This document shows, one piece after another, positions 1 through 64,000 of a DNA stretch of 64,000 nt. Below the pieces are notes generated by a model. It saw nothing but the letters and a program-made list of their open reading frames with translations, was not told the origin of the DNA and made no database searches. Source of the stretch: Deltaproteobacteria bacterium (GTDB taxonomy: Bacteria; Desulfobacterota; Desulfomonilia; UBA1062); NCBI GenBank assembly GCA_018436855.1, contig JAHDKO010000016.1, forward strand, positions 7,286 through 71,285, given 5' to 3'. Within the stretch, counting starts at the first letter, position 1. Each line of letters begins with the position of its first letter. The translations under genes and the position numbers were made by a program.

Positions 1-2281
1 CGCTTTTCCAATTAATGCACCCGAACCCCTTGCCGTTTTCGACAACCTCCCCTCCGCAGCCAGGGCAATATCCAACAACTTCCCCCTGATCTTTAGATCC
101 GCGATCACCACGATTTTCGTCAGAATTATCATTGAAAACAAATATCACTTTCCCGTCATTTTTCGGGTCTACCTTCAACCTTGCAGAAAATGGTTTTCCC
201 TTCACAGACATGAAATTCATCAGGTCGGATTCCTCGCCCTTGAGCAGTTTTTTTACAACAGCAATAGGTATTTTCGTCCCTGCAATGCTTTTCCAGACAA
301 CCATCCCACAGCCCTCTTTCCACCTGGAACAGCCATACCCTTTTTTCCCCTCAAAGATATCGCTCCCGCACAATGGACATTTTCCGACCGATTTTCTGGC
401 CTGCTTCTGTTTATCATCTCTTGGCTGCTTATTGCCTCCCATCTTGTTTTCTCCAGAAAAACTTATAGATTTAGAAGAGGGCATACTTTTAAGCTCCTTG
501 GTAATATGTTCCACAAACCGCTCTATTCCTTCCAGAAACTTTTTTGTGATATTCTCACCCTTGGAAATACGATCCAGGATCATTTCCCAACGAGCAGTCT
601 CAGTGGGGGAAGTCAATGTTGCGGCCACGGTTGATTTTCTCAGGGTATCTATGAGCTTGCATCCTTTGGGTGTGGCAATGATGGCCTTCTTGTCTCTTAT
701 CGCATATTCTCTTGCTAGAATAGTCTCAATAATTCCAGCTCTTGTAGCCTGCGTTCCCAACCCGCAAGCATTGCCCCTGAACACCTTCTTGTACTCATCC
801 TCGTCAACATATTTACCAGGATTCGCCATGTCTTTCAGAAGCAATGCCTCGGTATAATGTGGCGGTGGCGTTGTCATCTTCTTTATATTCTCGGCCTTGA
901 CTACCTGGGCGGGATCGTCCTTCGCCAAGGGAGGAAGAACAACATCCTGCTGGTCCTTTGCACCACCATAGACTGCTCTCCATCCAGGTATGAGAATAAT
1001 CCTTCCCCTGGTAATGAATTTTTCACCTTGGACTTCGGTCACAACCTCGGTCGATTCATACTTGCAGGCAGGATAAAAGGCGGCTGCAAACCGCTCCAAA
1101 ACAAGCTGAAATAGCTTCTCTTCGTCCTTGCTTGCGTTTGATGGAATCGGAGCCAGTGGTGTAAGTGCAGGATGATCGGTCAGCTTCGCATTATTAAAAA
1201 CTCGTTTATTTTTCAATGAAATCAGGCTATGATCAATTCCCCCGAAGAGCGAAGGATATATTGGCTGGAGGTCCTGAACGATCCTTTTCACCATGCCCAC
1301 GTTGCTTTCCCCCATGACCTGACTGTCTGTTCTCGGGTAGCTCAACACCTTGTGCGTATCATAAAGCTCCTGGGCAACATCAAGAGTATGCTGCGCTGAG
1401 AACCCGTATTTTACGTTAGCAGCTCTCTGTAGCTCTGTCAGGGAAAACAACAGAGGCGGGGCCTGCTCTCCCTTTTCCTTCTTGACAGACAGCACAACGC
1501 CCGTTTTGCCCTGGATTTTATTCAGAGCAGCAACAGCGTCGTTCTCCGAGATGAATTTTTCCTGATCATCACTGAACCAATGCCCTTCCCAGGTTCCCTT
1601 TGGATTCTCGAAAACCGCCTGCAAGATCCAGTATGGTTCGGCCTTGAAACCATCCCTTTCCCTGAGCCGATCAACCAGAAGAGCCACACATGCAGTTTGC
1701 ACTCTCCCCACGGAAAAAAACTCGCCCATTTTAAGCGTCATTGCTCTGGTTATATTCATGCCGATGAGCCAATCGGACACCTGTCTCGCACCTCCTGCGG
1801 CCCATAATCTATCATATTCGCTGGCTGGCTTGAGATTATTCATTCCGTCCTGGATGACTTTAGGAGTGAGGGCCTGCGAAGACCAAAAACGATAAACAGG
1901 TCCCTTATACTTGCCTTGTCCCAAAATTGTTCTAAAAATTACCTCCCCTTCCCTTCCCGCGTCCGTTGCCTCAATCACGGACGAAACATCCTTTCTTGCA
2001 AGAAGGGTTAAAATAACTTTGAGCTGATCCTTGACATTTTCAATTGGTTTCCTACGGTATTTTTCAGGGATCATAGGAAGAACATCGAGCTTCCAGGGTT
2101 TGCCCCATTGATCGTTATAGTCTCCCGGCTCATAAAGCTCGACAAGATGACCGACTGCCCAAGTAATAATATATGAACCATTCTCGATATATCCCTGGTT
2201 TTTCGTGGACGAGCTTGCTCCCAGGCCCTTGGCAAAATCAAAGGCCACCGATGGTTTCTCTGTGATTATCAATGCTTTCAT
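1..2281 (-). CDS. topB: DNA topoisomerase III (type IA), N-terminal ~760 aa; C-terminus continues beyond window start
   Basis: Manual reverse-strand translation from ATG at 2281-2279 gives MKALIITEKPSVAFDFAKGLG. This is the Toprim ITEKPSVA motif, followed by GREGE, the LSYPRTDS catalytic-Tyr motif and C-terminal Cys4 zinc ribbons (CPLCG...CSRW). The ORF track omits it only because it is unbounded at the window edge. Confidence 0.8.
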   Translation of the reverse strand, partial: MKALIITEKPSVAFDFAKGLGASSSTKNQGYIENGSYIITWAVGHLVELYEPGDYNDQWGKPWKLDVLPMIPEKYRRKPIENVKDQLKVILTLLARKDVSSVIEATDAGREGEVIFRTILGQGKYKGPVYRFWSSQALTPKVIQDGMNNLKPASEYDRLWAAGGARQVSDWLIGMNITRAMTLKMGEFFSVGRVQTACVALLVDRLRERDGFKAEPYWILQAVFENPKGTWEGHWFSDDQEKFISENDAVAALNKIQGKTGVVLSVKKEKGEQAPPLLFSLTELQRAANVKYGFSAQHTLDVAQELYDTHKVLSYPRTDSQVMGESNVGMVKRIVQDLQPIYPSLFGGIDHSLISLKNKRVFNNAKLTDHPALTPLAPIPSNASKDEEKLFQLVLERFAAAFYPACKYESTEVVTEVQGEKFITRGRIILIPGWRAVYGGAKDQQDVVLPPLAKDDPAQVVKAENIKKMTTPPPHYTEALLLKDMANPGKYVDEDEYKKVFRGNACGLGTQATRAGIIETILAREYAIRDKKAIIATPKGCKLIDTLRKSTVAATLTSPTETARWEMILDRISKGENITKKFLEGIERFVEHITKELKSMPSSKSISFSGENKMGGNKQPRDDKQKQARKSVGKCPLCGSDIFEGKKGYGCSRWKEGCGMVVWKSIAGTKIPIAVVKKLLKGEESDLMNFMSVKGKPFSARLKVDPKNDGKVIFVFNDNSDENRGDRGSKDQGEVVGYCPGCGGEVVENGKGFGCINWKS

Positions 2282-2293
2282 TGAATACCAAGT

Positions 2294-2875
2294 TTACACA
2301 GCCAGCCCTAAGCGACTCTGTGCCGCTACTGTGTCCTGGATGGATCGCGTTACCTCAAGTTTGGCCCAGGCAAGACGATTCTCTGCCCCAATCCTTGCAA
2401 CCGGCATGTCCCAATCTCGCAGAATGCCCCAGATCAGGCGATCAATCTCATACTGATACCACTTTCTCGGGGATCGAACGCCATCATCCTCGATGGGGAT
2501 TTCCCCCCACGGAAGAAACAGAATCAAGTCATATGTATCCTGAGCATGTTCCTTGGCTGTGCGAATAAAATCATCCAGCATGATATCTGAGAATTCTCTT
2601 GCACACCACCGGAGTACATAGGCCACATTATCTGCCACAGAACGATCCGCAACAAAGGAGCCCACACCGTTCTCCTGCTCGATCTTTTTATACAAAATGC
2701 ACCACTGCATTTTCATGTATTCCCCTGGTGACATTTCCCGCAAATTATCGATGCCGTGCTCTTTTATGTATGACCTCACCCCTTCCTCAACCCGAGGTAT
2801 TCCGAACTCCTGTTCCAAACCTCTCGACAAGATGCTTTTCCCGGTTCCTTCAGACCCACTAATGGCGATTCGCAT
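2294..2875 (-). CDS. P-loop NTPase, NadR/AAA_28-like (nucleoside kinase-like)
   Basis: Walker A is MRIAISGSEGTGKS, and a downstream FVADRSVADNVAY motif is present. The long ORF extends to 3028, but starting at the internal Met (2875) avoids a 170-nt out-of-frame overlap with the upstream Zn-ribbon gene. Confidence 0.5.
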   Translation of the reverse strand: MRIAISGSEGTGKSILSRGLEQEFGIPRVEEGVRSYIKEHGIDNLREMSPGEYMKMQWCILYKKIEQENGVGSFVADRSVADNVAYVLRWCAREFSDIMLDDFIRTAKEHAQDTYDLILFLPWGEIPIEDDGVRSPRKWYQYEIDRLIWGILRDWDMPVARIGAENRLAWAKLEVTRSIQDTVAAQSRLGLAV

Positions 2876-3074
2876 TCTTCTTCCTCCACTCTCTGAAAAT
2901 TTTTCTTTGAATATCTGCTGTCTGCTCGATGGTTGCAGACTCAAGTCCACAAGAGGGACACATAGAAATTTGCGACTGATACGACACCCTGACTCCCCGG
3001 AAAACCAATGAATCCTTTTTATTGACAAGCTGCATACTCGTTTTACATTCCGGGCATATTAACTGCTTGATCAT
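2859..3074 (-). CDS. YgiT-type zinc-ribbon protein
   Basis: CPECK...17aa...CPSCG arrangement in a 71-aa protein, consistent with the YgiT/MqsA-type zinc finger. Confidence 0.45.
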   Translation of the reverse strand: MIKQLICPECKTSMQLVNKKDSLVFRGVRVSYQSQISMCPSCGLESATIEQTADIQRKIFREWRKKNANRH

Positions 3075-3672
3075 AGCCTACCTCGTTTTTCCTGATCCAC
3101 TTCTTGATGAGTTTCTTCGACTGTCTTTTGTATACCTCGGCAATGGCATCCTCACGCGATTCAAAAAGGTTTTCTTGCCGATCCATCCCGTACATCTCAA
3201 GTAACCTGAGTTCAACCACTACAGTATCAGTAAGCCCCCCTTGAGCCTCTATATGAAGCATAGGAACACTTCTCCTGAGATATCTCCCGATCAGGATTGC
3301 CCGATGGCAATTCTGTGGTTCCTTCTCCGCGCACAAGAGACAACACCTATACATCTCCATTCCCTTTTTTACCCGGCCAATGCTTCCCCGGAATGCTTTT
3401 GATTGTGCGATAAGCTCCCAATCAGGTGTTCCATTTCTAAAAAAGTTTTCATTTGAAGGATGTACCCCCAGATCAGGCATTGGCACATAAAGAATTCCAG
3501 CGTCCTTGAGTTTTTTTCTTAAAACGTCCTGGTTATAATCAGGATACCGCGAAGAAAAGGGCTTGCTTCTCACATCAATTATGGAATTTATTTTGAAAAA
3601 CTTGAGAGGTTCCAAAAATTCCTCAAAGGAATCAAAAGCAGCATACCCTATGGTGTAAAGATTTCCGCTCAT
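3043..3672 (-). CDS. DUF488-family protein with C-terminal extension
   Basis: N-terminal LYTIGYAAF...DVR pattern typical of DUF488. Operonic with the neighbouring genes. Confidence 0.4.
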   Translation of the reverse strand: MSGNLYTIGYAAFDSFEEFLEPLKFFKINSIIDVRSKPFSSRYPDYNQDVLRKKLKDAGILYVPMPDLGVHPSNENFFRNGTPDWELIAQSKAFRGSIGRVKKGMEMYRCCLLCAEKEPQNCHRAILIGRYLRRSVPMLHIEAQGGLTDTVVVELRLLEMYGMDRQENLFESREDAIAEVYKRQSKKLIKKWIRKNEVGYDQAVNMPGM

Positions 3673-4190
3673 TTACCGCCCCCCTGTGACATCTCAGCTA
3701 TTTTAAGGGCAAGCGTCGCAACCTGGATTGATTCTTTGAATATATCCTCACGAGTGCCATTGCGATAAACAAACTCAGAAATAGCCTCGGCTACCTCTCC
3801 AACTTCCTCGGAAAGATATGTTTCCCACTCAAAAGGTGACCGCTCCTGAACACCCCATTTCTGGATCTGCCTTTCGTTTTCCCGAAATATATGATCAACA
3901 AGAAATGAAATCGATTTAAGTTTCTGATCTTTCCATATCGGCGGGATAAAACGAGACTGCCAAACATCAAAGGGAGCCGTACATCCACAGTCAAGACAAC
4001 GACACCAATACTCATTATCTCCACCATCCATGCATATCCGTGAACCATTCTCCTTTAGCGTTTTAGCAGTTGCCCGATAAATATCCCTCGCCAAATTTTT
4101 TGCTTCATCGACCGACATCCCATGCTCAACATTACCAAGAGATACAAATATATGATCTTCGCTATCAGCCCATGCTTTTTTCTTCTCCAT
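3669..4190 (-). CDS. Cys-rich N-terminal domain fused to a MazG-like nucleotide pyrophosphohydrolase domain
   Basis: The C-terminal QKWGVQERSPFEWETYLSEEVGEVAEAI resembles the MazG EExxE motif region. The N-terminal CMDGGDNEYWCRCLDCGC is a Cys cluster. RBS GGAGG precedes the ATG at 4190. Confidence 0.4.
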   Translation of the reverse strand: MEKKKAWADSEDHIFVSLGNVEHGMSVDEAKNLARDIYRATAKTLKENGSRICMDGGDNEYWCRCLDCGCTAPFDVWQSRFIPPIWKDQKLKSISFLVDHIFRENERQIQKWGVQERSPFEWETYLSEEVGEVAEAISEFVYRNGTREDIFKESIQVATLALKIAEMSQGGGK

Positions 4191-4212
4191 TACTCAACCT
4201 CCATTTATTCAT

Positions 4213-4256
4213 TATTATCTACATAACATAGATAGGCCATTTTGTCAAGTATTATT
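4213..4256 (-). promoter_or_regulatory. Sigma70-type promoter (family B): AATAATAC-TTGACA-N17-TATGTT
   Basis: On the minus strand: aggaaataatacTTGACAaaatggcctatctatgtTATGTA, about 25 nt upstream of the RBS/ATG of gene 3669..4190. Confidence 0.45.
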
Positions 4257-4300
4257 TCCTGTTGAATAAGTTTATGAGAAACTATCCAAGTATGCATACA

Positions 4301-4343
4301 GGTATTATTCTTTGAGCAGGAAATAAATTGAGCACAAAAAAAG
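4301..4343 (-). promoter_or_regulatory. Conserved element A, copy 1 (candidate activator-dependent promoter)
   Basis: +strand ggtattattctttgagcaggaaataaattgagcacaaaaaaag. Matches the consensus GTATTATTCTTTGAGnGGGAAATAAAACGnCnnCAAAAAAAA seen at 9 other loci. Confidence 0.5.
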
Positions 4344-4376
4344 AGCCAGTTCCCTTTTCAGGAAACCAGCTCTTTT
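4336..4376 (-). terminator. Candidate rho-independent terminator after gene 4390..4605
   Basis: Imperfect 13-bp stem (agagccagttccc / ggaaaccagctct) followed by a T-run on the minus strand. Confidence 0.35.
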
Positions 4377-4389
4377 GGTCTATAACTTT

Positions 4390-4605
4390 TTAATACATCA
4401 ACGGCATGAATAATCCATCTCCTCCTTTGAAAGTAAACCCTATCGGGCCAAGTCTTTCTCCAGGATAGAGTTTTAGATCACCAAAAACCGTCGCAAGGCG
4501 AAGTATAAGCGATGCATCAATATAGCCATCGTTCTTCCAGGGGTACTTGCACCGTTCGCTGTCTGGGTTACAGAATGGGGCCAATATTTCAGCCAATGTC
4601 TTCAT
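4390..4605 (-). CDS. hypothetical protein (71 aa)
   Basis: ORF with good coding-like composition in a same-strand array. No recognisable motif. Confidence 0.35.
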   Translation of the reverse strand: MKTLAEILAPFCNPDSERCKYPWKNDGYIDASLILRLATVFGDLKLYPGERLGPIGFTFKGGDGLFMPLMY

Positions 4606-4617
4606 AGTACACTCCTT

Positions 4618-5028
4618 TCATTCCCAATCGGTGCCTTTGGGCAGACCTTCGATATAGGGAGCATCACTATCGAACTTGATCCAGAAGCATCCCAGACAAT
4701 ATGCGAGTTTCATACAGTTGATAAAATTTTTGCTCAGTCTGATCTTGACAGCAACCCGGATACTTTCGTCATAATAATCTGGATCATCCGGTACATGAAT
4801 CCATGCTCCATGATCATGTAATATCCACATTAACAGACCCCATTCCCCATGATCAAAATGCGCTGAATTGCAAGTAAGCGAATTCGCCCTAAACGCATCT
4901 TTGTCAGTCAGATCGTTGAGGATATTGAAATCTTCCTTCATGGCATGACCTGTAGAAAGATCCAGATAGTTTCTCACGTTCTCTTTCTTCGCTGCCTTCG
5001 TTATTGTTTCCCATGAAATCTTTTCCAT
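4618..5028 (-). CDS. hypothetical protein
   Basis: Start chosen at Met (MEKISWETI) preceded by GGGAGA RBS. The long ORF extends to 5163. Confidence 0.4.
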   Translation of the reverse strand: MEKISWETITKAAKKENVRNYLDLSTGHAMKEDFNILNDLTDKDAFRANSLTCNSAHFDHGEWGLLMWILHDHGAWIHVPDDPDYYDESIRVAVKIRLSKNFINCMKLAYCLGCFWIKFDSDAPYIEGLPKGTDWE

Positions 5029-5165
5029 AATTTTCTCCCTGTTAAAAAACGGAGGGGGAGAAGGTGACCCCCCCGTCCTGGTGTTTGTGCAAAACAAGGT
5101 GACAACAACAGACGTTTGTGTAAAGTGATAAACCAATTTCTTTACACAAACGCTTGCCACCATAC

Positions 5166-7532
5166 TTACGCAGCCTTCAGCTCATAGAGAACAAACTGTT
5201 TTTTTCCCGGAACCTCGATCAGTCGGATTGGCTTTCCATTAAGCTCCCCATGTTTCTTGTCGTATGACCCCACCTTTTTCTTGCGATAGTAGATATCACC
5301 CTTAAAAAAGATGAACTCATGCTTTCCGTCAACATGGGCAACTCCGATAAACTCGCCACCAATGGTTCTCTGGGCATATACCATTCCTCTGACTACTTGC
5401 TGATATTGAACAGAAGCGGTATGATCGCCTTTTGTATAGGTGGTGGTTACTGTTTCAGTGGTTTCGGGATCATTAAGGTATGAGTCAGATTCAACTTCCT
5501 GCTTCTTATATCTGTTCCATACCTCCTGCAAAGAGGATTTGTTCTCATGCCGGTTACCCAACAATTCCCTGGCAAGAGCAAAGAGCATGCTGCTTTCGCT
5601 GTTTGCTATTGCCGCCAGTCCCTTATCGCTCAGATCGCCTTCAACAGCCATGGCCGTTTCGAGCTTGCTTGCAATGAGCGTAAGAGCCTTTTCCTGCACG
5701 GTTTCAGCGTATGACAGGTAATAAACTCTCACATCTTTATTCTGGCCTATTCTCCAGCTACGCCGGGATGTTTGACGCAGAGTATAGATGGAATACCCTG
5801 TCTGGAAAAACAAGATTGTGGGGAATTCGTAAAGATCGAGTCCTGTCTGAACCAAACGGGGATTTGTAATAAGCCCGTCATACTCACCAGTTGCGATCTT
5901 TTCTTTAACCCACGCTTCACGTTTTTCCGTGCTCACCGTGTTTGATCTGAGAACGAGTAACCTGATACCTTCTCTTTCGAATTTTTCCACGATTTCAGGT
6001 ATCAGATCCCTTGTACCTGTATGCTCCAAACACACCAGACATTTCCGGCCTTCAGCCAATTCCTGTTTTGCCAGCTCAATGATCTTTTCCTCTTTGGGCA
6101 AAACATCGATGTCTAATGCAGGAGCCTCGGCAATAACCTCATTCACACCATTGTCGTTCATGAGAGTGATCAACTCAGGTTTTCGGCATCCGTCAGGATA
6201 AGCCAGAAGGGAATTGATCATTTTGCCCAAAAGCCGCTTATCACCACGAGCCAAGGCTTCTTTAACCGCATTTGTCAGGGTTTCCTCGAAATCTTTGTAC
6301 TCAATCTTCTGGATCTCATCCATCGACACCGGAACGATAATTTCATCATAAGGTGGCAATGATTTTGAAACATCAGAAAGTCGTACAAACACACTGTTTT
6401 CGAGAAGCATGTCAGTTAATATCAGTGGGCTTATTCCGGGTTTCTCTCTGGAGCTTACCAGCTTCCGGTTTGTCCCACCAATACTTGCGACATTGTGTTT
6501 CCCGTCCTCGACATAAACATGTTCAAGAATTCCATACAGCTTTGCGAACTGCATGGTCTTCCCGTACTTCAAACCCTTGGCATTCATCTTTTGCGGATTG
6601 AGTCTCCACATGATGTAGTACAGGTTTGTGCTGTACCCTCCGAGCAAAGTACCGGTTAATGCAAGTGTACGTTTGCACGAAGAAGCAAGATCAGCGAAAG
6701 CCTGACCCTGGCCTGTACCGCCGCCTTTCAACTCATGAACTTCATCAGCCAGAAACAGATCAAACGCGCCTTTCAGATATCGTTTGATATATTCAGCTTT
6801 TGCGTAACGCCTGAATCGACCTCCAGGCTGATACAATGGCTCACCACACAGTACAGTGGTTCCGTCATCGTTGGTCCGAATTTCATTGATGCATTTTGTC
6901 TTTTTGTTCTTTCGAACACTCTCGATTAAATCAGGATCAATCTCTCTGCCACACCGAGGGCAATATCCGTTATGAGCAATATGTTTTTGCTCATAGAGAG
7001 CCTTGCTTTTACCCTGGCACGATATTACACCCTCGATCTGGTAATGCAGCTTTGCCCTCTCTTTCCCGATAACCCACACTTCCATGTTCTTGGGTTTGGT
7101 GCGGTTTTTTCGGAGATTTACAAGCTCTGCCATAGATTTTCCGTTAAGATTGATAACAGTGCATCCAGGTATGGTTTCCTCTGCTTCCCTGATCCATTTC
7201 TGAACCAGATGACCAGGACACATAACCAGGACGCGCTTGGCATCGAGCAAGTAGGCTACTGCTAAAGCCATGATAGTTTTGCCGGTTCCCATCTCGCCAC
7301 AAAGGGTTTCCCCTCTTGCAACCTGAAAACCTTTTGTCACAGCTAAAACGGCATCCTCCTGGGCGGGAAAGAGCTTGCGCTTGAGATTATCCAACCGACT
7401 AGCCCTTTTAATATCCAAAACATCTCGGTTCTTAGGATCGTACAAGGGCTTCAACTCACTCTTGACACGATCTTTTAATTCTTCCGAGAACTCGGATAGA
7501 AAATCCTTTAATGAAATAGTATCCGTTGACAT
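5166..7532 (-). CDS. SNF2-family helicase (DEAH-box) with zinc ribbon
   Basis: Walker A GEMGTGKT, DEAH box LFLADEVHELKG, CPRCG zinc ribbon and a C-terminal helicase domain. Start at ATG 7532 preceded by GGAGG. Confidence 0.8.
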   Translation of the reverse strand: MSTDTISLKDFLSEFSEELKDRVKSELKPLYDPKNRDVLDIKRASRLDNLKRKLFPAQEDAVLAVTKGFQVARGETLCGEMGTGKTIMALAVAYLLDAKRVLVMCPGHLVQKWIREAEETIPGCTVINLNGKSMAELVNLRKNRTKPKNMEVWVIGKERAKLHYQIEGVISCQGKSKALYEQKHIAHNGYCPRCGREIDPDLIESVRKNKKTKCINEIRTNDDGTTVLCGEPLYQPGGRFRRYAKAEYIKRYLKGAFDLFLADEVHELKGGGTGQGQAFADLASSCKRTLALTGTLLGGYSTNLYYIMWRLNPQKMNAKGLKYGKTMQFAKLYGILEHVYVEDGKHNVASIGGTNRKLVSSREKPGISPLILTDMLLENSVFVRLSDVSKSLPPYDEIIVPVSMDEIQKIEYKDFEETLTNAVKEALARGDKRLLGKMINSLLAYPDGCRKPELITLMNDNGVNEVIAEAPALDIDVLPKEEKIIELAKQELAEGRKCLVCLEHTGTRDLIPEIVEKFEREGIRLLVLRSNTVSTEKREAWVKEKIATGEYDGLITNPRLVQTGLDLYEFPTILFFQTGYSIYTLRQTSRRSWRIGQNKDVRVYYLSYAETVQEKALTLIASKLETAMAVEGDLSDKGLAAIANSESSMLFALARELLGNRHENKSSLQEVWNRYKKQEVESDSYLNDPETTETVTTTYTKGDHTASVQYQQVVRGMVYAQRTIGGEFIGVAHVDGKHEFIFFKGDIYYRKKKVGSYDKKHGELNGKPIRLIEVPGKKQFVLYELKAA

Positions 7533-7671
7533 GTTTCCTCCGAAGTTTGCCCACAAGACAACTATCCCCGCAGGGAAAAAGTTGTTCCCTGTAGGAATAA
7601 TGTTTGTTTGGAATAATTGAAAGGGAGTGTGCTACGAACTACATATTATGAAGAGTTGCCTTTTTATGACT

Positions 7672-8229
7672 TTATTTCCATAACTCTTCCTGAACGATCT
7701 GTGTAAGAATAAAGCCTTCCAACTGCGCTTCGTCAGGTGTTTGCATTACACAACCCTTCACGCCTTCGCCCAGGCCGATGCAACGAACCGTTTCTCCTTT
7801 TTCGGCCCATAGCCATCTGAAGATCATTTCTGACCATTCCTGTTTGAGTGGGGTGGATACGGTGGCATCCAGCCATTTATGAAACTGATCGAGAATATTT
7901 TCATCGGATGTACCGTACAAGATCCGGGATTCATTCGATTCCCCGAATAAATCCTTATTATACAAAATCCGGTGAAGTCCGTTCTCGATTCTCTTGCTGA
8001 TTACCCGGTAATTGCCGTAACTTGTTCTTGTCATAAAACAGGATGCTTCCTCGTGTTCCAGATCGATTTCCTGGTTCTGAAGAAACATTGCCGTCAAAGC
8101 AAGAACATCGCCCTCTCTACCGAATACGGACAGGAAATAGCACTCTGGCCTATATCCATGTTTTGATAGGATAACTTTATCGCAATAGCAGCGAATTCCA
8201 TTACCCATCACTGATATAACTCCATACAT
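7672..8229 (-). CDS. hypothetical protein (185 aa)
   Basis: ORF between the methyltransferase and the helicase. No recognisable motif. Confidence 0.4.
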   Translation of the reverse strand: MYGVISVMGNGIRCYCDKVILSKHGYRPECYFLSVFGREGDVLALTAMFLQNQEIDLEHEEASCFMTRTSYGNYRVISKRIENGLHRILYNKDLFGESNESRILYGTSDENILDQFHKWLDATVSTPLKQEWSEMIFRWLWAEKGETVRCIGLGEGVKGCVMQTPDEAQLEGFILTQIVQEELWK

Positions 8230-8239
8230 GGTAATTCTC

Positions 8240-9313
8240 CTATTTTATATCGATGAAGCTCTGGGTTTGGTAATCCAAAGCCCGGACAATGATTTCGAAC
8301 CGTTCAATGACGGTGATTTTTGTTTTTTCGTCACCATCATCAGCTTCGGTATCCTCATACCCGGTTTCTTCCTGGTATTTTCTGACCGATCCTTTGATGA
8401 GAAATTTTCGATCACCCTTACCGACCATTCCATTCATCATGCCGCTTGCCATCAACATAGCCATGTGACCGTTTCGCAAAGGGGTAAGCGGCTGAAGTGA
8501 TGACATGGTTTGAATCTTGGTTTCCAGTAGGAATGAGTCCGTAAGCCCATCATTCTGAACCTGAACATAAGCCTTATCAGGATCAAAACGGGTGCTTCTG
8601 AACATGAAAGTTTTCTCGTTTCGGTCGATTACCGGCACCGGGTATGAACAGCGATAAAACTCTTCGCTATTCACTTGTGGAATATGAACCTGAACGTCTT
8701 CCACAGGAACCGATGTTACAGCGTCCCAGAAATCTTTGTTGCTTTTGTAAACCTTTTCCGGGAACGGCCCAGTTGGCCTTTGTCCCATGATCACTACCTG
8801 TTTGAACCGATCAAATTCTTCACCAGGAAAGGCGAAGATTGCAGGGTTTTCCAGGCGCATGATCAGGAACTTTTTCACCTTTTTCACTGTGCTCCAGGGA
8901 ATGATATAGATGAGAACTCCTTTTGGCGCGAGGTACGTGAAATGTTGGTGTAAAAAACGGGCTTCTACTCGGATTTTGTTATCATCAACATCTCCTGTCT
9001 CATCGTCATAGGGAGGGTTCAGAAGCAGGGCTCCGAAAGCTGCACGAGAAATGTGTGTTTCGAAAATACTATCGCATTTCAGTACAGCATCGAGCCTCCC
9101 ATCTGCTACATCAGCCCGATTCTCATCAAGCTCAATCCCGTATGTGGAACACTCTTCGTAACCATCTGCGAGAAGGGACAATGGTTCACCATCCCCGCAG
9201 CATGTATCAAGATATCTGGTTTTCCCCTGAATCACTAGAATCTTCCTGAGTGCTTCAATCACGCACAAAGGAGTAGGGTAAAACCCCATTTTTGCTTGTC
9301 CTGCCAATCTCAT
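8240..9313 (-). CDS. N6-adenine (or N4-cytosine) DNA methyltransferase, orphan
   Basis: Motif I LDTCCGDGEPL and motif IV LLNPPYD. FYPTP near the N-terminus. Start ATG 9313 preceded by AAGGAG. No adjacent restriction endonuclease. Confidence 0.75.
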   Translation of the reverse strand: MRLAGQAKMGFYPTPLCVIEALRKILVIQGKTRYLDTCCGDGEPLSLLADGYEECSTYGIELDENRADVADGRLDAVLKCDSIFETHISRAAFGALLLNPPYDDETGDVDDNKIRVEARFLHQHFTYLAPKGVLIYIIPWSTVKKVKKFLIMRLENPAIFAFPGEEFDRFKQVVIMGQRPTGPFPEKVYKSNKDFWDAVTSVPVEDVQVHIPQVNSEEFYRCSYPVPVIDRNEKTFMFRSTRFDPDKAYVQVQNDGLTDSFLLETKIQTMSSLQPLTPLRNGHMAMLMASGMMNGMVGKGDRKFLIKGSVRKYQEETGYEDTEADDGDEKTKITVIERFEIIVRALDYQTQSFIDIK

Positions 9314-9356
9314 GTCAATCTCCTTTGGTTGGTTTATTTTTATCCTGGACCACGGC

Positions 9357-9674
9357 CTATGAGATCCTTTTGACAGCCGTGATATGTGAGAAGGAAATAC
9401 ATCTCGGACTTGTTGCCTCGAAACTGCCCGGTTTTTGGGTAATTTCAAAATCATCAGGCAGCAAGATATCGAGTATGATCAACTCATCTTCTTCAAGCTC
9501 ATCCAGCAACCAATTCATCAATGCGTCATGAACAGCTTCGGGAGAAGTGAACAGGTAAATTGCATCCTGTATTTCACCCGCTGCTCTACTCCGCTTTCCT
9601 TTTTGGGGAATAAGTCCTTGGTGCCGGATATTCTTGAGATATTTATCTGTGGTCACATGATAATATGTCTTCAT
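9357..9674 (-). CDS. hypothetical protein (105 aa)
   Basis: Start MKTYYHVTTDKYLKNIRHQGLIP preceded by GAGGAA RBS. Faint resemblance to ART-like or DarT-like N-termini, not confirmed. Confidence 0.35.
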   Translation of the reverse strand: MKTYYHVTTDKYLKNIRHQGLIPQKGKRSRAAGEIQDAIYLFTSPEAVHDALMNWLLDELEEDELIILDILLPDDFEITQKPGSFEATSPRCISFSHITAVKRIS

Positions 9675-9742
9675 GAGATTCCTCGAAAAAAAAGGGCCAC
9701 CCACGAATGGGTAGCCCTTTAGTCTTTTCAGGCATAGACTAA

Positions 9743-10069
9743 TCAGTGTTTGGGGACCGGAACAGTTTCTCCGTCTGCCTTCATCAACTGATTTTCAAGA
9801 TCCCGGATCATCTCCTTCAACAATCCTTTGCTGATCTTTCTGACTTCACCCAGATCACACTCAAGAGAAAAATCCACTCGCCAATCATTATTGGCTTTGT
9901 TCTTCTCCCGACAGGCTTTGAGGTGATTCACATGCCGCTCCAACGCCTCGATAAAAGCGTCATAGGAGATATCATCGTATCGATCCCACGGCCCTTTCAC
10001 CACGAAAGCTGCATTTACATAATAGGCACGGAGAACTGTCTCGCCTACTTTTCCAAGTAATTTTTTCAT
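9743..10069 (-). CDS. hypothetical protein (108 aa)
   Basis: ORF in a leftward array of small genes. Confidence 0.4.
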   Translation of the reverse strand: MKKLLGKVGETVLRAYYVNAAFVVKGPWDRYDDISYDAFIEALERHVNHLKACREKNKANNDWRVDFSLECDLGEVRKISKGLLKEMIRDLENQLMKADGETVPVPKH

Positions 10070-10079
10070 TTCTGCCTCC

Positions 10080-10436
10080 CTATATGGCTTTTTTCTTTTT
10101 CATTTCCCTGAAGTCGTGAATGGTTTCCATCTCGCACCACTCTTGCTGTGGTAGTGCAGGAATGACCCGAAAAATGGACGTTTCTCTCCGCAATTCGCCG
10201 ATTGTCACCTTGCTGTCAAGTATGTGATCATAGGCCAGCTTGATCCTTGCTGTATCCGGGACCGTGTGCATAAAGGGCAGATTGCCAAGAAGTTTTTCCA
10301 ACAGATCCACCTTGGCATTGATTTCATCCACGAGCGCACACATGATCTCGTTAATAACCCTTCTGTTCGAATTACAGCTCACATGCTCGACAATCATTTT
10401 TGTGAAGTCCTTTCCAGTTGGCCTTTCGATTTCCAT
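10080..10436 (-). CDS. hypothetical protein (118 aa)
   Basis: ORF in a leftward array of small genes. Confidence 0.4.
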   Translation of the reverse strand: MEIERPTGKDFTKMIVEHVSCNSNRRVINEIMCALVDEINAKVDLLEKLLGNLPFMHTVPDTARIKLAYDHILDSKVTIGELRRETSIFRVIPALPQQEWCEMETIHDFREMKKKKAI

Positions 10437-10467
10437 GCTCTTTCTCCTATATGGTTTTTATTATTCT

Positions 10468-10677
10468 TTACCTGGACACCATTGCCAATCCTACCGGGGT
10501 AAGGCGATAGCCATTCAATTTGCCTACCTGATCGAATTTCACCAACCCTTTCTGGATCAGCCTGTTCATATTTTTTCCCACCGAAGTTTCACGAGAAAAT
10601 GTTTTGCTCCTTAAACCTCTTTCTGTGTTAACGTAGATTGATATCATGATGTTTATCTGATCTTTTGACAGTCTCAT
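10468..10677 (-). CDS. small winged-helix DNA-binding protein (MarR-like fragment)
   Basis: MNRLIQKGLVKFDQVGKLNGYRLTPVGLAM resembles a wHTH recognition helix plus wing. Confidence 0.35.
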   Translation of the reverse strand: MRLSKDQINIMISIYVNTERGLRSKTFSRETSVGKNMNRLIQKGLVKFDQVGKLNGYRLTPVGLAMVSR

Positions 10678-10711
10678 TAAAACCTCCTGTTAAACATGTT
10701 TATCTGAAACT

Positions 10712-10960
10712 TCAGTAATCCACATGGAACAAAGTTCCGTCTGTTGCTTTGATGATATAATCATCAGCCACGTTCTTTATGCCGAGTTTGAATACCTGAG
10801 AAATCATACTCCTATGAAAATACGCAGTAATTTTTCTCGGTACTCTTTGCATGGGATTTGATCCGCAATCCGAAGGATCATACGAAGTTTTTGAAACACC
10901 AACAGGCATGTAACCGACATGTTTACCAGACTCTCTCCTTAAAATTTCCCTGATAGTCAT
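10712..10960 (-). CDS. hypothetical protein (82 aa)
   Basis: ORF. No recognisable motif. Confidence 0.35.
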   Translation of the reverse strand: MTIREILRRESGKHVGYMPVGVSKTSYDPSDCGSNPMQRVPRKITAYFHRSMISQVFKLGIKNVADDYIIKATDGTLFHVDY

Positions 10961-11064
10961 AAACTACCTCCTAATTAGTTGTTTTTATTATTTGTTGACC
11001 AAAAAAAGGACGCAAAAAGGGGAATATAACCCACATGTTATGCGCTTCTGGAGTGGTCGAAATT

Positions 11065-11176
11065 AATCTTTGATTGAATGTTTGTAGGAATTGCTTGAAC
11101 TACTTTTACCGTTCATCGACGGCTCAATGATCAAATAAATTGATCAAGGATATGTTATGAGTGAAGTATAAGCATA
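11065..11176. repeat. Left copy of ~110-bp imperfect inverted repeat (partner at 18925..19040)
   Basis: The core ggctcaatgatcaaataaattgatcaaggatatgttatgagtgaagtataagcata matches the reverse complement of 18925-18980 at 54/56 bp. Similarity extends about 55 bp further through ttgaatgtttg...gcttgaactacttttacc. It contains the palindrome TGATCAAataaaTTGATCA. Confidence 0.6.
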
Positions 11177-11208
11177 TTCAACACAAAAAGTCAAGCATAA
11201 AATGCTTA

Positions 11209-11243
11209 TTTTCCTTGACAAATTATTCCATCTATGTTATTTA
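11209..11243 (+). promoter_or_regulatory. Sigma70-type promoter (family B) for the nuclease gene: TTGACA-N17-TGtTATTTA
   Basis: ttattttccTTGACAaattattccatctatgtTATTTA with an extended -10 TGn. Shares the AATAATAC/ATTATTTT upstream box with the other family-B copies. Confidence 0.45.
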
Positions 11244-11295
11244 GATAACAAAATAGATCAGGAGGCACTTTCAAATAGCACATGGGGGGTGGGAA

Positions 11296-12063
11296 GTGAA
11301 TGTTAAGAGGGTAATATTTAGTGTTTGCTTGTTTCTGGCGTTTGGTTTTTCGGGCGTACATGCCGGTAATCCCGGCTTGCCGGTCTATGAGGATGTTCTA
11401 TTCAACAAGTTGGATCAGATCGTTCATCATACGGCCTACTCGCTTCAATACAAGGAAGACTGTGAACAAGCTGCCTGGGTTGCGTACAAGATCGAGTATG
11501 ATAAGCTGATTCATTCGATCAAACGCTCAGATAATTTTCGGGTAGACCCCAAGGTAATAACGAAGTCTGCCACACTAGCAGATTATCGGGGTTCCGGGTA
11601 TGATCGAGGTCATCTTGCCCCGGCTGCATCCATGAAATACTCGAAAATCACCATGAGCGAGTCGTTCTATATGTCGAACATGAGCCCACAGCATCCAGGC
11701 TTAAACCGGGGTATCTGGAAAAAACTTGAGGATAAGGTAAGGCGATGGTCAAACAAACATGGTGATCTGTATGTTGTGAGCGGTCCCGTATTAAGGGGCC
11801 AGCCGAACAAGGATACCAAGTTCATTGGACCGAACAATGTTTGTGTGCCGGAATACTATTACAAAGTGATCCTGGATTATAATGAACCCGAGATAAAGGC
11901 CATCGGCTTTTTCTTTCCCAATGTTCCCTGTGTTGACGATCTTGAACAATTCGCCCTATCTGTTGCTAGTATTGAGGTCATAACCGGCATTGATTTTTTC
12001 TCCGGGCTCCCGGATCATATCGAGGATGTAATTGAGAACGAGTGCAACTATCATGCTTGGTGA
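11296..12063 (+). CDS. Secreted DNA/RNA non-specific endonuclease (His-Me finger, NUC1/EndoG-like)
   Basis: N-terminal signal peptide and the SGYDRGHLAPAASM active-site motif (DRGH). GTG start after GGGTGGGAAG. Confidence 0.8.
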   Translation: MNVKRVIFSVCLFLAFGFSGVHAGNPGLPVYEDVLFNKLDQIVHHTAYSLQYKEDCEQAAWVAYKIEYDKLIHSIKRSDNFRVDPKVITKSATLADYRGSGYDRGHLAPAASMKYSKITMSESFYMSNMSPQHPGLNRGIWKKLEDKVRRWSNKHGDLYVVSGPVLRGQPNKDTKFIGPNNVCVPEYYYKVILDYNEPEIKAIGFFFPNVPCVDDLEQFALSVASIEVITGIDFFSGLPDHIEDVIENECNYHAW

Positions 12064-12075
12064 AAGGGTTAAACC

Positions 12076-12300
12076 ATGACGAACTTTTTGCTCAAAGACG
12101 TAGACGATTCCTTTTGGACCACGGTTAAGAAGAAGACGCAGCAAGAGGATATCCATTTGAAGCACTTGATCCTTGAGCTTCTTCGCCTTTGGCTCAAGGG
12201 GGATATCCGGGTTGACACAAAGAAGCTCAGGAAGATCCACGAAGAGGTTAAATCGAAGGGGTATGCACAGAGAACCAGAAGGGGGCAAGACGAACCTTGA
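12076..12300 (+). CDS. small protein, possible ribbon-helix-helix
   Basis: 74 aa with an N-terminal beta-strand-like segment followed by helices. Sits between the nuclease and VRR-NUC genes. Confidence 0.35.
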   Translation: MTNFLLKDVDDSFWTTVKKKTQQEDIHLKHLILELLRLWLKGDIRVDTKKLRKIHEEVKSKGYAQRTRRGQDEP

Positions 12301-12659
12301 TTATTCCCGAGGCAGATGTTCAAAAACAAATACTTGATTATCTTGCATGGAGACATGTCTTTGTTTGGCGGCAAAATTCCGGTGCTGTCGTATACGAGGA
12401 CGAAAACAGGAATAAGCGGTTCGTCCGGTTCGCTTCCGTCAACGGGATCTCCGACATTCTGGGAATACTGCCCGATGGAAGACTGCTGGCTATCGAGGTT
12501 AAAAAAAAAGGCAAAAAACCATCCGATGATCAAGAGAAATTTTTGGCTGCAATTAAAAGAAACAATGGTGTAGCAATTCTGGCATACTCGCTTGATGATG
12601 TAATCAAAGAACTAGACTGTGTTTCTTTTTCCCAAAAACATATTGCACGACCTTCTTGA
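12297..12659 (+). CDS. VRR-NUC domain protein (PD-(D/E)xK nuclease)
   Basis: QKQILDYL...RQNSG...GISDILGILPDGRLLAIEVKKKGKKPSDDQEKFLAAIKRNNGVAIL matches the VRR-NUC signature (D..E.K and Q..F). Confidence 0.75.
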   Translation: MIIPEADVQKQILDYLAWRHVFVWRQNSGAVVYEDENRNKRFVRFASVNGISDILGILPDGRLLAIEVKKKGKKPSDDQEKFLAAIKRNNGVAILAYSLDDVIKELDCVSFSQKHIARPS

Positions 12660-12913
12660 TAGGAGTTTCTTATATGAGTCAAAGAAATATTGCCCCTGTT
12701 CTGAATCAACTTTTGTCAGACGAACTTTCCGACAAACCTGAATGGCGCATAGATGCCGTTGACTTGGCAAAAAAGATTCCTGATATCGACTACAAATTTC
12801 CTTCGCACATCATTCCCTTGGTCAAGGCCGCAGTAAAGAAAGCCAACCGGGAATCGGGCATGAGAAAACAAAACTTGAGTCGCTATTTGATAAATTTGTG
12901 GACCAGGAAGTGA
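12656..12913 (+). CDS. hypothetical protein
   Basis: ORF overlapping the upstream stop by 4 nt. Confidence 0.3.
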   Translation: MIGVSYMSQRNIAPVLNQLLSDELSDKPEWRIDAVDLAKKIPDIDYKFPSHIIPLVKAAVKKANRESGMRKQNLSRYLINLWTRK

Positions 12914-13047
12914 TGGAGCCCACTTTTTATTAACAATAAACGTTCGTTTTTTGCTCATGGCAACAAGATACATAAACGGGTTGTTTATTTTAATCAAAAC
13001 CATTAAGAATAACTCGATTATGACGATTATATAAAGAGAGGATCAAG

Positions 13048-13662
13048 ATGAGCGTTTTATCCTATATCCGGGTGAGCACAAACACGCAGGACGTTAAGAA
13101 TCAGCGGTACGAAATCCTGGAGTATGCCCGAACGCATGATCTGCAGATTGATCGGTTCATCGAAATTGAGATATCATCTCGGAAGGACAGAAAGCAGAGA
13201 CGAATTGATGAGATCCTGCAGGAACTTTCTTCGGGAGATACCCTGATCGTATCCGAGTTGTCCCGTCTGGGCAGATCAACAGGCGAAGTGATCGAGCTTG
13301 TCAACGAGCTGGTCAAAAAGAAGATCCGATTCATCGCCATCAAGCAGAATCTCAGCATCAACAATGGTCACGATATGTCCAGTAAGATCATCGTGACGCT
13401 CTTCGGGCTCATGGCAGAGCTTGAGCGGGATCTGATCAGCATGAGAACCAAAGAGGCTCTTGCCGCGAAGAAGGCCCAGGGGAAGGTACTCGGCAGGCCG
13501 AAGGGCTCCCTGGGAAAGAGCAAGCTCGATGGAAAGGAGGGGGAGATTGCCCGATTGCTGGAATCGAAGGTGTCTAAAGCTGCCATTGCCAGGATCACCG
13601 GCGTGTCCTGGTTGACACTCGATAGGTTTATTAAGTCCCGTGGATTGAGCAAGCAATCTTGA
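13048..13662 (+). CDS. Serine recombinase (resolvase/invertase family) with C-terminal HTH
   Basis: Catalytic YIRVSTNTQD, GDTLIVSELSRLGRS and a C-terminal HTH (ARITGVSWLTLDRF). RBS GAGAGGA. Confidence 0.85.
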   Translation: MSVLSYIRVSTNTQDVKNQRYEILEYARTHDLQIDRFIEIEISSRKDRKQRRIDEILQELSSGDTLIVSELSRLGRSTGEVIELVNELVKKKIRFIAIKQNLSINNGHDMSSKIIVTLFGLMAELERDLISMRTKEALAAKKAQGKVLGRPKGSLGKSKLDGKEGEIARLLESKVSKAAIARITGVSWLTLDRFIKSRGLSKQS

Positions 13663-13803
13663 TTGATTTCTCGCTCGACGAATATTTATAGTTGACATAC
13701 ATGCATGACATGTATTACATGTGTTGCATGTATTATTCATACTGTTATTATCTTACTAGTGCATCAAGAATGAGGAAGAGAGACAGTAAGGAGGAATTGT
13801 CAA

Positions 13804-14013
13804 ATGTTATCAGTGAGGCTCCCAAAGGAGTTGGAGGATCGATTAACGGACCTAGCTGAAGTAACGAAAAGGAGTAAAACATTTTATATCCGTGAGGCTA
13901 TTGAAAAATATCTGGAAAACATGGAAGATATGTATATCGCCTTGTATCGGCTTGAGAATCCTGACGAACGGATATCAAACAAAGAAGTAGGAGAACGACT
14001 TGGATTAAAATGA
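13804..14013 (+). CDS. relB: RelB/DinJ-family antitoxin
   Basis: MLSVRLPKELEDRLTDLAEVTKRSKTFYIREAIEKYLE is a classic RelB RHH. An upstream promoter carries CATG-rich palindromes (13692-13750). Confidence 0.75.
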   Translation: MLSVRLPKELEDRLTDLAEVTKRSKTFYIREAIEKYLENMEDMYIALYRLENPDERISNKEVGERLGLK

Positions 14014-14030
14014 ATCTTGAAACTTATTGA

Positions 14031-14315
14031 CTGAACCTGGGGGAGGGGTATGGAAATCTTCAATGGGATAAAAGAGCATTCAGAGAATTTGAGAAAATCG
14101 ATAGGGTATGGCAAGAAAAGATCTACAGTTTCATTGTAGATCAGATCGAGACAGAAGATGATCCACGAAGGATCGGCAAACCCCTTCAAGGCAAGTTCAA
14201 GGGCTTTTGGAAATATCGCATAGGGGATTATCGTCTTGTTTGCCATATCCAGGACAAGATTCTCACCGTTCTGATTCTTAGAGCCAGACACCGAAGCAGC
14301 GTGTATAACCGTTAA
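14031..14315 (+). CDS. relE: RelE/ParE-family toxin, reading frame intact but no canonical in-frame start (possible -1 frameshift relative to ATG at 14050, or CTG start)
   Basis: Manual translation of the frame after stop 14028-30 gives ...GNLQWDKRAFREFEKIDRVWQEKIYSFIVDQIETEDDPRRIGKPLQGKFKGFWKYRIGDYRLVCHIQDKILTVLILRARHRSSVYNR, a clear RelE fold sequence. The only ATG (14050) is in the -1 frame. Confidence 0.55.
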   Translation: MNLGEGYGNLQWDKRAFREFEKIDRVWQEKIYSFIVDQIETEDDPRRIGKPLQGKFKGFWKYRIGDYRLVCHIQDKILTVLILRARHRSSVYNR

Positions 14316-14503
14316 TTGTTAATACATAAAAGCCCTGAACATCGGAGCTATTAGCCTGATCATGGAAGGATCTGAGGGTTTGCAATGTTGCGTAATCAAT
14401 TATTTTCTTTTTCTCATGCCTCATTTCTTAATTCCAATCATTCAGGATGCCCACCATTCCATGCTTGACGCACAGAACAGTGGGCATCACGCCAGCATCT
14501 TTC

Positions 14504-15049
14504 TTAACTTCCCGGTCCCGATCCCATTCCCCGATCCGGGCAAATCTCGTCATCCGAACCCTTATCTATCTCTTTGAATTTATCGATACCATCAAGGTCG
14601 AGTTCGCATTTTCTGCCGGCATACTCGCCTTTCATGATCGCATAGATATCTTCCCTTAGATCGTTGGGACTCAGAACACCCTTGAAAACCACTTCGATTC
14701 CGGCGCTTCCCGCTGATCCAAACTCGACATCTCCGGTTCCGAGCATGCGCTGAAGGATCGACTGCTTGACATTGACGCTTCTCAGATCGGCTATTCGAAT
14801 CGTGCTGGTGCTCTTGCTCAAAATTCCCTGGGTGCTTTGAATAAAATCATTCGTTACCAGATAGTGCCACATGCAACGCTGAAGAGCTATTGCCGCCCCA
14901 AGAATGACAAACAACCCGGCAACGTACTTGAATGCTACCGAGGTGTATATCAAAAGCAGAATGCAAACCACGATCAGCCCGATGATTCCCAATGACTGCT
15001 CTCTCCATGCCGGTCTGTCCTCAAAAACAACTTTATTTCCATCTCTCAT
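14504..15049 (-). CDS. Membrane protein with bacterial PH domain (bPH_2/YdbS-like)
   Basis: Two TM helices followed by a YLVTNDFIQSTQGIL...IRIADLRSVNVKQSILQRMLGTGDV pattern. Confidence 0.5.
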   Translation of the reverse strand: MRDGNKVVFEDRPAWREQSLGIIGLIVVCILLLIYTSVAFKYVAGLFVILGAAIALQRCMWHYLVTNDFIQSTQGILSKSTSTIRIADLRSVNVKQSILQRMLGTGDVEFGSAGSAGIEVVFKGVLSPNDLREDIYAIMKGEYAGRKCELDLDGIDKFKEIDKGSDDEICPDRGMGSGPGS

Positions 15050-15114
15050 ACTACACCCCCTGGTTTATCCTCTTAATCCCTGTTCTTGCTTGTCATATCA
15101 ACGTAGTGTTCTTC

Positions 15115-15846
15115 TTAGAAATTCCCGACTATCGTCTTGGAAATCTGCGCCTCAAGCACTGGCCGTGCTTCTTCGAAATCGAGATTCACCTTGTTTGCGG
15201 ACGCGAGAACCCTTAAATTGTATCTCATGAAGTCGCTCTTGGACGTTGCGGTCTGCTTGACCTGTGTCGATGTTCCCTGCTTGATGTCGCTCTCCACGGT
15301 CTGTTCTATAGCAACATCCGACCTCTCGGAAATTTGCAGATCAATCATCATGGAGTAGGTAACATTTTTCACAAGCGAGTCCGCGACAAATCCAGCTCCC
15401 GCACCTATTGCGCCCCCGATCCCTATGCCGGAAACACGCTGATTTATCAAACCGCCTATCGCCGCTCCAGCAACCAACCCCTCCATTGGAGCACCGTACC
15501 CGGCATTCACGACTTTCTGGAGCATTGCGGGATCGTCCTCTCCTATATAAAGAATTTTGACCTGGAGAACGTAATAGCTATCCCTTGGGGATGCCGTGAT
15601 CTCATACCCTTTGCTGATCAGCTCCTTTTCGATCAAGTCCTTGATCTGAAAATTGTGCTGCGTTGTATTTCGGACATCCACGAAAGCGGTTCTCTCGAAA
15701 TCGCCCATGATATTCAGAAAAATATTACCCTCCGTTTTTACATCAACATCGAGGTTCCTGTGCTCGATTGCCGTTCTGGTTGCCGAACATCCGCTCAGGA
15801 CAAATACCGCCAAAATAATTCCCAAAAACACGATCTTTCTATTCAT
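15115..15846 (-). CDS. traT: TraT-like outer-membrane lipoprotein (surface/entry exclusion, complement resistance)
   Basis: 243 aa with lipobox LSGC and a Gly-zipper segment. C-terminal ...ANKVNLDFEEARPVLEAQISK is highly similar to F-plasmid TraT as I recall it. Confidence 0.7.
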   Translation of the reverse strand: MNRKIVFLGIILAVFVLSGCSATRTAIEHRNLDVDVKTEGNIFLNIMGDFERTAFVDVRNTTQHNFQIKDLIEKELISKGYEITASPRDSYYVLQVKILYIGEDDPAMLQKVVNAGYGAPMEGLVAGAAIGGLINQRVSGIGIGGAIGAGAGFVADSLVKNVTYSMMIDLQISERSDVAIEQTVESDIKQGTSTQVKQTATSKSDFMRYNLRVLASANKVNLDFEEARPVLEAQISKTIVGNF

Positions 15847-15861
15847 ATTTCCTCCTTTTTT

Positions 15862-17019
15862 TTAACTCAGTCGTTTACCCAAAACTTCCTGGATAGCCCT
15901 TGACAGCTCTATCATCGCATACGGCTTTTGGAGCACCTTTTTCACGCCGAGCTTGTGTAATTTTCCCCTGGTAACCAGATTGCTGTAGCCGGTGCATAAG
16001 ATTATTGGGAAATCAGGTCTTTTTTGCAGAACCTTCACCGTGAGTTCTTCGCCGTCCATCTCGGGCATATTGATATCAGAGATCATGATGTCGAACCTGT
16101 CAGGCGTTTCCATGAAGAGGTTCAGGGCTTCCTTCCCGTTTGAGGCAACAGCTACTTCGTATCCATCCCGCTTCAGAACCTCCTTGGCGAGAAATGATAC
16201 ATTCTGCTCATCGTCCACAAAAAGAACCGTATGCCCGGTTGGTCTATGTTCCTGCACATTCTTGATTAACAAGTTTTTCTTTTGTTCTTGCTGTCTATCT
16301 CCCTCTTCACACATAGGGAGATAGACGGTGAACGTGGAGCCCTTTCCCTCATTGCTTTTACAGGTAATAAATCCCTTGTGAATCTTTACGATCTCGTCAA
16401 CGATCGCAAGCCCCAGGCCGTTTCCGTCTTCTTTTGTCGTAAAGTGCGGTTCAAAGATCCTGTCAACCAGCTTATCGGGAATGCCTATTCCTGTGTCGGA
16501 TATGGACATAATCATATAATTTTGCGGTGGCATGTTCCCTGTATCCAAGACCGTGTTCTTAACCTCGATCCCGATCTTTCCCCCTCCCGGCATGGCCTGG
16601 ATGGCATTAGTGCAGAGATTCATGAAAAGGCGATTCATCTGGCCTATACTGGTCATAATGTCGCCCGTTATATTGAGATTGCATTCAATGATAATATCTC
16701 TGGGTACGAATGCACGAACCATCTCAATGAATGTTCGCATGACAGGCTCAATAGTCACCCGCTCAAAGTTGGCATCCCCGTCTTCTTTCAGGGTAAATAT
16801 CTGCTGAATAAGGGTTCTCGCCTGTTCTGCAGCGTTTGCAGCATTACCAAGGCTGGCTTCCACCTCTCCAGGATTATCCAGGTGAGCCTTCGCCAGCTCG
16901 ATACAGTTTATCACTACGGTAAGAATATTATTAACATCATGCGCCACACCTCTCGTTCTGGTTCCGGGTTTCTGGTTTGTTCTCCCGTAAGAAAAACTTT
17001 CCTGTTGCTGAGTGATCAC
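15862..17019 (-). CDS. Hybrid histidine kinase (HisKA-HATPase-REC), no sensor domain
   Basis: H-box HDVNNILTVV, HATPase G-boxes (DTGIGIP, GLGL) and a C-terminal receiver VLFVDDEQNV...DINMPEMDG. Confidence 0.8.
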   Translation of the reverse strand: MITQQQESFSYGRTNQKPGTRTRGVAHDVNNILTVVINCIELAKAHLDNPGEVEASLGNAANAAEQARTLIQQIFTLKEDGDANFERVTIEPVMRTFIEMVRAFVPRDIIIECNLNITGDIMTSIGQMNRLFMNLCTNAIQAMPGGGKIGIEVKNTVLDTGNMPPQNYMIMSISDTGIGIPDKLVDRIFEPHFTTKEDGNGLGLAIVDEIVKIHKGFITCKSNEGKGSTFTVYLPMCEEGDRQQEQKKNLLIKNVQEHRPTGHTVLFVDDEQNVSFLAKEVLKRDGYEVAVASNGKEALNLFMETPDRFDIMISDINMPEMDGEELTVKVLQKRPDFPIILCTGYSNLVTRGKLHKLGVKKVLQKPYAMIELSRAIQEVLGKRLS

Positions 17020-17040
17020 ATTCCCTCCTGTTGTTTTAAA

Positions 17041-17634
17041 TTAACAAAGTTCTTTAAAGGCTTTACCGGAAGCCACCAGCTTGGTTCTTTCCCCTAAATG
17101 CCAGAGTATTTCGTCTACCTGATCCTCGATTTTTCGTGATCGGATCACATAGACCTTTTCCCTATATCTCTCAAGAATTTCGGATAACTCTCCGAAAGAG
17201 GCTATCTGCTCATTGCTCTCATTCCCATCCAGCAACATGAACGCGATCACATCATATATTTTCTCTGCATGGTGGAGCGCATACTTGGAAAATCGGGCTA
17301 CATCATTTTTAAGAGATGATTTTTGAGCGGGTTTTTTTGGGTTAATTTCGCAGGAGCATCTTGCTACAATTTCAATAGCACTCTCAATTGTGGTTCCATC
17401 TGCCACAAAATAAGGCAAGTTTGTTTCTTTCCAAATTTTATCGAAAAGAATATCCTCCTTCATCCGAAAAAACATATTTATCGGCATCTTGCCAGGGCAT
17501 ACATCCTTGAAAAAGTTTGATCGAATCCACTCATCTGCGCGATTTTCCAGAAACGGACACACCAGTTCCTCGCTCAACCTTCTTGCTAATTCCATTCTGG
17601 TTTTCAGCTCAACTCCACAAATAGCGATCCTCAC
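17041..17634 (-). CDS. Degenerate P-loop paralog of the 2294..2875 NTPase (Walker A lost)
   Basis: MRIAICGVELKTRM aligns with MRIAISGSEGTGKS. YFVADGTTIESAI aligns with FVADRSVADNVAY. GTG start with AGAGGGGGA RBS. Confidence 0.45.
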   Translation of the reverse strand: MRIAICGVELKTRMELARRLSEELVCPFLENRADEWIRSNFFKDVCPGKMPINMFFRMKEDILFDKIWKETNLPYFVADGTTIESAIEIVARCSCEINPKKPAQKSSLKNDVARFSKYALHHAEKIYDVIAFMLLDGNESNEQIASFGELSEILERYREKVYVIRSRKIEDQVDEILWHLGERTKLVASGKAFKELC

Positions 17635-17670
17635 GCGACAAATCCCCCTCTAAAATTTTGCGTTCATGTT

Positions 17671-17714
17671 GGTATTATTCTTTGAGGGGGAAATAAAACG
17701 CCGGGAAAAAAAAT
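17671..17714 (-). promoter_or_regulatory. Conserved element A, copy 2
   Basis: ggtattattctttgagggggaaataaaacgccgggaaaaaaaat, 36 nt upstream of the GTG of 17041..17634. Confidence 0.5.
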
Positions 17715-17780
17715 GGATATATTTCTTTGATACAGGATTACAAAAGCAGGTATGCTTTTGTGCAAAAAGGTGTATCTTAA

Positions 17781-18083
17781 TCAGGTTTTCTTGCGCGTCT
17801 GAATGAAATCCTTGATCTCTCCGATAAGATGATCAAGATCATCATCCCCGAGAATATACAAGTCCTTCTTGCTTGCCTCGATATTCTTAGCCCGATGTTC
17901 TCTAAGCATATACTGGACGATTCGCTCGATGGTAAGTGGAATCTTGAGATCGCCACGCAGATACCGGCTGGCAGTCGGTTGTCTCACGCCGATACGCTCA
18001 CCAAACTCCGTTACGCCCAACCCAAGCTCTTTCATGGCCTCGGCAAGATCGCCGGGTGTCATTGTGCCAACAATCACTTTCAT
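17781..18083 (-). CDS. HTH DNA-binding protein
   Basis: VTEFGERIGVRQPTASRYLRGD is a helix-turn-helix. Confidence 0.5.
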   Translation of the reverse strand: MKVIVGTMTPGDLAEAMKELGLGVTEFGERIGVRQPTASRYLRGDLKIPLTIERIVQYMLREHRAKNIEASKKDLYILGDDDLDHLIGEIKDFIQTRKKT

Positions 18084-18359
18084 AGTTTTTCGTGCTCAAA
18101 ATCGAATACTTCCAGACAGAAAGCACGTTCCTCCCTTATTATTTTCGCTTATTTATTTCTATTTACCAATCACCATCACCAATGGTTACATCTATCCCAC
18201 CAAGAGCTGTAAGTTCCTGTTGTTTACGCCCATCAACAGAATGAGAACAACCCAATAATAAGTGAAATCCTTTCCAATACTTCGGATTCAGTCATGCTCA
18301 TATCTTTTCCTTTTTTCAGTGAAAGATTATGCCCTCTGAACTAATGCCATCAGTTCAGA

Positions 18360-18800
18360 TTACTGGTTTCGTGTGTACTCGTCCCGCCCCACGATGAAGA
18401 ATGCCTCATATTCTGCACCAGGAGCGAAAAGAACCATCCCTTTACCCTTGCTCAGATCATGATTGATCAGTCTGTTCTCCAACTCGGTCACGTATTTTTT
18501 CTCATCCTGCTCTTCCCTGACAGCCCTCGCATATGCCTCTCCCTTGAAATGTGCATGAATGAGCATTACAATACTAGACCAGAGCATGACGGCTGCGATC
18601 CCTGCCATACCGACAAGGCCCCAATCTGTCTCGCACAACCCGCGAATCACGTTATGCACCATGATAAAAGACACGATCATCAGGACAAGGGCTCCGGGAA
18701 AAACCATCCTTGCCTCAAACACTCCATCAGCCCTGGCGTATTTCAGATACTCCCAAGCCGCCTTAATTACCATCCTTGCTTTCTCTGTTTTGTTACCCAT
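18360..18800 (-). CDS. membrane protein, hypothetical
   Basis: Start MGNKTEK at 18800 with GGGAGG RBS. The longer ORF to 18830 would overlap its own promoter. Two or three predicted TM helices. Confidence 0.5.
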   Translation of the reverse strand: MGNKTEKARMVIKAAWEYLKYARADGVFEARMVFPGALVLMIVSFIMVHNVIRGLCETDWGLVGMAGIAAVMLWSSIVMLIHAHFKGEAYARAVREEQDEKKYVTELENRLINHDLSKGKGMVLFAPGAEYEAFFIVGRDEYTRNQ

Positions 18801-18814
18801 TTTACGCCTCCCAT

Positions 18815-18857
18815 GATACTTGTATAACATACTTAGCGTATAATGTCAAGTATTATT
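18815..18857 (-). promoter_or_regulatory. Sigma70-type promoter (family B): AATAATAC-TTGACA-N17-TATACA
   Basis: Minus strand aaataatacTTGACAttatacgctaagtatgtTATACA. Confidence 0.45.
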
Positions 18858-18924
18858 TTAGCTTTCTTTAAATTCTCTAAAATTTTGCTTTAATCTCACA
18901 ATTTCCTTGACATTTTAACCAAAG

Positions 18925-19040
18925 TATGCTTATACTTCATTTATAACATATCCTTGATCAATTTATTTGATCATTGAGCCACCGAAGAGTGGTAAAAGTA
19001 GTTCCCAAGCAGTTTTCAGGTAATTTCTCCAAACATTCAA
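18925..19040. repeat. Right copy of ~110-bp imperfect inverted repeat (partner at 11065..11176)
   Basis: See the left copy for the alignment. Confidence 0.6.
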
Positions 19041-19150
19041 GTCAAGGTACATCATCCTTACCGTAAGCCGCATACTCTCTACGTATGTGTTGGTATGGGT
19101 GATCCCAGATATAAAAAGGTATTAAAAAAAAACTATATAGGAGGATTATT

Positions 19151-19669
19151 ATGCAAAGAAAGGTGAGTAGAATTGAAAGGCATGATACTATGTGGGATAT
19201 TATTGGCCCCACCGTCCTGGTCGCTTTCTTTGGGTTTTGCACATGGAGAAATGGCAACTTGTTCAGCATTACAATGGTTGTGGTTTTTACCATAATCATG
19301 ACCTATGTGGTACTGATCCACTTGTTAGCTCTTCATAAGCAGGCGAGGCAAAATAGCAAAAAGGATCATGCTCTCAAAAAAGAATCGAAAAGAAAAAATC
19401 CACACCAGAACCAGAGACTCGGAAGAGATTTCATCAGAAAAACCATACTTATTGGTTTTGATGGAATCTCGGTTGCCCAGGCGTGTTTGGAATTCCTCAA
19501 AAAACAAGGAATCAACACCCCTGAGCCGTATGACCGGCTGTATGCCGCCCTGGAAGATCCGTTCTGGGGAAAGGAAACAGCAGAGCGAATATTCGATTTC
19601 ATGAATCGAATTGCTCCAGAGGGAAGCGAATTCCGGGAAATCGATGAAAATGCCTGGGGATTCGCATAA
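19151..19669 (+). CDS. membrane protein, hypothetical
   Basis: AGGAGG RBS. Two TM segments followed by a soluble C-terminal domain. Confidence 0.5.
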   Translation: MQRKVSRIERHDTMWDIIGPTVLVAFFGFCTWRNGNLFSITMVVVFTIIMTYVVLIHLLALHKQARQNSKKDHALKKESKRKNPHQNQRLGRDFIRKTILIGFDGISVAQACLEFLKKQGINTPEPYDRLYAALEDPFWGKETAERIFDFMNRIAPEGSEFREIDENAWGFA

Positions 19670-19685
19670 AGTCTAACGAATTATA

Positions 19686-19727
19686 GGGAAAGTCCGAATA
19701 TGGTTTTAAAGCTGTATTCGGACTTTC
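19686..19727. terminator. Hairpin (13-bp stem) downstream of 19151..19669
   Basis: gaaagtccgaata-N14-tattcggactttc. No strong T-run. Confidence 0.35.
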
Positions 19728-19888
19728 TTAATCATGGAGGTAAGAGAGATGTCTAGGAGCTGCATGCAAACTGTAATTCATGCGAAAGCAGAGGAACCGG
19801 ACCTCCAGCTATTTCATGGATTGCCGCTTTAGCGGGAATTACTGCTCTCTTGATACGATTAGGTTTGCGTACAGCACCTAGAACAAAA

Positions 19889-19930
19889 AAACCCGGAAAC
19901 GGCTTTAAGGCTGTCTCCGGGTTTTTTATC
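19889..19930. terminator. Bidirectional rho-independent terminator
   Basis: aaaaaaacccggaaacggctttaaggctgtctccgggtttttt has a GC stem flanked by an A-run and a T-run. It sits between convergent genes. Confidence 0.5.
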
Positions 19931-20222
19931 AATCATCATGGGAACTATAATAAATATTCCCCGGTATATCCGAGTAGGCGGTATCATTCGTCCAATGTTC
20001 GGATTCACCATCAATCCAATCATCGGTGTCATGTCTTTTCCGCACTTCCCCACAGTAAAGCCTCTTCATGTCCCAACCAATAAGGAATATCACAATGGGA
20101 CAGATCAGGTACACAATCGGATATTCGCTACCGAGTGTGACTAGAATCACCGCAGCAATAAAAATGATGATAGTTGCAAAAATATAATTTACAATTCGCT
20201 TGATGCGATCAGCAACCTTCAT
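19929..20222 (-). CDS. small membrane protein, hypothetical
   Basis: 97 aa with two TM helices. ATGA overlap with the upstream gene. Confidence 0.4.
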   Translation of the reverse strand: MKVADRIKRIVNYIFATIIIFIAAVILVTLGSEYPIVYLICPIVIFLIGWDMKRLYCGEVRKRHDTDDWIDGESEHWTNDTAYSDIPGNIYYSSHDD

Positions 20223-20431
20223 TTGCTTGCCACCTCCTTTATCTGAGCCTCATCCGGGTAAAACTCTGCGATCAGATCACTTTTTCCAAGAACATGAAGC
20301 TCTGCAATGTGCTTCGCTTTCATATCGACCGGCTTGAAGTCATCCAGGGTGATACCATCCAGAGTAGCATGAGCCCAAGCCCACCCTCCAATTACCGCCA
20401 GAATGATGATCCACTCTTTAATCTTCTTCAT
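20219..20431 (-). CDS. small membrane-anchored protein, hypothetical
   Basis: Start MKKIKEW at 20431 with GAGGTAAGAG RBS. The longer ORF to 20479 would include its own promoter. Confidence 0.4.
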   Translation of the reverse strand: MKKIKEWIIILAVIGGWAWAHATLDGITLDDFKPVDMKAKHIAELHVLGKSDLIAEFYPDEAQIKEVASK

Positions 20432-20444
20432 TTCTCTTACCTCT

Positions 20445-20488
20445 ATATGACATATAGCATACTTGAAGTTATTTGTCAAGTATTATTT
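20445..20488 (-). promoter_or_regulatory. Sigma70-type promoter (family B): AATAATAC-TTGACA-N17-TATATG
   Basis: Minus strand gaaaataatacTTGACAaataacttcaagtatgcTATATG. Confidence 0.45.
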
Positions 20489-20494
20489 TCATTA

Positions 20495-23400
20495 TCAGTC
20501 ATCGGGGGTTATTTTTTTAAGATCTTCCCCTATTGCCAACTCATCCTTTTCCCGTGCTAGTTCTGCATGATCGAATGCAATTTTCTCTGCCATACTCTGA
20601 GATCTTGTGGCATCGATAACTTTATCCGCTGCCCTTCCAGCAACCAATGTCGAGTCCTCTCCAGGACGAGTAATGCCAGTACCCTCCCCTTCGCTTCGTT
20701 GCTGCTCAAGAATGCTGGCATGACTGTTTATAGATGCTTCAGCCAACTCTCCAGCTTTTCCTTCACTTCCCGCCTCATTTATCCAGTCCATCATAGTGTC
20801 GGATACCATCTTAATACCGTGAGCTTTTTCTGCGGAGGACAGATTGTCGTTTTCCATGATCGACATAGATGCCGTTTTATAAACGTCATGCCCTGTTCTT
20901 GCCTGATTTATTTTATCATCCGACCATTCTGTTCCAGCATGCCCTTCGGCTGCAAATAAGGAAAAAAACGATGCTTTCATACTTGCTTTTAAACCAGCAG
21001 TCTCTTGGAACTTTTCTGTATTCTTAGATGTTTGGTTGGCGTCTATAAGATGTTTAACATCATCTCCAAGAGCCCCCACATACTGCATCCTAAAAGCACT
21101 GTTATCCAGTTCATCCAAGATTTCTGTAGGAGCATCCCCCCTTCTCGCTGACGCAAAAGCAGAACCATTTGACTCAAATTTCATTCCAACAACTTCACCA
21201 CCAGTTTCATCCACAGTTACCATTCCACCGGCACTCCCATTTCCATTAACAAGTGTTCCTCGCGTAATGCGACGATTATCACCCTGTATTTCCTGATTTC
21301 CCACTATGGACCCTGTACCTATTTCAAATTCCTCGCCTCTATTCTTAACGGCAATCCCACGGGTTTGATCAACTCCACTATTGTCAGATACCATATCGGT
21401 TGTGTTCACGTTTGTCGCAAATACTCCAGATTTTTCATTGTATCCCAGACCCATAGATACATTTTTCCCTACCTCGATTCCTCTGGTATCTATACCTTGT
21501 GCTGCCAACCATCCCTTCATATTATCTCTTTCTTCGGGACTGCCAATAAAACTATTGATTTTGCCATTTCTAGCCCAGGCTTCCTGCCCTGGACCGCTAC
21601 TGTTGATTGCTCTGATCTCATTCATTGTTTCAGGTGAGATCGAACCCGTCTTTCTTATATCATTGTCGAGTCTCTGAGATCCTTGGACAGTCCGATCTAA
21701 ATTCTGAGTATATTCTTGCGATCTCTGGGTTGTCTCTCCACCCCTGCTATCCATGATAGCGGCTCTACCTATGTCTTTTTTCGCATTCTCTTCACCAAGA
21801 GGCTCATAGAGATTTCCAACGCTCCCCAATCCTTTGTCTTTTGCTCCATGTTGAGCTTCCCGTATATTTGCCTCACTCTGCCCCATCACCTTGCCGCCAA
21901 CATCTCCCCAATGGTTTCCAAAATTCAAATCACGTTTCTCGGCTTCAATATTATTTGCATCACTGCTAAAAGCCTGTTGCCGTCCTATGCCTCTCGATGC
22001 CTCAAAAACTCCGCTCCCCATAGCTCTTTCCATTCTGAACTCTTCATCTCTTGCACCGTACCGACCCAGGTTTTCTGCAGCGGTAAGACCTTTGGGCAGA
22101 TCCTTATTGAGCAATTCTCTTTGTGCCTCCAAGCCCTCTCGCGCTCCTGCGTTCTTAATCGGTCCCATTGCCCCACCAACAAAACTGCCAAGCATATAAC
22201 CGCCAAACTTAAAAAGAATTGCAGAAAAAGCCCCGGCAAGCATGACCGCGCTGGTTCTCATGTACCCAAACGCCGCCAATGTTTTCAACATAGAATGTGG
22301 GGCCATAAAGGCAACATTGTTCACCCCGAAGTTTTCACCATGCATTGCTTTACTGAACGTATGAATTCCGTATTCCATAAGATATGAGTTCACTACCGCA
22401 TCAGCCACACCCCACAAAGAAAGGAAGCAGAAACCACCACAAATCGCGCCCAACACCTTGCCAAACAGGGGAGTAGGGATCAACAACATCAAAACAGGAA
22501 GCATCCCCACAAAAATTGCAATGATTGCGGCTTTCATAATCGGGACATAATTATTCGCAGCAATTCCAACGCCCATGCCCCCTGCCGTCCAGGCTTGACT
22601 TACCTCTGCTGCTATCTTGGTTCCGGGTCGAGCATCGATATGATACTTCAATATTTCGTCCGATATTATCCTGGCAGAAAGAATATTGCCAAGCCCAGGC
22701 AACCCATCGCTCGATCCCATTTCACCGCCGCTACTCCCATGAACACTCCAAGACTGACCTGACGATAGAATGTTTATAGTGTTCAATAACCAGTTTCTGC
22801 ACATTATCATATGAGAACCATTTGTAATATCCCATCCCGCTCCACTGCAAACAGACCTCATCAGTAGAGATTCGTCATTGTTTGTAACTTCAAGATTTAC
22901 AAAATTATTTAATCTTCCATTCAGACCCAAATTATTGCTATCAGTGCCGTTCCATGCAGCATTACAGGTTACGGTTTCCCCCTGCGGCTCATTTTGCGAA
23001 TATAACGTAGTAAAAATTCCATCCCAATGAGATGCTTTCCCCAGGACGCATGCTAAATTATTTTCACAGTCTTCTTTTGGGTTCTCAAGATCATTTGGCA
23101 CTATCGTTGCCCCAGGTTGGTACATCTCCCAAATAACACAATTCTCATAATATTCTCGCAATGATATCCGATCATGCATGGTCCATTCTTCAAGGGGAAT
23201 TTCATCACCCATAAAAAGATTGAACAGGGCTCCTATGACAGCACCACCAGCCATATCTCTATATGTTATACCCGACATGGATGCAGTATCAAATAACTCG
23301 ATCATTCCGGTTTCTATCTTATTTGCCATCCCCGCAATGGTAATGATTCCATCCGGGACACCGCCAACGCTGGTAGTAGTATTCGTGGTTTCATCGTAAA

Positions 23401-23764
23401 TAAACATGGTGTCAGTCTGGTTTACGAACACAAGGTAAATGATCACACTGAAAATTATTGTCATGAACCATTTAATCCACTGCCCTGCGCCAATTTCCAG
23501 TTTATCCATCCCTCGGATGACAACACCAAACCCGCCGATCACAAAGCTCAAAACAATTATTCCAAAAAACAGCCCCTTGTATGCGTCCGAAGACACGATA
23601 AGGGCAACTTTCTGAAATGCGTCCGCGATAATATGCGCCGTCCCTCCATAGGTGTGGTATTCCTGGAAAATAGCCGCATTTCCGGCAATTACGGCATCAG
23701 GAGTAAGTAACACCAACAACCCTATTACACCGGCAAGTCCTATATGGATGTTTCTAACGCTCAT
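20495..23764 (-). CDS. traG: TraG (F-type), N-terminal pilus-assembly membrane domain plus C-terminal mating-pair-stabilisation domain
   Basis: 1089 aa with a multi-TM N-terminus typical of TraG_N and a long soluble C-terminal domain. Final gene of the tra operon. Confidence 0.8.
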   Translation of the reverse strand: MSVRNIHIGLAGVIGLLVLLTPDAVIAGNAAIFQEYHTYGGTAHIIADAFQKVALIVSSDAYKGLFFGIIVLSFVIGGFGVVIRGMDKLEIGAGQWIKWFMTIIFSVIIYLVFVNQTDTMFIYDETTNTTTSVGGVPDGIITIAGMANKIETGMIELFDTASMSGITYRDMAGGAVIGALFNLFMGDEIPLEEWTMHDRISLREYYENCVIWEMYQPGATIVPNDLENPKEDCENNLACVLGKASHWDGIFTTLYSQNEPQGETVTCNAAWNGTDSNNLGLNGRLNNFVNLEVTNNDESLLMRSVCSGAGWDITNGSHMIMCRNWLLNTINILSSGQSWSVHGSSGGEMGSSDGLPGLGNILSARIISDEILKYHIDARPGTKIAAEVSQAWTAGGMGVGIAANNYVPIMKAAIIAIFVGMLPVLMLLIPTPLFGKVLGAICGGFCFLSLWGVADAVVNSYLMEYGIHTFSKAMHGENFGVNNVAFMAPHSMLKTLAAFGYMRTSAVMLAGAFSAILFKFGGYMLGSFVGGAMGPIKNAGAREGLEAQRELLNKDLPKGLTAAENLGRYGARDEEFRMERAMGSGVFEASRGIGRQQAFSSDANNIEAEKRDLNFGNHWGDVGGKVMGQSEANIREAQHGAKDKGLGSVGNLYEPLGEENAKKDIGRAAIMDSRGGETTQRSQEYTQNLDRTVQGSQRLDNDIRKTGSISPETMNEIRAINSSGPGQEAWARNGKINSFIGSPEERDNMKGWLAAQGIDTRGIEVGKNVSMGLGYNEKSGVFATNVNTTDMVSDNSGVDQTRGIAVKNRGEEFEIGTGSIVGNQEIQGDNRRITRGTLVNGNGSAGGMVTVDETGGEVVGMKFESNGSAFASARRGDAPTEILDELDNSAFRMQYVGALGDDVKHLIDANQTSKNTEKFQETAGLKASMKASFFSLFAAEGHAGTEWSDDKINQARTGHDVYKTASMSIMENDNLSSAEKAHGIKMVSDTMMDWINEAGSEGKAGELAEASINSHASILEQQRSEGEGTGITRPGEDSTLVAGRAADKVIDATRSQSMAEKIAFDHAELAREKDELAIGEDLKKITPDD

Positions 23765-23780
23765 AATTTGTCTCCATCAA

Positions 23781-25235
23781 TTACATTGCTTTCAGCTTGT
23801 TTGGCATGAGTCTCTCCGACACCTTCTCAAGAACATCGCTATACATATCGAGTCGGTTCCTTGCGGCCTCGATTTCCCACTGCCTTTTCTCCAAATCCAA
23901 CCTGTGTGCAGCGTACATATAATTCCGGTATATTCTTATTTCATTGACTTTTTTATCAAGGGTAGCTTTGAGCTTTGAAGCCCACTGCGCGTTCTTTTCA
24001 TTTGCCTCGGCTTCCACCTGATTACCCTTCTCCCTGTATAATTTCTCAAGCAATCCAAGAACGTTGTCCAATATACCCATCGCGTATCGATTGGCTGCAA
24101 TCCATCTGATATCGTCCATAGTGGCGAACGCCATGTCGGCATCCTGAAAAATTATTGAATAAGTTTTTCCTGCCAAATAAATTGAATCATCAACATTGTT
24201 TATAAAATGTGTAACATCCGTATCAGGACTTCCCCCTCCCCCCGGAGTTACCATCGCTGTCAACATTGCCCGTGTATTTGTATCAACCCAATCCTTAATT
24301 GAGTCATAGGATATCCCGTTAATGCTGATCGAATTCATCGGAGAACATACGCCACTTTCATCCATCGCGTGTATCTCGCCATTAACAAACATTTCCAGCA
24401 ACCCTTCTCCCGCCACATTTTTCGCGCATCCAGGCTTATTTACTGGATCAATAAACCACTTCGATTCAGCATCAATATCCCCAAGAAGACCCTTCATGAG
24501 AGCCATGAGATCATCTTCATCAATCAGGTCGGATCTTTCACTAATCATTTCTTCTATCATTGATGGAGCATCGGTCCTGATCTGCTCTCCGTCTTTTGTT
24601 TTTCCCTCAATATCATCCTTAGCGTCGTTGAGCATTGCAGCCGCCCACGCAGTCGTATCGTCATAAGCCTTCTTCCCGGAATCCCATACATCATCAAGCC
24701 CGGTATCCGTCCTCCATTTCGTCAGAGTTTCCTTGGCTCCATCAGTATTGCCATGGAATGTTTCCGCACTCGCAGTCACCAGGGTTTTTGACGTAGAGCA
24801 ATCATCAAACTGAAGTTGGTTCAAGGCATCCAGCATGTGTTCCGTGTTTTCAATTGACGTTGCCAGGGGCTCGTTCAGCGTTTTCAATCCCACCTGGAGG
24901 GCAATCACCGCAGCACCCGAGGCAATGTTTTGCAGCTTGCTCACCAAATACTCGGGATCAACAAACGACATCGAACCCATGAACAGGTCAATTCCTCCGC
25001 ATCCGCTGCTGTTCATCCTGGGACCGGATATCGAGATAGGATAGTCCGTAGTTCCCTTCCACCTGACAGACATCCCGCCTCCCGTGGCATAGTTTCTCTG
25101 CTGCCCCTTGTATGCGCTCGGGTTCATGGTTGTGGACTGATCGAACCAATCGTCCATCCAGCCTGCTTGGGACGTTCCCGCAAATGCCAGGACAGAAAAG
25201 ACGGCGATAGTGATTGCTTTCAACGTATTATTCAT
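23781..25235 (-). CDS. traH: TraH (F-type pilus assembly)
   Basis: Signal peptide start MNNTLKAITIAVF with GGAGG RBS. GCGGIDLFMGSMSF region. Size and operon position match traH. Confidence 0.6.
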   Translation of the reverse strand: MNNTLKAITIAVFSVLAFAGTSQAGWMDDWFDQSTTMNPSAYKGQQRNYATGGGMSVRWKGTTDYPISISGPRMNSSGCGGIDLFMGSMSFVDPEYLVSKLQNIASGAAVIALQVGLKTLNEPLATSIENTEHMLDALNQLQFDDCSTSKTLVTASAETFHGNTDGAKETLTKWRTDTGLDDVWDSGKKAYDDTTAWAAAMLNDAKDDIEGKTKDGEQIRTDAPSMIEEMISERSDLIDEDDLMALMKGLLGDIDAESKWFIDPVNKPGCAKNVAGEGLLEMFVNGEIHAMDESGVCSPMNSISINGISYDSIKDWVDTNTRAMLTAMVTPGGGGSPDTDVTHFINNVDDSIYLAGKTYSIIFQDADMAFATMDDIRWIAANRYAMGILDNVLGLLEKLYREKGNQVEAEANEKNAQWASKLKATLDKKVNEIRIYRNYMYAAHRLDLEKRQWEIEAARNRLDMYSDVLEKVSERLMPNKLKAM

Positions 25236-26205
25236 GCTCCCTCCCAAAATTCCCGCCACCGGGAAATAAGTGTTTCTTCTCTCCCAATGACAGCGGATCG
25301 GCTCCGCTGCCGCTCTCGTAGTCGTACAAGAAATACTGTTCCGGTGCTCTCTCACCGTTCATGTAGTTGATAGTTCGGTAAAGCCGGTGAGACAGATCGG
25401 CCATTGAGACAACTCCTTGAGAAACCGGCATCGCTTCTCCGCTTTCCCGGTGAACAAGTAGAATAGAAGGCACCTGGGTAATGCCGTGCCTTGCAGCAAG
25501 ATTCGCGCTCTGTGTCCCGCCATCGATATCCGCGTATTTGACCGCCCAACCGTATTCTTTCTGGAAATACTCCAGGATCGATACCTGAGCATCACAGAAA
25601 CCACAGCCTTCTCCCGTGAACACGAACATTCCAAAATTATCCCGGTTATTAAACAAGGTCTGCTCAACGCTTTCTTTCTGCATAACGGTTCTGGCCTTCA
25701 ATCCCGGCCCGGTAATTGGGGAAACATCCCGGTTTCCCAGATACGGGTATTTCTGAGAAACAAGCATGTATGTTCCGGCAAACGCCGCCGCCTTCCGACG
25801 AGCAATATCCTGTAGAAAAGCGTACTCAAGAACATTTTTTTCGCTCGGTTCCCGAACCGCCTTTTTGCGAATATCATCAGACAGCTTATGGAAATCGTCC
25901 GTGTTCATGCTCCAGATTTCGTCATAAGTATAATCATCAAGAGATGCCTCCTTATCGGGTTCCGAGGCATTCACCTGTTCGCTCTCATCTTCTTCAACAG
26001 GAGGATCTTCGAACCAGTACCATCCCCTGTACTTGTCATTATAGAACTCGTTGGTCAGTCCCGGTGTTTGTCTTTCCGGTTCGACGGCGATCACCGTTGC
26101 CGGGAAAGCATACGTCATAACCAGCAAGCTACAAAACAGGGTGAACAATGGCCTTGATTGTGCTTTTGTTAATGAATCCATAATACCGCCCATCATAACT
26201 GTCAT
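25228..26205 (-). CDS. traF: TraF/TrbB-like thioredoxin-fold protein with CxxC
   Basis: FVFTGEGCGFCDAQ thioredoxin motif. N-terminal signal/TM. GGGGGA RBS before ATG 26205. Positioned before traH as in F-like systems. Confidence 0.55.
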   Translation of the reverse strand: MTVMMGGIMDSLTKAQSRPLFTLFCSLLVMTYAFPATVIAVEPERQTPGLTNEFYNDKYRGWYWFEDPPVEEDESEQVNASEPDKEASLDDYTYDEIWSMNTDDFHKLSDDIRKKAVREPSEKNVLEYAFLQDIARRKAAAFAGTYMLVSQKYPYLGNRDVSPITGPGLKARTVMQKESVEQTLFNNRDNFGMFVFTGEGCGFCDAQVSILEYFQKEYGWAVKYADIDGGTQSANLAARHGITQVPSILLVHRESGEAMPVSQGVVSMADLSHRLYRTINYMNGERAPEQYFLYDYESGSGADPLSLGEKKHLFPGGGNFGREHE

Positions 26206-26611
26206 AATGATCCCCCATGCAAAACACATGGTTTGCCGGCACCTTGCCTTTATGTATGAACAACGTATGCTCTCGACCATCGAGAGTGTGCGTCTTTGCC
26301 GTCCCGAGATACTTTCCATCGCAATAGAAATCCCTTCCCTCGTTGCAAAGCTCCTGGCCCTCATTACAAGCTACCCTTTTGGCAACCTGTACCGCGTCAG
26401 GTATGAACTCGGTCTTGAGATCGAACACGATATAAGATCCTTCGCCAATCTCATCAGCCTCAAAAGTCCGGTCATAAATAAATATCCGGTGATTCAGTGA
26501 AGGGGTCAGTGTCACCATGATATATTCGGGGATCTTAAACCCCACCAGTGCAGCAATGATGAGAATTCCACAAACAAAGAGCTTTTTAGGGGTTGATCTG
26601 TTCAACACCAT
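26129..26611 (-). CDS. trhF: Signal peptidase I (S26) family, pilin-processing TraF/TrhF-type
   Basis: N-terminal TM. C-terminal GDHYDSYDGRYYGFI matches the S26 GDNRxxSxDSRyxG box. Confidence 0.7.
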   Translation of the reverse strand: MVLNRSTPKKLFVCGILIIAALVGFKIPEYIMVTLTPSLNHRIFIYDRTFEADEIGEGSYIVFDLKTEFIPDAVQVAKRVACNEGQELCNEGRDFYCDGKYLGTAKTHTLDGREHTLFIHKGKVPANHVFCMGDHYDSYDGRYYGFINKSTIKAIVHPVL

Positions 26612-26906
26612 TCCCCCTTACCGCTCCGGTGAACAGGATCACGCTACCCCTTTCCGCGCCATATCTCTCAAGCATGGCATCCACTTTATCCAGAGCCTCG
26701 TTTGCCTGCTCTATGGTGAGTTTGTTCATGGCAACATTTTCTGCCAAGGTCTGACTGTATTCCGCGAGGTCGAATGAATACACCCTGGTTGCGTAGTGTT
26801 TTTCGTACAGCAATAGCCCTGCGGTCATAAAAACAGTGCTCACTATCATTGAAATCACCAAAGCCATAAACACGCTGCAACCGTTTCTCTTTTTTTCAGT
26901 TTCCAT
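26586..26906 (-). CDS. small membrane protein, hypothetical
   Basis: 106 aa with one TM helix. Lies within the tra operon. Confidence 0.35.
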   Translation of the reverse strand: METEKKRNGCSVFMALVISMIVSTVFMTAGLLLYEKHYATRVYSFDLAEYSQTLAENVAMNKLTIEQANEALDKVDAMLERYGAERGSVILFTGAVRGNGVEQINP

Positions 26907-27711
26907 AAAATCCCCTTCTCATTTTTTGAAGAATTTCAAGAACCCGCGAATTCCCGGTTTTCTGATAAATACTCTCCACAGCGTAATCCAATGACGCATC
27001 GCCGCGAACAATATACGCATCCTTCACCTTGGCATTCTCGCTCCAGCCTTCGCTTTGTTCGATATCCACCAACTTCAGGCCATCCGCATAAATAATTGCC
27101 GGGACCGCCTCGATGCTGTACGCCCGGAAAATAAGAGGATCGATCTGAATATTCGTGAAATCCAAATCCGAGATGCCCCACTGTTCAACAATCATGTTCC
27201 TGAACCCGGCAAGATTCTGATTTTTCACGCCACCAGGAACACCCCTGAGAACCATGATCACATTCGGATCACCAATTTTATTTATATCTGCAAGATATCT
27301 CTTGATTGTTCCCTTGGGCATCGAAGTGGAAACAAGTACATAAAGCCTCTCATCTGCGTTCAGTAAGGCACCCGCAACATCTTCTGCAACATCGCCCTCC
27401 TTGGCCTGGGCAGCGGGAACATAACGCTCGATGGCTTCCAGGGTTTTTTTCTGATACTTTTCCACTTGTTTATTAAATTCAGGCGATTTTGTTATTTCGA
27501 CGGTTTTTTTTGCCTTTTCGAGCATGGCGGGATCGATCTCGTAATTCTCCCAATCCTTAGCCATTTTCCTACCTACTTCTTCGGTTTTGTTTACCGCATC
27601 GTTATTTTTTAGATCGTTAATAAAATCATGCACATCCTCGTTATCCGCATAAACTGGACATGCCAAGGACGCAAAAATGGCGATCAGTATTATTTTTTTC
27701 TTCGCGTTCAT
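26896..27711 (-). CDS. trbC: TrbC (F-type) periplasmic pilus assembly protein
   Basis: Signal peptide. RLYVLVSTSMPKGTIKRYL...VIMVLRGVPGG resembles the TrbC_Ftype core (fvSfSMP...lRG). Follows traU. Confidence 0.55.
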   Translation of the reverse strand: MNAKKKIILIAIFASLACPVYADNEDVHDFINDLKNNDAVNKTEEVGRKMAKDWENYEIDPAMLEKAKKTVEITKSPEFNKQVEKYQKKTLEAIERYVPAAQAKEGDVAEDVAGALLNADERLYVLVSTSMPKGTIKRYLADINKIGDPNVIMVLRGVPGGVKNQNLAGFRNMIVEQWGISDLDFTNIQIDPLIFRAYSIEAVPAIIYADGLKLVDIEQSEGWSENAKVKDAYIVRGDASLDYAVESIYQKTGNSRVLEILQKMRRGFYGN

Positions 27712-27713
27712 GA

Positions 27714-27759
27714 GGGTATTATTCTTTGAGCGGGAAATAAAACGCCCTCAAAAAAAATA
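27714..27759 (-). promoter_or_regulatory. Conserved element A, copy 3 (abuts the trbC start codon, leaderless geometry)
   Basis: gggtattattctttgagcgggaaataaaacgccctcaaaaaaaat. In gene orientation AATAAT-N6-ATG. Confidence 0.5.
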
Positions 27760-27786
27760 TCCCTCAAAAAAGACGATCAGGTCTGC

Positions 27787-28779
27787 CTAAAACATGCAAC
27801 ATGCTCTTTTTTCAAAAACATTATAGAGAAAATTATCAGCCCTGTTTGGGAGATTTTTTCCAATACCCCAGATCATGCTTGTTCTTCCGATAGGAACACA
27901 CTGAGCCCCAATCCCAGGCCGTGCAATTTGATAACGGTACAATCTCTTATTCCAGATTGGTTGCGTAGTGGCAGCGCACAAGTTTTTCTGGTGATCCTTC
28001 AACAAGGTGGTTTTCGCTGTCTTTGCCAATACTTTCCCGGTCACTCCCGCGCTGCCGTTTAACAATCCCGATTGGAATGTGTGTCCCGAATTCGGATAGA
28101 TCGGACCCCATGCGCCCTGGCACCAGAATAAATGCTGGAGAGGATAACCCACAAGAGATGAAACCGATTCTGCCGTGCAAGCAAGCTGCGCGATAGGATT
28201 TGCAAAAAGGAGTGTTTCTGGAGCCCACATCAATGTGTTGATTTTATCATCCTGCCAAAGAGGGTCCACTTCGCTCAAATACATAACATCGAAAGGTTCT
28301 CCCCCGCCACCAGCACAAGCAGCTCCCACTATGGCGTTAATCACGGCAGTAGCAGGATTAAACAGCATATGGGCATGGAAAAACTCCCCTGTTGACCATG
28401 TTTTACTCGCCTGATCGCCTTTCCCTCTTCCTGGGAATGGATTCGGTAATTTCAGCCCGAGAGCCACAAAGCACATTGGATCTTTCACCACTTCCATCGT
28501 GTATGTGGGAGCCCAATATTCCATTGGGATGCCTACTCGTATAAATATTGGAGGTGGCGCAGGACATTGACAAATAGGCGTTTTCTGCTGATTATAATCA
28601 GGTAAACCGCTGCTATTCGGTATTATTGGAACCGATGCTATTCTTAGCGGAAATAAACAATTCCAGCATACATCGGTTACAGGATTCAATATTGTGACTC
28701 TGCAAACCCCCCATGATAATGTGGGGATCGTCATGCACAAAATAGCCGCAAGAAATATCGTTCTTATTCCTGATCGCAT
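27787..28779 (-). CDS. traU: TraU (F-type)
   Basis: 330 aa with a signal peptide, then CRVTILNPVTDVCWNCLFP, which matches the TraU Cys signature (NPxTDxCWxCxFP). Confidence 0.85.
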   Translation of the reverse strand: MRSGIRTIFLAAILCMTIPTLSWGVCRVTILNPVTDVCWNCLFPLRIASVPIIPNSSGLPDYNQQKTPICQCPAPPPIFIRVGIPMEYWAPTYTMEVVKDPMCFVALGLKLPNPFPGRGKGDQASKTWSTGEFFHAHMLFNPATAVINAIVGAACAGGGGEPFDVMYLSEVDPLWQDDKINTLMWAPETLLFANPIAQLACTAESVSSLVGYPLQHLFWCQGAWGPIYPNSGHTFQSGLLNGSAGVTGKVLAKTAKTTLLKDHQKNLCAATTQPIWNKRLYRYQIARPGIGAQCVPIGRTSMIWGIGKNLPNRADNFLYNVFEKRACCMF

Positions 28780-29420
28780 ATCAAAATCTCCCTTACTTCC
28801 ATGACCGAACCCACCTGACGCACTACTGCGGGAACATGTTTCACGTTCAACTTGTTAATCAAGAACTCATCCGCATAGAATACGGCTGTTTTGAGATCCT
28901 GTTCGATATCATACCATCCCCCTTGAGTGAGAAGCAGCTTGGTTCGGTAATCTTCCCTATGTTCAAATGTTTTGAACCATTTCACCTGATCCTCGTCTTC
29001 CCCGTTGAGGATGACCAGAATCCCGTCCCACTGAATATAATCCAGAGGATTGAACGTGTACCCTGCAGGATACAAAACACCAATAATATTTCCTGTCTGA
29101 TCCACTTGTGGAATGTCATAGGGGAGTGTGTATGTTAAATCTGGATGAAACACCCTTTCCTCTGTTGCTCTAGGTAGGTTTTTCAAGCCCCTTGGCCGAT
29201 AATTCAACAGAGCTTCCCTGCGCTCTTCAAGGCTCGGCATCTTTATTTGTGCGGCCATTTCCTGCATTTCATCGAGCATATCAGGCTCGATCACCGGATA
29301 TGTTGCGCCAACCACACCAAGATCGATCACCTTCCCCCAGGAAGTGCCATGAATCATGCAAGGAATGAAAAGCATGATCAGGACAGTAATATTAATTAGA
29401 ATATTGCTGATAAAATTCAT
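28764..29420 (-). CDS. traW: TraW (F-type)
   Basis: 218 aa with a signal peptide. Size and position (immediately upstream of traU) match traW. Confidence 0.5.
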   Translation of the reverse strand: MNFISNILINITVLIMLFIPCMIHGTSWGKVIDLGVVGATYPVIEPDMLDEMQEMAAQIKMPSLEERREALLNYRPRGLKNLPRATEERVFHPDLTYTLPYDIPQVDQTGNIIGVLYPAGYTFNPLDYIQWDGILVILNGEDEDQVKWFKTFEHREDYRTKLLLTQGGWYDIEQDLKTAVFYADEFLINKLNVKHVPAVVRQVGSVMEVREILICDQE

Positions 29421-31752
29421 TAATTTTACTCTCCCCCTCCTGTCTCAGATTATTCGTGTCAGGATATACTACGTCATCGAACATGCCCGAAAAATCTATA
29501 CTGTCGAAATCGAGCATTTCGAACTCGCTCGGCTTGAACCCAACACAATTCGGAGCTTTTGGTGAACCCCAAGGCAAGGGGCTTTTCATTAAATCCCGTC
29601 CCTGAGTTTGTACGATGTATCCGAATTCGGAATTATAACAACAGAAAGTCTTAACCCTCTGGAGACATCCACCCCCCAATTTTGCCTTCTTTGAGCAATA
29701 GCTGCCGACTTGGTGGCACTGGTTGTTGGATCTCATATTTGCCAATGTTTGTTCACGATCATTGCAAATGTCATTAAGATTAGACGAAGTGGAACAGCAA
29801 TTATGCCACGTAGTTTTATATCCTGCTTCTCTACAACGGTAGTCATATCCATTAAATAAGTAAATATCTCCGACACAAGAGCCGTCTTCCTCAAACCCTA
29901 TGTCGGTTTTATCAGTGATACCCTCTTCGGTATCATCATCCTCAGTTCCCTCGATAAATACAAAACATTCATTCGGACTACACTGTTTGGTTCCGGTTAT
30001 AGGATTATACATGCATGCGAATTGATCACCGTGAGGACACACGCTCACAACACCCTCGGCAAAACAAACACCCTTACAGCCATCATGCGTTATGGCAGCA
30101 TCAAATTCCCATTCCGGTCCTACAATCGAACAATCAGGGGTTTTCCGGCAAACAGTGCCGGATCGGGTGTAACCGGAGGGGCAAGTTGGTGTGGCTGTAG
30201 TATAACACTCATCACCGTCCAGGGTGTATCCTGAAAAGAAAGAACACGTATAATGTCTTAAATAATGGTTAAGTACTGAACATTTAACTCCACCTACTAT
30301 CGCTACAGACTGACCAACTAAGTTACCAGGACAACTTGACATATCTACTATACCAACTCCAGAATTAATCCCCCATGTGGAATAATTCGAACATTCAGCT
30401 ATCGGATACTCATGTTTTTCCCTACAAAGATAAGCCAGTGCATCCCGATAACAGCGATACGATCCACCCACATTTCTCAGAGTTGTTCCTGATGGACAGG
30501 TATACGATACTGCCCGTTCACAAGCTGCTGACGTACAATTATATGTGTCTCCACTGGCACACTGAGGGGTTCTTACGCATATATTCCGTTCGGCATCATA
30601 GATAGATCCAGGAGGGCAAGACGGATAGGATTCACACAGTTTTGCAATATCGTTGTATGTTGTGCCACTCGGACAATCCACTGATGTTGGTATGGCACAC
30701 TGGTTTATTTCAAGATTGTAAGATCCTAAAGAGCATGCCGGATCTTTAACACATTTTCCTGAAACATAAGCAAACCCCGATGAACATGCAGTTGAATTTA
30801 CATAACAAGCCCCACCACCAGTACACTGAGAACTTGGAATATTGGCGTTGTAGGTATACCCGGAATCACAGGTAGCAGCCCTGTAACAAACAGACCCGGA
30901 TCGAGTGTAACCTGAAGGGCAAGTTGCTGTTGCGGCTATATAACACTCAGTACCGTTTATAGTATATCCACTAGGACATGTTGTGTTTCCATAAACAATC
31001 ATTGTCCAAATCTTACCCTGGAATTCATTGCCGCAGCCATGTCCTATTACTGTTGTTCCTGCTGGTGGTATAGGTGGTGTACCTGGACATATAGTAATAC
31101 CGCTTTGTTGATATCCCCAAGCTGAACAAGTAAAGTCTAACAATAATGTGGCACATTGAGGATTTACAGTTGCATCTCTATAACAACGATACGAACCACC
31201 CACATTTCTCAGAGTTGTTCCTGATGGACAGGTATACGATACTGCCCGTTCACATCTTTTTGTCGAACAGTTGTATGTACTTCCAGAAGCGCAAATAGGC
31301 GATTTTTTACAAATATTTGTCCCGTTCCAGTTATATAAAACAGTTCCACTCGGACAGCTAAATACAGGATTAATCTCGCATTTATCGGTTATGGGATTCA
31401 AGACACTGCCATCACTGCACACTGCATTTGTAGCACAAAGATTGTGTTCCTCAATATAATCAAAACCCGAAGTGCAAGATATTCCGGGATTACTAACGCA
31501 CTTGTTACTGCCTGTATCCAGTACAGCCCCTTCAGGACATCCTATTTCAACCCCGCTACCAAAAGTACAATCCAGAGCATCGACAGGACAAAGATCGCCA
31601 TCCTCGGCCTCGATACAGTACCCGACCTGATCACTGGTTATATCCCCGTCTTCGTTCGGAGCACCAACGCATATGATCGAATCATCCTGAAACGCATACG
31701 TCTGACCAGAAAACAAAAACACCAATAGAATAAATAAACATCTTTTTCTCAT
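29392..31752 (-). CDS. traN: TraN (F-type mating-pair stabilisation adhesin), Cys-rich, with internal duplications
   Basis: Signal peptide (MRKRCLFILLVFLF). More than 60 Cys. Conserved C-terminal CCS...QCHQVGSYCS...CLQRVKTFCCYNS block. A 27-aa stretch CERAVSYTCPSGTTLRNVGGSYRCYRD occurs twice. Confidence 0.7.
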   Translation of the reverse strand: MRKRCLFILLVFLFSGQTYAFQDDSIICVGAPNEDGDITSDQVGYCIEAEDGDLCPVDALDCTFGSGVEIGCPEGAVLDTGSNKCVSNPGISCTSGFDYIEEHNLCATNAVCSDGSVLNPITDKCEINPVFSCPSGTVLYNWNGTNICKKSPICASGSTYNCSTKRCERAVSYTCPSGTTLRNVGGSYRCYRDATVNPQCATLLLDFTCSAWGYQQSGITICPGTPPIPPAGTTVIGHGCGNEFQGKIWTMIVYGNTTCPSGYTINGTECYIAATATCPSGYTRSGSVCYRAATCDSGYTYNANIPSSQCTGGGACYVNSTACSSGFAYVSGKCVKDPACSLGSYNLEINQCAIPTSVDCPSGTTYNDIAKLCESYPSCPPGSIYDAERNICVRTPQCASGDTYNCTSAACERAVSYTCPSGTTLRNVGGSYRCYRDALAYLCREKHEYPIAECSNYSTWGINSGVGIVDMSSCPGNLVGQSVAIVGGVKCSVLNHYLRHYTCSFFSGYTLDGDECYTTATPTCPSGYTRSGTVCRKTPDCSIVGPEWEFDAAITHDGCKGVCFAEGVVSVCPHGDQFACMYNPITGTKQCSPNECFVFIEGTEDDDTEEGITDKTDIGFEEDGSCVGDIYLFNGYDYRCREAGYKTTWHNCCSTSSNLNDICNDREQTLANMRSNNQCHQVGSYCSKKAKLGGGCLQRVKTFCCYNSEFGYIVQTQGRDLMKSPLPWGSPKAPNCVGFKPSEFEMLDFDSIDFSGMFDDVVYPDTNNLRQEGESKINEFYQQYSN

Positions 31753-31763
31753 ACCTGACGCTC

Positions 31764-32195
31764 CTATTTTTTTACCGGAATCATCCCGGCAACCAACTGG
31801 TTTACAAACTCCCTGCATTCAGGTGCGACCTTGCCGTTTCTGACGCACCTGTCCATTATTTCTGCAAGAATCACAGTCTCCGGGGTCTGTGAATATCCCC
31901 AGGCATCATCCTTGCGCTCGGCCAAATACTCCCTGATTTCCTTGGGTAATTCAGAAACATCCATTTCATTGAAATATTCATCCTTCAAATTGCCTGATAA
32001 ATCCTTGTAGTGATCAGCATAATCTTTTATTTTCCCGCCATAACGGGAAAGATTATCAATATGATCACTCGTGGCCGTTCGCACTTTGTCTACACTCCAA
32101 CCGTTGTGTACCGCCCATAAATAGGCTCCAATGCACAGAACGAGAACAATCAGAATGGTGATCGGATCGAAGAAACCTCTATTGTTTGCGCTCAT
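31764..32195 (-). CDS. small membrane-anchored protein, hypothetical (TrbI-like position)
   Basis: 143 aa with an N-terminal TM helix. Confidence 0.35.
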   Translation of the reverse strand: MSANNRGFFDPITILIVLVLCIGAYLWAVHNGWSVDKVRTATSDHIDNLSRYGGKIKDYADHYKDLSGNLKDEYFNEMDVSELPKEIREYLAERKDDAWGYSQTPETVILAEIMDRCVRNGKVAPECREFVNQLVAGMIPVKK

Positions 32196-32199
32196 ACAT

Positions 32200-32243
32200 G
32201 TATTATTCTTTGGGCGGGAAATAAAACGGGAACAAAAAAAATG
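32200..32243 (-). promoter_or_regulatory. Conserved element A, copy 4 (5 nt from the start codon)
   Basis: tgtattattctttgggcgggaaataaaacgggaacaaaaaaaatg. Confidence 0.5.
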
Positions 32244-32321
32244 CCCCCTTTTGGGGAGGGGGCAAAAAGAGAAGATACGTGGTACGTGGTGAAACTATCT
32301 ATCATTTATTCTTGTTAAAAA

Positions 32322-34517
32322 CTAATCATCCGAACAAATCATGTCCTGACTTACTTCTTTTGCAAGGCTCAATCCGGTTACTGCCTCGGCAAAATTCGTT
32401 GTGCAAACACAGCCGCTTATCTGTGATTCCCCCTCTTCCAGGGGACAGGAATAAGAGCCATCCTGCATAAGCCTGCAAGGTTTGGAATATTTCGATACGG
32501 AAGATGTCTCAGCAAGATACTCCCCCTGCTGAGTAACCGCATTCGCGTTTGTTTTGAGGGTTTCAGCCTGAACCCGGCACTGATACTCGCAATCGCCGTA
32601 GCTTTTGCCTAAAATAACGTCTATTGAAGATCCTCCCATAACTGTATCGCTGAAGGTGGCATAAGCCATATTACCACTTGCGGAAAAAGTATCTTCGATC
32701 AATGCGTCCCTGGAAAGCATACCGGAATAATCATACTCGTTTCCGGTATTACAAGAATAGGTGCGCTTGACTTGCCATGCATCGACATTATTTGCGAGTA
32801 TTTCCGTGTTCCCGGTCTGTTGGTTCCTTGAAGTAATACTTCCTGTCTGATCCCAACACACATCGTATGTAGTCATCTCGCTTGATACGGTCTTGCACGT
32901 TTCGAGAGGGCTCAGGCCGGTACGATGCCCGTTGATCATTGTCTTAACACAGTTCCCTTGAACATCGCACAATTCCTCGTAAGTCAGAGTACACCCGTCC
33001 TTGTCCATTGATTTACAGGTGTCCACCGAGGACACATGACTATGGTCGGTGCCGATCTGCTCCGCGCCCTCGTGTGCCAAGTTGCAGTAATAATTATCGA
33101 CATAACCGGCCCAGAATTCCTTCCAGGTACAAACCAACGCGCCTGTGTTTTTTCCAATCATTGTAACAAAAGGATACTGGTCAACTCCCACTATTGACGT
33201 TCCGTTAGGTTTTAATCCTTCGGGACATTGAGAGCCAGTTCTGATCCCATAACTATCCCTCGCATAACATGTAGGAGGTTCCAAGGAATATCCATATGTT
33301 CCAGCTAATGACCAAGTACCACTACAACTTTGCTGTGTTGCTCCATTTGGATTACATGCCGGTGGAAAATTATCTCTTCCACCACCATACCACTCTCCAT
33401 ATACTCCTGTGCTGCATTGGTCATAAGCCCTAGCGCACAAATAGCTCACTCTCGATGATGTTAATTTTGTTTCCTCATGATAGGTATAACAGGTAATATG
33501 ACAAGACCACATTGTCGAATAATTAACATCATACCTTACAGTGCATGTTTTCTGCTCACTCCCGGTATCAGCCTGTTGCGTCAATGCCCACAATGAGCTA
33601 GAATCCCCTGACTGCCCGGTAAGCTCGTTGTCTCCCGCTACCACAAGAAGATCCGGGGAGGAATAATACTGTTCCGGGTTATCAATGCCTGAGCGGAAAT
33701 CATAGTTCAATTCCGATGTATCAATGTTTTTCGCGCCTGCACCGTCCGTTTTAATGCCGTAATAGGTAATCCTCATATTAGCCGCATCAGTGTTTGCGCG
33801 TTTTATTACAAGTTGAGCATCCGCTTTCTGAATGGCGAGAGCTATACCATCCCCGATGGCCTTGAGGATGGCATCGGTATTATTCCAGACAAGCATGGTG
33901 CCACAGCTATTGTTGATGCAGTAGCATCCTCCGACCTGGGTAGACGCAACCGAGTTTGCAGACACATTCAAATTATTATCAGCCGACCAAGAATAATATA
34001 AACAATTATTCCAGGTTCCGGCATCACAGGAAATAAACCCGTCAGAGCAAATCCCGGATACGTTTGTGGAAAACTGCTTGTTTTTGTCAAAGGTTCCGTC
34101 GAGATCACTGTCTAACCTGACAAACAGGGGATAAATATCACCCCCACCAGAAGGAGCAATGGTTATCTCAAGAAATGCCTCGCCCTGGTTGCTACTATTG
34201 AATACTCCTGAAACACTAAAACCCTTGACACAGATTTCAGGGCAAACCTGATTACAGGTGTTGGGGTCTTTGAAGGATTTCCCGGTAGAAGGACATTGGT
34301 ATGTTGACTTGGCATCATCCAACGGCATCAGCATGGTTCCATTCATGATAGGGTCGGTGAGATTCATGGTAATCCCCCCCGGTGATCCCCACTTGTTCAC
34401 AGCCTTAAAACCAAGCTCGTTCGCAGCCTGTTCCCCGGCAGCGATTTTATCACTCGCGTAGCAAAACATGGGTAATGCCATACAAACCAGGACTATGATC
34501 AATGCTCTCACACGCAT
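32322..34517 (-). CDS. Large Cys-rich secreted protein (731 aa), possible second adhesin or TraN-like protein
   Basis: Signal peptide MRVRALIIVLVCMALPMFCYA. More than 40 Cys. Sits between traC and traN. Confidence 0.45.
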   Translation of the reverse strand: MRVRALIIVLVCMALPMFCYASDKIAAGEQAANELGFKAVNKWGSPGGITMNLTDPIMNGTMLMPLDDAKSTYQCPSTGKSFKDPNTCNQVCPEICVKGFSVSGVFNSSNQGEAFLEITIAPSGGGDIYPLFVRLDSDLDGTFDKNKQFSTNVSGICSDGFISCDAGTWNNCLYYSWSADNNLNVSANSVASTQVGGCYCINNSCGTMLVWNNTDAILKAIGDGIALAIQKADAQLVIKRANTDAANMRITYYGIKTDGAGAKNIDTSELNYDFRSGIDNPEQYYSSPDLLVVAGDNELTGQSGDSSSLWALTQQADTGSEQKTCTVRYDVNYSTMWSCHITCYTYHEETKLTSSRVSYLCARAYDQCSTGVYGEWYGGGRDNFPPACNPNGATQQSCSGTWSLAGTYGYSLEPPTCYARDSYGIRTGSQCPEGLKPNGTSIVGVDQYPFVTMIGKNTGALVCTWKEFWAGYVDNYYCNLAHEGAEQIGTDHSHVSSVDTCKSMDKDGCTLTYEELCDVQGNCVKTMINGHRTGLSPLETCKTVSSEMTTYDVCWDQTGSITSRNQQTGNTEILANNVDAWQVKRTYSCNTGNEYDYSGMLSRDALIEDTFSASGNMAYATFSDTVMGGSSIDVILGKSYGDCEYQCRVQAETLKTNANAVTQQGEYLAETSSVSKYSKPCRLMQDGSYSCPLEEGESQISGCVCTTNFAEAVTGLSLAKEVSQDMICSDD

Positions 34518-34540
34518 GAACTACCTCCATTAATGTGGTT

Positions 34541-37015
34541 CTAGGCTTTATGGGCCATTGCATCTTTGCGTTTCTTCGCAAGTATCCCTATTGCCTCGTC
34601 ATATGAATGGCCTTCATCAACAAGTTTATTCAATTTAGCGATATCGTTCGGATCGGACGTATAAAGGTAGTAACTATACGGGTCAACCACCAGCCTCGCC
34701 ACTCCGCTTCCTCCTGGAGTTTCCATAAAAATTTCCGAGTAATTGCCTTTCCGGGATCGAACGCTTTCCAGAATTTTTGTGACAAACTGGTTATATGCGA
34801 GAATCTTGTTTTCTACCGCCCATCCATAATCATGTGAAGCCAGAAGGAACTTGAATGCTGAGTTGCCAAGAATCGCATCCCCGACTCTTCCGAACCCCTG
34901 GAAGTCTTTGATTGACTGCGTAATCGTCACCACCGATCCGTTATATTTTCTAGCCCTGCGGTATGCTTCCTCAATAACTTTTCGCAACATTGCTCCCTGG
35001 GCTGTCTCGTCACCGTTCAAAAACTGCCAGGACTCATCGAAAACAACAACTTTTTTTATAGCGCGATCCGACAGATAGAGGTCCTGGGTCATATAGTTCA
35101 TGAGCTGCAAGATCACGACATTGAACAGTTCCTTGATAGGCTTCAGTTCTTCCAGTTCCAGAACAACAAGTTTATCCTGAGCGATATTGAGCGTTGCGGG
35201 ACCGGAGAACCAGCGGCCATAAACACCGTTCTTGGTAAAATCCTGCATATTGAACGCAAGCTGACGAGCCAGGACAATGGTTTCGTCATTCAGATTCTCG
35301 GTTATACTGGCAAGATACTGAAAAACATCGTCTATTTCAGCGTTCTGCCCGTTCTTATCCCATGCCGCACGACACGCGCTCTTGATCAGTGTCATTTCAG
35401 TTTCCGAGGGCTCAGTGTCCGTGGATGAGAAAATCATCTCCGAAACAATGGTGGACAGAACAGGAAGCTCGGAATCGATGTCTTCAATATGCGTAAACGG
35501 ATTCAGACAAATCCCGGAATCCTGCTTGAACGATATGTATCGCCCTCCAACCACTTTGCACAGTTTCTCATATGATCCACCAACGTCGATGATTCTGATC
35601 GCCGCGCCCGATGCCAGATAGTTCGTTACCAAGTAATTCATCAGAAACGATTTTCCCGATCCCGATTCAGCCGCAATCACGAGGTTCTGATTATTTGCGC
35701 TCTTGTCAAAAAGATCAACACCGACAATCTGCCCTTTTCTTCCCAAGAACATCAGCACCGGACTTGATGTACCCCTGAAATCACCCTGAACAGGCAGGAA
35801 CTTCACCGCTGAACTTGCGTCACAGATCATGTCCCGACCAATCATTTCGACATTATCGCCCACGTTATATAGTCCGAAGGGAAGACTAGCGAGAAACATA
35901 ACATCAAGAAGCCCTTTCTCTTCCTGCATCACGGCTCCCTTGGACTCCCAAAGTCTTCGCGTCCGCGCAAATGCCTGTCCTGCCTCGTCATCATCCTTCG
36001 ATATGATCCACATCGTAGGAATCACGCGCACAAAAGCTGTTCCCTTCTCGATCTCATCAACTGCCCACAGGTACTCGCTCTGTTTCCGCGCCAGTGTCGG
36101 AGCAAGAGATCCCGCAAACTCCTGCTGTAGCAAGAAGTTGCATTTTGCATGAAGTTTCGGCTTGATCTTTTTATCGATCACAATATTCACGCACAACAGA
36201 AATGGAACCTGAATCTGATTGGTGTCAGAGCGCATACCCCAGATATCTCCACAAACATAATTCATGAACAAAACATTCAATTCTGTGGGCATTTTTTTGG
36301 GAGACAGGCATTTTAATGTTTTTTCGCCAACCTTCAGGTTACTCCAATTGTTTGTTATGGGCGTATCTCCCAAAACGATCTGATCCTTGATCTCCCGAGA
36401 ATCATCATACATATCTGAAACCTCATGGAAATCACGGTCATTGATCAGCTCGGCCATTGTTCTGATAAGCTCTTCTGGCTCAACAAAAGACGGGAACAAC
36501 TGACATCCTTTTAAAATCTCGGCAACAGCATCCCGAAGATCCCTTGGATTGGTTTTGATGGCGTGTTTTCTGTCGAATTTCATTGTGACGAACAGCCGGA
36601 AATTGCGAACAGGTATTCCCTGACACTGAGGAAGACCATCATGAGCCTCCTGGTAAAACTCTGCAGTACCCTCGATAACACCTCTCAGTAACATGTTACG
36701 CCTTGTTGCTGCCTTATCCGTTTTATAAGCATCGAGCATGTGCTTATAGTGAGAATCCGCATAGAGGATAAACTGCAAACAAGTTCCCTCGGGAAGTCCC
36801 ATATTCAGCATCCCTTCAAGCATTTCAAAGGTATCGTTGCCGGCATAAATAAGGGGGGAACACTCCCACAAATACCCAACCGTATCGTCCTGGTTGAAAT
36901 ATAATTTGGTTTCAGGATCATATGCGACATACGGCAAAAACCGGCTGAACCGATGCCGTTTCACCATTGTCTTCATCCTGACCTTGGATAATCTGCTAAC
37001 GACATTGCCCAACAT
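34541..37015 (-). CDS. traC: TraC (VirB4-family ATPase)
   Basis: 824 aa. N-terminal SRFLPYVAYD is similar to F TraC. Walker A AAESGSGKSF and Walker B region VVVFDESW. Confidence 0.9.
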   Translation of the reverse strand: MLGNVVSRLSKVRMKTMVKRHRFSRFLPYVAYDPETKLYFNQDDTVGYLWECSPLIYAGNDTFEMLEGMLNMGLPEGTCLQFILYADSHYKHMLDAYKTDKAATRRNMLLRGVIEGTAEFYQEAHDGLPQCQGIPVRNFRLFVTMKFDRKHAIKTNPRDLRDAVAEILKGCQLFPSFVEPEELIRTMAELINDRDFHEVSDMYDDSREIKDQIVLGDTPITNNWSNLKVGEKTLKCLSPKKMPTELNVLFMNYVCGDIWGMRSDTNQIQVPFLLCVNIVIDKKIKPKLHAKCNFLLQQEFAGSLAPTLARKQSEYLWAVDEIEKGTAFVRVIPTMWIISKDDDEAGQAFARTRRLWESKGAVMQEEKGLLDVMFLASLPFGLYNVGDNVEMIGRDMICDASSAVKFLPVQGDFRGTSSPVLMFLGRKGQIVGVDLFDKSANNQNLVIAAESGSGKSFLMNYLVTNYLASGAAIRIIDVGGSYEKLCKVVGGRYISFKQDSGICLNPFTHIEDIDSELPVLSTIVSEMIFSSTDTEPSETEMTLIKSACRAAWDKNGQNAEIDDVFQYLASITENLNDETIVLARQLAFNMQDFTKNGVYGRWFSGPATLNIAQDKLVVLELEELKPIKELFNVVILQLMNYMTQDLYLSDRAIKKVVVFDESWQFLNGDETAQGAMLRKVIEEAYRRARKYNGSVVTITQSIKDFQGFGRVGDAILGNSAFKFLLASHDYGWAVENKILAYNQFVTKILESVRSRKGNYSEIFMETPGGSGVARLVVDPYSYYLYTSDPNDIAKLNKLVDEGHSYDEAIGILAKKRKDAMAHKA

Positions 37016-37510
37016 TTACATACCTCCAGGGTTTTTTCTACTTCTGTCAAAAGTCCCGTAAACCCACTTGGGCGATCCATCCATGAAATAAACATATCGC
37101 CAGCCATAAAACTGGTTATCCTCCCCGGTGTAACTCAGGAGTAATATTCTCACGACATTCGGAGGTGCAATTATCGGAGTTTCCGGCTCTTCGATCAGTG
37201 CGGTCAACTCCCTGAAAAGATTTTTCTGATACACGCTTTCCGGGGCTCCGCTCTGACCATTCATTCCCTCATGAACCTTGCCGTTCGCAGAGGACTTGTC
37301 CACCTTCTCACATTTGCCGTCCTTGCAAAGCTCCAGATTTGTTTCGTCCTCGCCCGACAGGCTCCGTTTGTACGCCTCGGTAGTGCTGACACACGCCCCC
37401 TTATTTGTCTCAGGGCAGCTAAACTCGCTGTTGTACGGATTGAAAATTGCCGCGCACCCGGAAATAGATACGCAAAAGCCAATAATTGCGATTAATTTAA
37501 TGTATTTCAT
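37016..37510 (-). CDS. traV: TraV-like outer-membrane lipoprotein
   Basis: Lipobox ISGCAA. 164 aa. Position between traB and traC. Confidence 0.55.
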   Translation of the reverse strand: MKYIKLIAIIGFCVSISGCAAIFNPYNSEFSCPETNKGACVSTTEAYKRSLSGEDETNLELCKDGKCEKVDKSSANGKVHEGMNGQSGAPESVYQKNLFRELTALIEEPETPIIAPPNVVRILLLSYTGEDNQFYGWRYVYFMDGSPKWVYGTFDRSRKNPGGM

Positions 37511-37521
37511 TTCTCCCCCTC

Positions 37522-38760
37522 CTAAATCTCACCGATTGTGTTGTCGAGATCCTTGATCGAAAGCTCCACTCCCTTGGAAATGATCATCTCAACCTTCTTA
37601 GCTGATCCAATCTCGATTCCCGGCACCGCCTGGGATGCCAACTCAAGATAAAATTTCCGAAGATCATCGGCCATCGTGGAGACACCCCCTCCGACACCAG
37701 CACGAATAAGATTGTTCGTATCAGTATCGGTCCATAACTCGGTCGTGCCATAAGCACCGCTGGAAACAGTTGTGGATGCTTCCTGAAATGCATCTCCAAC
37801 ACCGCCAAAGAATCCAGCCAAGGCCGATCTTGCCAGCGTAGAAGCCAAGTTGGGAGCGACAACATTACCCTTCAGCCCGACCTTGCCGTCCTCGTCCTGT
37901 AAGAATCCATTGATCGGCTGATCAATCACGGCTGTTCCGTTCGACGCTATGCAGGACAGTGTAGTCAGTCGTACATGAACCCGCTCATCCCCCAGATTCC
38001 CATGCCCTTCCGCAATAACGAAGCAGCCTTTGAGATTTGCCTTCACACTGTTTGGTAGAACAGCAAGGTCTTTGATTCTCAGAAGAAGAGGTACAGGATT
38101 ATTGGCACCCGAAGATGTCGTTGGAGCTATAGCCCCGGTCAAAAGAGTTGCCTTCATAAAAGAAGGGGGCAAATACACGCTCGGCTTTTTTTTTGAGGCA
38201 TCATCCTTGGGTTCATTGCTTACCGCAACGCTTACGATTCCAATTCCACCAACAACTTTCTTCTGTACCACCTCGGGAACAAAAGTCTTTTCACCCTGCA
38301 CACTGGAAAATCTCGGAGGATTCTTACCCTGCGCGTTCGCTTCTGCCAGCGGAATAGGAGGGGGAGGAAATGGCAAAGAAACAGTATCATCCTTTTTCTT
38401 TCCATCAGAACCATTCCCCTTGTCCTGATCCTTCGCCTGTGCCTTGGCCTGCGTTTCCTGGGCCTTAACGACCTTATTAAGCTCTGCCCGGAGTGCCGCA
38501 AGCTCGTCGTTCTGTTTTCCAATCTGCTCTCTGGTTTGCGCGAATAAGGTTTTCTCCGTATTCTTCGCGTCAAGGCTGATTTTGGAATATGTCTTTTCCC
38601 CATTCTTTTTGGAAGGAGTATTGCCATCGTGAGTAACTTTGTATCCCCACAATCCCAGAATGATTACCAGTGAGATCACACCTACCACAGCAATCTTGCG
38701 CTGGTTATCGGGGTCCATCTTGCTCCAGAATGTTTTTATCTTGTCCCAAAACGTACCCAT
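37522..38760 (-). CDS. traB: TraB (VirB10 homologue)
   Basis: N-terminal TM helix, Pro-rich linker (PFPPPPIPL) and a C-terminal beta-rich domain. 412 aa. Confidence 0.65.
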   Translation of the reverse strand: MGTFWDKIKTFWSKMDPDNQRKIAVVGVISLVIILGLWGYKVTHDGNTPSKKNGEKTYSKISLDAKNTEKTLFAQTREQIGKQNDELAALRAELNKVVKAQETQAKAQAKDQDKGNGSDGKKKDDTVSLPFPPPPIPLAEANAQGKNPPRFSSVQGEKTFVPEVVQKKVVGGIGIVSVAVSNEPKDDASKKKPSVYLPPSFMKATLLTGAIAPTTSSGANNPVPLLLRIKDLAVLPNSVKANLKGCFVIAEGHGNLGDERVHVRLTTLSCIASNGTAVIDQPINGFLQDEDGKVGLKGNVVAPNLASTLARSALAGFFGGVGDAFQEASTTVSSGAYGTTELWTDTDTNNLIRAGVGGGVSTMADDLRKFYLELASQAVPGIEIGSAKKVEMIISKGVELSIKDLDNTIGEI

Positions 38761-38761
38761 C

Positions 38762-39556
38762 TTAATTTTCCTCCCCTGCCACTTTTACAATGAATAACCG
38801 GGCAATCTGATTCTTGGTTATCATGTGTCTATCAAGTGAAATCGCAACAGGCTTGTTCACCAGAGATGTGATAAGAAAATCCTTCTCGGATAGCTCACGC
38901 TTACCATTGCCAACCAGGGTCACATGATATTCCATGAGCGTGATACCTTCTCCTGGAATGTAAATATCCCTGGTTGCAGTTACCCGATAAACACCATCGA
39001 TCTCATGAACCTTGCTGTCCTTGTGCTTCTTGACCTCATAACGATACGGTATATTATTCTGGTAAACGCTCTTGATCAGCGATGTCACCTTTTTTTCGAA
39101 CGGAACCCCGCTGAATATTTCCAGGTTTTCCTTGATCCGGTCCTTCTTTGATTCCAAATAAATTGTTTGTGCCGGAACCTTCAAAGGTACGGCGATTATC
39201 GTATAGACGGAATTATCAGCGCAGATAATATAAAACTCTGTCGGTATATTGGCATATTCCCGCTCCTGAGTAGTTGGGTCTTCCGCTGAATAAAACTTGA
39301 TAAATGCATTCTTTCCGTCAACCTTGACCATGACACCCTTTTCCTCGGAGTACACCACGTCCTTGATCTGCCCACCCGTGGATACAACACGATTCGTGTC
39401 CATGCTCGACATGGTGACTCTCGTCACTATTTCGGGTTTTACGGTCGTTGTATGATTGCCCTCAATCTCCTTTGCCCATACACCGTGATGGCAGGAGATC
39501 ATAAAGACAATGATGAACATTATAAGAGAAACAACCTTTACGATCCTATTCAACAT
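38762..39556 (-). CDS. traK: TraK (VirB9-like)
   Basis: Signal peptide. 264 aa. Position between traE and traB. Confidence 0.55.
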   Translation of the reverse strand: MLNRIVKVVSLIMFIIVFMISCHHGVWAKEIEGNHTTTVKPEIVTRVTMSSMDTNRVVSTGGQIKDVVYSEEKGVMVKVDGKNAFIKFYSAEDPTTQEREYANIPTEFYIICADNSVYTIIAVPLKVPAQTIYLESKKDRIKENLEIFSGVPFEKKVTSLIKSVYQNNIPYRYEVKKHKDSKVHEIDGVYRVTATRDIYIPGEGITLMEYHVTLVGNGKRELSEKDFLITSLVNKPVAISLDRHMITKNQIARLFIVKVAGEEN

Positions 39557-40100
39557 ATCCCACCCCCGTTACAAAAAACTTACCATTGATAATCCGATAC
39601 CCGATAACATATGACATGGCACCATCTTCTACCGTGGTATTGGATGCTGTTTTCTTCCCTATGCCTCTGACAAGTATTTCCTTTTTATCCCGCCGCACCT
39701 CAAACTCTCGGGGATAGAAAACACTCGTCATCTCCAGCCGAATGATTTCAGCCTTGATCTTCTCCAGATCACTACTCAATTCAGCATAGTATTCCGGTGC
39801 AGCCAGTTCCTTGATTGCCTCAAACTGTCCGTTCACCGTTCCTGGAGTATATGTGGTGAACAACGAGCATGCATACCGTGTGAAAAGTTTCAGATATCCA
39901 TCGTTCGCATCATTGTTCGTAATCTCGATACGTTCATCAACAACAGGGGGTAATATAACAACCCGCTGCGATGTCGTAGCCTTGTATGCACAAAACGATG
40001 AAATGCATACGGCTATGGACAATGCTATCACGGCTGTTTTCATGATAGTGTTTGCCATTCCCATGTTTGCCTTTTCCTCCATATACATATCGATTTTCAT
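39546..40100 (-). CDS. traE: TraE (VirB8-like)
   Basis: 184 aa with a single N-terminal TM helix. Position after traL. Confidence 0.55.
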   Translation of the reverse strand: MKIDMYMEEKANMGMANTIMKTAVIALSIAVCISSFCAYKATTSQRVVILPPVVDERIEITNNDANDGYLKLFTRYACSLFTTYTPGTVNGQFEAIKELAAPEYYAELSSDLEKIKAEIIRLEMTSVFYPREFEVRRDKKEILVRGIGKKTASNTTVEDGAMSYVIGYRIINGKFFVTGVGYVE

Positions 40101-40104
40101 ATCC

Positions 40105-40377
40105 CTATTCCTCGTACCTGTCTTGAAAAGCCCCTGGATAATTAGGGAGTTCCTTTAATCCGAGTAAATAAATAAGGTTATTTGCAAAACCTTTCGGATT
40201 CTTGCTCTTGAACACCCGGTATCCCCACGGCACAGCGATCACAGCAATCCACCAGAACCATCCACCAAAAATCAGGGCAAGGGAAAGGCAAGCAAATATA
40301 ATTCCTACTTCGTCAAGCTCAAACCACAGAACCTGCACAGGAGACGATAAATACTGCGGAAATCTGTTATTTGCCAT
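40105..40377 (-). CDS. traL: TraL (F-type)
   Basis: 90 aa with one central TM helix. Typical size and position between the pilin gene and traE. Confidence 0.5.
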   Translation of the reverse strand: MANNRFPQYLSSPVQVLWFELDEVGIIFACLSLALIFGGWFWWIAVIAVPWGYRVFKSKNPKGFANNLIYLLGLKELPNYPGAFQDRYEE

Positions 40378-40416
40378 GCCTTCCCCCCTCCTTTCTCTGA
40401 TTTAAAACAGCACGAT

Positions 40417-40809
40417 TTAAAACAGCATCCCAAGGGACTCAGTGATCGAGCTACTTTTGATAACAGCCGCGCCACCTAACACTGCCCCCACCGCCGGAAG
40501 AAACTGGTTCTTGACCGCCATCACGCCGCCCATGACCACTGCCGCAGTTCCACCGACAAAACCAATAGGCCCGTCCAGGATATCATTAACGGCAAGGTCG
40601 TAGATGTCATACCCGAATGTTCCATCGGCGGGGGGAGTTACAGCGAACACATTGCCGGCCATGAGAAGCAGGAAACCGACCGAGAGCAGAATTCCCGCAG
40701 GAATCGCCCTCACGGCCTTGCCCCTGTTCTCGTCACTCGCTCCATTGACCACCGCTGCCGCCATTGCCTTGTGCTGAAACTCCATGAACTTCTCCGAAAT
40801 CTTTTTCAT
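40417..40809 (-). CDS. traA: Conjugative pilin (TraA/TrhA-like propilin)
   Basis: 130 aa. Long leader followed by two hydrophobic helices (GILLSVGFLLLMAGNVFA...FVGGTAAVVMGGVMAV). Confidence 0.5.
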   Translation of the reverse strand: MKKISEKFMEFQHKAMAAAVVNGASDENRGKAVRAIPAGILLSVGFLLLMAGNVFAVTPPADGTFGYDIYDLAVNDILDGPIGFVGGTAAVVMGGVMAVKNQFLPAVGAVLGGAAVIKSSSITESLGMLF

Positions 40810-41373
40810 TTATCGCTCCTTCTTTGTTTGGTATATTTCCACACGGCGATTTGCCGCAGGATTAATGCGATCAATGATCACACTCTCTCCATAACCCCTA
40901 ACCGACACCACCTTTACCCCACCTTTTTCCAGGTATTTTGCTACGGTTCCCCCCCTGATATCCGATAAGGTCTTGTTATAGTCGTTATCCCCAATCCAGC
41001 ATGCATGCCCCTCCACAATAATATCTTCATTCTTGATCCCATCGATCAGGGAAAGAATCTTCTCAGACTCCTTAGCCTCCAGATCGCTCTTGGCCTTGCC
41101 GAAATAAACAACCCCGACAAGATCCCCTTTTTCGATTCCCTCACTGGTGTCGTTTTTCAAAACAAACGCATCATTGCCCCCCTTTTTGTTTCCTTGGGAA
41201 ACAGTCGTAACGAACGTCCATCCCGGCAACCATAACCCGCAACCATTCGCGTCTTTCATGGCCCGATGTTCCTGTCTGAACTCAAGTTCCGCAGCACACA
41301 CCATCGATGGCGTTGCAAACGCTGCAATGATTGCTAAAAAGATTTTTGCTTTTATTTTCATTTTTATCCCCAT
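40810..41373 (-). CDS. OmpA-family peptidoglycan-binding protein
   Basis: Signal peptide. C-terminal ...GHACWIGDNDYNKTLSDIRGGTVAKYL...NRRVEI is an OmpA_C motif. Confidence 0.75.
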   Translation of the reverse strand: MGIKMKIKAKIFLAIIAAFATPSMVCAAELEFRQEHRAMKDANGCGLWLPGWTFVTTVSQGNKKGGNDAFVLKNDTSEGIEKGDLVGVVYFGKAKSDLEAKESEKILSLIDGIKNEDIIVEGHACWIGDNDYNKTLSDIRGGTVAKYLEKGGVKVVSVRGYGESVIIDRINPAANRRVEIYQTKKER

Positions 41374-41377
41374 GCTG

Positions 41378-41420
41378 GTATTATTCTTTGTGCGGGAAAT
41401 AAAACGGCTTCAAAAAAAAT
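41378..41420 (-). promoter_or_regulatory. Conserved element A, copy 5 (fills the gap between dsbC-like and ompA-like genes, AATAAT-N6-ATG)
   Basis: ggtattattctttgtgcgggaaataaaacggcttcaaaaaaaatg. Confidence 0.5.
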
Positions 41421-41421
41421 G

Positions 41422-42201
41422 TTACTGAAGAATCGAGTAAATTTTCTCGATATCAGCTCCCACGATCTCATCCCCGTTGCCGGTAAACATGGTGGGCGTA
41501 CCCCTTACACCGAGACTGTTCCCTATCTCCAGGGCCTTTTTGATTTTTCCGAGCTGTTTACTGTTACCAGAAACCACTTCGTATTTTTCCCAGACATGAG
41601 AAACGTACTCGTCAAACGTAACCCCATTGCTCAGGATTTTTTTTGCGTTGTCATCTCCATGAATAGGGTACAGGATCATGTTGACCCGTGTGCCGGTATC
41701 ATCAGCGATCTTCTTCAGATTGGCTTCCAGCCTTTTGCAGTACCCACACTTGGTAGAGGTGAATACATAAAGATCATTCTTGATATTCTTACCCGCAGGC
41801 TCGTACTGTGTGAAAACAATCGCATCGAGATTTTCTTTCACGGCACCGAATGTTTTCTTTTTAATGTCCTGCAGCAGATCCATGCCCATCTGCGTCTTAT
41901 AGGAAAACATCGATCCTATAAAAACAAACTCATCCGATACCCACGCAGGCTGCATTCCCGCATACCCGTGCTCAGTTTTATTGAATCCAAGAATGATCTC
42001 GCAAAGACCGCTGGCTGGCCTTGATGCAATGATTTCGCAATTATCCGGCAATGCAACGTGAGTTTTGATATGGTCGATATCCACACCGTCGCATTCATTT
42101 GCATAACAATTTCCAAATGTCACCACGCCCACGATAAAAATAAACCCGATCAAAAAACCTGTTTTTTTCATGCTCTTTCTCCTTTTATTATTAATCATCA
42201 A
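41422..42201 (-). CDS. dsbC: DsbC/TrbB-like periplasmic disulfide isomerase
   Basis: Signal peptide. Thioredoxin fold with TKCGYCKRLE (CxxC). Confidence 0.7.
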   Translation of the reverse strand: MMINNKRRKSMKKTGFLIGFIFIVGVVTFGNCYANECDGVDIDHIKTHVALPDNCEIIASRPASGLCEIILGFNKTEHGYAGMQPAWVSDEFVFIGSMFSYKTQMGMDLLQDIKKKTFGAVKENLDAIVFTQYEPAGKNIKNDLYVFTSTKCGYCKRLEANLKKIADDTGTRVNMILYPIHGDDNAKKILSNGVTFDEYVSHVWEKYEVVSGNSKQLGKIKKALEIGNSLGVRGTPTMFTGNGDEIVGADIEKIYSILQ

Positions 42202-42463
42202 TATCTCCGACCATCTGACTGATTAATTCGCCCTGGTCGTTATTCCCTTCTTTATCAATGTCCTGATCAACTTCCCCGACTTCTCGCGCAGGGCCTAAAT
42301 CACTGTTCACCCCCTTGCAGCTCAGGTACGCTCTCCCTGCGTCACTCCTGAAAAATACCAACAAGGCAAGCTCCGCAACTTCCTTCCTTAATCCCCTGGG
42401 AAGGCTGTTCAGAATCCTTACAACCTCGTTCTGGGTAAAAACGACGTTCAGCCTGACTCTCAT
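42191..42463 (-). CDS. parR: ParR-like centromere-binding protein (partner of ParM)
   Basis: 90 aa immediately downstream of parM with an acidic C-terminal tail. Call rests on gene order and size. Confidence 0.4.
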   Translation of the reverse strand: MRVRLNVVFTQNEVVRILNSLPRGLRKEVAELALLVFFRSDAGRAYLSCKGVNSDLGPAREVGEVDQDIDKEGNNDQGELISQMVGDIDD

Positions 42464-43446
42464 CTCAGCATTCCCATGTTGAACTTGAGGAAACCCCGTG
42501 CGTTTGAGTATTCCGGTGCAGCCGGGACTACAACAAACCCGTCACGATAATTTGCCTTGAAGGCATCCGCTACAAAGTACGCACCGCCACCGGCAATAAT
42601 GAGATGGTCCGATTTTCCCAAGAATTTATTCCACCTGGAGGACCGGATAAACTGAACGAACCTTTCAGTATAAACCCGCGTCAACTCCTTGATTATTTTT
42701 GAAAGGTCATGAGTTTCACCGAAATGCCTGATCTGCCCGTCTTCAAGAATACGGCATATGACCTGATCAGATTCTTCTCTGTCGAATTCCTTCTTGATAT
42801 GAGTTTTAAGATCCTCGGCAATCCTCGATACCCCTTCCTTTGTGAACATGTCGGACCATTCCATAGTAGGCCGACCATTCACCAGACCGAGCACGTCAAC
42901 GGTGTTGAACCCGATATCAAGGATGAGTGCATTGATGTTCATCTTAGAGCGATCAGCTATTCCACTGTTCTCGAAGATATAGTCAAAATATACGCCCTGC
43001 CCCTGAGCCCTGACATCAACCGTTTTGGGAGTGATATTTTGATTGCAGACAGAAATGTTTCCCAGAACACGGGCTATGTTTTTTCGATGATCCCTGTAAT
43101 AACCAAGAGGAATCCCAACGCACAAAACTAAATCGTTGTGCCGATCCTGCGGACGAATATTCTCCAATGCTTTATAGGTAAGCAGCGGAGAAAACCTTTC
43201 CAGAAACTCTCTGTCCCGAGTATCGAAAATGTCCTGGCAAAAAAGAGCATCAGTCCCAAGATGATAGGTATCTTTGCCGACAATGTATGTCTTGCGTCCG
43301 CTTGATTCAAGATCGACAATACCGTGTTTCGCACGACCGATTGCCGTAGGAAACTTCAGTGTCCGAATTGATATTCTATCTCCACGGCGATAAGGTATTG
43401 CTACCTTCACATCACCAAATCCAATATCAAGTCCGATTTTTCCCAC
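42460..43446 (-). CDS. parM: ParM/StbA-family actin-like segregation ATPase
   Basis: Phosphate-1 IGLDIGFGDVKVA and phosphate-2 LILDIGFNTVDV motifs of the actin fold. AAGGAG RBS. Confidence 0.75.
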   Translation of the reverse strand: MGKIGLDIGFGDVKVAIPYRRGDRISIRTLKFPTAIGRAKHGIVDLESSGRKTYIVGKDTYHLGTDALFCQDIFDTRDREFLERFSPLLTYKALENIRPQDRHNDLVLCVGIPLGYYRDHRKNIARVLGNISVCNQNITPKTVDVRAQGQGVYFDYIFENSGIADRSKMNINALILDIGFNTVDVLGLVNGRPTMEWSDMFTKEGVSRIAEDLKTHIKKEFDREESDQVICRILEDGQIRHFGETHDLSKIIKELTRVYTERFVQFIRSSRWNKFLGKSDHLIIAGGGAYFVADAFKANYRDGFVVVPAAPEYSNARGFLKFNMGMLR

Positions 43447-43477
43447 GATTGCCTCCTTATTTTTTTTGATCTCCTTG

Positions 43478-43521
43478 TGCTTATTCTTTGAGAGGGAAAT
43501 AAAACGGCTTCAAAAAAAATG
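43478..43521 (-). promoter_or_regulatory. Conserved element A, copy 6 (upstream of parM)
   Basis: tgcttattctttgagagggaaataaaacggcttcaaaaaaaatg. Confidence 0.5.
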
Positions 43522-43676
43522 AAGGGGATTGACAACCATTAATAAAATAGGTATAAGCGAAAGTCCTATATGGTTTTTGCCCCCACTTGGATAACTGCCA
43601 TGCGGTTACCGGGTGGGGGCTACTCATTTATTCCCCGATTAAAACCGTTCTTATAATACAGTGTAATCGAGAAAGT

Positions 43677-43856
43677 CGTTACACCCCCTGAACGATCATA
43701 AAACGCCACCTTGGAGGGGGTTAAGTGCATGTTTGGGGCATTTTCTACACCCCCCACTTAAAAATCGCACTGAAATATTGTTACACCCCCTGAATGATCA
43801 TAAAAGGGCGACTTAGAGGGGGTAAAGTGCATGTTTGACGCATTTTGAACATGAAA
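43677..43856. repeat. Two 68-bp direct repeats (period 112 bp), each with an internal inverted repeat (ACCCCCT/AGGGGGT)
   Basis: gttacaccccctgaacgatcataaaacgccaccttggagggggttaagtgcatgtttggggcatttt versus gttacaccccctgaatgatcataaaagggcgacttagagggggtaaagtgcatgtttgacgcatttt. Confidence 0.6.
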
Positions 43857-44460
43857 ACTACACTATAATAACAACATAATAACAACATCAATCCCACGGC
43901 GATAGACCTAACCGCGAAAACTACCCTTGATTGCTCATATCGTTTAGCTAATATTCCCTATAGGTATGTTAGAAATAGCATATCAACGGCCATAATATTA
44001 AGAGATCACGCCCTAAAAACCTCCACAATTCATTAGTTGGATGAGAATATGATGCAACATTTAAATAAAATCATATAATCTTCTGTATATATTAAAGTTT
44101 TAAGCAATTTAACCGATAAGATCTTCAGTATGAAAATAGCAGAATATTCGAACCCATCTTTTAGTCCCTCGGAAAATAAAAACCGGACCCCTCTTTCTTA
44201 GAAACTTCGTTTCTAATCACATAGGTAAAAACCTGTAGCGAAATATCACCTTCTTTCACAATTCACCCGCCTTGCCTGTATTGCCAAAATGTGAATAATA
44301 ACAGTCACTTATAAAATTGTGCGTATTTTGGAACAAATCGAGTAATAATACCGTGTATTTCCTGGGCCGCATCTCCTGATGAAGCTGAAATATTTTCCAA
44401 GTGTGATCGCCATACTTACGGACCAAATATTTTCAAATTATTTCAAGTATAATTCAATTC

Positions 44461-44950
44461 AGAGAGATATCGTGGCGTTTATTGTTATGACATTTTTCAT
44501 CGCATGTTTATCGGATCAAGTGTTTCGGATTCATTTTTGAAATAGCATTGGAACATGAGAGTTGACTTGCGATTTGACTTCTTTTGAATCCCCCATGTTT
44601 TCCTCCTGTTTTATTATTGTCGATCAAGCTGATCCCTATGTGATCGCCATTCTTTCGGAATCTAATTTTATCCAAGCATATCCCTCATGTTTTCCGAGTA
44701 AGAGAGCAGTTATGGCAAAGAAAATATTTTCCAATAATCTTGCCATGTTTATCGGAACGAATGTTTCCTTTATAATTTCTTCATGATTTTCTTTTAAGAG
44801 AGCAGTTATGGCGTTTACGTGTTCCCAACATTTTGCCATGGATTATCGGACCCTGTTCTTTCGTGATATTTTTCTTTTAAGATCCCTATAAGAGAGCTGT
44901 TATGGCGTTTAAAATGATCGTATCGGAAATCGCCTGGACTGCGGAACGGG
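44461..44950. repeat. Iteron-like degenerate tandem repeats (~92-98 bp units, 4-5 copies), core AGAGAGCAGTTATGGCG plus TTTATCGGAAC
   Basis: Cores at about 44461, 44700, 44798 and 44890, plus an inverted partial copy at about 44641. An AT-rich stretch precedes them (43860-44460). Confidence 0.55.
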
Positions 44951-45459
44951 GGTTTGGCGATCTTTGGAATTGTTTTTTGGTGGCTTTTTGTTTTGTGCAT
45001 TATTTTGTTTTTTTTATTCGCCGTGTTTTTCGGGGTGGTTTTAGTTTTTCGGTGCATTTTGGTCTGATTTTTCGTCCAAAAATTTTCGCTGTGGAGCCGC
45101 TTCAATCCAACATTCGCCAGCCACGGACGGGCGAAGCCCGTCAAAATATTTTTAGACATTTGTAGATATTTTTCGAGATAAACCCTTAATATATGGTTTT
45201 TTCTTATCCGCGTCTGATCTCTCATCTCTCGCCCATCTTCCTTCGCCTTCTTGATACCCTCTTTATCTTCAGAGGTATTCATCTGATAGTCATAATGTTT
45301 CGGTATATTCTAAAAGCCTTCCTGGTCGTATTAGAGCAACAATTTTAATTTAGCTTGTTATTTTGGTATGTTACGTATTCACTTTTTATTTCGTTCTTTA
45401 TTGGATCGCAATATATCCAATAATTATGGTATGTTATCGTTTTTTTTGCCCTTATTTTC

Positions 45460-45495
45460 TTTTTTGTCGTTTTATTTCCCCTCCAAAGAATAGTG
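45460..45495 (+). promoter_or_regulatory. Conserved element A, copy 7 (plus orientation)
   Basis: ttttttgtcgttttatttcccctccaaagaatagtg, 20 nt upstream of GGAAGGAG and ATG 45515. Confidence 0.5.
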
Positions 45496-45514
45496 AACTT
45501 GGAAGGAGTTATCT

Positions 45515-46063
45515 ATGGACAATACTAAGTCGATCAAATCGAGTAATCCCACGTCACGCAAGAGAGAGGCATCGTCGCTGGACAAATGGATTGAGGCGCG
45601 TATTTGGAGCCATCTCAAGAGGAATTACTTAAACGGAACGCATTATCATATCTCTATTAAGCGTTTACTGACAGAGCTTCGAACCCTCTATGATATTTCT
45701 CCAACCGACAAGTGGATTATTTATAAGATTAAGGCGATCCGTAAGCGTGTATTGCGTAAATGGTATCACGAGAAAACCAAGGTTTTGGATTGGTCAATAG
45801 AGCTTGGTCTGCCTTTTGATTTTCTTTTTCCTCATTATCTCCGTGGACACTTAACCTCGCTGATTACCGCAAGGCTTTTTGCGAGTCTTTATATCGAGAT
45901 GTCGGGGCTTTCCCAGGGTCTTCCTGCCCACATTTTCATAGAGATGACAAGGAAGCGGGAGTTGGAGCGTCGGGAGAAGAACAGGGCTATAGCTCGGCTG
46001 GATGCTCGGGAGCGCAATGCGAAAAAGCAGGTCCATGATCAGGACCCTGACGCGAGTTCTTGA
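45515..46063 (+). CDS. basic hypothetical protein (candidate replication or relaxosome accessory protein)
   Basis: 182 aa, Lys/Arg-rich, directly downstream of the iteron region. No recognisable motif. Confidence 0.4.
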   Translation: MDNTKSIKSSNPTSRKREASSLDKWIEARIWSHLKRNYLNGTHYHISIKRLLTELRTLYDISPTDKWIIYKIKAIRKRVLRKWYHEKTKVLDWSIELGLPFDFLFPHYLRGHLTSLITARLFASLYIEMSGLSQGLPAHIFIEMTRKRELERREKNRAIARLDARERNAKKQVHDQDPDASS

Positions 46064-46086
46064 TCCATATGTTATTTCAGAACCAT

Positions 46087-46130
46087 TATTTTTTTTTCAG
46101 GCCGTTTTATTTCCCTCTCAAAGAATAAGT
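46087..46130 (+). promoter_or_regulatory. Conserved element A, copy 8
   Basis: tttttttttcaggccgttttatttccctctcaaagaataagtc. Confidence 0.5.
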
Positions 46131-46152
46131 CGGTAACAGGGGTAATTTTTTT

Positions 46153-46338
46153 ATGAACAAAAAGAAATATCTCATGGATCAATTTTTTGCGGCCTGTACG
46201 GGCAATGACCGTATCGACACGGGATACCGCCTTTCGGGCAATAGGATGCACAAGTTGAAAGTGCGAATTGTCGCGCAAGGTATTTCTCGCGCCCTGGCCG
46301 CGAAGGATGGCGATCAAGGGGGTGTTGGTCATGACTAA
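46153..46338 (+). CDS. small hypothetical protein (61 aa)
   Basis: ORF after element A with ATGA overlap to the next gene. Confidence 0.3.
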   Translation: MNKKKYLMDQFFAACTGNDRIDTGYRLSGNRMHKLKVRIVAQGISRALAAKDGDQGGVGHD

Positions 46339-46594
46339 CGATAAATCGCAGAAACCACGTTCGCGCAAGAAAGCCAAGGAGGCTGATTTCATCACGCTTC
46401 CTTCCTTTGACGTACACCCGTTTAAGGTTGAGTTGAAGAAGCTCGGTGTACGCAACTGGCAGATAGCGAAGATATGCGGGATATCGTATGGCTACATGAG
46501 TCATATCTTAAACGGTGTTGTTCCCATGCCTGATCGTGTAGCCGAGAAAATCAGCGTATTTCTCACTCAGCGGGGTGTTGACATCGATGCGTGA
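46331..46594 (+). CDS. HTH (XRE-like) transcriptional regulator
   Basis: LGVRNWQIAKICGISYGYMSHILNG is a helix-turn-helix. Confidence 0.55.
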   Translation: MTNDKSQKPRSRKKAKEADFITLPSFDVHPFKVELKKLGVRNWQIAKICGISYGYMSHILNGVVPMPDRVAEKISVFLTQRGVDIDA

Positions 46595-46921
46595 CAATTC
46601 CACCGCGATCAATTCCGGGAAGTCTGACGGCATAATTGTCGTATGGCTTCCGGTGGTGTTTTACCGCCACCTGATTGCTCGTGGATTTTCTTGTCGTGTT
46701 CGTCACATGCTCAAGACCATTGTCTTTATTGAGGTAAGCTGGTCTGATCTTGGAAAGCTCTATCAAGAAGCGGTTCGATGCATAGTTTCTTTTCCGTTGT
46801 TCAGCCCCTTGTCTTGCGAGGATATCGATCTTTCCAAGGCTGCGATACGGTCGGAATGGATTCTGGATCACTATATATTATCGCGTTATTACGATAGTTT
46901 ATCGTTTACCGGGAGAAAATC

Positions 46922-47425
46922 ATGATCAATCAATCAATATTACTCATGTCGAGAGATACCGGGACAGAGATATGTAATACTGATCCCGTTAAGGCAAGGT
47001 TTCACTATTACTCTCTCCTTGAGTACGGAGAGCCCGGTGAGAGCATCTGGGTAGACAACGGCAGGGTTGGGTACAATTTTGAGTACGCTGATATCCATGA
47101 GTTATATTATCGCTCTCACCCTCATGATGACCGTCCATCCCGGTATTTGGGCAAAAAGTTATATTATGAGCCCACCGCATCCGGGTTAAAGATCCTGATA
47201 GTATCCAAAAAGCATCGAACTGCTGTTCACGCTCATATCGATTTCGCAAGTAAGCAGATAAACTTCGCAAGCATATTTCGTTCGGACAACGACTTTGATT
47301 ACAGTCTGACATTTGCCGAAATCGGCATACTTCATCGTCTTATACTTGACGGGGAAACATTCGCGCAAGCTCCTGATTCACAAGTTTATATAGAACACCA
47401 GGATAAGATCAGGATGATCGGATAA
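46922..47425 (+). CDS. hypothetical protein (167 aa)
   Basis: ORF at the head of a six-gene plus-strand array. Confidence 0.4.
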   Translation: MINQSILLMSRDTGTEICNTDPVKARFHYYSLLEYGEPGESIWVDNGRVGYNFEYADIHELYYRSHPHDDRPSRYLGKKLYYEPTASGLKILIVSKKHRTAVHAHIDFASKQINFASIFRSDNDFDYSLTFAEIGILHRLILDGETFAQAPDSQVYIEHQDKIRMIG

Positions 47426-47442
47426 ATCAGGCAGGAGGTAAC

Positions 47443-47670
47443 ATGGGGTATAGCAGCAGATACGGTTGGGTTCGAATCGGCGTGTATATTTGGCCCTTTG
47501 CGGAATACCGGCAGATCACGAAGGGTCGCTACAAGGGCCTTTACGAGATACTTGTAAACAACAACAAGTACATTGTCACTGCTGACCGGATCAAGTCGTT
47601 CCCTTCTTTTGCGAAAATTGATCTCTCGGGAAATAATCATGTCTCAAGAGATTGCCACCATGATGCATAA
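47443..47670 (+). CDS. small protein, paralog A of a duplicated pair
   Basis: FAEYRQITKGRYKGLYEILVNNNKYIVTADRIKSFP is similar to FVEYREITKGRQKGYYEITALGRKYIVHPKHIVRFP in 48127..48363. Confidence 0.45.
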   Translation: MGYSSRYGWVRIGVYIWPFAEYRQITKGRYKGLYEILVNNNKYIVTADRIKSFPSFAKIDLSGNNHVSRDCHHDA

Positions 47671-48130
47671 CAAGGGGGTATGTATGAACGTCCGCATGAA
47701 CACATTGAGAAATTTTCGGGCGCACACTGTTCAGATCGCAAATATGTTTTGGCTTGCGGCGATAGATCCCGAGAACCCGCCACAGTCGTTCGTTGATTTT
47801 TTTGAAGGTCAGTCAACGGCTGATATGCAGCTCATTTTCGAGGATCTTGAATTACCGGACCTCGATAATTACGAGGATGATGAGTTTGCGCGAGTAGTGC
47901 TTGAGCACCTTGACCTTGCTGAGAAGAATGGCTTTATCGCTGTTCTCAATATCCCGTTAAAGACAGGCTTCACCGAACACGGATGCATGGCCCATCGGGC
48001 AATCACTCATTGCCCCATAATCTATGCGGACACCCTGGATGATCTCATGATCAAGGCTGTTGAGTTGGCCGAAAAGCTGAAAGAGTCAGATCGCCAGGAA
48101 TATGAAGCCGCGATGAGGGATCAGCTATGA
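47639..48130 (+). CDS. acidic hypothetical protein (start uncertain: 47639 or 47660)
   Basis: Asp/Glu-rich (FEDLELPDLDNYEDDEF). Could be a DNA-mimic-like protein, unconfirmed. Confidence 0.4.
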   Translation: MSQEIATMMHNKGVCMNVRMNTLRNFRAHTVQIANMFWLAAIDPENPPQSFVDFFEGQSTADMQLIFEDLELPDLDNYEDDEFARVVLEHLDLAEKNGFIAVLNIPLKTGFTEHGCMAHRAITHCPIIYADTLDDLMIKAVELAEKLKESDRQEYEAAMRDQL

Positions 48131-48363
48131 GTAGTGCGCCTGCCACGTTTGAATACGGTTTAGCTCATGTTCAGAGAGGCTTCCGTACTCAAGTTAAGCC
48201 ATTTGTCGAGTACCGCGAGATCACGAAAGGTCGGCAAAAAGGCTACTACGAGATTACAGCCCTGGGCCGGAAATACATTGTTCATCCAAAGCACATAGTC
48301 AGGTTTCCCGGTGAACTGGATAAACAAGTTAAAAAGAAAGTCAAAAAGGAGTGTTTGTCATGA
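48127..48363 (+). CDS. small protein, paralog B of a duplicated pair
   Basis: See 47443..47670. Confidence 0.45.
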   Translation: MSSAPATFEYGLAHVQRGFRTQVKPFVEYREITKGRQKGYYEITALGRKYIVHPKHIVRFPGELDKQVKKKVKKECLS

Positions 48364-48746
48364 TCGGCACTATACCGCTTATTTTCAGAGTTGCTTACCG
48401 CAACCGGGCTACTGCTGAGATCACATACAGGGTTATCGGCGTTGGGCAGTCGTTTCCAGACATCGGCCCAAAATGGGTTATCATCGGAATTGATCAGTAT
48501 GTCGGTCTCATTGATAAAGGTCGCAAAGTTTTCACAGGTGACATCTATACATTCCTGCACATGACGCATCCAATCACCGTATCATCGAAGCATGGACTGC
48601 GATTCATGCACGGTGATTTTCAACTCAGCGATCACGCTGTCGAATTCGGTCAATTTAAGGGAACCATTTATGAAGAAGATAATGAAGAAGGAGGTCGATA
48701 TGGCTACTCTGTCAACACCATCCCCGGAAAACACAAAGCTGTCTGA
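48360..48746 (+). CDS. hypothetical protein
   Basis: ATG 48360 preceded by AAGGAG. Confidence 0.4.
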   Translation: MIGTIPLIFRVAYRNRATAEITYRVIGVGQSFPDIGPKWVIIGIDQYVGLIDKGRKVFTGDIYTFLHMTHPITVSSKHGLRFMHGDFQLSDHAVEFGQFKGTIYEEDNEEGGRYGYSVNTIPGKHKAV

Positions 48747-49572
48747 TATAATTAAATATTGCAAACCCCTGTCTGATTTTCGTAAAAAGACGGGCTACGG
48801 TACTTTTCCTGATCCGGGATTCTTTGAAAAAAGTGATTCCCCGGCGAACCAATTATTCCGGTTTTGCATGTACCTTGAACTGGTTATGTACGAAGTGGAA
48901 GACGGTGTTATCACTCTTGATACCGCTCGTAAAAAGCTAGATGCAATCAACAACATACTGCGATTTTCAGCTCAGTCTCAATTTTTGATTGATCCTATTG
49001 CTTACTGCTTATCAGACACTAAATGCGATCAGAGCAACACCGCTGCAGCTTCCGAAGCGTTTGCAGAATGGCTCATAGAATCGGATCTTCCCGATTATGA
49101 ATGCGCCAATATGGGTAAACTTCTTTATTTACAAACTTGTTATGGCTTGCGGACGATAGATTGCTGCTCAATGGAATTTTCGGAAGACGATCTGGAAGCT
49201 GACACCCTTTCTCTTGTTAATCGTAAAATTTTGCCGCGAAAGCAAATACTGGCAAACCTGAACGCGATGTATGCAATATTATTCACGTTTATTCTCGATG
49301 AAGAGTTGCCATTTGTTTTTCACGGTGAGCGTCATTTTTACGCGCACAATCTGTATTACGAAATGTGGCGCAAGGAGTCGGGTGTTGGCCTTGATTGTCC
49401 TGTTGTTCTCGATCTCACTCCGAAAGATTGGCTGTCATACGCGAGTGAAACTGCTGTCATGGAGACAGACGAAGTGCTCAAGATAGATAAAAGAATACGC
49501 CACGACCTTCAGCTCTCTCTTCACATAAAGAATGCCTCGTGCGTTGCAAATTATCTTGGAAATTCGGCATAA
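48700..49572 (+). CDS. hypothetical protein (290 aa)
   Basis: ATG 48700 preceded by GAAGGAGG. Confidence 0.45.
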   Translation: MATLSTPSPENTKLSDIIKYCKPLSDFRKKTGYGTFPDPGFFEKSDSPANQLFRFCMYLELVMYEVEDGVITLDTARKKLDAINNILRFSAQSQFLIDPIAYCLSDTKCDQSNTAAASEAFAEWLIESDLPDYECANMGKLLYLQTCYGLRTIDCCSMEFSEDDLEADTLSLVNRKILPRKQILANLNAMYAILFTFILDEELPFVFHGERHFYAHNLYYEMWRKESGVGLDCPVVLDLTPKDWLSYASETAVMETDEVLKIDKRIRHDLQLSLHIKNASCVANYLGNSA

Positions 49573-49758
49573 ACAGATGATATTTATGGTGTTTTACTTA
49601 ACAAATCCATCCATCTATGATATAGTGATAACATAGATAGGGAGTTGATCGTGATAACTTTAGAAGAGGCGATTTTACTTGCTCTCAAGGCGCATGATGG
49701 GCAGATCGACGAAGCGAGAAATCTCTTTGTGAAAATCTATCAAGTCCTGTTGGATACA

Positions 49759-50130
49759 TCACACAACCCCTTCCATCTCTTCGGCGGCAATCCATTTCCC
49801 GTTCTCGTCCCGCACCTCGACCTTGATATTTTCGGGATTCATGCTCTCATCCACGAGCTGTTGAATACTCTTTCCCTTTCGCAACTCGTGGACTTTACGA
49901 GCATGCCAAACCTTGAACTTGGCCGACTGAACCAGCCGCTGCAGGGCGAGTTTCCTGTTCGCATGTTGACTCCGTTCCGACCGGGATTCTCCCACGGCCC
50001 CGGATTCCCGATGCACGATCCTCACCCCGGACTCGGTTTTGTTCTGATGTTGACCGCCAGGACCACCAGATCGAAACACCTGGATATCGAGATCCTTCCT
50101 GGTAATACTGAATAAAAACTCCTTACCCAT
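49759..50130 (-). CDS. GGQ-motif peptidyl-tRNA hydrolase / release-factor (RF-1) domain protein (ArfB or RF-H-like)
   Basis: [66 protein letters not shown] is the class-I RF catalytic domain with the universal GGQ. The antisense ORF 49645..50115 was rejected. Confidence 0.65.
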
Positions 50131-50191
50131 AATAGTCACCCTTCTTGAAAAACTTATCAGAATTAAGACCACATTCCATGAGAGTATCGTG

Positions 50192-50650
50192 TCAACACTC
50201 AGTCTTTCCGTAATATTTTTCATATTTATTATGTAATTCAACATCAAGTTTTTTATTTTGCACTGTTTCAGCCTTGTTGTACAACATATTGATTGCTCGT
50301 TTATAAGAATATTCATCACCCCATGATTTTATCAGTTTATCATGAGATCTCAGCACCATAATTTTAAGAAATGCACTATTCGAATAATGATCCCGGACAA
50401 ACTCTCCGAAATTTGCGAGATACCGAGTTTTCTCTAGTCTGTTTATCTTTACTTTCCGGGTCAGCGAAATCATTAAACAGACTCCAGCCATGATTACTGC
50501 CGCTACAATAGCGTATCCTGAAAATTCTAATATACACACAAATAAGGCAATAAAAACACAGATCAAACTTAAAAAAAATAACGAATCCAACATCTCGAAA
50601 AAATCCCGTGTTTTTTTCAATTCTATCATCTGATCATTACTTAGTTTCAT
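50192..50650 (-). CDS. membrane protein, hypothetical
   Basis: 152 aa with two TM helices near the N-terminus. Confidence 0.45.
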
Positions 50651-50688
50651 TATTATTACCTCCTGATAAATTTTGAGAAAACCATAGA

Positions 50689-50955
50689 TTATACCCTGTA
50701 TGTTTTCTGAGCCATTTTTCCCTCATCCAGTTCTTTGCATATCTCTCTTGCTTTTGCGAAAACATCCTCTGGCTTATTTGTGTATCCCTTTATTCGGCAC
50801 TTGACTTCGGATTTCCTGATTCCCTGTCCATTTAGTTTTGGAAGCCATTGAAACACCCCGACTGAGAACGTGGCACTTCTGAGTGAGTGAGGATTCCCAG
50901 GAGCCCATTCGCCGTAAAAATCGTGTTTCCATACTACTTTGTTTTCTAACATCAT
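50689..50955 (-). CDS. hypothetical protein (~88 aa)
   Basis: Start MMLENK. The long ORF would overlap the upstream gene end. Confidence 0.35.
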   Translation of the reverse strand: MMLENKVVWKHDFYGEWAPGNPHSLRSATFSVGVFQWLPKLNGQGIRKSEVKCRIKGYTNKPEDVFAKAREICKELDEGKMAQKTYRV

Positions 50956-50966
50956 AAACCCCCTTA

Positions 50967-51899
50967 TCACTTCCCGATCAACAAAGTTCCCAGAAAAGCC
51001 AGCCATCCAAGAACAGTAATCCAGATCAGTTTCCAGGATGTCTTCGTGATCCTCACGATCTCGACGTTACCCGTGTCCAGGTCCTCGACCTTCTGAGCGA
51101 GAAAATGCCCCAAAGCCGTTGGAGTAGTAAAACTCTTGTCGGACAACATCTGCGCCAGGGTTACATCGCTGGCATGTCCGAGAGCAGTTATTACCGGAGT
51201 TTTCATCGCCAACATCTGACGGGCAATTGCCGGATCATCGAATACTTCCAGATTGCTTCCCCCTCCCCTGACCAGGGCAATCAGATCGCATTTGCCGTCA
51301 GCCCGTGAGAGTACAGACACCACAGCGCGAGGATCAGAGAAATCCGTCCTGGTTTCCGTAATCGCGTATCGCTCAACAGCGTTACCAAGTGCGCTCATTA
51401 CGTCCTTATCCACGATCCCGCTTTTTCCGTAGATCATGTTGATCCTGGGCTTTTTCCCTTCTGCGATCATACCGATCAATACACCGCCAGCGTCCTTTTT
51501 CCCGATCCTGACTTTTCGCTCCAAAAGCTCGGCCCTCTCGATGATCCGAGTATCCACCTGACTGCCAGCGGCATCAACCTGGGTAGGAACGAAACTCACC
51601 TGAATGCCGGCAGCTCCCGAAGCCCTCACCATCTCCAGAACTCCCCGAAAGCTGTATGCATATCCCGGCTGCAGTTTCACCCGAATCAGTGCAGGCATCT
51701 TGAGCTTGAGCATTTCCCTGGTTTCCTGATCTACAAGTGAATCATAAAAGAAACCTCGGTAGGATTTGCCGTTACCGTGCTCGTACACTCCCCGAACGAA
51801 CCAGACAGTACCCGTGACAACCCTGGTTGCTTCACTCAGGATTATACGGCTCAATTCTCCCGGCGTGATGATCTTCGGTTCGTTCTTTTTCGCAGCCAT
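50967..51899 (-). CDS. Exonuclease VII large subunit (XseA)-like protein, truncated, with C-terminal TM anchor
   Basis: N-terminal OB-fold region (ITPGELSRIILSEATRVVTGTVWFVRGVYEHGNGKSYRGFFYDSLVDQE) and a core IALVRGGGSNLEVFDDPAIARQMLAMKTPVITALGHASDVTLAQ that matches the XseA RGGGS...GHExD region. C-terminal WKLIWITVLGWLAFLGTLLIG is hydrophobic. Confidence 0.6.
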   Translation of the reverse strand: MAAKKNEPKIITPGELSRIILSEATRVVTGTVWFVRGVYEHGNGKSYRGFFYDSLVDQETREMLKLKMPALIRVKLQPGYAYSFRGVLEMVRASGAAGIQVSFVPTQVDAAGSQVDTRIIERAELLERKVRIGKKDAGGVLIGMIAEGKKPRINMIYGKSGIVDKDVMSALGNAVERYAITETRTDFSDPRAVVSVLSRADGKCDLIALVRGGGSNLEVFDDPAIARQMLAMKTPVITALGHASDVTLAQMLSDKSFTTPTALGHFLAQKVEDLDTGNVEIVRITKTSWKLIWITVLGWLAFLGTLLIGK

Positions 51900-51925
51900 G
51901 CGCCCTCCTTTTTTTTCAACTCGCG

Positions 51926-52261
51926 TTATTCGATAACCACGAGTGCTCCCTGCTCTTCCAGCTTTTTCTTGGCGAGAAAAGCATTCTCGGAATCGACCAA
52001 TTCCAGAATCTTTGACGGTGTATTTTCGGAAAGATCCTTTGCCTCCTTGAGCCCGAGATTCGTTACCTCGCGAATCATCTTGATAACACAGATCTTAGCC
52101 TTTCCGGCATCCATCAACACAACATTCACCAGTTTTTTCCCGAACAGACGCACGATGACTCCAGGCTTTTCCGCTGCCAGCTTGTAAAACATTTCCTTGA
52201 ATTCCCCATCCTTAATGTTGCCCAGAATCTCGATTGCCTCTGCGTAATAGTTTCTGCCCAT
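51926..52261 (-). CDS. Ribosomal protein bL12 (L7/L12)-like protein
   Basis: C-terminal [59 protein letters not shown] matches the L7/L12 CTD ([27 protein letters not shown]...AEALKKALEEAGAEVEVK). AAGGAG RBS. Confidence 0.7.
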   Translation of the reverse strand: [111 protein letters not shown]

Positions 52262-52279
52262 GATTTCAATCTCCTTTCT

Positions 52280-52525
52280 TTAGCCTATCCAAATTCCGCG
52301 TTTTCTTGCGAAATCGTACAACTCATCGATAAAAGAGTTTGTAACGGCAACAGGATCACAGTCTCTATTTGCCATGATCTTGTATTTTCGAGTGTTAAAG
52401 TCCAGAAAATGAACATTAGCATCGAGTATGTCGGCAATTTGATGCATAAGTGATTGAATATTATTCAAATTCTCCTGTTTGGTCAGTAAATGATACACCT
52501 TAACTCTATGTTTCCAGCTCTTCAT
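52280..52525 (-). CDS. hypothetical protein (81 aa), first gene of the operon
   Basis: AGGAG RBS. Preceded by a family-B promoter. Confidence 0.4.
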   Translation of the reverse strand: MKSWKHRVKVYHLLTKQENLNNIQSLMHQIADILDANVHFLDFNTRKYKIMANRDCDPVAVTNSFIDELYDFARKRGIWIG

Positions 52526-52539
52526 TGTTTAACTCCTTC

Positions 52540-52580
52540 TATCTCTATAACATACATTAAGTATAATGTCAAGCATAAAT
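52540..52580 (-). promoter_or_regulatory. Sigma70-type promoter (family B): TTGACA-N17-TATAGA
   Basis: Minus strand tattatttatgcTTGACAttatacttaatgtatgtTATAGA. Confidence 0.45.
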
Positions 52581-52677
52581 AATACTATTTGTGATATTTT
52601 ATAATATCAAACTGGTTTGTTATTGTATTAGTAAAATTATAATTGACTTTTTTTATTTATTGTGATATGAGTCGCCC

Positions 52678-53694
52678 ATGATGATAAAAATGGCAAATGT
52701 CAACGACCTGATATTCGACCCCAATACGTACCTGAAAAAATATAACCAAACCGTGTTGGACAAGGCCATGTCATGCATCAGCTCGGGTATCCCCTGCCCT
52801 CCTGTTGATATAGATGCAAATATGCGTATCATAGGCGGTCACAAACAGTGGATTGCGTCAGTAAGAGCCCGGAAGAAAACTGTTCCGGTGCGTGTGCATA
52901 ATCTTATCAGGTCCGACACAGACGCACTCATGTTTGCCTGTAAGCAGTTATCGGACACGCTTACTAGCGACGAGCGCAATACTGCAATCGCGCTTACGCT
53001 CAATTCAATCGATGATCCGGCTCAACAGCCGATCATAAAAAACACCTTATCTGAAATCCTTAGAGTGTCGCTGCTCGATATAAACAAGGCAAAAATTGAA
53101 TACAACATGGACAGCAATGAAAATGAGAATTCCGCTATCGTGTCTCTGTACTTGAACAGTCACACAGTAGCTCAGATATCACGAAAGCTGTCTATATCCA
53201 AATACTTCGTTATCAAAACATTGACCGAAGAAGGGTTATATACATCTCAATACAAAATGCCCGATCTTGAACAGGCCGATATTGACGATTTCATAGGCAA
53301 CTCCCTTGATGATGCCATTTCCCGCAAAGACGATGAAATGGACATGCTGCTCGAAATGATGGAGGGAACCTGCGCGTCTTTGACGGAAGAGTTTAATCGT
53401 TACGGTATGACTCTCGACAATTTTAAGGAAAACGTCCGATCAACACGATCCCAGGCTGACAAGGCAACAAATTCGCTCGTTACGCTGCTTGAACGTTTGC
53501 GCTCAACGATCCCTGTCCTGAAAGATCCCAAAATGATAGATGAGTTACTGCTGGAGCTTCAGCCCCTTGTTGCTGTTTCCAAGGAATTTATCAAAATTGT
53601 AGAACAATACAAGGGAGATTTCGGCCAGCCTGATACACCGCTGTCCTTGATGAAGAAACATTACCTGAAGCTGATCGAGGCTGCAGAAAACTAA
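52678..53694 (+). CDS. ParB/Srx-fold N-terminal domain protein
   Basis: VNDLIFDPN...PPVDID...RIIGGHKQWIASVRARKKTVPVRV resembles the ParB N-terminal nuclease-like domain (GERRWRAA box). Confidence 0.5.
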   Translation: MMIKMANVNDLIFDPNTYLKKYNQTVLDKAMSCISSGIPCPPVDIDANMRIIGGHKQWIASVRARKKTVPVRVHNLIRSDTDALMFACKQLSDTLTSDERNTAIALTLNSIDDPAQQPIIKNTLSEILRVSLLDINKAKIEYNMDSNENENSAIVSLYLNSHTVAQISRKLSISKYFVIKTLTEEGLYTSQYKMPDLEQADIDDFIGNSLDDAISRKDDEMDMLLEMMEGTCASLTEEFNRYGMTLDNFKENVRSTRSQADKATNSLVTLLERLRSTIPVLKDPKMIDELLLELQPLVAVSKEFIKIVEQYKGDFGQPDTPLSLMKKHYLKLIEAAEN

Positions 53695-54950
53695 GCATCG
53701 ATGGGTCTGATCACTCCCCCGAACCCCTGGTAATCCCCTCCCCTTATATTCAGGGCAATCCCTATGTTCACATCGATCAGCTTTTCGTCCCAGGTTTTTA
53801 ATTTTCCTGTTATTTCCTCAGTCCACATTTTCTGGGGATTTTCCCGGTACGACAAGGCCCCGCGAACTAATGCATCCGCAAATAATTCCAGAGTATAAAT
53901 GTCAAACATTGATACACGGGCATCGTGAATTAATTGCTCGACACTCCATCCTAATAATTTTGTTGCATATGAAGAGATGTAAGTGAATTCCAGCTTGTCG
54001 TTCACCATCCACACAATACCCTCGATCTGTTCCGTAAAATACTCAATGAATTTAGGATTATAAAGAATACTATTCCCTATGACGGACTTCTCGGCATCAT
54101 TCCAGATCGGTGGATCAATTTTTAAAATTACGTTCCCGCTGCCATCGGAGATAACTCGTGTAGAACACATGCACACCCCTTTTGTCCGGGTAACGTACCG
54201 AATATTTTCAGTGATGATTTTCATCCCCCCGCTGCTTTTGCCGCTCATGTGTTTTTTCAAAAAAGCCACATCATCGGGATGCACGAATTTGGCTATATTA
54301 CGCGCCAACATTTCCCCGTATGCTCGGTAGCCAAAAATATCCTCGATACTGTAGGGCGCATAAAGAATAGTTCCATTCCCGTCAGTGAAGATGTTGTATG
54401 ACGATGTTTGGGTTATGGTTGCCGGGATGGAATTGATTTCCTCATCATGAATGATTTTTAAAAGATCATTGCATATGATTCCAAGCGATATTTTTTCACT
54501 GACCTTAATAATTTCAATTAAATCATTCTGTTTCCACCTTAAATCTTCATCCGACTCAACAACCAGGACACCCAAAAAATCATCAGACCCCAGGTGCGCC
54601 CGTGTGATGAAAACCGATTTGACAAGCAACGAGCGTATTTCCTGATCCACAAGTTTATCCTGATCACCGGAAGAGAACATGTCCAGTGTTCCGGGGAGTA
54701 GTATATCCATCTTGATTGCGCCAATAAATGTTTCCGGGTATTTCGCCGTCCAATCGAATTGAGCATTATCATTATTATCGTACCATATCTCCCCGGATTG
54801 TTTATCCGAATGCATCTGCACAATCGGCCTCATGGTCATTTTATTCAGATCAACAATCTCATAAAAGATCAGCCGCTTCCCAGGAGAATACTTGGACAGA
54901 GCTGTAACGAGAATTAGCCGCGAAACATCTGTAATACTCGACATTTGCAC
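53691..54950 (-). CDS. PAS/GAF-domain sensor protein without recognisable output domain
   Basis: Two PAS-like segments (NIFTDGNGTILYAPYSIEDIFGYRAYGEMLARNIAKFVHPDD and EGIVWMVNDKLEFTYISSYATKLLGWSVEQL). Confidence 0.55.
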   Translation of the reverse strand: MQMSSITDVSRLILVTALSKYSPGKRLIFYEIVDLNKMTMRPIVQMHSDKQSGEIWYDNNDNAQFDWTAKYPETFIGAIKMDILLPGTLDMFSSGDQDKLVDQEIRSLLVKSVFITRAHLGSDDFLGVLVVESDEDLRWKQNDLIEIIKVSEKISLGIICNDLLKIIHDEEINSIPATITQTSSYNIFTDGNGTILYAPYSIEDIFGYRAYGEMLARNIAKFVHPDDVAFLKKHMSGKSSGGMKIITENIRYVTRTKGVCMCSTRVISDGSGNVILKIDPPIWNDAEKSVIGNSILYNPKFIEYFTEQIEGIVWMVNDKLEFTYISSYATKLLGWSVEQLIHDARVSMFDIYTLELFADALVRGALSYRENPQKMWTEEITGKLKTWDEKLIDVNIGIALNIRGGDYQGFGGVIRPIDA

Positions 54951-55048
54951 CCCCTTTTGAAACTAGAAACCATATATTTTTTGTATATGTATAATTTCAC
55001 CAAAAGTCAAATATTATTTTTATAAACAGCCATCATTGTAATTAATAG

Positions 55049-55083
55049 TTGACAATTAGTGTAATTTCTGGTATAGAGACAGC
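55049..55083 (+). promoter_or_regulatory. Sigma70 promoter TTGACA-N17-TATAGA positioned for a leaderless transcript of the XRE gene
   Basis: TTGACA at 55049-54, TATAGA at 55072-77 and ATG at 55084, so the -10 ends 6 nt before the ATG. Confidence 0.45.
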
Positions 55084-55395
55084 ATGAAGCCAAAAGAGTA
55101 TATCAGAAAATACAAAATAAAGCAGAAACAAATGGCGAAAGACCTGGATATAACGCCGGGTTATCTGTCCGGGATCATCAATGGGACGCGAACGCCTTCT
55201 CTCGACCTCGCTTGTCAGATCGAGAAATACTTCAATTATGAGGTATCGCGCCTGGAGTTGTTGTATCCAAATGAAGATTGGAACATTCTCAAGAACCCGA
55301 TTCCTCTTCCTTCACCGTCATCCGCTCCCGCGACAATCATCTCCAGTGACACAAAGAAAAAAGTGCTGGACATCATCAGGGGATCTAAGGATTGA
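55084..55395 (+). CDS. XRE-family HTH transcriptional regulator
   Basis: QKQMAKDLDITPGYLSGIINGTRTPSLDLACQIEKYF is a canonical XRE HTH. Confidence 0.6.
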   Translation: MKPKEYIRKYKIKQKQMAKDLDITPGYLSGIINGTRTPSLDLACQIEKYFNYEVSRLELLYPNEDWNILKNPIPLPSPSSAPATIISSDTKKKVLDIIRGSKD

Positions 55396-55862
55396 AGCCC
55401 CTGCCCCTTCTCCCCATGTTCGCGTTTTGGCTTATATCCTCGGGGTTTTGCTTCGAGCAGGCAGGCAGCTATTATAATATTTCGCCCATCCTGCTCAGTG
55501 CAATATCCTGGGTGGAGAGCAACCATACGCCAGGGGCGATAAACCACAACCGCAACGGGTCCGTTGATTGTGGACACATGCAAGTCAACTCTTTCTGGGC
55601 AGATAAAATCGGCCCGGATTATCAGTATCTAAAAGGCAAAGAACCCGAGCACTCCTGTTATCAAACATATGTCGGGGCATGGATACTGCGTCAATGCATT
55701 GATCGATACGATCAGACATGGGATGCAGTAGCCTGCTATCATGCAGGGCATGGTCTGAACAGACTCAAGGGTGCATCAAAAATACGCGCAGAAAAATATA
55801 TCGGCAAGGTCAAGGAGGCTATCAGAAAAAACAAAATTATCACAACGCTCGTGAAGGAGTAG
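55392..55862 (+). CDS. Lytic transglycosylase (VirB1/P19/F-orf169-like)
   Basis: Signal peptide and an SLT catalytic region LLSAISWVESNHTPGAINHNRNGSVDCGHMQVN. Confidence 0.7.
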   Translation: MKPLPLLPMFAFWLISSGFCFEQAGSYYNISPILLSAISWVESNHTPGAINHNRNGSVDCGHMQVNSFWADKIGPDYQYLKGKEPEHSCYQTYVGAWILRQCIDRYDQTWDAVACYHAGHGLNRLKGASKIRAEKYIGKVKEAIRKNKIITTLVKE

Positions 55863-55865
55863 CAC

Positions 55866-56705
55866 ATGGCTGAAATTGACGGAATTGACAGCGAAGTTCG
55901 GTCATCAACTAGAAGATTATCACTACGGGCTCTCTCAAACATTATGCCCGAAGGCAATGTGAGGGTTGAGTCCGCACAGATTGCCGACCTCGCAATTCTT
56001 GAAGCCGCTGATATTTGTCGCCAGAACCCTGAGAAGAATATTAAGCGGGTAGCCCACCGCCTTGTGCAGCGTTATATCACACAGTTACACTCCGATCCTT
56101 ACCGTTTTCTGTCCCGCGCCACCATAGATTCGGCAGCGTGTATCGAAGACATACTCAAGATTATCGGTCACAAGCCTACACGGAATTTTACCAGCATCAA
56201 TATCACTTTGTATCAGCGAAAGGATCTCAACAGTACACTACGGCACTATCGATACAATGTATCGATTCTTGGCCGGAATATTAAAATCAAATCCTCTCCT
56301 TCGGGCCTTGACATCATGGGTAATTTGCGCTGCTATATCAGACCTGTCGATTTTCCCGGCAACTCAGCGGACGATTACTCGATTAATAATCTCATAGACC
56401 AGCACTCATACAATGAGTGGAGAGACAATCAGAGCGGAAACGAGGCTTCTGAATCTCCTAAAGTCGATCCCGATCTTTTGCTCCATCTTTCGCAATGCAT
56501 CATGTTCCTGAATTCCAACCGCCGTCACTTCCTTATTGAGTCGTTTGGATTATGGGGTTGCGAACAATCTTCCACCTTTGATCTGGCAAAAAAATACGGA
56601 CTGACACCCCGTAATATCAGATACGAAATCGATAAAGCCCTTGCTGAATTGAAAGAGATAATGTCTCGCAACGACGATAAGGCAACCAGTAAGCATAGTC
56701 TGTAA
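55866..56705 (+). CDS. Sigma-70 region-4-like HTH protein (candidate element-specific transcription factor)
   Basis: C-terminal LSQCIMFLNSNRRHFLIESFGLWGCEQSSTFDLAKKYGLTPRNIRYEIDKALAELKE matches the sigma70_r4 pattern (ReR.vl.lrfGL.g.e.tl.Eig..fgvTreRIRQIE.kAL.KL). Confidence 0.5.
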   Translation: MAEIDGIDSEVRSSTRRLSLRALSNIMPEGNVRVESAQIADLAILEAADICRQNPEKNIKRVAHRLVQRYITQLHSDPYRFLSRATIDSAACIEDILKIIGHKPTRNFTSINITLYQRKDLNSTLRHYRYNVSILGRNIKIKSSPSGLDIMGNLRCYIRPVDFPGNSADDYSINNLIDQHSYNEWRDNQSGNEASESPKVDPDLLLHLSQCIMFLNSNRRHFLIESFGLWGCEQSSTFDLAKKYGLTPRNIRYEIDKALAELKEIMSRNDDKATSKHSL

Positions 56706-56747
56706 TTAATTTGATCGCATTGTCGTACAAAGCAAGTGGAGGGTATC

Positions 56748-57035
56748 ATGCATAGCAAATCCGAGAGTGTGGTGGCATTCATCAAGGAGTTGACAGAAAA
56801 GCATCAGATGGAAAAAATTGTCCTTATGTCCCGTATTCAGGAATTAGAAAAAGAAAACCAGCAGCTCCGGGAACAATCCGAACCATCGCTGCTTTTAAAC
56901 AAGGGGGTTATTCCCTTTATCCAGTTCTCGTTCAAATTTATCGAGGATATCATGAATACTCTCGATGATGAATCCCGCGCCAAAATACAGGAGATATTAA
57001 ACAAAGAGGACGAACCGGATCATTCCTCTGTCTGA
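56748..57035 (+). CDS. coiled-coil hypothetical protein
   Basis: GGAGGGTATC RBS. Heptad-like QELEKENQQLREQ. Confidence 0.4.
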   Translation: MHSKSESVVAFIKELTEKHQMEKIVLMSRIQELEKENQQLREQSEPSLLLNKGVIPFIQFSFKFIEDIMNTLDDESRAKIQEILNKEDEPDHSSV

Positions 57036-57721
57036 TTATTTTTTTTGTTTTTTTTGAGAATTAATATTTCGCCCATTTCACGTGCTATTTCCCTGATATG
57101 TTCTTTTTTAACAAATGTATTTGTTTCAACGATACTTTTCACTCCGACAATTCTTTTAATGCATTTGAAATCGCCCCATGGATAATAATATCTCAATAAA
57201 GCGGGAGCCATACTGATTGTGTTCCTGCTGACAAATACCGAGCACGGCCTGAGCACTTTATCGACATAAAACATCATGGAGCTTCCGCAACTATATCCAT
57301 CCCGCGAGTTCCATCGATGTCTCATCATGATTGCTACCCATCCGTTCAAATCCACGTGTATTTCCTGGGCGGTAATGCGTACAACGGTTCCCCGCACGGC
57401 TTCATGGACCTTCTCCCTCCACCGCCTATAATTATAATCGTCCTCGATATACGTCAAACAATCCGGTAATCGCTGTCGCACCGCCTTTGTTACCTCCGCT
57501 GGCAACCTATCAAACTCTATGGGTATATAAGAGTGATTCCTATAAAACCATGCCTTGACAGTACCATTGTTAATTTCCGCATACGCCTCACCCTGGAAAT
57601 GTTCGGAAAGCACTGTTGCCAAAGTAAGTTCCAGACCGTCCTTGACAATTTGAGGGTTGGTGTTTCTCCATTTGCACACATCCGTTATGAATGATTCAAA
57701 TGTAGGTCCTGCGGCTTCCAT
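57020..57721 (-). CDS. hypothetical protein (233 aa)
   Basis: ORF divergent from 57792 with shared element A copies between them. Confidence 0.4.
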   Translation of the reverse strand: MEAAGPTFESFITDVCKWRNTNPQIVKDGLELTLATVLSEHFQGEAYAEINNGTVKAWFYRNHSYIPIEFDRLPAEVTKAVRQRLPDCLTYIEDDYNYRRWREKVHEAVRGTVVRITAQEIHVDLNGWVAIMMRHRWNSRDGYSCGSSMMFYVDKVLRPCSVFVSRNTISMAPALLRYYYPWGDFKCIKRIVGVKSIVETNTFVKKEHIREIAREMGEILILKKNKKNNQTEE

Positions 57722-57733
57722 CGTATTATTTCC

Positions 57734-57790
57734 TTTTTTGTCGTTTTATTTCCCGCACAAAGAATATGTTCTTTGAGGGGGAAATAAATT
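57734..57790. promoter_or_regulatory. Conserved element A, divergent pair (copy 9: one minus-oriented and one partial plus-oriented copy, back to back)
   Basis: ttttttgtcgttttatttcccgcacaaagaatatg followed by ttctttgagggggaaataaattg. Serves divergent genes 57020..57721 and 57792..58067. Confidence 0.5.
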
Positions 57791-57791
57791 G

Positions 57792-58067
57792 ATGAAAAAA
57801 CAAATCCTCGCAGTGTTGACACTATTGTTTCTCGTATCGATTATCGCAGCCATTGGGTGTGAGAACAGTATTCGTGAGTATTTTCCGAGGTTTGATGGTA
57901 ATCTTTATGCTTCGGGGAGTATTTTTCTTTTTGGGTTCACATATGCCATGGTCGTTCGGAACTTTATTATTTTTTTTATTTCAATGGCAGCGGCCATTGC
58001 TACACCGTGGGTTGCCGAGTGGTTTCACTCTCACTGGCCGTACATAATCCACATAATGACAAATTAG
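57792..58067 (+). CDS. small membrane protein
   Basis: Three hydrophobic helices. ATG 57792. Confidence 0.45.
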   Translation: MKKQILAVLTLLFLVSIIAAIGCENSIREYFPRFDGNLYASGSIFLFGFTYAMVVRNFIIFFISMAAAIATPWVAEWFHSHWPYIIHIMTN

Positions 58068-58077
58068 GAGGATTGAC

Positions 58078-58821
58078 ATGGGTAAGGGCTCTCTTTCATC
58101 GGCGGCAGTAATACCCATTGGTGACTCGAAAAAAACTACTCGACGGCTCCCGCATCTGATTGACGCGATGAGCGATATTCAACAGTATTATATTTTCGAA
58201 TCAACGGGTCAGGAAATACCTCATGAATTTCTCACCATAAGAGATTCTCTCGGATTTTTTAACACAGGTTTTGGAGCCGGTTTTTTTGAGGGGTTAATGT
58301 TTTCCATCCTGCTCACGATATGTATGCCACTCGTAATCGACACACATGCTATGAACGTCCTGACTACGGCGATCCCGTTTTTGGGCTCTCCCTGGTTTCT
58401 CATTTTCTTTTCCATAACCCCGGTTCTCTTCGCATGTGCGCTGTGCTGCTGGATGGGTAAATACTATGTTGGCAGCATAACCAAACGGGCAATCGATAAT
58501 TTATTGCTTGGCCGCGCCACTTCCCTGTTTCTCACAGGTTTTTTGCTGTTCACCATCCTTACAACAGTGGGTGCGTTGTTAACTCCTGCCAGGGCATACA
58601 GTGCCGGCATGTATCTGGCGGGAGTGTTTCCTGCTGGATCTATGATTCCGCAGACTGTGTATGATATTTTGCTGAACCTTCCTCCGATCATGGTGCGCCG
58701 GGCTATTCATCAGGGGATCATATTAATAACAGGTGTTGCGCTTCCCTACCTCACAATATGGGGAGTCGTTTATTTTCGAGATCGTTATATTTCGTACCAA
58801 AATTCCAAAATAGGTCACTAG
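58078..58821 (+). CDS. polytopic membrane protein (possible TM domain of a split type IV coupling protein)
   Basis: 247 aa with 5-6 predicted TM helices, immediately upstream of the ATPase. AGGAGG RBS. Confidence 0.45.
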   Translation: MGKGSLSSAAVIPIGDSKKTTRRLPHLIDAMSDIQQYYIFESTGQEIPHEFLTIRDSLGFFNTGFGAGFFEGLMFSILLTICMPLVIDTHAMNVLTTAIPFLGSPWFLIFFSITPVLFACALCCWMGKYYVGSITKRAIDNLLLGRATSLFLTGFLLFTILTTVGALLTPARAYSAGMYLAGVFPAGSMIPQTVYDILLNLPPIMVRRAIHQGIILITGVALPYLTIWGVVYFRDRYISYQNSKIGH

Positions 58822-58830
58822 GAGAATAAC

Positions 58831-60171
58831 ATGTTTAAAAGAAAATCTGATCGCATTCTTGTCGGGACCGGGAAGATGCTCAATAAATTTGGGAAAGAGC
58901 TTCCCAGGATTATGTCGTTGGGAATTCCTAATGCATATCGCAAATCGCACATGTTCTGCTTCGGAACCACCAGGGTAGGAAAGACAAAGCTGATTGAAAC
59001 CCTCATTGAACAAGATATACGCGCAGGCAGATCGGTACTGCTTCTCGACCCAAAGGGTGACATTGAAATATTCAGCAAGATCGTCCAGGTTGCATCAGAG
59101 GTTGGTCGTGAAAACGAGATCACGCTGGTCACTCCTATATTTCCGAATTATTCCGGGAAACTCTCGCCATTGACGTATTACTACATGCCCGAGGAAATTG
59201 TAGGTCATATCACGAGTGGTATTCAGGCCAAGGAAGAGTTTTTTGTCAATATTGCATACGAGACAACGCTTGTGATCGTGCTCTCGCTGTTGCTGTTTGC
59301 CGAGCACGAAGGTAAGCCCTACCGGATCAGCATACAGGAGATTAAGGATCGCGCATCATACCAGGGGTTGTGTGAGTTGCAGGACCGCTTAAACAATCTC
59401 CCCTACTCCGACAAGAAAGCGGACATTCTCTCTACTCTCGATCAGGTATTATCCTCTCCGCAGGACTATTTTTCCAAAGTATCATCTTCTCTGCGTACCA
59501 TGCTCACCACATTATCGACCGGCAGCATGAGGCAGATCATTGGTGGTACAACCCAGAACGAGTTTATTCATGCGCTTGAAGTCGGAAAAAGCGTGATCAT
59601 GGTTGTTCAGTCCGGTGCTCTTCTTACCGGGAAAACATCGCACACAGTATCCAGAATGCTCGTATCGATGATCCAAACATTTGCCGGCAGGCGGTTTGCC
59701 TCTGGCCGCACTGTCACCCCCCCATTGTGCGTGTACATGGATGAGGCCGCAAACCTCATGTATCATGGTGTCGAGGATTTGTTCTCTAAAGCAGGAGGCG
59801 CAGGGGTTTGGCTGCATGCGTTTTCACAGTCTCTTGCCGATCTTGATGATGCCATTGGCCCCGCTGCTGCCCGGAGAATTCTCGATAATACCAACACCAA
59901 AATTTTTATGCGTGTCAATGATCCCAATACCAGTAAGTACATCTCGGAGTACGCTGGAGACATCAATCGCTTTTCTCCAGTGCTTTCACTCGGCGGCGGG
60001 ATGAACATCAGAGAAGTTGATGAGCCCTTGATTCGCCCGGAAGAGGTCCAGAACCTAAAAGAAAGGGAGTTTTATCTTTTCTCGTTCGACGGCGCGTTCA
60101 AGGGGACAGTACGCACAGTCAAATCTCCCAAGCAAATAATCGAATTTCCACAGGTGGAGGTGAACCAATGA
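58831..60171 (+). CDS. traD: FtsK/HerA-superfamily ATPase, probable type IV coupling protein (TraD/VirD4-like) soluble domain
   Basis: Walker A FGTTRVGKTKL near the N-terminus and Walker B VYMDEAANL about 255 aa downstream. That spacing is typical of T4CPs. No N-terminal TM region. Confidence 0.5.
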   Translation: MFKRKSDRILVGTGKMLNKFGKELPRIMSLGIPNAYRKSHMFCFGTTRVGKTKLIETLIEQDIRAGRSVLLLDPKGDIEIFSKIVQVASEVGRENEITLVTPIFPNYSGKLSPLTYYYMPEEIVGHITSGIQAKEEFFVNIAYETTLVIVLSLLLFAEHEGKPYRISIQEIKDRASYQGLCELQDRLNNLPYSDKKADILSTLDQVLSSPQDYFSKVSSSLRTMLTTLSTGSMRQIIGGTTQNEFIHALEVGKSVIMVVQSGALLTGKTSHTVSRMLVSMIQTFAGRRFASGRTVTPPLCVYMDEAANLMYHGVEDLFSKAGGAGVWLHAFSQSLADLDDAIGPAAARRILDNTNTKIFMRVNDPNTSKYISEYAGDINRFSPVLSLGGGMNIREVDEPLIRPEEVQNLKEREFYLFSFDGAFKGTVRTVKSPKQIIEFPQVEVNQ

Positions 60172-61634
60172 TATTTTATATCCTTATGATTCCACTTATT
60201 ATATTGTTAATTTACCTCATCTTCTGGGGTGATAAATTATTCCCTGATAAGCGGGTACAGCAAGCCGAAACCGGGGCAGTGACACTTGAAGAATTGGCAA
60301 ACAAGCTCTGGCTGAAACGAGAACGGGAGCTTGAGGATGAGTTGGCATCAAAAACCAAAGAGTCTATAATCACGCTCGATCCTGTCGTTCCTGTCGAGGC
60401 TGTTCCTGAGCCCGAGCAGCCTACTCCCAAGGAATCACCTACCCCCGCAAAACCGAAACCGGATGTTCCTGCTCAACAAGTGGATCAGGAAGTGAGTTCT
60501 CTGGTTCCCGAGATTCCTCATGCAGAAAACAATAAATGGAATCATCAGGAGCTGATCGACTTTGAAAATAACTTCGTCAGTCAATACAGGAATATCATTG
60601 CACAGTCTCAGCACATCATTCCGCTGCAAAAAGTGATGGAGATTCTTGATACTTATGGAGATCAGCCTTCCATTGTCTCTATGAATGATGATGATGAGTA
60701 TAAAATTCTTGGAAGTCATTACGCCACTTTCACCCAGATAACATTACTGCAACACTCTCTCAATGTTGTCTATGAGCTTGGAAAAATAATCGAAGAATCC
60801 GGCTCTCGTGATGCGAAATATTCCATGGGAAAATATATTCTTATGTGTCTTGGACACGACATCGGCAAGATCACCGAATTTCTGTCCAGTGATTATATTA
60901 CTGGAAATCATCCCATTATTTCTGCGGGTAAAATGATGGGCATACTTCCCCCAGGCACTCCGGGCAGGGATGATATTATAAACGCGATCAGGAATCATCA
61001 TGTAAGGAGTGCCAAAAATAAATCCACAATTTTACTCAGACAGGCCGATTCCAGGGCAAGAGAATACGAAGCTGAGTCCGTATCCGTTGAAAAGGCCGTC
61101 CTGGTGCGAGATCTCCTGACAGACGACCCAAACCCTGAAGCAACGAAAATTAAAAAGAAGCCCAAAATCACTGAGGCCGTTGATTTGTCTTGGGTTGATT
61201 GGGACGATGTTATTTCAAAAATTGATGAAAATATAAATGTTCCTAATGAAAACAAGTGGGTAAACGCAATTTCGGTTAGCGACGGGTACATTTACATAAA
61301 GCCTGTTCTCATCAATAAAATTATATGGCAGCAGGCAAAAGAAAAAGAAATTACCGAGTTCACGGTTTATTCCATAAAGGACAGGGAGCGGTCGGACGCT
61401 GTATCAAATTCTGTCGCAAATTATTTTCGGGATCAGTACGCTATATCCGAAACCATAAATAGACCTTATTTCACCCGTAAATTCAAACTGGTAGACAAGG
61501 ATAATAATGTTGTAAGGTCAGGTTTTTATACAGCGATCAAGGCTGAAATGTTTAAAACCCCCCTCGATGAACTAGAAGAAAGAAAACTCAATCTCGAATG
61601 GCTCATGAAAATAAAAAACGTTATTCCTGGCTGA
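60168..61634 (+). CDS. HD-domain protein with N-terminal TM helix, candidate MOB_H-type relaxase
   Basis: HD motif LLQHSL...CLGHDIGK (H...HD.GK). An NHHV triad. N-terminal MIFYILMIPLIILLIYLIF is a TM helix. Pro-rich linker. Adjacent to the T4CP as traI-traD are in SXT-like elements. Confidence 0.45.
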   Translation: MIFYILMIPLIILLIYLIFWGDKLFPDKRVQQAETGAVTLEELANKLWLKRERELEDELASKTKESIITLDPVVPVEAVPEPEQPTPKESPTPAKPKPDVPAQQVDQEVSSLVPEIPHAENNKWNHQELIDFENNFVSQYRNIIAQSQHIIPLQKVMEILDTYGDQPSIVSMNDDDEYKILGSHYATFTQITLLQHSLNVVYELGKIIEESGSRDAKYSMGKYILMCLGHDIGKITEFLSSDYITGNHPIISAGKMMGILPPGTPGRDDIINAIRNHHVRSAKNKSTILLRQADSRAREYEAESVSVEKAVLVRDLLTDDPNPEATKIKKKPKITEAVDLSWVDWDDVISKIDENINVPNENKWVNAISVSDGYIYIKPVLINKIIWQQAKEKEITEFTVYSIKDRERSDAVSNSVANYFRDQYAISETINRPYFTRKFKLVDKDNNVVRSGFYTAIKAEMFKTPLDELEERKLNLEWLMKIKNVIPG

Positions 61635-61676
61635 TTTTTTTTGAGGGCGTTTTATTTCCCCCTCAAAGAATAAGTC
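61635..61676 (+). promoter_or_regulatory. Conserved element A, copy 10
   Basis: ttttttttgagggcgttttatttccccctcaaagaataagtc, directly after the stop of the HD-domain gene. Confidence 0.5.
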
Positions 61677-61746
61677 AATTACAGAGTGTTTTAAAAGGTG
61701 TGTTTTTAAAAAGGTGCTTCATAAAAAAAATTGGAAGGAGATTATC

Positions 61747-62244
61747 ATGGCAGAATACATTCAGTTGGTAGGGGTTCCAAAAAGCATTCCCAATGAGGTG
61801 GTGATTCCCATCCCGTCGAATGTCCCCCCTATTGTGCGGCGTATCGTTTACGGCAAATTGCAGTCGGCACTCAAGCGAAACACCAGGGTTGTGTATCAGG
61901 ACATGAACGAAACCAAGATCGCCCTGGACCTTGCCATTCAGATGGAGAAGGCTACTTCGCTGCTTTTGGGCCGTGTCGGCATGAACCCGGAGGCTGTGGT
62001 CCCATTCATTCGCCAGTATTTCACAACGCTCGAAAGCATGGGCGAAATGACCAAAGCCGCATGCAAAAAGGCTGGCATTGATTACAAGGAGCCCAAGGGC
62101 CTTGCAATTGCCAGAAAAATAAATACCGAGGGGCAGGCTCCCGCAGATGATACGGAATCTGTCGAGACAGAATCTGCCGAGAAATCTCAGCCTGCCGAAA
62201 CGGAGTCCAAAGTTAAGGAGAAGCAGACAAAGGCAGCGGGGTAG
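61747..62244 (+). CDS. hypothetical protein (165 aa), acidic C-terminus
   Basis: GGAAGGAG RBS and ATG 61747. Confidence 0.45.
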   Translation: MAEYIQLVGVPKSIPNEVVIPIPSNVPPIVRRIVYGKLQSALKRNTRVVYQDMNETKIALDLAIQMEKATSLLLGRVGMNPEAVVPFIRQYFTTLESMGEMTKAACKKAGIDYKEPKGLAIARKINTEGQAPADDTESVETESAEKSQPAETESKVKEKQTKAAG

Positions 62245-62248
62245 TACC

Positions 62249-63193
62249 ATGAGCCGTATCCTGCAACCAAGATCAAAACGCATGCGGCTCCATGTGAGTT
62301 TTGATAATGTGTGGGCCGCATGCCTTATTTTGACTCCCTTTATTGGCTTGATATTGTCCGTAGGTGCTTTTGCATCCCAGATGATTACAGATCAGCCTTG
62401 TCCTGCGGAAGGATGCAAGGTGGTCGGCTCGTTCGCAACCTATGGTGAGATCCCTATTCTCCTGGCAGGGATTGTCCTGTTCGCCCTGCTCGTTGTGAAC
62501 GGGATCTGGTGTTGTTTTCATGGCGAACGGATCGACCGTATAAACAAGTTTTTGAGTTGCTTCGACATCACTCCGCACCGGGTTGTTATTATCCTTCTCG
62601 CGTCATCGTTCGCGCTTGAGGGATATTTAGTTGCTGTTCAATACTTTGCAGCTCGTGCGTTTTGTCCTTTCTGCATGTCCGTGTTTGCCGTAATTGTTCT
62701 GACGGCAATATTCTACGAATTTTATACCCGGTCCATGGTCATTCCTCTTGTATCGGCAGTATTTATAGCAACTTTTTTAGGGAGTGTTTTTGTATCACCA
62801 ACAAGATCAGACATAATTTCTCTGCCTGATCTTGTTGAATCGCAGATTCGCAAAGGTTCTCCTTCGGGAACATTCTATCTCATTTATGGACAGGACTGTT
62901 CTCATTGCGAAGATATTATTGGTTACTGTAAAGAATTCAATGGAGACATTGATGTACGCTTATGCCCTGTTGAAAAATCAAAACCGCTGCTTGACGCTCT
63001 TGATATAGACAGTGTTCCGACAATGGTTATCAATACTCCTGATCATGTGGAGATAATTGTTGGAAGTAGCAAGATTATGGAGCGCATCAATTCATCGATA
63101 AATCGGTCTGTGTTGGATTACACACTTCATAATCAATCATTTCTTACGGAAGGTGACGGCATATGCAGCAAGACTTCTCCATGCATAAATTAG
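62249..63193 (+). CDS. VKOR (vitamin K epoxide reductase)-like membrane domain fused to a thioredoxin-like domain
   Basis: TM-embedded CPFC and a C-terminal CSHC motif in a Trx-like region. About five TM helices. Confidence 0.6.
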   Translation: MSRILQPRSKRMRLHVSFDNVWAACLILTPFIGLILSVGAFASQMITDQPCPAEGCKVVGSFATYGEIPILLAGIVLFALLVVNGIWCCFHGERIDRINKFLSCFDITPHRVVIILLASSFALEGYLVAVQYFAARAFCPFCMSVFAVIVLTAIFYEFYTRSMVIPLVSAVFIATFLGSVFVSPTRSDIISLPDLVESQIRKGSPSGTFYLIYGQDCSHCEDIIGYCKEFNGDIDVRLCPVEKSKPLLDALDIDSVPTMVINTPDHVEIIVGSSKIMERINSSINRSVLDYTLHNQSFLTEGDGICSKTSPCIN

Positions 63194-63780
63194 ACAACAA
63201 TCCTGTTGCTCATTGCAGCGGGTGTCCTCTCCAGGGCGAAACTATTGTTCCGTATCTACATTCCAGGGCATCAGGGGGGATTATGATCGTAGGCGAATCT
63301 CCAGGGCATACGGAAATAGAAATCGGTCAACCGTTTGTTGGACGAGCTGGTAAATTGCTTAGGGACAACATTCAGGCTGCTGGTATTCCGTTGGGCCATG
63401 TGTTTATTGCCAATTCAGCCCGGTGTATGATTGATAAAAATCGTCTTACGGCTCGTGATATCAAGGATGTTCTAAGGCATTGCCGCCCTGCCCTTGTCTC
63501 TGCCATTCATGAGTACAAGCCGTTCCTGGTTCTCGCCTTGGGCGATATTGCGATGTATCAAATATTGGGAATAAAAGGAATCACTCAACAACGAGGCAAG
63601 GTATTTTACTCCGAGGAATTCGACTGTGGGTGTATGCCTCTTTTTCATCCCGCTTATGTTCTTCGGGGCAAACCGTCAAGGGAACCGGTATTTCTCCGGG
63701 ATCTCAAATGGGCCAAAATGCATGTCTATGTGAAACCACTGACAATGCATCAAGTCATCCAGGAAAGGAATCTTTCATGA
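63163..63780 (+). CDS. Uracil-DNA glycosylase, family 4 (Fe-S)
   Basis: GESPGHTEIEIGQPFVGRAGKLL matches the family-4 GE(A/S)PG...PFVG.AG motif. FHPAYVL matches the HPS/A motif. N-terminal CSGCP contributes cluster Cys. Confidence 0.75.
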   Translation: MQQDFSMHKLDNNPVAHCSGCPLQGETIVPYLHSRASGGIMIVGESPGHTEIEIGQPFVGRAGKLLRDNIQAAGIPLGHVFIANSARCMIDKNRLTARDIKDVLRHCRPALVSAIHEYKPFLVLALGDIAMYQILGIKGITQQRGKVFYSEEFDCGCMPLFHPAYVLRGKPSREPVFLRDLKWAKMHVYVKPLTMHQVIQERNLS

Positions 63781-63980
63781 GCCGCAAAATCGTCAACATT
63801 GAAAAATTGGTTGAGTTGTTTAGCGATGCAGGCTGGACCAAATACAAGGTTTACCACTGGACAAAGCGTGAAGAGAACCCCTTGCCACATCGGAAGAACG
63901 GCAAATGCCTGGAATTTGATCTGGAACAGGTCTACAACTGGTGGGACGGTCTTCCATCCTCCAACTTTGATTGTTCTTGA
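63777..63980 (+). CDS. small hypothetical protein (67 aa)
   Basis: ATGA overlap with the UDG stop. Confidence 0.3.
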   Translation: MSRKIVNIEKLVELFSDAGWTKYKVYHWTKREENPLPHRKNGKCLEFDLEQVYNWWDGLPSSNFDCS

Positions 63981-64000
63981 TACTTTCTCATAAACAAGTT

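Follow-up and report, generated by a model that had tools for sequence, protein, structure and literature searches.

The locus analysed here lies on the minus strand of a 64,000-nt stretch of DNA (the window) and consists of four small overlapping genes, g1 to g4, followed by a topoisomerase III gene. The genes, domains and signals are listed from upstream to downstream.

4339..4376, minus strand: intrinsic terminator hairpin and T-run (17-pair stem, then a T tract; terminator scan), closing an upstream 71-aa gene, 4605..4390
4301..4326, minus strand: copy of Element A, a repeated operon-head element, TTATTTCCTGCTCAAAGAATAATACC
4205..4297, minus strand: predicted 30-codon upstream ORF, starting exactly 3 nt past Element A, MHTWIVSHKLIQQEIILDKMAYLCYVDNNE
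4220..4248, minus strand: putative sigma70-like promoter read from the sequence (-35 TTGACA 4248-4243, 17-nt spacer, extended -10 TGtTATGTA 4228-4220)
4190..3669, minus strand: g1, 173 aa
4041-4190, minus strand: N-terminal module of g1 (aa 1-50)
3939-4046, minus strand: degenerate Lar-like Cys cluster of g1 (aa 49-84; Cys 53, 63, 65, 68 and 70)
3669-3935, minus strand: MazG-like all-alpha NTP-pyrophosphohydrolase domain of g1 (aa 86-173; E128-E129-x-x-E132, E153-x-x-Q156)
3672..3043, minus strand: g2, DUF488 protein, 209 aa, sharing 4 nt with g1
3074..2859, minus strand: g3, zinc ribbon, 71 aa, sharing 32 nt with g2
2875..2294, minus strand: g4, P-loop kinase-like protein, 193 aa, sharing 17 nt with g3, MRIAISGSEGTGKS
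1..2282, minus strand: topB, topoisomerase III with Toprim, Topoisom_bac and Toprim_Crpt domains, cut by the window edge

As described in an earlier note on this DNA, four overlapping minus-strand genes span 4190..2294, and a GGAGG-like Shine-Dalgarno site precedes each of them. The true start of g4 is the ATG at 2875, rather than the TTG at 3028 that opens a 244-aa ORF. The operon bounds given in that note, 2294-4356, have to be revised, since the terminator scan found no terminator between g4 and topB and topB starts 11 nt past the g4 stop, so that the operon does not end at 2294. In an identical contig (L001), topB is complete (811 aa), and a ParB-like gene and a YAcAr gene come next. The genes g1, g2, g3, g4, topB, parB-like and YAcAr probably form one operon, the spacing being what points to co-transcription with topB. 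The sigma70 promoter proposed earlier stands in part. A consensus scan returned 2 sites versus 5.2 in shuffles, which is not above chance, and the putative promoter is missing from its list, since its -10 ends in A instead of T; however, the same TTGACA-17-TGtTATGTA arrangement is conserved ahead of the corresponding gene of a related element (L003).

The host element is of the F-type conjugative kind and encodes a T4SS (TraU/TraN/TraC/TraG), a T4CP and an HD-domain protein; it is novel, with no earlier sampling, and probably of the MOBH type. Conjugative plasmids often encode TopB homologues. Genes for a DUF6094 methyltransferase, an SNF2 helicase and a DUF5983 protein lie upstream of the operon. 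Among the related elements, two (L003 and L009) start with another first gene, of 90 aa, followed by DUF488, zinc ribbon, AAA_28 and TopB, while three others (L006-L008) carry an ASCH-like first gene followed by DUF488 and TopB, with the zinc ribbon and the kinase missing. Specifically, the homology to L006 at the DNA level is interrupted precisely around g3-g4 (window positions 3097 and 2280), and g3 and g4 are present or absent together across the related elements. The locus is thus a mosaic of three independently exchangeable units that make up the variable front of the topB operon, and not the single integrated four-gene module proposed before, because in related elements the zinc ribbon and kinase may or may not accompany DUF488, and the first genes are entirely different. 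The first unit is the variable first-gene slot, occupied here by the one-off g1 chimera, in which a short conserved N-terminal module and the degenerate Lar-like fragment precede a single MazG-like domain of phage type. The second is the DUF488 gene, whose active-site residues appear intact and which seems to be the only gene stably linked to topB in the related elements. The third is the optional g3-g4 insertion/deletion unit, in which the zinc ribbon is translationally coupled to the kinase.

Three DNA segments of g1 match three different sources, and among 5.8 billion clusters its architecture is represented by the identical sequence only. The earlier note had called g1 a fusion of a Cys cluster with a MazG-like domain. 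The MazG HMM (PF03819) gives a match below threshold (E 0.037, 14.7 bits vs a cut-off of 22), but the call is backed by a family of ~97-aa stand-alone homologues labelled 'NTP pyrophosphatase', which themselves score 14.5-15.2 bits on that HMM, and by the profile of this family, for which all five best PDB matches are MazG-like (5ie9, 1vmg, 2gta, 2q73 and 2q5z; E 0.03-0.9). In the AF2 model of g1, helices 94-171 have pLDDT above 95; Foldseek ranks DCTPP1 and MazG highest, at E 0.5-2.4, which is not significant. E128-E129-x-x-E132 is invariant in the family, as is an additional ENxxQxxKWGVQ motif. At the second metal motif, E153-x-x-Q156 stands instead of E..D across the whole family, the Q being nearly invariant, and judged from this substitution catalysis may differ.

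The Lar-like segment of g1 (residues 49-84) shares 78-84% identity with the N-terminal ends of phage proteins whose own match to Lar_restr_allev (2.5e-5) is below the cut-off. The Lar_restr_allev HMM (PF14354) matches neither g1 nor its N-terminal 87 aa. The first CxxC knuckle is missing from the segment, which reads LKENGS instead of CPICKG, and the segment is modelled at low confidence (pLDDT about 50). Both the Lar-like and the MazG-like relatives of g1 are located in phage early regions.

The DUF488 assignment of g2 is borne out by Pfam (PF04343, 71.6 bits vs a cut-off of 22.2, E 1.1e-19). DUF488 is a widespread family of no known function, and its 'B' subtype is listed only in a candidate defence system. 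g2 matches that subtype, PADLOC PDC-M45B (PDLC04657), at 3.8e-45 over profile positions 4-189 of 204, which is essentially full length, and keeps its C-terminal helical extension. In an alignment of 35 sequences, g2 retains the residue of each of the 15 invariant columns, including D33, R35, S36, C114, E116, C122-H123-R124 and H140, and the AF2 model has a pLDDT of 86.8. Canonical M45 loci belong to defence islands; on the Allochromatium plasmid pAt1, for instance, the neighbours are csm6, csx16 and cas1. Mobile elements often carry defence genes, and the operon might thus be anti-phage defence cargo, a reduced or variant PDC-M45 built around DUF488. We regard this explanation as distinctly unlikely. 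PADLOC found no PDC-M45A (DuOB) among the eight proteins around the operon, tblastn with one DuOB-RecQ protein gave no match over the whole window, and no PDC-M45C (short second DUF488) was found, g2 being the sole DUF488 in the window. Additionally, g1, g3 and g4 have no PADLOC match, PDC-M45 is itself only a candidate system, and DUF488 is tied to topB, not to a helicase, in this element family. Genomic loci of the PDC-M45B subtype contain the second DUF488 (PDC-M45C) in 58 of 80 cases and a DuOB/RecQ gene in 49 of 80, and TopB in none of the 80. The DUF488-TopB link therefore rests on a few related metagenomic elements and on L010, in which a 35%-identical DUF488 is likewise located upstream of TopB.

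g3 is a zinc ribbon (C7-x2-C10 ... C39-x2-C42). Its former classification as YgiT-type holds to the extent that it matches TIGR03830 (MqsA) at E 1.2e-6 over model positions 1-63 of 127; at 28.3 bits, the match is below the cut-off of 61.8. Many generic zinc-ribbon Pfam models also match g3, all below their cut-offs. The protein ends at residue 71 and has no C-terminal HTH. An MqsR-like toxin was not found beside it, the neighbours being DUF488 and the P-loop kinase. No PDB match to MqsA and no BLASTP similarity to E. coli MqsA (an approximate query sequence) were obtained for g3, and the Foldseek matches of its model are not significant.

g4, described before as a kinase-like P-loop NTPase, is indeed a full-length match to AAA_28 (59 bits vs a cut-off of 27, E 8.7e-16). 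Its motifs are the Walker A G7SEGTGKS14, D77 and the lid D131-G-x-R134, and close homologues show no variation in either the Walker A or the lid. g4 also matches phrog_2107 'thymidylate kinase' at 2e-14, and its relatives follow ThyX in a viral contig and ThyA-DHFR(-NTP-PPase) in about 400 phage-plasmids; the comparison with the protein of Aeromonas phage-plasmids gives an hhalign probability of 98.4%. The NTP-PPase adjoining that kinase is not detectably related to the MazG-like domain of g1.

The best PDB matches (E 0.14) and the best curated matches of g4 are NadR kinase domains. It matches the NadR kinase region at 2.7e-6, with FxADR and DDGxR motifs common to both, and one homologue carries the source name nicotinamide riboside kinase. 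g4 could accordingly be a nicotinamide-riboside kinase that rebuilds NAD+ after NADase defences (TIR, SIR2, short Argonautes) fire on the incoming plasmid, which we consider very improbable. The similarity to NadR is weak (TIGR01526, 26.8 bits vs a cut-off of 341; PRK08099, 14.7 vs 201), the 193-aa protein comprises the kinase domain only and has no NMN adenylyltransferase domain, and the operon contains no gene for NMN adenylyltransferase or a Nampt-like protein. Moreover, NADases release nicotinamide and ADP-ribose, not nicotinamide riboside, and the phage context of the g4 relatives suggests thymidylate metabolism.

That same context, with g4 relatives embedded in Nrd-ThyA-DHFR or ThyX modules, and the thymidylate kinase match would fit plain nucleotide-metabolism helpers for element DNA synthesis, a MazG-like enzyme for dNTP sanitation and a (d)NMP kinase, with no conflict with host defence involved. 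MazG-family proteins are classic house-cleaning enzymes (PMC10014863), which also favours this explanation. On balance it is unlikely: the operon contains no thymidylate synthase, reductase or polymerase, the DUF488 and the zinc ribbon are left unexplained, and the SNF2 helicase, methyltransferase, ParB-like and YAcAr neighbours are typical of conflict or establishment regions. Since gene content differs among the related elements, the MazG-like and kinase genes are also not a conserved pair here.

Little credence can be given to g3 and g4 being a toxin-antitoxin or addiction pair that stabilises the element, with a kinase toxin phosphorylating an essential metabolite (zeta/PezT-like) and the zinc ribbon as antitoxin. 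The order of the two genes, with the smaller g3 preceding and overlapping g4 by 17 nt, their joint gain or loss, and the resemblance of g3 to the toxin-binding N-terminal half of the MqsA model would all be expected from such a pair. However, g3 lacks a DNA-binding HTH and shows no resemblance to E. coli MqsA in the pairwise comparison, the two genes have no promoter of their own inside the operon and no PADLOC match, and the closest g4 relatives stand beside ThyX or ThyA-DHFR in phage nucleotide-synthesis modules with no zinc-ribbon partner. To our knowledge, AAA_28 kinases are no known toxin family.

The window contains a paralog of g4 at the head of a second operon, of which the relevant features are as follows.

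17650..17696, minus strand: Element A copy (17671-17696) and 5-codon mini-ORF MNAKF* (17667-17650), directly 5' of the Shine-Dalgarno site and GTG start of the paralog
17041..17634, minus strand: Walker-A-dead g4 paralog, 197 aa, GTG start
17019..15862, minus strand: hybrid histidine kinase/receiver
15846..15115, minus strand: TraT
15049..14504, minus strand: bPH_2 protein

g4 and the paralog align by BLASTP with 27% identity over 136 aa (E 4e-12), and GVELKTRM stands in the paralog where g4 has GSEGTGKS, which confirms the pair with a destroyed P-loop that had been noticed before. The AAA_28 HMM does not match the paralog (17634..17041). Its relatives P0178, P0179 and P0181 are also devoid of GxxxxGK[ST] and LPWG..DDGVRS, while the more distant P0182 and P0183 keep both. 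Judged from these motifs, the paralog is a member of a small conserved pseudo-kinase family in which both the Walker A and the DDGxR lid are lost, and the decoy or regulatory role suggested in the earlier note is consistent with such a predicted family. Most likely, the paralog would be a subunit that binds a ligand or acts as an adaptor for the hybrid histidine kinase operon next to it.

Gene content and the Element A copy at 17671-17696 agree with the description of the paralog as heading a histidine-kinase/traT operon behind this element. Likewise, Element A does precede both this operon and the four-gene operon: the window holds 8 copies versus 0 expected, including those at 4301-4326 and 17671-17696. 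The extended consensus takes in a T8 run and GAGGCCG. An ATG lies 3 nt past the element in 5 copies, opening a real long ORF in three of them and a short upstream ORF at 4297 and 17667. Element A was not found in the related elements L003 and L006.

We predict that the variable front of the topB operon is establishment or counter-defence cargo made up of independent nucleotide- and DNA-directed enzymes, a reading to which we attach roughly even chances of being right or wrong. g1 to g4 would be expressed along with TopB during transfer or replication of the element, with the proteins acting separately. RecQ and topoisomerase III are established partners that cooperate on ssDNA intermediates. 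The same DUF488 subtype elsewhere partners a dual-OB/RecQ helicase. Here the DUF488 enzyme may work alongside topoisomerase III, its substrate being either ssDNA or a phosphate compound (DNA-linked or a nucleotide). The MazG-like domain might hydrolyse an unwanted nucleotide, for instance a non-canonical NTP, or else an alarmone or a nucleotide derived from a defence system. The g4 kinase would phosphorylate a nucleoside or a (d)NMP, with the g3 zinc ribbon as a bound partner or regulator. The net effect would be a conditioned nucleotide pool and conditioned DNA intermediates, allowing the element to establish despite host defences. In the earlier suggestion of a counter-defence or toxin-antitoxin-like module, the counter-defence part is compatible with the conjugative setting, with the neighbouring genes and with the precedent of Atd1, a phage MazG-like anti-defence protein that counters TIR-STING toxicity via (p)ppGpp depletion (doi 10.1101/2022.06.09.495361); the toxin-antitoxin part could apply to g3-g4 only.

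One DUF488 subtype thus neighbours a dual-OB/RecQ helicase in genomic defence islands and topoisomerase III in conjugative elements, which leads to the testable hypothesis that DUF488 acts on ssDNA intermediates. In a wider and rather unlikely extension, PDC-M45B-type DUF488 proteins, with a fold weakly like that of Cys-phosphatases, would be ssDNA-transaction enzymes paired with RecQ/topoisomerase III machinery. Captured at the head of the topB operon together with swappable phage-derived anti-defence pieces, they would protect the incoming ssDNA and the nucleotide pool, and might antagonise DuOB-RecQ-DUF488. The locus illustrates how a conjugative element builds accessory genes from phage-type parts, namely a MazG-like domain, a Lar-like fragment and a kinase of thymidylate modules, and the element supplies a natural pair of active kinase and pseudo-kinase, as predicted from the motifs. 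If these genes do counter host immunity, new families join the anti-defence repertoire of plasmids; if they have no such role, the locus is a mosaic cargo cluster of an ordinary kind, carried by a novel plasmid lineage.

In comparison with known systems, g1 is similar to single-domain MazG-like enzymes (phage Atd1, DCTPP1/RS21-C6, YpjD and SSO3215) in the ~90-aa helical domain and the EExGE motif, but differs from them in its sub-threshold Pfam score, in the E..Q second motif and in the fusion to an N-terminal module and a Lar-like cluster. Residues 49-84 resemble relatives of the Lar restriction-alleviation proteins, although the first CxxC and a Lar match are absent. g2 matches, over its full length, component B of PDC-M45, a system composed of DuOB (often RecQ-fused), the long DUF488 'B' and the short DUF488 'C'; in contrast, neither component A nor component C was found in the window, and g2 instead has a fixed place ahead of topoisomerase III in a conjugative element, among unrelated partners. 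g3 shares CxxC ... FRG ... CxxC with the N-terminal toxin-binding half of MqsA (YgiT) of the MqsRA type II toxin-antitoxin system and is likewise upstream of, and overlapping, its putative partner gene, but has neither the C-terminal HTH nor an MqsR-like toxin. g4 shares the Walker A, FxADR and DDGxR lid with the C-terminal ribosylnicotinamide kinase (AAA_28) domain of NadR; unlike NadR, it is a stand-alone protein with no NMN adenylyltransferase or HTH domain, far under the equivalog cut-off and paired with a zinc ribbon. This pairing also distinguishes g4 from the 'AAA family ATPase' of SSU5-like phage-plasmids, to which it is homologous by the hhalign comparison given above. The paper on establishment and anti-defence regions of conjugative plasmids by Samuel et al. 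(2024, PMC11541004) contains no mention of MazG, pyrophosphohydrolases, topoisomerase, SNF2 or NAD, and ParB appears in it only in citations on R1 hok/sok. Set beside those regions, the locus presents small accessory genes near an SNF2 helicase, a methyltransferase, a ParB-like protein and a topoisomerase.

Four overlapping genes, g1 to g4, were observed ahead of topB, arranged head-to-tail on the minus strand, each preceded by a Shine-Dalgarno-like site. The earlier description of the locus is confirmed, with three points corrected: where g4 starts, how strong the MazG and YgiT calls are, and where the operon ends. Specifically, the mechanical ORF of g4 opens at TTG 3028; since every homologue starts with MRIAISG and GGAGGA precedes ATG 2875, the latter is taken as the true start. 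The features are as follows.

4376-4339, upstream of g1: strong terminator hairpin
4326-4301, upstream of g1: copy of Element A, a repeated operon-head sequence
4297-4205, upstream of g1: uORF of 30 codons
4248-4220, upstream of g1: promoter-like site, TTGACA-17 nt-TGtTATGTA
4190..3669, minus: g1, MazG-like chimera, 173 aa
3672..3043, minus: g2, DUF488 protein, 209 aa
3074..2859, minus: g3, zinc ribbon, 71 aa
2875..2294, minus: g4, AAA_28/NadR-kinase-like P-loop kinase, 193 aa

The promoter-like site at 4248-4220 was unranked by a consensus scan, and promoter-like matches in this region are no commoner than in shuffles. In a related element that lacks Element A, the corresponding gene is preceded by the same motif at the same spacing, so we regard this site as the likelier core promoter. 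The operon had been taken to end at 2294; no terminator was found downstream of g4, and topB begins 11 nt past its stop. In an identical 6.6-kb contig (L001), a ParB-like gene and YAcAr come after TopB (811 aa), and convergent genes after these. Judged from spacing, the transcription unit probably comprises seven genes rather than four. A terminator-like hairpin at 3777-3798 (minus), within the MazG-like part of g1, has 9 pairs (3 G-C) and a poor T tract and is probably a chance match; Rfam gave no RNA family within 2000-5000.

Element A occurs at these positions in the window.

4301-4326, minus: Element A
17671-17696, minus: Element A
27715-27740, minus: Element A
32199-32224, minus: Element A
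41377-41402, minus: Element A
43477-43502, minus: Element A
46107-46132, plus: Element A
61652-61677, plus: Element A

Its longer conserved block reads CATTTTTTTTGAGGCCGTTTTATTTCCCGCTCAAAGAATAATACC, and its core is a weak inverted repeat (TTATTTC...GAATAA). Five copies have an ATG exactly 3 nt past the element, three of which (27711, 41373 and about 32195) open real ORFs without a Shine-Dalgarno site. Element A would suit a promoter whose mRNAs are leaderless or nearly so, or a promoter-plus-start cassette that has been duplicated. Since the related elements lack it, Element A is not among the features that this operon family conserves.

Gene orders in related metagenomic elements (L003, L006 to L009) and in L010 are listed below.

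L003 and L009: 90-aa first gene, DUF488, zinc ribbon, AAA_28, TopB
L006 to L008: ASCH-like first gene, DUF488, TopB; zinc ribbon and kinase absent
L010 (DUF488 35% identical): DUF488, three unrelated genes, TopB

Along the window, DNA homology with L006 spans 3682-3097 and 2280-159, omitting g3-g4 exactly. Together, these comparisons indicate that the first position is a slot with variable content, that DUF488→topB is the stable core and that g3 and g4 form one insertion/deletion unit; g1-g4 do not form a conserved module, and the earlier picture of a single four-gene unit is not borne out. Plain nucleotide housekeeping is a less likely rival reading, opposed by specific evidence such as the missing kinase in L006 to L008. 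In PLSDB, the 2-kb locus had no megablast match.

By its sequence, g1 is a one-off chimera; in a search of 5.8 billion protein clusters, its architecture recurred only in an identical sequence. Over residues 1-50 it resembles the gene that comes first in related elements, itself without the Cys cluster and MazG-like domain; residues 49-84 are 78-84% identical to N-termini of phage-context proteins weakly matching Lar_restr_allev; and residues 86-173 belong to a family of ~97-aa stand-alone proteins, carrying the JGI name 'NTP pyrophosphatase (non-canonical NTP hydrolase)', with relatives in early regions of phages as well as in T5-like and jumbo phages. Three separate DNA segments of g1 match these sources (first-gene, Lar-like and MazG-like) at 70-74% identity. 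The Cys cluster has lost its first CxxC knuckle, and this segment is poorly modelled. Against Pfam MazG, g1 scored E 0.037, under threshold; a PDB sequence search found nothing significant, and the profile of the MazG-like family (65 members) matched only MazG-like PDB entries (E 0.03-0.9). The AF2 model has three confident helices; in Foldseek it matched DCTPP1/RS21-C6 and MazG proteins best, though not significantly. The family keeps an invariant EExGE, with E..Q as its second metal motif. HMM searches, on which the earlier note had staked both assignments, therefore uphold DUF488 for g2 (Pfam, 71.6 bits; cut-off 22.2) and MazG at the superfamily level only.

The YgiT-type call for g3 proved weaker than claimed, with a match confined to the N-terminal half of TIGR03830 (MqsA/YgiT) at E 1.2e-6, under cut-off. 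Unlike MqsA, g3 has no HTH; a PDB sequence search returned generic zinc ribbons only and no similarity to MqsA, and BLASTP gave no alignment to E. coli MqsA. These data count against g3-g4 being a toxin-antitoxin pair, a reading with which their joint gain or loss would accord. Searching plasmids with g3 by tblastn returned nothing.

g4 matches AAA_28 at 59 bits (cut-off 27), the NadR kinase region more weakly, and phrog_2107 'thymidylate kinase'; a PDB sequence search gave weak NadR matches only. The FxADR and DDGxR signature is common to g4 and NadR, as an operon for NAD+ salvage would lead one to expect, but the gene neighbourhoods of g4 relatives count against that rival. Close homologues are very rare (six in the 5.8-billion-cluster search), and alignment scans of metagenomes and viruses added one fragment and one viral contig. 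On the latter, a 41%-identical relative directly follows ThyX (Thy1, 6e-35). In SSU5-like phage-plasmids (roughly 400 PLSDB records), a ~30%-identical relative follows NrdAB-ThyA-DHFR. In Aeromonas phage-plasmids, whose protein has an hhalign homology probability of 98.4% to g4, it additionally follows an NTP pyrophosphohydrolase. This pyrophosphohydrolase is unrelated by hhalign to the g1 MazG-like family, making this adjacency analogous, not orthologous. In the E. coli LF82 plasmid NC_011917 and Aeromonas jandaei CP053880, for example, the gene is labelled only 'AAA family ATPase'; it is probably the nucleotide kinase of SSU5-like phage-plasmids. The adjoining ThyX or NrdAB-ThyA-DHFR genes point to a g4 that phosphorylates nucleosides or (d)NMPs more than to one specific for nicotinamide riboside.

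The Walker-A-dead paralog of g4 reported at 17634..17041 (minus) held up, aligning with g4 at E 4e-12. A mini-ORF of 5 codons and, before that, Element A precede it, and the operon that it opens continues with a hybrid histidine kinase/receiver, TraT and a bPH_2 protein. When 1.84 billion representatives were searched in full with HMMER, only six relatives emerged. P0178, P0179 and P0181 (51, 49 and 26% identity, phmmer) align over the full length, and all are without GxxxxGK[ST] and the LPWG..DDGVRS lid segment; a C-terminal EDQVDEILW motif is common to these full-length relatives. P0180 (137 aa) matches the C-terminal half only, and two more distant relatives retain both motifs and match AAA_28. 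Because the P-loop and lid loss is common to the full-length relatives, the paralog is a conserved pseudo-kinase, not a decaying copy. A 1944-bp metagenome contig (L102; ERZ795052 NODE-49514) holds three fragments within 1.4 kb: one matches aa 29-83 of the dead paralog at 71% identity, one matches aa 99-154 of g4 at 82%, and one is the C-terminal part of TopB. It resembles a form of the locus that has been rearranged or has decayed, or else a hybrid of paralog and g4.

g2 matches PDC-M45B of the PADLOC candidate defence system PDC-M45 over its full length (3.8e-45), with every subfamily-invariant residue retained. A search of genome contigs with a single DUF488 protein found nothing; a 9-sequence subset of the 35-sequence alignment recovered 80 genomic loci of this subtype (L016-L095; 31-42% identity). 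A short second DUF488 (PDC-M45C, 1.9e-66) directly follows in 58 of the 80, and 49 carry a gene with the PDC-M45A N-terminus, equivalent to Pfam DuOB (dual OB fold), to which an entire RecQ helicase (DEAD, Helicase_C, RecQ_Zn_bind, HRDC) is often joined. PDC-M45 resolves into a DuOB protein (often RecQ-fused), long DUF488 and short DUF488, in this order; on the Allochromatium tepidum plasmid pAt1 (L107), the trio lies inside a type III CRISPR accessory island (csm6, csx16, cas1). M45A and M45C are absent from the window, which counts against the rival that the operon is defence cargo derived from PDC-M45, despite the g2 match.

TopB, AAA_28, MazG-like, zinc ribbon, ParB-like, YAcAr and SNF2 genes occur at none of the 80 loci, and DUF488-TopB linkage as a general rule was dropped for want of TopB there. 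The neighbour of a single DUF488 subtype is thus RecQ in some loci and topoisomerase III in others. These two are well known to cooperate on ssDNA intermediates; from this partnership and adjacency, we infer that g2-type DUF488 would work on DNA or ssDNA-linked substrates. The g2 AF2 model (pLDDT 86.8), like that of g1, had no Foldseek match under E 0.001 in PDB or BFVD. Recurrent weak matches of g2 are Cys-based phosphatase folds (DUF442, PTP, DSP; E 0.003-0.2), and a bona fide phage DUF488 gives the same range; we treat this likeness as a lead, not a result. A PDB sequence search with g2 found nothing significant. No functional study was found in the literature on DUF488, PDC-M45 or DuOB; an apparent SGNH-hydrolase paper concerns DUF4886.

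The window carries an F-type T4SS (TraG_N, TraH, TraF, TrbC, TraU, TraN, TraC, TraB/TrbI), a coupling protein, an HD-domain protein and a ParM-like actin. For TraU, identity to PLSDB plasmids does not exceed 41%, indicating a new element lineage. At 58831-61634 (plus), the coupling protein (TraD/TraG-type) overlaps the 488-aa HD-domain protein, a possible MOBH-type relaxase; Element A comes next at 61652. Inside the T4SS cluster, ORFs of 731 aa (32322-34517) and 218 aa (28764-29420), both minus, had no Pfam match at E 1e-4. Directly upstream of the operon lie the following genes.

8240-9454, minus: DUF6094 methyltransferase
7672-8229, minus: 185-aa protein without family match in Pfam or PADLOC
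5166-7556, minus: SNF2-family helicase, best PHROG phrog_62, also resembling DpdE and ZorD
4618-5163, minus: DUF5983 protein

The block 5166-9454 is typical of anti-restriction or establishment regions. A short block at about 11300-13700 (plus), with reversed GC skew, carries genes for an Endonuclease_NS nuclease, a VRR_NUC protein and a serine resolvase. Since the DUF488 operon of L006 likewise adjoins an Endonuclease_NS gene, elements of this kind may regularly carry the nuclease.

The best-supported reading of the locus is a mosaic of independent accessory enzymes heading the element's topB operon, which bears out the earlier interpretation in part. As for mechanism, we infer that these enzymes, built mostly of phage-type parts, probably help the element to establish itself or to counter defences, with nucleotides and ssDNA intermediates as their targets. 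The locus matters mainly for the DUF488-RecQ/TopoIII lead and the conserved pseudo-kinase. Among known systems, Atd1, a MazG-like protein of a phage, has been published as an anti-defence factor (doi 10.1101/2022.06.09.495361), and the locus itself falls into an already known category, the accessory cargo of conjugative elements.

Follow-up and report, generated by a model that had tools for sequence, protein, structure and literature searches.

A sequence of about 45 bp recurs 11 times in the window (the whole 64,000-nt stretch of DNA analysed here), ahead of operons for transfer, partition and integration. These belong to a conjugative element that has an F-type type IV secretion system (T4SS) and is probably integrative; its host, of sulfate-reducer type, is probably a member of the Desulfobacterales. 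We consider it likely that these copies form a promoter class private to the element and read by its own divergent sigma-like factor. Judged from sequence, such a regulon would probably be analogous to those of SetCD (SXT/R391 ICEs) and AcaCD (IncA/C), but driven by a divergent sigma-like protein.

Number, core and placement of the copies

The original prediction of a repeated upstream element with at least 11 copies was borne out by both core search and a 48-nt profile, which set their number at exactly 11, since all of them scored at E <= 3e-9 and the next match at E = 1.7 (Table 1). The underlying copy sequences were as first described, but the consensus written for them, CGTTTTATTTCCCnnCTCAAAGAATA, has one base too many and finds no match even at 3 mismatches. 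Searching with the corrected core TTTATTTCCCNNNCAAAGAA brings up 11 sites in the window, 10 of them exact and one with a single mismatch, against 0.52 expected from shuffles (maximum 2), and the generalised core TTTC[AC][CT]-N6-AGAA[TC]A occurs 11 times versus 0.18 expected; written out, the true core of the window copies is TTTATTTCC[C/T]-NNN-CAAAGAA[T/C]A.

Table 1. Box copies, canonical leaderless promoters and candidate regulatory genes in the window
Feature	Position	Core	Strand	Immediate surroundings	Genes behind it or domain content
Copy 1	4299..4342	4308-4327	-	strong terminator hairpin before T-run; ATG 4297 opens 30-codon ORF	173-aa gene (3669-4190), DUF488, AAA_28, topoisomerase, ParB-like gene
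Copy 2	17670..17714	17678	-	ATG 17667 opens 5-codon ORF (MNAKF*)	GAGGGGGA Shine-Dalgarno, 197-aa gene (17041-17634), hybrid kinase, TraT, bPH_2-domain gene
Copy 3	27714..27758	27722	-	between traU and trbC; ATG 27711	trbC, starting at this ATG
Copy 4	32198..32242	32206	-	preceded by terminator hairpin and T8; ATG 32195	143-aa membrane protein, starting at this ATG; traN, 218-aa gene, traU
Copy 5	41375..41420	41384	-	between DsbC-like and OmpA-like genes; ATG 41373 at leaderless position, second ATG 12 nt further on behind G-run able to act as Shine-Dalgarno	OmpA-like gene, 130-aa gene, traL, traE, traK, traB, traV, traC, 731-aa gene
Copy 6	43477..43521	43484	-	36-nt leader with AAGGAGG Shine-Dalgarno	parM (42460-43446)
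Copy 7	45454..45497	45471	+	leader with GGAAGGAG Shine-Dalgarno	182-aa gene (45515-46063)
Copy 8	46090..46132	46106	+	first start 46153	small genes
Copy 9	57728..57771	57745	+	plus member of back-to-back pair	92-aa gene, 247-aa gene, T4SS coupling protein (T4CP, 58831-60171), HD-domain protein
Copy 10	57765..57806	57769	-	minus member of pair; AGAACA variant	NusA-like 233-aa gene (57020-57721)
Copy 11	61634..61678	61651	+	after HD gene	176-aa gene, VKOR, UDG, 67-aa gene, integrase (last two just past window end)
Canonical sigma70-type leaderless promoter	55049..55086		+	TTGACA-17-TATAGA-6-ATG	XRE (55084-55395), SLT (55392-55862), sigma-like gene, 99-aa gene
Second canonical leaderless promoter	52643..52680		+	TTGACT-17-TATGAG-6-ATG	338-aa gene
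Candidate specificity factor, 279 aa	55866..56705		+		sigma2-like N-terminal helical domain, beta-rich insert, sigma region-4 C-terminus
99-aa coiled-coil protein	56736..57035		+	downstream of 279-aa gene

All 11 copies are intergenic and each has the orientation of the next gene downstream, as had been claimed for the orientation from the start. Counting the A of the abutting ATG as +1, a copy comprises a T-rich tract at -46 to -39, CG at -33/-32, TTTTATTTCCC at -31 to -21 followed by three variable bases, CAAAG at -17 to -13 and AATAnn at -12 to -7. The proposed -10 hexamer AATAAT holds in part: a -10-side element does exist, but its conserved portion is AGAATA (within invariant CAAAGAATA; AGAACA in one copy), AATAAT stands directly behind the core in no more than 5 of the 11 copies, and T at -7 is not conserved, because the last two bases of the hexamer vary. 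No TTGACA-like -35 is found in the window copies, just as predicted. Within the divergent pair, the TTTCCCCCTC box of copy 10 reads GAGGGGGAAA on the plus strand and doubles as the Shine-Dalgarno of the gene at 57789.

The box covers -10 to -30, a site of repressor action, which is compatible with the promoter reading as well. The element possesses two genes of the XRE family (at 55084-55395 and at 17781-18083) as well as a ParB-like gene that lies slightly to the left of the window. Conceivably, the block chiefly serves a global repressor of the element (XRE, KorA/KorB-like or ParB-like) as operator, laid over otherwise ordinary promoters, as in IncP. KorA/KorB operators of IncP are likewise short conserved sequences, dispersed over the backbone of a conjugative element at many of its promoters, but they are palindromes functional in both orientations, as known global plasmid operators are in general. 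The box, on the contrary, is asymmetric and strictly tied to gene orientation, its weak TTATT/AATAA dyad in the window element is lost in sister elements B and D (see below), and subtraction of the box leaves no -35 for sigma70, so that the operator explanation appears quite unlikely.

A role at the level of RNA, be it a terminator, an attenuator, a 5'-UTR structure or an AU-rich ribosome landing pad independent of Shine-Dalgarno, is brought to mind by the real GC-rich hairpin just upstream of the T8 run in 3 of the 11 copies, where the T-run thus also serves as terminator tail, and by trbC, where the box takes the place of a Shine-Dalgarno within a same-strand array. The other 8 copies lack a hairpin, however; the box has little folding potential of its own (-1 to -10 kcal/mol), the copies share no structure, and Rfam gives no match. 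Six copies are followed by ordinary Shine-Dalgarno sites on 30-70-nt leaders, which excludes a general role in translation, and this explanation seems hardly credible.

Element-specific variants in sister elements

Scanning of relatives revealed the box at orthologous sites of sister elements, in a systematic variant that differs by element: TTTATTTCCC..CAAAGAATA in the window element (A), TTTTTTTCCC..CACAGAATA in B and TTTCAC..GTAGAATAT in C/D, with TTTCMC-N6-AGAATA common to all four. The B form, ATTTTTTCCC-NNN-CACAGAATA, occupies four kinds of orthologous site: it precedes the 142-aa ortholog and the counterpart of the 182-aa gene, makes up the divergent pair, and follows the HD gene. The counterpart of copy 4 in B lies at L037:6302 with identical ATG spacing, and that of copy 7 at L042:1796, where ATG is at the leaderless position; the divergent pair is kept in B (L042:13327/13362) and D (L045:10493/10528), and copy 11 has orthologs in B (end of L042) and D (L045:14410). 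The D form, TTTCAC-N4-GTAGAATAT, forms the divergent pair of D and is found again past its HD gene, and in C a D-type box precedes the ortholog of the 197-aa gene (L029:20929) as well as the small gene before the integrase. Downstream of copy 8, ORF 46268-46594 has a partly conserved counterpart in B.

More distant relatives do not carry the box: neither the BuS5 plasmid (108 kb) nor a Desulfobacterales relative with 61% identity in T4CP has it. Single chance matches are all that 596 Gb of genomes yielded, and the same holds for GTDB representative genomes, IMG/VR and JGI metagenomes, in agreement with the initial opinion that it is not a mobile repeat. Sister elements do differ in copy content (the traU/trbC copy occurs in A only) and breaks of short-read assemblies fall at copies, which would suit a small MITE-like repeat or a passive "mobile promoter" cassette without dedicated regulator. 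This origin is nevertheless very improbable given neither terminal inverted repeats nor target duplications, the uniformly intergenic and co-oriented placement, and the orthologous positions across elements.

Strong host-sigma70 promoters could suffice without any element factor, if T8 (-46 to -39) were contacted by the alpha C-terminal domain as a proximal UP element and AATAAT/AGAAT worked as -10, the other conservation resulting from recent duplication of copies. The T-tract is indeed located where a proximal UP subsite would be, the -10-like hexamer is separated from ATG by 6 nt, as in canonical promoters, and the recently gained traU-trbC copy has a partial duplication adjoining. Yet the -31 to -13 block is invariant inside an element and shifts in concert between elements at orthologous sites otherwise diverged, so duplication history alone is insufficient. 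The unconserved T at -7 also speaks against this explanation, and other genes of the same elements have textbook TTGACA-N17 promoters, implying coexistence of two distinct promoter classes. On the whole, we regard sole dependence on host sigma70 as unlikely.

Geometry of the ATG-abutting copies

ATG stands exactly 8 nt after AGAATA in five window copies and two B copies. The arrangement AATAAT-N6-ATG had been noticed in three copies; the geometry is real, although it applies to five: in three the ATG begins a long ORF (trbC, OmpA-like gene, 143-aa membrane protein), and in the remaining two it begins ORFs of 5 and 30 codons. Since these five also have ATACCnnnATG in common, their spacings are not independent events. 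The same distance from hexamer to ATG characterizes two canonical sigma70-type promoters of the window (Table 1), and this canonical arrangement is present in B and C too, the promoter region of the XRE-SLT-sigma-like operon having an identical layout in B. Lambda cI transcribed from PRM and Tn1721 tetR are leaderless, with the -10 hexamer ending 6 nt before ATG and no Shine-Dalgarno. The XRE repressor-like gene shows exactly that layout behind a canonical promoter, whereas at the box it concerns structural T4SS and envelope genes (trbC, OmpA-like, 143-aa membrane protein) and a non-canonical promoter, and is repeated in two sister elements with the spacing unchanged. From position, orientation, operon structure and this calibration we infer that the copies act as promoters, five of which would start transcription at, or within about 3 nt of, the ATG 6 nt past the hexamer; leaderless mRNAs are thus predicted for trbC and the 143-aa protein, and probably for the OmpA-like protein too.

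At trbC the abutting ATG begins a signal peptide (MNAKKKIILIAIF...) and no Shine-Dalgarno is left, the 75-nt gap after traU being filled by the motif-bearing segment. The traU-trbC junction of B and C is 11-16 nt long and contains a Shine-Dalgarno, which identifies copy 3 as a lineage-specific gain.

Candidate specificity factor and comparison with known systems

Dependence on an activator or alternative factor had been proposed, and a candidate was found, although it resembles a divergent sigma more closely than it does a classical activator. The 279-aa product of 55866..56705, earlier described as sigma-r4-like, has a genuine sigma region 4 (residues ~199-270) according to NCBIfam (E 5.9e-6) and to comparison with PDB sequences (RpoS region 4, E 5e-4); Pfam finds Sigma70_r4 in 3 of 4 family members but no Sigma70_r2 by sequence, and the beta-rich insert spans roughly 90 aa. 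Among 1.84 billion representative proteins there are only three homologs (E <= 4e-35), all in XRE-SLT-x synteny, and the family amounts to four representatives at 50% identity. At the loci examined, those of A, B and D among the four elements, the gene co-occurs with the box, and it has so far been seen only in box-carrying elements. It is also the most diverged of its neighbourhood (41% and 34% identity), while 43-89% is retained by the ten remaining genes of the stretch that runs from the 338-aa gene through the HD gene. In element D the sigma-like protein continues at its C-terminus into the 99-aa coiled-coil protein as one fusion, which makes the latter its probable partner. The TTTCMC and AGAATA blocks, however, are only 6 bp apart, a poor fit to the usual sigma2/sigma4 factor with -35/-10 spacing of 16-18 bp, and this counts against assignment to sigma.

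The operon of the putative factor has a canonical promoter rather than the box. Host sigma70 holoenzyme would thus read XRE, transglycosylase, 279-aa and 99-aa genes from TTGACA-N17-TATAGA, whereupon the 279-aa protein, probably assisted by its coiled-coil partner, would take RNA polymerase to the box and switch on mating-pair formation, DNA processing (T4CP/HD), partition (parM), leading-region-like genes (topoisomerase, ParB-like) and integration.

Phage- and plasmid-borne alternative or ECF sigma regulons resemble this scheme in that the element itself encodes a protein with sigma2-like and sigma4 domains, near-identical promoters have upstream and -10-side blocks at fixed spacing, and factor and promoter diverge jointly between relatives. 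What sets the present protein apart is a region 2 not detectable in sequence, the ~90-aa insert, the separate or fused coiled-coil partner, the small family and the block spacing given above. In phage T4 middle promoters a MotA box at -30 is combined with a sigma70 -10, and AsiA remodels region 4. They too have no -35 but a box near -30 to -20 in its stead, together with a -10-like hexamer; their box sequence is different, the -10-side block here lies within the invariant motif, and neither MotA nor AsiA homologs were seen.

Gene content recalls the SXT/IncA/C group as well, both in the Dtr module (T4CP plus HD-domain protein) and in the presence of dsbC, traC, an S26 peptidase and traU/traN. 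As with SetCD/AcaCD, a conserved box without recognisable -35 faces the genes before many operons of an F-type T4SS conjugative element, covering tra, xis/int and divergent promoters. The 19-bp SetCD box lies at or just upstream of -35, as befits a class II activator, at promoters with poorly conserved -10 elements (PMC4344509), and AcaCD has a class 2 profile (PMC4207636). Here, by contrast, the sequence is unrelated, the conserved block extends through the -10 region, the candidate factor is sigma-like and several promoters look leaderless. The suggested kinship with SetCD/AcaCD is therefore functional only, as no FlhC or FlhD homolog was found among the ~80 larger window ORFs scanned. Tn916 Orf7 is sigma-like. 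Encoded by the element itself, as is the factor proposed here, the small regulators Orf7/Orf8 activate a promoter into xis/int and transfer genes (PMC5812530). That system relies on a single promoter with read-through instead of a multi-promoter regulon.

A gene-oriented box repeated along a conjugative element

The window is the backbone of a conjugative element (element A) with an F-type type IV secretion system (T4SS), carrying TraL, E, K, B, V, C, N, U, F, H and G together with TrbC, an S26 peptidase and TraT, a T4SS coupling protein (T4CP) followed by an HD-domain protein, the envelope and redox genes for DsbC-like, OmpA-like and VKOR proteins, and the DNA metabolism and maintenance genes for uracil-DNA glycosylase (UDG), ParM, a type IA topoisomerase and a resolvase. 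A tyrosine integrase lies just beyond the right end, and a ParB-like gene just beyond the left. The nearest complete plasmid is that of Desulfosarcina sp. BuS5 (TraC 47% identical), megablast of 20 kb of the window against PLSDB gave no match, and named T4CP homologs come from Desulfobacterales and other Thermodesulfobacteriota. The window showed no classical relaxase domain; the 488-aa HD-domain protein is possibly a MOBH-type relaxase.

The original prediction described a repeated ~45-bp element, here the box, upstream of many genes of this backbone. The observation is confirmed with small corrections: the repeats are real when the sequence is read at the places listed for them, while the consensus as typed, with one base too many, has no match in the window even at three mismatches. 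The corrected core TTTATTTCCCNNNCAAAGAA has 11 matches, all but one exact, against 0.52 expected and a maximum of 2 in dinucleotide shuffles. A 48-nt profile built from the copies retrieves the same 11 (E <= 3e-9), and since its runner-up match has E = 1.7, the window holds exactly 11 copies, whose near-invariant unit is ATTTTTTTT-N5-CGTTTTATTTCCC-NNN-CAAAGAATA. As had been claimed, every copy lies between ORFs and is aimed at the next gene. The units headed in this way are the operon from ompA-like through traC to a 731-aa gene; a 143-aa gene, traN and traU; trbC to traG; parM; a 197-aa gene, a kinase and traT; a 173-aa gene, the topoisomerase and the ParB-like gene; two small-gene units beside a repeat-rich non-coding region; a 92-aa gene, T4CP and the HD gene; a NusA-like gene; and a 176-aa gene, VKOR, UDG and the integrase.

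Scattered copies in unrelated genomes, the observation proposed as evidence of a mobile repeat, were looked for by exact-pattern scans of 596 Gb of representative genomes, IMG/VR and JGI metagenomes, and only single matches were met (11 in GTDB representative genomes, 2 in IMG/VR and 10 in JGI metagenomes). These fall in unrelated taxa at about the chance rate, and none has the extended motif except L014, the only true match, which is a short-read contig of the same element A. Because the other matches are chance ones lacking the extended motif, the element and its box are essentially absent from the scanned collections. A MITE or small mobile repeat is very unlikely, the unit being asymmetric, all copies co-oriented and intergenic, and the genome, viral and metagenome collections giving only isolated chance matches. 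An iteron or centromere was likewise rejected, as the copies are dispersed and gene-oriented and the repeat-rich 2-kb region at 43.5-45.4 kb is a better fit. The 45-bp repeat breaks up de Bruijn assemblies of element A: in short-read assemblies (Logan SRR13787013) contigs L039 and L040 start at or just after box copies.

At the RNA level, Rfam covariance models run over the whole window at the gathering threshold gave no match, and folding of the box gave no stable or shared structure. A hairpin of -13 kcal/mol or stronger ahead of the T-run is present in only 3/11 copies, which argues against an intrinsic terminator as the general identity of the box; in those three the T-tract doubles as the tail of an upstream terminator hairpin.

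Coordinates of the box parts (relative to the abutting ATG, +1) and of window features
Feature	Position	Strand	Remark
T-tract of box	-46 to -39		
TTTTATTTCCC of box	-31 to -21		
CAAAG of box	-17 to -13		
AATAnn of box	-12 to -7		
Hybrid histidine kinase/receiver	15862-17019	-	inside operon headed by a box
Low-GC, mostly non-coding region	43530-45450		~2 kb, 38% GC
Sole ORF >= 80 aa in that region	44815-45282		155 aa
RF-1-domain protein	49759-50319	-	Pfam E 5.6e-21
ExoVII-large-subunit-like gene	50967-51899		near RF-1-domain gene
L7/L12-like protein	51926-52261	-	111 aa, Pfam E 3.7e-20
Canonical sigma70 promoter	52643-52680		TTGACT-17-TATGAG-6-ATG, ahead of 338-aa gene
PAS-domain protein	53691-54950	-	
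Canonical sigma70 promoter	55049-55086		TTGACA-17-TATAGA-6-ATG, ahead of XRE repressor-like gene
Candidate sigma-like factor	55866-56705	+	279 aa
Coiled-coil partner	56736-57035	+	99 aa
NusA-like protein	57020-57721	-	233 aa
T4CP, then HD-domain protein	58831-61634		HD-domain protein 488 aa
VKOR and UDG	within 62147-63780		

Probable promoter layout and predicted leaderless starts

That the box is a promoter is a prediction well supported by comparative and positional evidence. It spans about -33 to -9 relative to an abutting ATG, at 11 promoter-position sites that are all co-oriented. No TTGACA-like sequence is found within its layout, and a generic sigma70 promoter and terminator scan performed no better than on shuffles. 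Less probably, the box is a plain sigma70 promoter plus UP element, in favor of which the T-tract lies where an UP element would sit. A sigma54-type -24/-12 promoter was discarded, the box being without GG/GC elements. The layout loosely resembles that of T3/T7 promoters if +1 is the G of CAAAG; a promoter for a T7-like single-subunit RNA polymerase was rejected as no such gene is present in the window or in the 3.5 kb recovered beyond its ends, and the window has no large ORF without a better assignment.

A general -10 element AATAAT had been proposed downstream of the core. The hexamer does follow the core in five copies and is lacking in the remaining ones, and the leaderless geometry noticed with it, an ATG 6 nt past AATAAT, holds for five copies rather than three. 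Three of these ATGs are the starts of long ORFs, those of trbC, the OmpA-like protein and the 143-aa membrane protein, and at the other two the ORF is short, with 5 and 30 codons. A -10-like hexamer ~6-7 nt before the start codon without a Shine-Dalgarno is a property of five window copies. The same spacing of hexamer, 6 nt and ATG is seen at the two canonical sigma70 promoters of the window (see table), ahead of the XRE ortholog in element B (L042), at two TTGACA/TTGACG-17-TATAAG-6-ATG promoters of element C (L029), and at two box copies of B, with AATAAG and AATAGG as hexamers. From these arrangements leaderless starts appear common in the element family even at ordinary promoters. The other six window copies have 30-70-nt leaders with ordinary Shine-Dalgarno sites, and therefore the box is not a general translation signal.

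One such start is that of trbC, whose product belongs to the standard machinery of F-type pilus assembly. Its abutting ATG in the window starts a normal signal peptide and aligns with the protein starts of B and C, while the Shine-Dalgarno of B and C is gone; the traU-trbC junction, 75 nt long and box-bearing in the window, measures 11-16 nt in B and C and there includes a Shine-Dalgarno. Since a standard pilus component has lost its Shine-Dalgarno at an abutting ATG, expression of trbC in element A most plausibly depends on the box, and the copy content, to judge from this junction, also evolves between elements. In the copies at 17665-17679, 27709-27723 and 32193-32207 likeness runs past the box into the first codons (ATGA[A/G]CGC[A/G]AA), which suggests that promoter and start codon were copied as one cassette; at copy 17678 the shared codons leave a 5-codon relic ORF ahead of a normal Shine-Dalgarno.

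Sister elements and the candidate factor

Homolog searches yielded three sets of relatives of A. Element B is represented by L036-38 (TraU 77% identical to A) and by L042-44, from the same samples and joined via a homolog of the 279-aa protein; C (L028-35, TraU 78% identical) is an integrated element; and D (L045) was joined via its 279-aa homolog. Two short intergenic stretches of C and D agree at 85-90% identity, and these two may be one lineage. In B the box is spelled ATTTTTTCCC-NNN-CACAGAATA at four places: ahead of the orthologs of the 143-aa and 182-aa genes, as a divergent pair set back to back between the NusA-like gene and a 91-aa gene, and following the HD gene, where it is cut by the contig end. 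In D the form is TTTCAC-N4-GTAGAATAT, found both at the divergent pair and following the HD gene, and C has this D-type box before the 197-aa ortholog and before the small gene preceding the integrase. Common to all elements is the core TTTC[AC][CT]-N6-AGAA[TC]A, with 11 matches in the window (0.18 expected), 3 in 17 kb of L042 plus 1 in L037 for B, 3 in 20 kb of D and 2 in 21 kb of C, and with 0 matches in the BuS5 plasmid (108 kb) and 0 in a Desulfobacterales relative whose T4CP is 61% identical to that of the window. At orthologous sites, one element shows the same changes of the box throughout and another element shows different ones, a pattern that a shared trans-acting reader predicts and insertion history does not.

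At the divergent pair (57745+ and 57769- in the window) the two AGAATA blocks meet back to back; in B and D they make up a perfect palindrome. Read on the opposite strand, the C-rich box of one copy is the Shine-Dalgarno of the opposing gene. Part of the box may have a repressor-operator role; a palindromic operator was rejected as identity of the box itself, its dyad not being kept in B and D.

The candidate reader is encoded in an operon running from the canonical promoter at 55049 through XRE, lytic transglycosylase, the 279-aa protein and the 99-aa protein. The original description of the 279-aa product as similar to sigma region 4 is borne out by the presence of this region (the -35-binding helix-turn-helix, FGLxG...T..E.....GLT..R.R motif). 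Word-indexed search with the 279-aa protein finds only itself, so that exhaustive HMMER was needed for homologs; it revealed only three among 1.84 billion representative proteins, all with the same XRE-SLT-x synteny. The protein is the most diverged in its neighborhood, with 41% identity in B and 34% in D, as compared to 43-89% for the ten other genes in the stretch bounded by the 338-aa and HD genes. In D (L045:8472-9569) the homologs of the sigma-like and 99-aa coiled-coil proteins are fused into one 365-aa polypeptide, whose partner part is 51% identical to the 99-aa protein (E 6e-25); because of this fusion the two proteins are suggested to work together. No 279-aa homolog is present in BuS5 or in the syntenic stretch of a more distant, box-less relative. 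The sigma70-family gene of BuS5 has no counterpart in the window, and aligning the 279-aa family to it with hhalign gave a negative result. Most of the unknown window proteins had no match in PHROGs or NCBIfam, and no description of this protein family was found in the literature.

Weighing these observations, we infer that the box is probably read by the divergent sigma-like protein with its coiled-coil partner. A two-tier cascade, in which host sigma70 would drive the sigma-like factor and this in turn the box promoters, appears the most economical model because of the rarity, divergence, partner and distribution of the 279-aa protein and the lack of any FlhC/FlhD-type match among the ~80 window ORFs scanned. 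The factor would be a structurally atypical sigma with a sigma2-like domain, a beta-rich insert, region 4 and the coiled-coil partner (fused in one lineage), redirecting host core RNA polymerase to -35-less promoters with the compact block TTTCMC-N6-AGAATA. At many of these promoters transcription would start right at the ATG and give leaderless mRNAs for T4SS genes. Promoter and factor would co-evolve from one sister element to the next (CAAAG, CACAG, NGTAG), which would keep co-resident elements insulated from each other. The weak point of the sigma-like model is geometry: TTTCMC and AGAATA, the blocks shared by all elements, are 6 bp apart versus the usual bipartite sigma2/sigma4 spacing of 16-18 bp, and conservation reaching -33 is found only in A and B. 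The box may instead be read through an activator or sigma-appropriation mechanism. That a small Desulfobacterales-type clade of elements possesses its own orthogonal transcription layer, combining atypical sigma, compact promoters, leaderless T4SS mRNAs and co-evolution, we consider somewhat less than evenly probable.

Relation to known regulons and neighboring genes

The box system resembles the alternative-sigma regulons borne by phages or plasmids and the MotA box of phage T4, which replaces the -35; and the leaderless layout of lambda cI and Tn1721 tetR is met here on T4SS genes. Master-regulator regulons are known for only a handful of conjugative-element families, chiefly those of clinical Gammaproteobacteria and of Firmicutes. 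Literature searches found nothing directly comparable among plasmid-encoded sigma factors in conjugation and no description of this box or of leaderless tra genes. The SetCD (SXT/R391) and AcaCD (IncA/C) regulons have -35-less promoters with an oriented box before tra, xis/int and divergent operons (PMC4344509, PMC4207636). The predicted similarity to them holds for architecture, a conserved gene-oriented box that coincides with the -35 position of many tra/xis promoters or overlaps it, and fails for the components: the box is unrelated in sequence to the published ones, and no Pfam match to FlhC/FlhD subunits, the regulator type concerned, was obtained among ~80 window ORFs, those shorter than ~80 aa not being scanned exhaustively. 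Moreover, -10 elements of SetCD promoters are poorly conserved (PMC4344509), whereas here the -10 side belongs to the invariant motif. The box system is a functional counterpart of these regulons and not a member of their family.

What emerges is a probable master-regulator regulon on a conjugative element, involving a sigma-like family that is potentially new and defined by sequence for an uncultivated, environmental Thermodesulfobacteriota-type element family. The whole transfer programme becomes readable from DNA as 11 predicted promoters plus 2 canonical early ones, and the hypothesis is concrete and inexpensive, one 279-aa protein, with or without the 99-aa partner, and one 30-bp box, of which the sister elements supply clean natural variants in specificity. 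Should the factor prove to be a true sigma, it would represent a very divergent sigma70-family branch with unusual promoter geometry and offer an orthogonal promoter/factor pair for synthetic biology. The fixed promoter-ATG spacing would offer a natural system in which to study how membrane and secretion genes are expressed from leaderless mRNAs when the host otherwise relies on Shine-Dalgarno sites.

Several neighboring loci deserve separate mention. The low-GC region between divergent copies 43484- and 45471+ contains AAGAGAGCAGTTATGGCGTTTA three times at intervals of ~94 bp, as well as two 72-nt repeats whose arms are CCCCC/GGGGG; its sole ORF >= 80 aa has no Pfam match, and the region is likely a replication origin, centromere or oriT region. 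Right of the window (L039), a 67-aa gene and the tyrosine integrase follow VKOR and UDG. The NusA-like gene, residues 67-177 of whose product match part of the NusA model (TIGR01953, E 8.6e-10), would be driven by one copy of the divergent pair and is kept in B, D and the BuS5 plasmid, there near that plasmid's sigma70-family gene; in B an IS605-family TnpB insertion (L042:11228-12460) separates it from the 98-aa partner gene. The L7/L12-like protein, matching the C-terminal domain of this ribosomal protein, is encoded only in A, with nothing like it at the syntenic spot of B or D, and makes unusual cargo for an element seemingly reliant on leaderless translation. The RF-1-domain protein, an ArfB/ICT1-like peptidyl-tRNA hydrolase, has 86% identity in B and 83% in D. 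Finally, the PAS-domain gene, divergent from the XRE/sigma-like operon, is kept in B and D, and its product, together with the hybrid kinase, may provide sensory inputs to transfer.

Follow-up and report, generated by a model that had tools for sequence, protein, structure and literature searches.

The two inverted repeat arms found 7.8 kb apart in the 64-kb stretch of DNA analyzed here (the window) most likely act as promoter and 5' leader for the genes that point away from them, namely a gene encoding a 172-aa protein on the right and an operon encoding an 82-aa protein, a DUF6094 methylase and an SNF2 helicase on the left. A compact structured element of approximately 75 nucleotides heads these two operons; covariation supports it, and Rfam has no counterpart. 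The interpretation toward which we lean is that the arms are two copies of a native plasmid promoter and structured leader cassette providing outward co-regulation, with their inverted geometry being a by-product. That the arms bound a mobile or invertible module is very unlikely. This result removes a tempting wrong annotation, that of a 7.8-kb invertible or transposable cargo module marked out by the recombinase it encodes, and illustrates how a regulatory cassette copied in the opposite orientation can mimic the ends of a mobile element.

The repeats themselves were described in the first-pass annotation as being imperfect, some 110 bp in length and built around a 56-bp core, all of which was confirmed by a repeat search of the window and by alignment. 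The inverted arms cover positions 11097-11195 and 18906-19004 (99 nucleotides, 85% complementarity), while an outer piece at 11074-11099 and 19015-19040 (26 nucleotides, 85%) is displaced by a 13-nucleotide indel. Within the core, GGCTCAATGA...AAGCATA, 54 of the 56 nucleotides are identical between the arms. The palindrome reported in each copy, TGATCAAATAAATTGATCA, indeed occurs exactly twice in the window, at 11128-11146 and 18955-18973, where 0.04 occurrences would be expected. When a covariance model made from six homologues was run over the window, exactly two copies were detected, both at about 93 bits (E about 1e-23), the third-best match scoring 11 bits. These correspond to positions 11091-11164 (93 bits) in the left arm (IR-L; 11065-11195, functional outward strand minus) and to positions 18937-19010 (92.8 bits) in the right arm (IR-R; 18906-19040, plus strand). 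As had also been claimed earlier, each arm lies in a divergent promoter region, with the genes on either side pointing apart. An artefact of assembly can be discounted, because the arms differ at approximately 15% of positions and because independent Logan unitigs carry the outer flank of each. Logan unitigs and contigs from the source sample end at both arms.

Pfam searches of the enclosed genes returned Endonuclease_NS, VRR_NUC, Resolvase, RHH, bPH_2, TraT, HisKA/HATPase/Response_reg and HTH_3 domains, such that the gene list earlier drawn up for the 7.8-kb segment is correct, the one caveat being the start of the ParE/RelE-like toxin ORF, which is without an ATG, GTG or TTG start codon. Outside the interval, the 82-aa gene (10712-10960, minus strand) is the first of the leftward operon and has the IR-L leader at its head, while the 172-aa gene (19151-19669, plus strand) is headed by the IR-R leader and has the core upstream in every homologue seen.

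Examination of related plasmids points to different histories for the two arms. Five related lineages, with TraG being about 43% identical where measured, each contain one copy of the core, and this at the IR-R position (L003/L055-L059, L005, L063 and L064), always between the genes encoding the 145- or 156-aa and the 172- or 187-aa proteins. Where contigs are long enough (the L003/L055-L059 type), the gene order is resolvase, RHH, ParE, TraT, hybrid histidine kinase-response regulator, 197-aa protein, HTH protein, 145-aa protein, core, 187-aa protein and TraG, and the block that runs from the resolvase up to the 156-aa gene is arranged and oriented with respect to TraG as it is in the window. 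The orientation of the right-hand block is that of the window in all relatives, each with its single core copy. Approximately two-thirds of the presumed module is conserved plasmid backbone in relatives. IR-R, located between the 156-aa and 172-aa genes, occupies the ancestral position of the promoter-leader cassette, and IR-L is an additional copy, inverted and specific to this plasmid.

Beyond these relatives, exact core patterns found no match in genome, metagenome and viral collections. A degenerate pattern, GGCTCAATGAN{15,21}TCAAGGATAT, the spacer range of which excludes the 13 nucleotides seen in the window and L003 (15 in L005), gave 44 matches, all of them chance and in unrelated coding sequence, while a degenerate core pattern with an N{11,17} spacer, run against the viral collection only, gave four, again all chance. 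The plasmid collection yielded nothing by megablast with the module, by distant blastn with the IR-R arm or by tblastn with the 172-aa protein. The plasmid family is poorly known, and neither the leader nor the recombinase site considered below overturns current understanding.

In each arm, and likewise in L064, the top sigma-70 match points outward, through the core and its hairpins. These predicted promoters are found at 11165-11194 on the minus strand for IR-L (TTGACT-18-TATACT, 10/12) and at 18907-18936 on the plus strand for IR-R (TTGACA-18-TATACT, 11/12). The -35 sequence CTTGAC is invariant in all six core variants, with no indels from that point down to the first stem-loop (hp2), while the outward -10 is canonical in just three of the six, the L003/L055, L005 and L063 types presenting TGTATA or TATATG. 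The conserved core is positioned downstream of promoters firing outward, with the -35 box held at a constant distance and with conservation running on from the core to the ribosome-binding site. Separate predicted inward promoters of the TTGACA-N14-TGTTAT family lie upstream of the nuclease/VRR-NUC operon (11215-11240, plus strand) and of the 156-aa/HTH/histidine kinase/TraT operon (18824-18849, minus strand), the latter being kept in relatives. The earlier suggestion of a duplicated regulatory region co-regulating the two inward-facing operons is supported as far as the duplication is concerned; with the core downstream of the outward promoters, the outward transcripts are better candidates for such control than are the inward operons. 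In each arm, we infer the active promoter to be the outward one.

The core is predicted to form two stem-loops. The first, hp2, coincides with the palindrome and comprises a 7-bp stem (TGATCAA/TTGATCA) and a 5-nucleotide loop, identical in IR-L (11128-11146, minus strand) and IR-R (18955-18973, plus strand). The second, hp1, reads GCCGT-CGATGA-ACGGT on the outward strand of IR-L (11108-11123, minus strand) and GCCAC-CGAAGA-GTGGT in IR-R (18978-18993, plus strand), the two differing by two compensatory pair changes. Across six sequences, all from one narrow plasmid family, 98.8% of the cells in this two-hairpin structure are paired, and compensatory changes on both sides are seen in six of the 14 pairs of hp1 and hp2. 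None of 500 shuffles did as well in pairing or in covariation score, while sliding the register lowered the pairing to 20-48%. RNAalifold independently predicts the same structure, and folding of single sequences gave z-scores of -2.1 to -3.6. Moreover, the hp2 loop comprises 5, 6 or 7 nucleotides across variants, and so better fits a hairpin than the binding site of a dimeric protein. Directly after hp1 comes a nearly invariant tract, AAAAGTAGTT, and pairing between a pyrimidine box in the leader and the Shine-Dalgarno sequence, which would sequester the latter, is predicted in both window leaders, with the partners differing in relatives. Rfam 15 provided no match at gathering score in the window and, at E<5 around IR-R, chance-level matches only, none of which fell on the core.

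The covariation signal separates neither RNA from single-stranded DNA nor one strand from the other, and of the G-U wobbles in hp1 and hp2, one favors each strand. Still, the stem-loops would seem to act in RNA rather than in DNA. Finally, hp2 is the same in both window copies and different between plasmids, which points to a plasmid-specific partner, unnamed in the promoter-leader model.

According to this model, each cassette would comprise an outward sigma-70-type promoter with its invariant -35 box, and, behind it, a leader some 100 nucleotides long that would open with hp2 and then hp1, both standing amid invariant sequence boxes, while a separate strong promoter serving an inward operon would stand back to back with each cassette. 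IR-R would be the ancestral copy, heading the 172-aa gene and present once in all related plasmids examined. IR-L would be a second, oppositely oriented copy, gained in the course of a rearrangement of the left-hand region of the plasmid and now heading the 82-aa/DUF6094 methylase/SNF2 helicase operon. As the two outward transcripts share promoter and structured 5' end, they would answer to the same control, making their co-regulation a reasonable expectation. The inverted geometry would then be a by-product of two divergent copies rather than a substrate for recombination. It is possible, although we put this forward only tentatively and by analogy, that hp2 and hp1 represent a riboregulatory leader not described before, belonging to a small group of F-type plasmids of uncultured anaerobes, with hp2 being read by a cognate antisense RNA or RNA-binding protein in a FinP-like manner. 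Were this so, the duplication would have put a methylase/SNF2 'establishment' operon under the plasmid-specific switch of the 172-aa gene. No antisense promoter or terminator was identified in the leader, nor was a consistent inward promoter seen across variants; hp2 together with a T-rich tail resembles a terminator only in L055.

The small serine recombinase encoded within the interval (13048-13662, plus strand) carries a Pfam Resolvase domain (4.5e-36). Its nearest solved structure is Gin (6e-17) and its best NCBIfam match is the Mpi-family invertase model (7e-60), with a score of 202 bits that falls under the curated cut-off of 272 bits; by homology, the protein is closer to these invertases than to gamma-delta resolvase. 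As judged from the DNA, its recombination site is probably a res-like region just upstream of its own gene (12925-13047, plus strand). This region includes at least two dyads of a single half-site, ATAAAC, at unlike spacings (12936-12952 and 12972-12988), the second of these reading ATAAAC-N5-GTTTAT. The candidate crossover dyad, CAATAAACG-TT-CGTTTTTTG at 12934-12953, lies about 105 nucleotides from the recombinase ATG and is present as one full site in the window. Dozens of metagenomic contigs carry the recombinase at 92-95% conservation, and it is found at 93% identity in unrelated contexts that are without the core (L060/L061), and there the approximately 120 nucleotides upstream of the ATG are nearly invariant. 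Homology between the window and L055, moreover, starts at position 12945, directly past the central TT of the candidate crossover dyad. Most likely, the recombinase resolves plasmid multimers via this upstream site. In having some 120 bp of conserved, multi-dyad DNA directly upstream, it is similar to Tn3-type res/resolvase systems and to those resolving plasmid multimers; it differs, in a comparison made by sequence only, in being nearer to Gin and the Mpi family. In the case of Mpi, the gene-adjacent dyad AAACGTTCGT fits what we take to be the core of the Mpi repeat, ARACGTWCGT, and the Mpi-family model is the best match of the enzyme. Mpi is a master DNA invertase with invertible promoters in Bacteroides fragilis (PMC4747536). 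By contrast, the protein considered here scores below the threshold of that family and is accompanied by one full site in 64 kb, with none in the arms.

These observations bear on one of the first-pass readings, in which the serine recombinase encoded in the 7.8-kb segment would act at the arms to invert or excise it. The arms are indeed inverted, and the enzyme encoded between them does belong nearest to an invertase model and to Gin. The conserved site of the enzyme, however, adjoins its gene and occurs nowhere else in the window, and the arms match that site at 11-12 of 20 positions, as do random windows. The center of the hp2 palindrome is odd and variable (5-7 nucleotides), unlike the fixed 2-bp overlap of a crossover site. 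Relatives with but one copy of the core nonetheless show unchanged gene order and orientation across the resolvase-to-156-aa block where contigs reach, and the recombinase also occurs where there is no core at all. Finally, since both arms bear the same outward promoter and leader, inversion from arm to arm would be phenotypically silent. Recombination at the arms is, as such, considered highly improbable. The idea that a transposon-like insertion left the arms behind as its terminal inverted repeats is scarcely plausible. Although it would account for inverted repeats of about 110 bp around a cargo-like set of genes, no transposase domain was found in any enclosed ORF, similarity fades gradually beyond positions 11074 and 19040, and no direct repeat suggestive of target-site duplication flanks the arms. 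In addition, plasmids so diverged that TraG identity is down to 43% share the resolvase-to-156-aa region as syntenic backbone, and in them the repeat is itself a conserved, single-copy regulatory region. The comparison with relatives suggested earlier revealed none in which the 82-aa and 172-aa genes adjoin across an empty site; rather, relatives carry the resolvase-to-156-aa block as backbone.

Other readings retain the regulatory or plasmid-borne nature of the core while assigning it a different role. It is unlikely that the palindromes are duplex DNA operators for a plasmid repressor acting at both divergent promoter regions, thereby co-regulating the inward and/or outward genes with no RNA structure involved. 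The location of the element between divergent promoters, the HTH_3 gene in the adjacent operon and the identity of hp2 in the two copies within the plasmid are what an operator would offer and, as palindromic half-sites also co-change, covariation alone is compatible with such a site. Yet a spacer of 5, 6 or 7 nucleotides in hp2 would rotate the half-sites against each other, and the two hp1 copies on one plasmid differ by compensatory changes that preserve structure and not sequence. As for the adjacent HTH_3 protein, its recognition helix is essentially invariant while the hp2 stems of the plasmids differ at 3-4 positions, leaving hp2 unsupported as its operator. It is unlikely, too, that the core is a site of single-stranded DNA processing, be it the nic region of an oriT or a signal for priming composed of hairpin and conserved tail, present twice in opposite orientation. 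The tract following hp1, the intergenic position in a conjugative plasmid, adjoining tra genes and once per relative, and a general architecture like that of relaxase sites (PMC4176350) speak for such a role. In MOBF systems, however, the nic-proximal arm is sequence-invariant for its cognate relaxase, and a GTGT or GTCT U-turn is followed by a purine (PMC4176350). Here, a single plasmid has two versions of the 3' arm, GTGGT in IR-R and ACGGT in IR-L, while the tail is TAGT followed by T, such that a MOBF-type oriT was rejected on both grounds. Moreover, no TrwC homologue is encoded in the window (8.6 kb of the source contig lie outside it), although the core is common to a TrwC-bearing plasmid, and a -35 box at fixed distance together with conservation to the ribosome-binding site better fit promoter and leader. 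An AT-rich region at 44-45 kb is one example of where a true oriT might lie.

The promoter and structured leader cassette can be compared with known plasmid systems. Frpo-type promoters of plasmid leading regions function in a long single-stranded DNA stem that holds both the -35 and -10 sequences (PMC11541004). The conjugative plasmid setting and the methylase-containing, anti-defence-like operon downstream of IR-L are reminiscent of these. A Frpo-like promoter was nonetheless rejected, as the promoters of IR-R can pair into a long single-stranded DNA hairpin (z = -3.2), while IR-L and four relatives gave z-scores of 0 to -1.8, meaning that the hairpin is not a property of the element. In F-like plasmids, the traJ leader is subject to the FinP antisense system, with FinP alleles being plasmid-specific. 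The cassette similarly belongs to an F-type conjugative plasmid and offers a 5' leader with two adjacent stem-loops, of which hp2 is plasmid-specific; it differs in that it finds no match in Rfam, in that the downstream genes are not traJ-like and in that the leader is present twice. Finally, plasmid regulons built on repeated promoter/operator regions include those of IncP plasmids, with their KorA/KorB operators, and the R388 regulatory network. As in those networks, one conserved regulatory sequence would serve several divergent promoter regions on the same conjugative plasmid, placing several operons under one control. Unlike in those networks, the conserved part lies mainly downstream of the promoter and presents hairpins preserved through compensatory changes and with variable loops, features that suggest a transcribed leader more than a duplex operator.

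A repeat search bore out the inverted repeat described in the first-pass annotation, pairing 11097-11195 with 18906-19004 over 99 nt at 85% complementarity, while alignment of the left (IR-L) and right (IR-R) arms revealed an outer 26-nt piece to be shifted by a 13-nt indel. Within the 56-nt core, the conserved part of each arm, the two arms differ at two positions, as had been claimed, and the palindrome TGATCAAATAAATTGATCA occurs in the window solely at 11128-11146 and 18955-18973 (0.04 occurrences expected). Divergent gene pairs indeed flank both arms, and the gene list earlier assigned to the enclosed segment agrees with Pfam. The window also encodes an F-type transfer system (TraG, TraH, TraU, TrbC, and TraF), TraT, a ParM-like protein and a coupling protein, and is part of a conjugative plasmid; the nearest plasmid-borne match to its TraH, from Desulfosarcina, shares 34% identity. 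Although the inverted repeat itself is correct, the evidence does not support the attractive reading of a 7.8-kb module that is transposon-like or driven by its recombinase. Instead, the arms most likely represent two copies of a promoter-leader cassette, each with a small structured element whose mechanism is inferred.

In each arm, the best sigma-70 match points outward, i.e., away from the enclosed segment, through the conserved core (IR-L: TTGACT-18-TATACT, minus strand; IR-R: TTGACA-18-TATACT, plus strand), with the strongly conserved portion of the arm lying downstream of this promoter. A canonical outward -10 is found in only three of the six core variants. The inward-facing operons have separate strong promoters, predicted from the sequence, at 11215 (+) and 18824 (-). 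As such, each arm corresponds to a back-to-back promoter pair. These inward promoters belong to a family, TTGACA-N14-TGTTAT, found upstream of several operons (4223-4248(-), 11215-11240(+), 18824-18849(-), 20454-20479(-), and 52547-52572(-)), with seven matches at one mismatch or fewer being detected in the window vs. 0.43 expected. That the spacers of these sites are also partly alike suggests a plasmid promoter type in common. A 279-aa protein (55866-56705, +) is weakly similar to RpoS region 4 (E = 6e-6, residues 199-270), raising the possibility of a sigma-like factor encoded by the plasmid and potentially connected with this promoter family. IR-L heads a leftward operon (5166-9454, -) for a DUF6094 methyltransferase, an SNF2-type helicase and DUF5983, a set resembling genes with which conjugative elements counter restriction or establish themselves.

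The core was aligned in six distinct versions, two of them in the window and the other four in relatives, comprising one narrow family; in the viral collection, the degenerate pattern GGCTCAATGAN{11,17}TCAAGGATAT gave 4 chance hits. No indels separate an invariant CTTGAC from the first palindrome in these six versions. Two small stem-loops were recognized. In hp2 (TGA-NNNN-loop-NNNN-TCA), the four inner pairs vary in concert (TCAA/TTGA, CTGA/TCAG, and TTGT/ACAA) around a loop of 5, 6, or 7 nt, while hp1 (GCCRY-loop-RYGGT, with a 6-nt loop) covaries at two pairs, part of this variation being a double compensatory change that distinguishes IR-L from IR-R. Overall, 98.8% of cells in the two-hairpin structure are paired and 6 of the 14 pairs have both partners changed; none of 500 shuffles equalled the real alignment in pairing or covariation score, and pairing fell to 20-48% once the register was slid. 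RNAalifold, unaided, returned the same two hairpins, single core sequences folded better than did their shuffles (z = -2.1 to -3.6), and both hp1 and hp2 were retained in predicted folds of the full-length leaders. In the relatives, an additional covarying hairpin immediately precedes the ribosome-binding site. The element, supported by covariation, is new to Rfam, a search of which gave no match; this support fits RNA or single-stranded DNA alike, and either strand. Finally, the two window copies share the same hp2, which differs between plasmids, with hp1 being free to vary, a pattern that hints at a plasmid-specific partner.

Plasmid relatives, in which TraG shares 43% identity with that of the window, present beyond this gene a divergent 187-aa gene, an intergenic region, and then genes for 145- and 79-aa proteins, an HTH protein, a 197-aa protein, a hybrid kinase, TraT, ParE, an RHH protein and the resolvase. 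Read from 19.7 to 13.0 kb, the window shows this same order, in identical orientation and with each gene confirmed by tblastn, and therefore some two-thirds of the supposed cargo module is old plasmid backbone. The core lies in the same intergenic region of the relatives; by BLAST and the covariance model, each relative locus (up to 20 kb) has a single copy, compared with two for the window. In contigs L063, L064, and L065, core sequence precedes a gene of the family of the 172-aa protein encoded outward of IR-R, of which the protein collection holds only six clusters. L063 and L064 contain the full element, as matched by the covariance model, and L065 the distal part of the core only, this contig stopping before hp1 and hp2. 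Because the single core copy of the relatives sits at the IR-R position, that position is ancestral, and IR-L is an additional copy specific to the plasmid of the window. Left of the resolvase, the relatives encode Rep3 and a PriCT-type protein, and the window a nuclease, a 74-aa protein, VRR-NUC and an 85-aa protein; the relatives' VRR-NUC homologue (75% identical) is found elsewhere, on the opposite strand, with no core upstream. The 156-aa membrane protein adjoining IR-R (18360-18830) has paralogues or homologues elsewhere in related and unrelated plasmids (L055, 5975-6361; L060, 5569-5976), and seems to have been shuffled as a module within this plasmid gene pool.

The interval that separates the recombinase stop codon from the RHH antitoxin gene contains TTGACATACATGCATGACATGTATTACATGTG, with 9-bp ACATG-type repeats (13690-13735). 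This region, conserved in L055 (10680-10730) and partly in L060, is probably the promoter and operator of the antitoxin. The ParE/RelE-like toxin ORF (14031-14315, +), some 90% identical to the L055 toxin, is preceded by a stop codon and lacks an ATG, GTG, or TTG start; it may use a CTG start or be decaying.

Other identities were considered for the arms. A duplex operator is less likely, being countered by the variable spacing of hp2, the compensatory hp1 difference within one plasmid and the invariant HTH recognition helix. The hairpin-plus-tail architecture of a MOBF-type oriT is seen; however, the nic-proximal arm is not the same in the two copies, the tail lacks the GTGT/GTCT-purine signature of MOBF nic tails (PMC4176350) and the 64-kb window contains no TrwC homologue. 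In the relative L003, a single 1,279-aa ORF (630-4469) combines an N-terminal TrwC-type relaxase/helicase with a C-terminal part matching TraN, of which the window contains the TraN part only. At 58831-61634 (+), the window's coupling protein (TraD/TrwB-like, 446 aa) is followed by an overlapping 488-aa HD-domain protein; an HD motif occurs in MOBH relaxases, and this protein matched no relaxase model. An Frpo-type single-stranded DNA promoter, which requires a long hairpin (PMC11541004), was rejected, given that such a hairpin forms in IR-R only. There, the inward and outward promoters (18822-18935) are mutually complementary over 23 nt (83%) and, as single-stranded DNA, yield a long hairpin (z = -3.2) absent from IR-L and the relatives.

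Nor were the mobile-module readings supported. For a transposon-like insertion, neither a transposase, a target duplication nor an empty site in any relative was found, and the ends decay gradually. For a segment inverted or excised by its own recombinase, the arms match the candidate crossover dyad of that enzyme, CAATAAACG-TT-CGTTTTTTG (12934-12953), at only 11-12 of 20 positions, equal to random windows. This dyad, unique in the 64 kb, lies in a res-like region (12925-13047) upstream of the recombinase gene, alongside another dyad built from that half-site, ATAAAC-N5-GTTTAT (12972-12988). Recombinases 92-95% identical to that of the window form a tight clade on dozens of contigs; one, at 93% identity, has toxin-antitoxin, Fic, UDG, and radical-SAM genes as neighbors and lacks TraT, TraG, and the core in its vicinity. 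The ~120 nt directly 5' of the start codon are nearly invariant in all three unrelated contexts compared. Relative to the gene, the central dinucleotide of the dyad is TT in the window and AA in L055, L060, and L061, and the nucleotide match of the window with L055 starts at 12945, right after the central TT, the footprint that would be expected from past exchange at the crossover point. RecA-mediated flipping across a 38-nt identical stretch is possible, and would be silent because the outward promoter and leader are the same in both arms.

By homology, the recombinase is placed nearer to invertases (Gin, 6e-17) than to gamma-delta resolvase (4e-11). Among NCBIfam models, it matches the Mpi family best, the 202-bit score falling short of the 272-bit cut-off, and AAACGTTCGT fits ARACGTWCGT, which we take to be the Mpi repeat core. 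Mpi acts in trans to invert dispersed promoter segments (PMC4747536). Whatever its subfamily, the predicted site of the recombinase adjoins its own gene and is not in the arms. The sole other match in the 64 kb to a relaxed site pattern is a degenerate site at 12079-12094 (ACG-AA-C-TTTTTGCTCA), which, with the main site (12940-12957), brackets ~860 bp containing the 74-aa, VRR-NUC, and 85-aa genes; in L055, VRR-NUC is elsewhere, on the other strand. This pair of sites may be left over from site-specific rearrangement or act as its substrate. The res-like arrangement, together with the rep and toxin-antitoxin neighbors in the relatives, suggests a role in plasmid multimer resolution. Indeed, the classical arrangement of res systems is a multi-dyad site upstream of the recombinase gene, and the site considered here is likewise situated, ~105 nt upstream.
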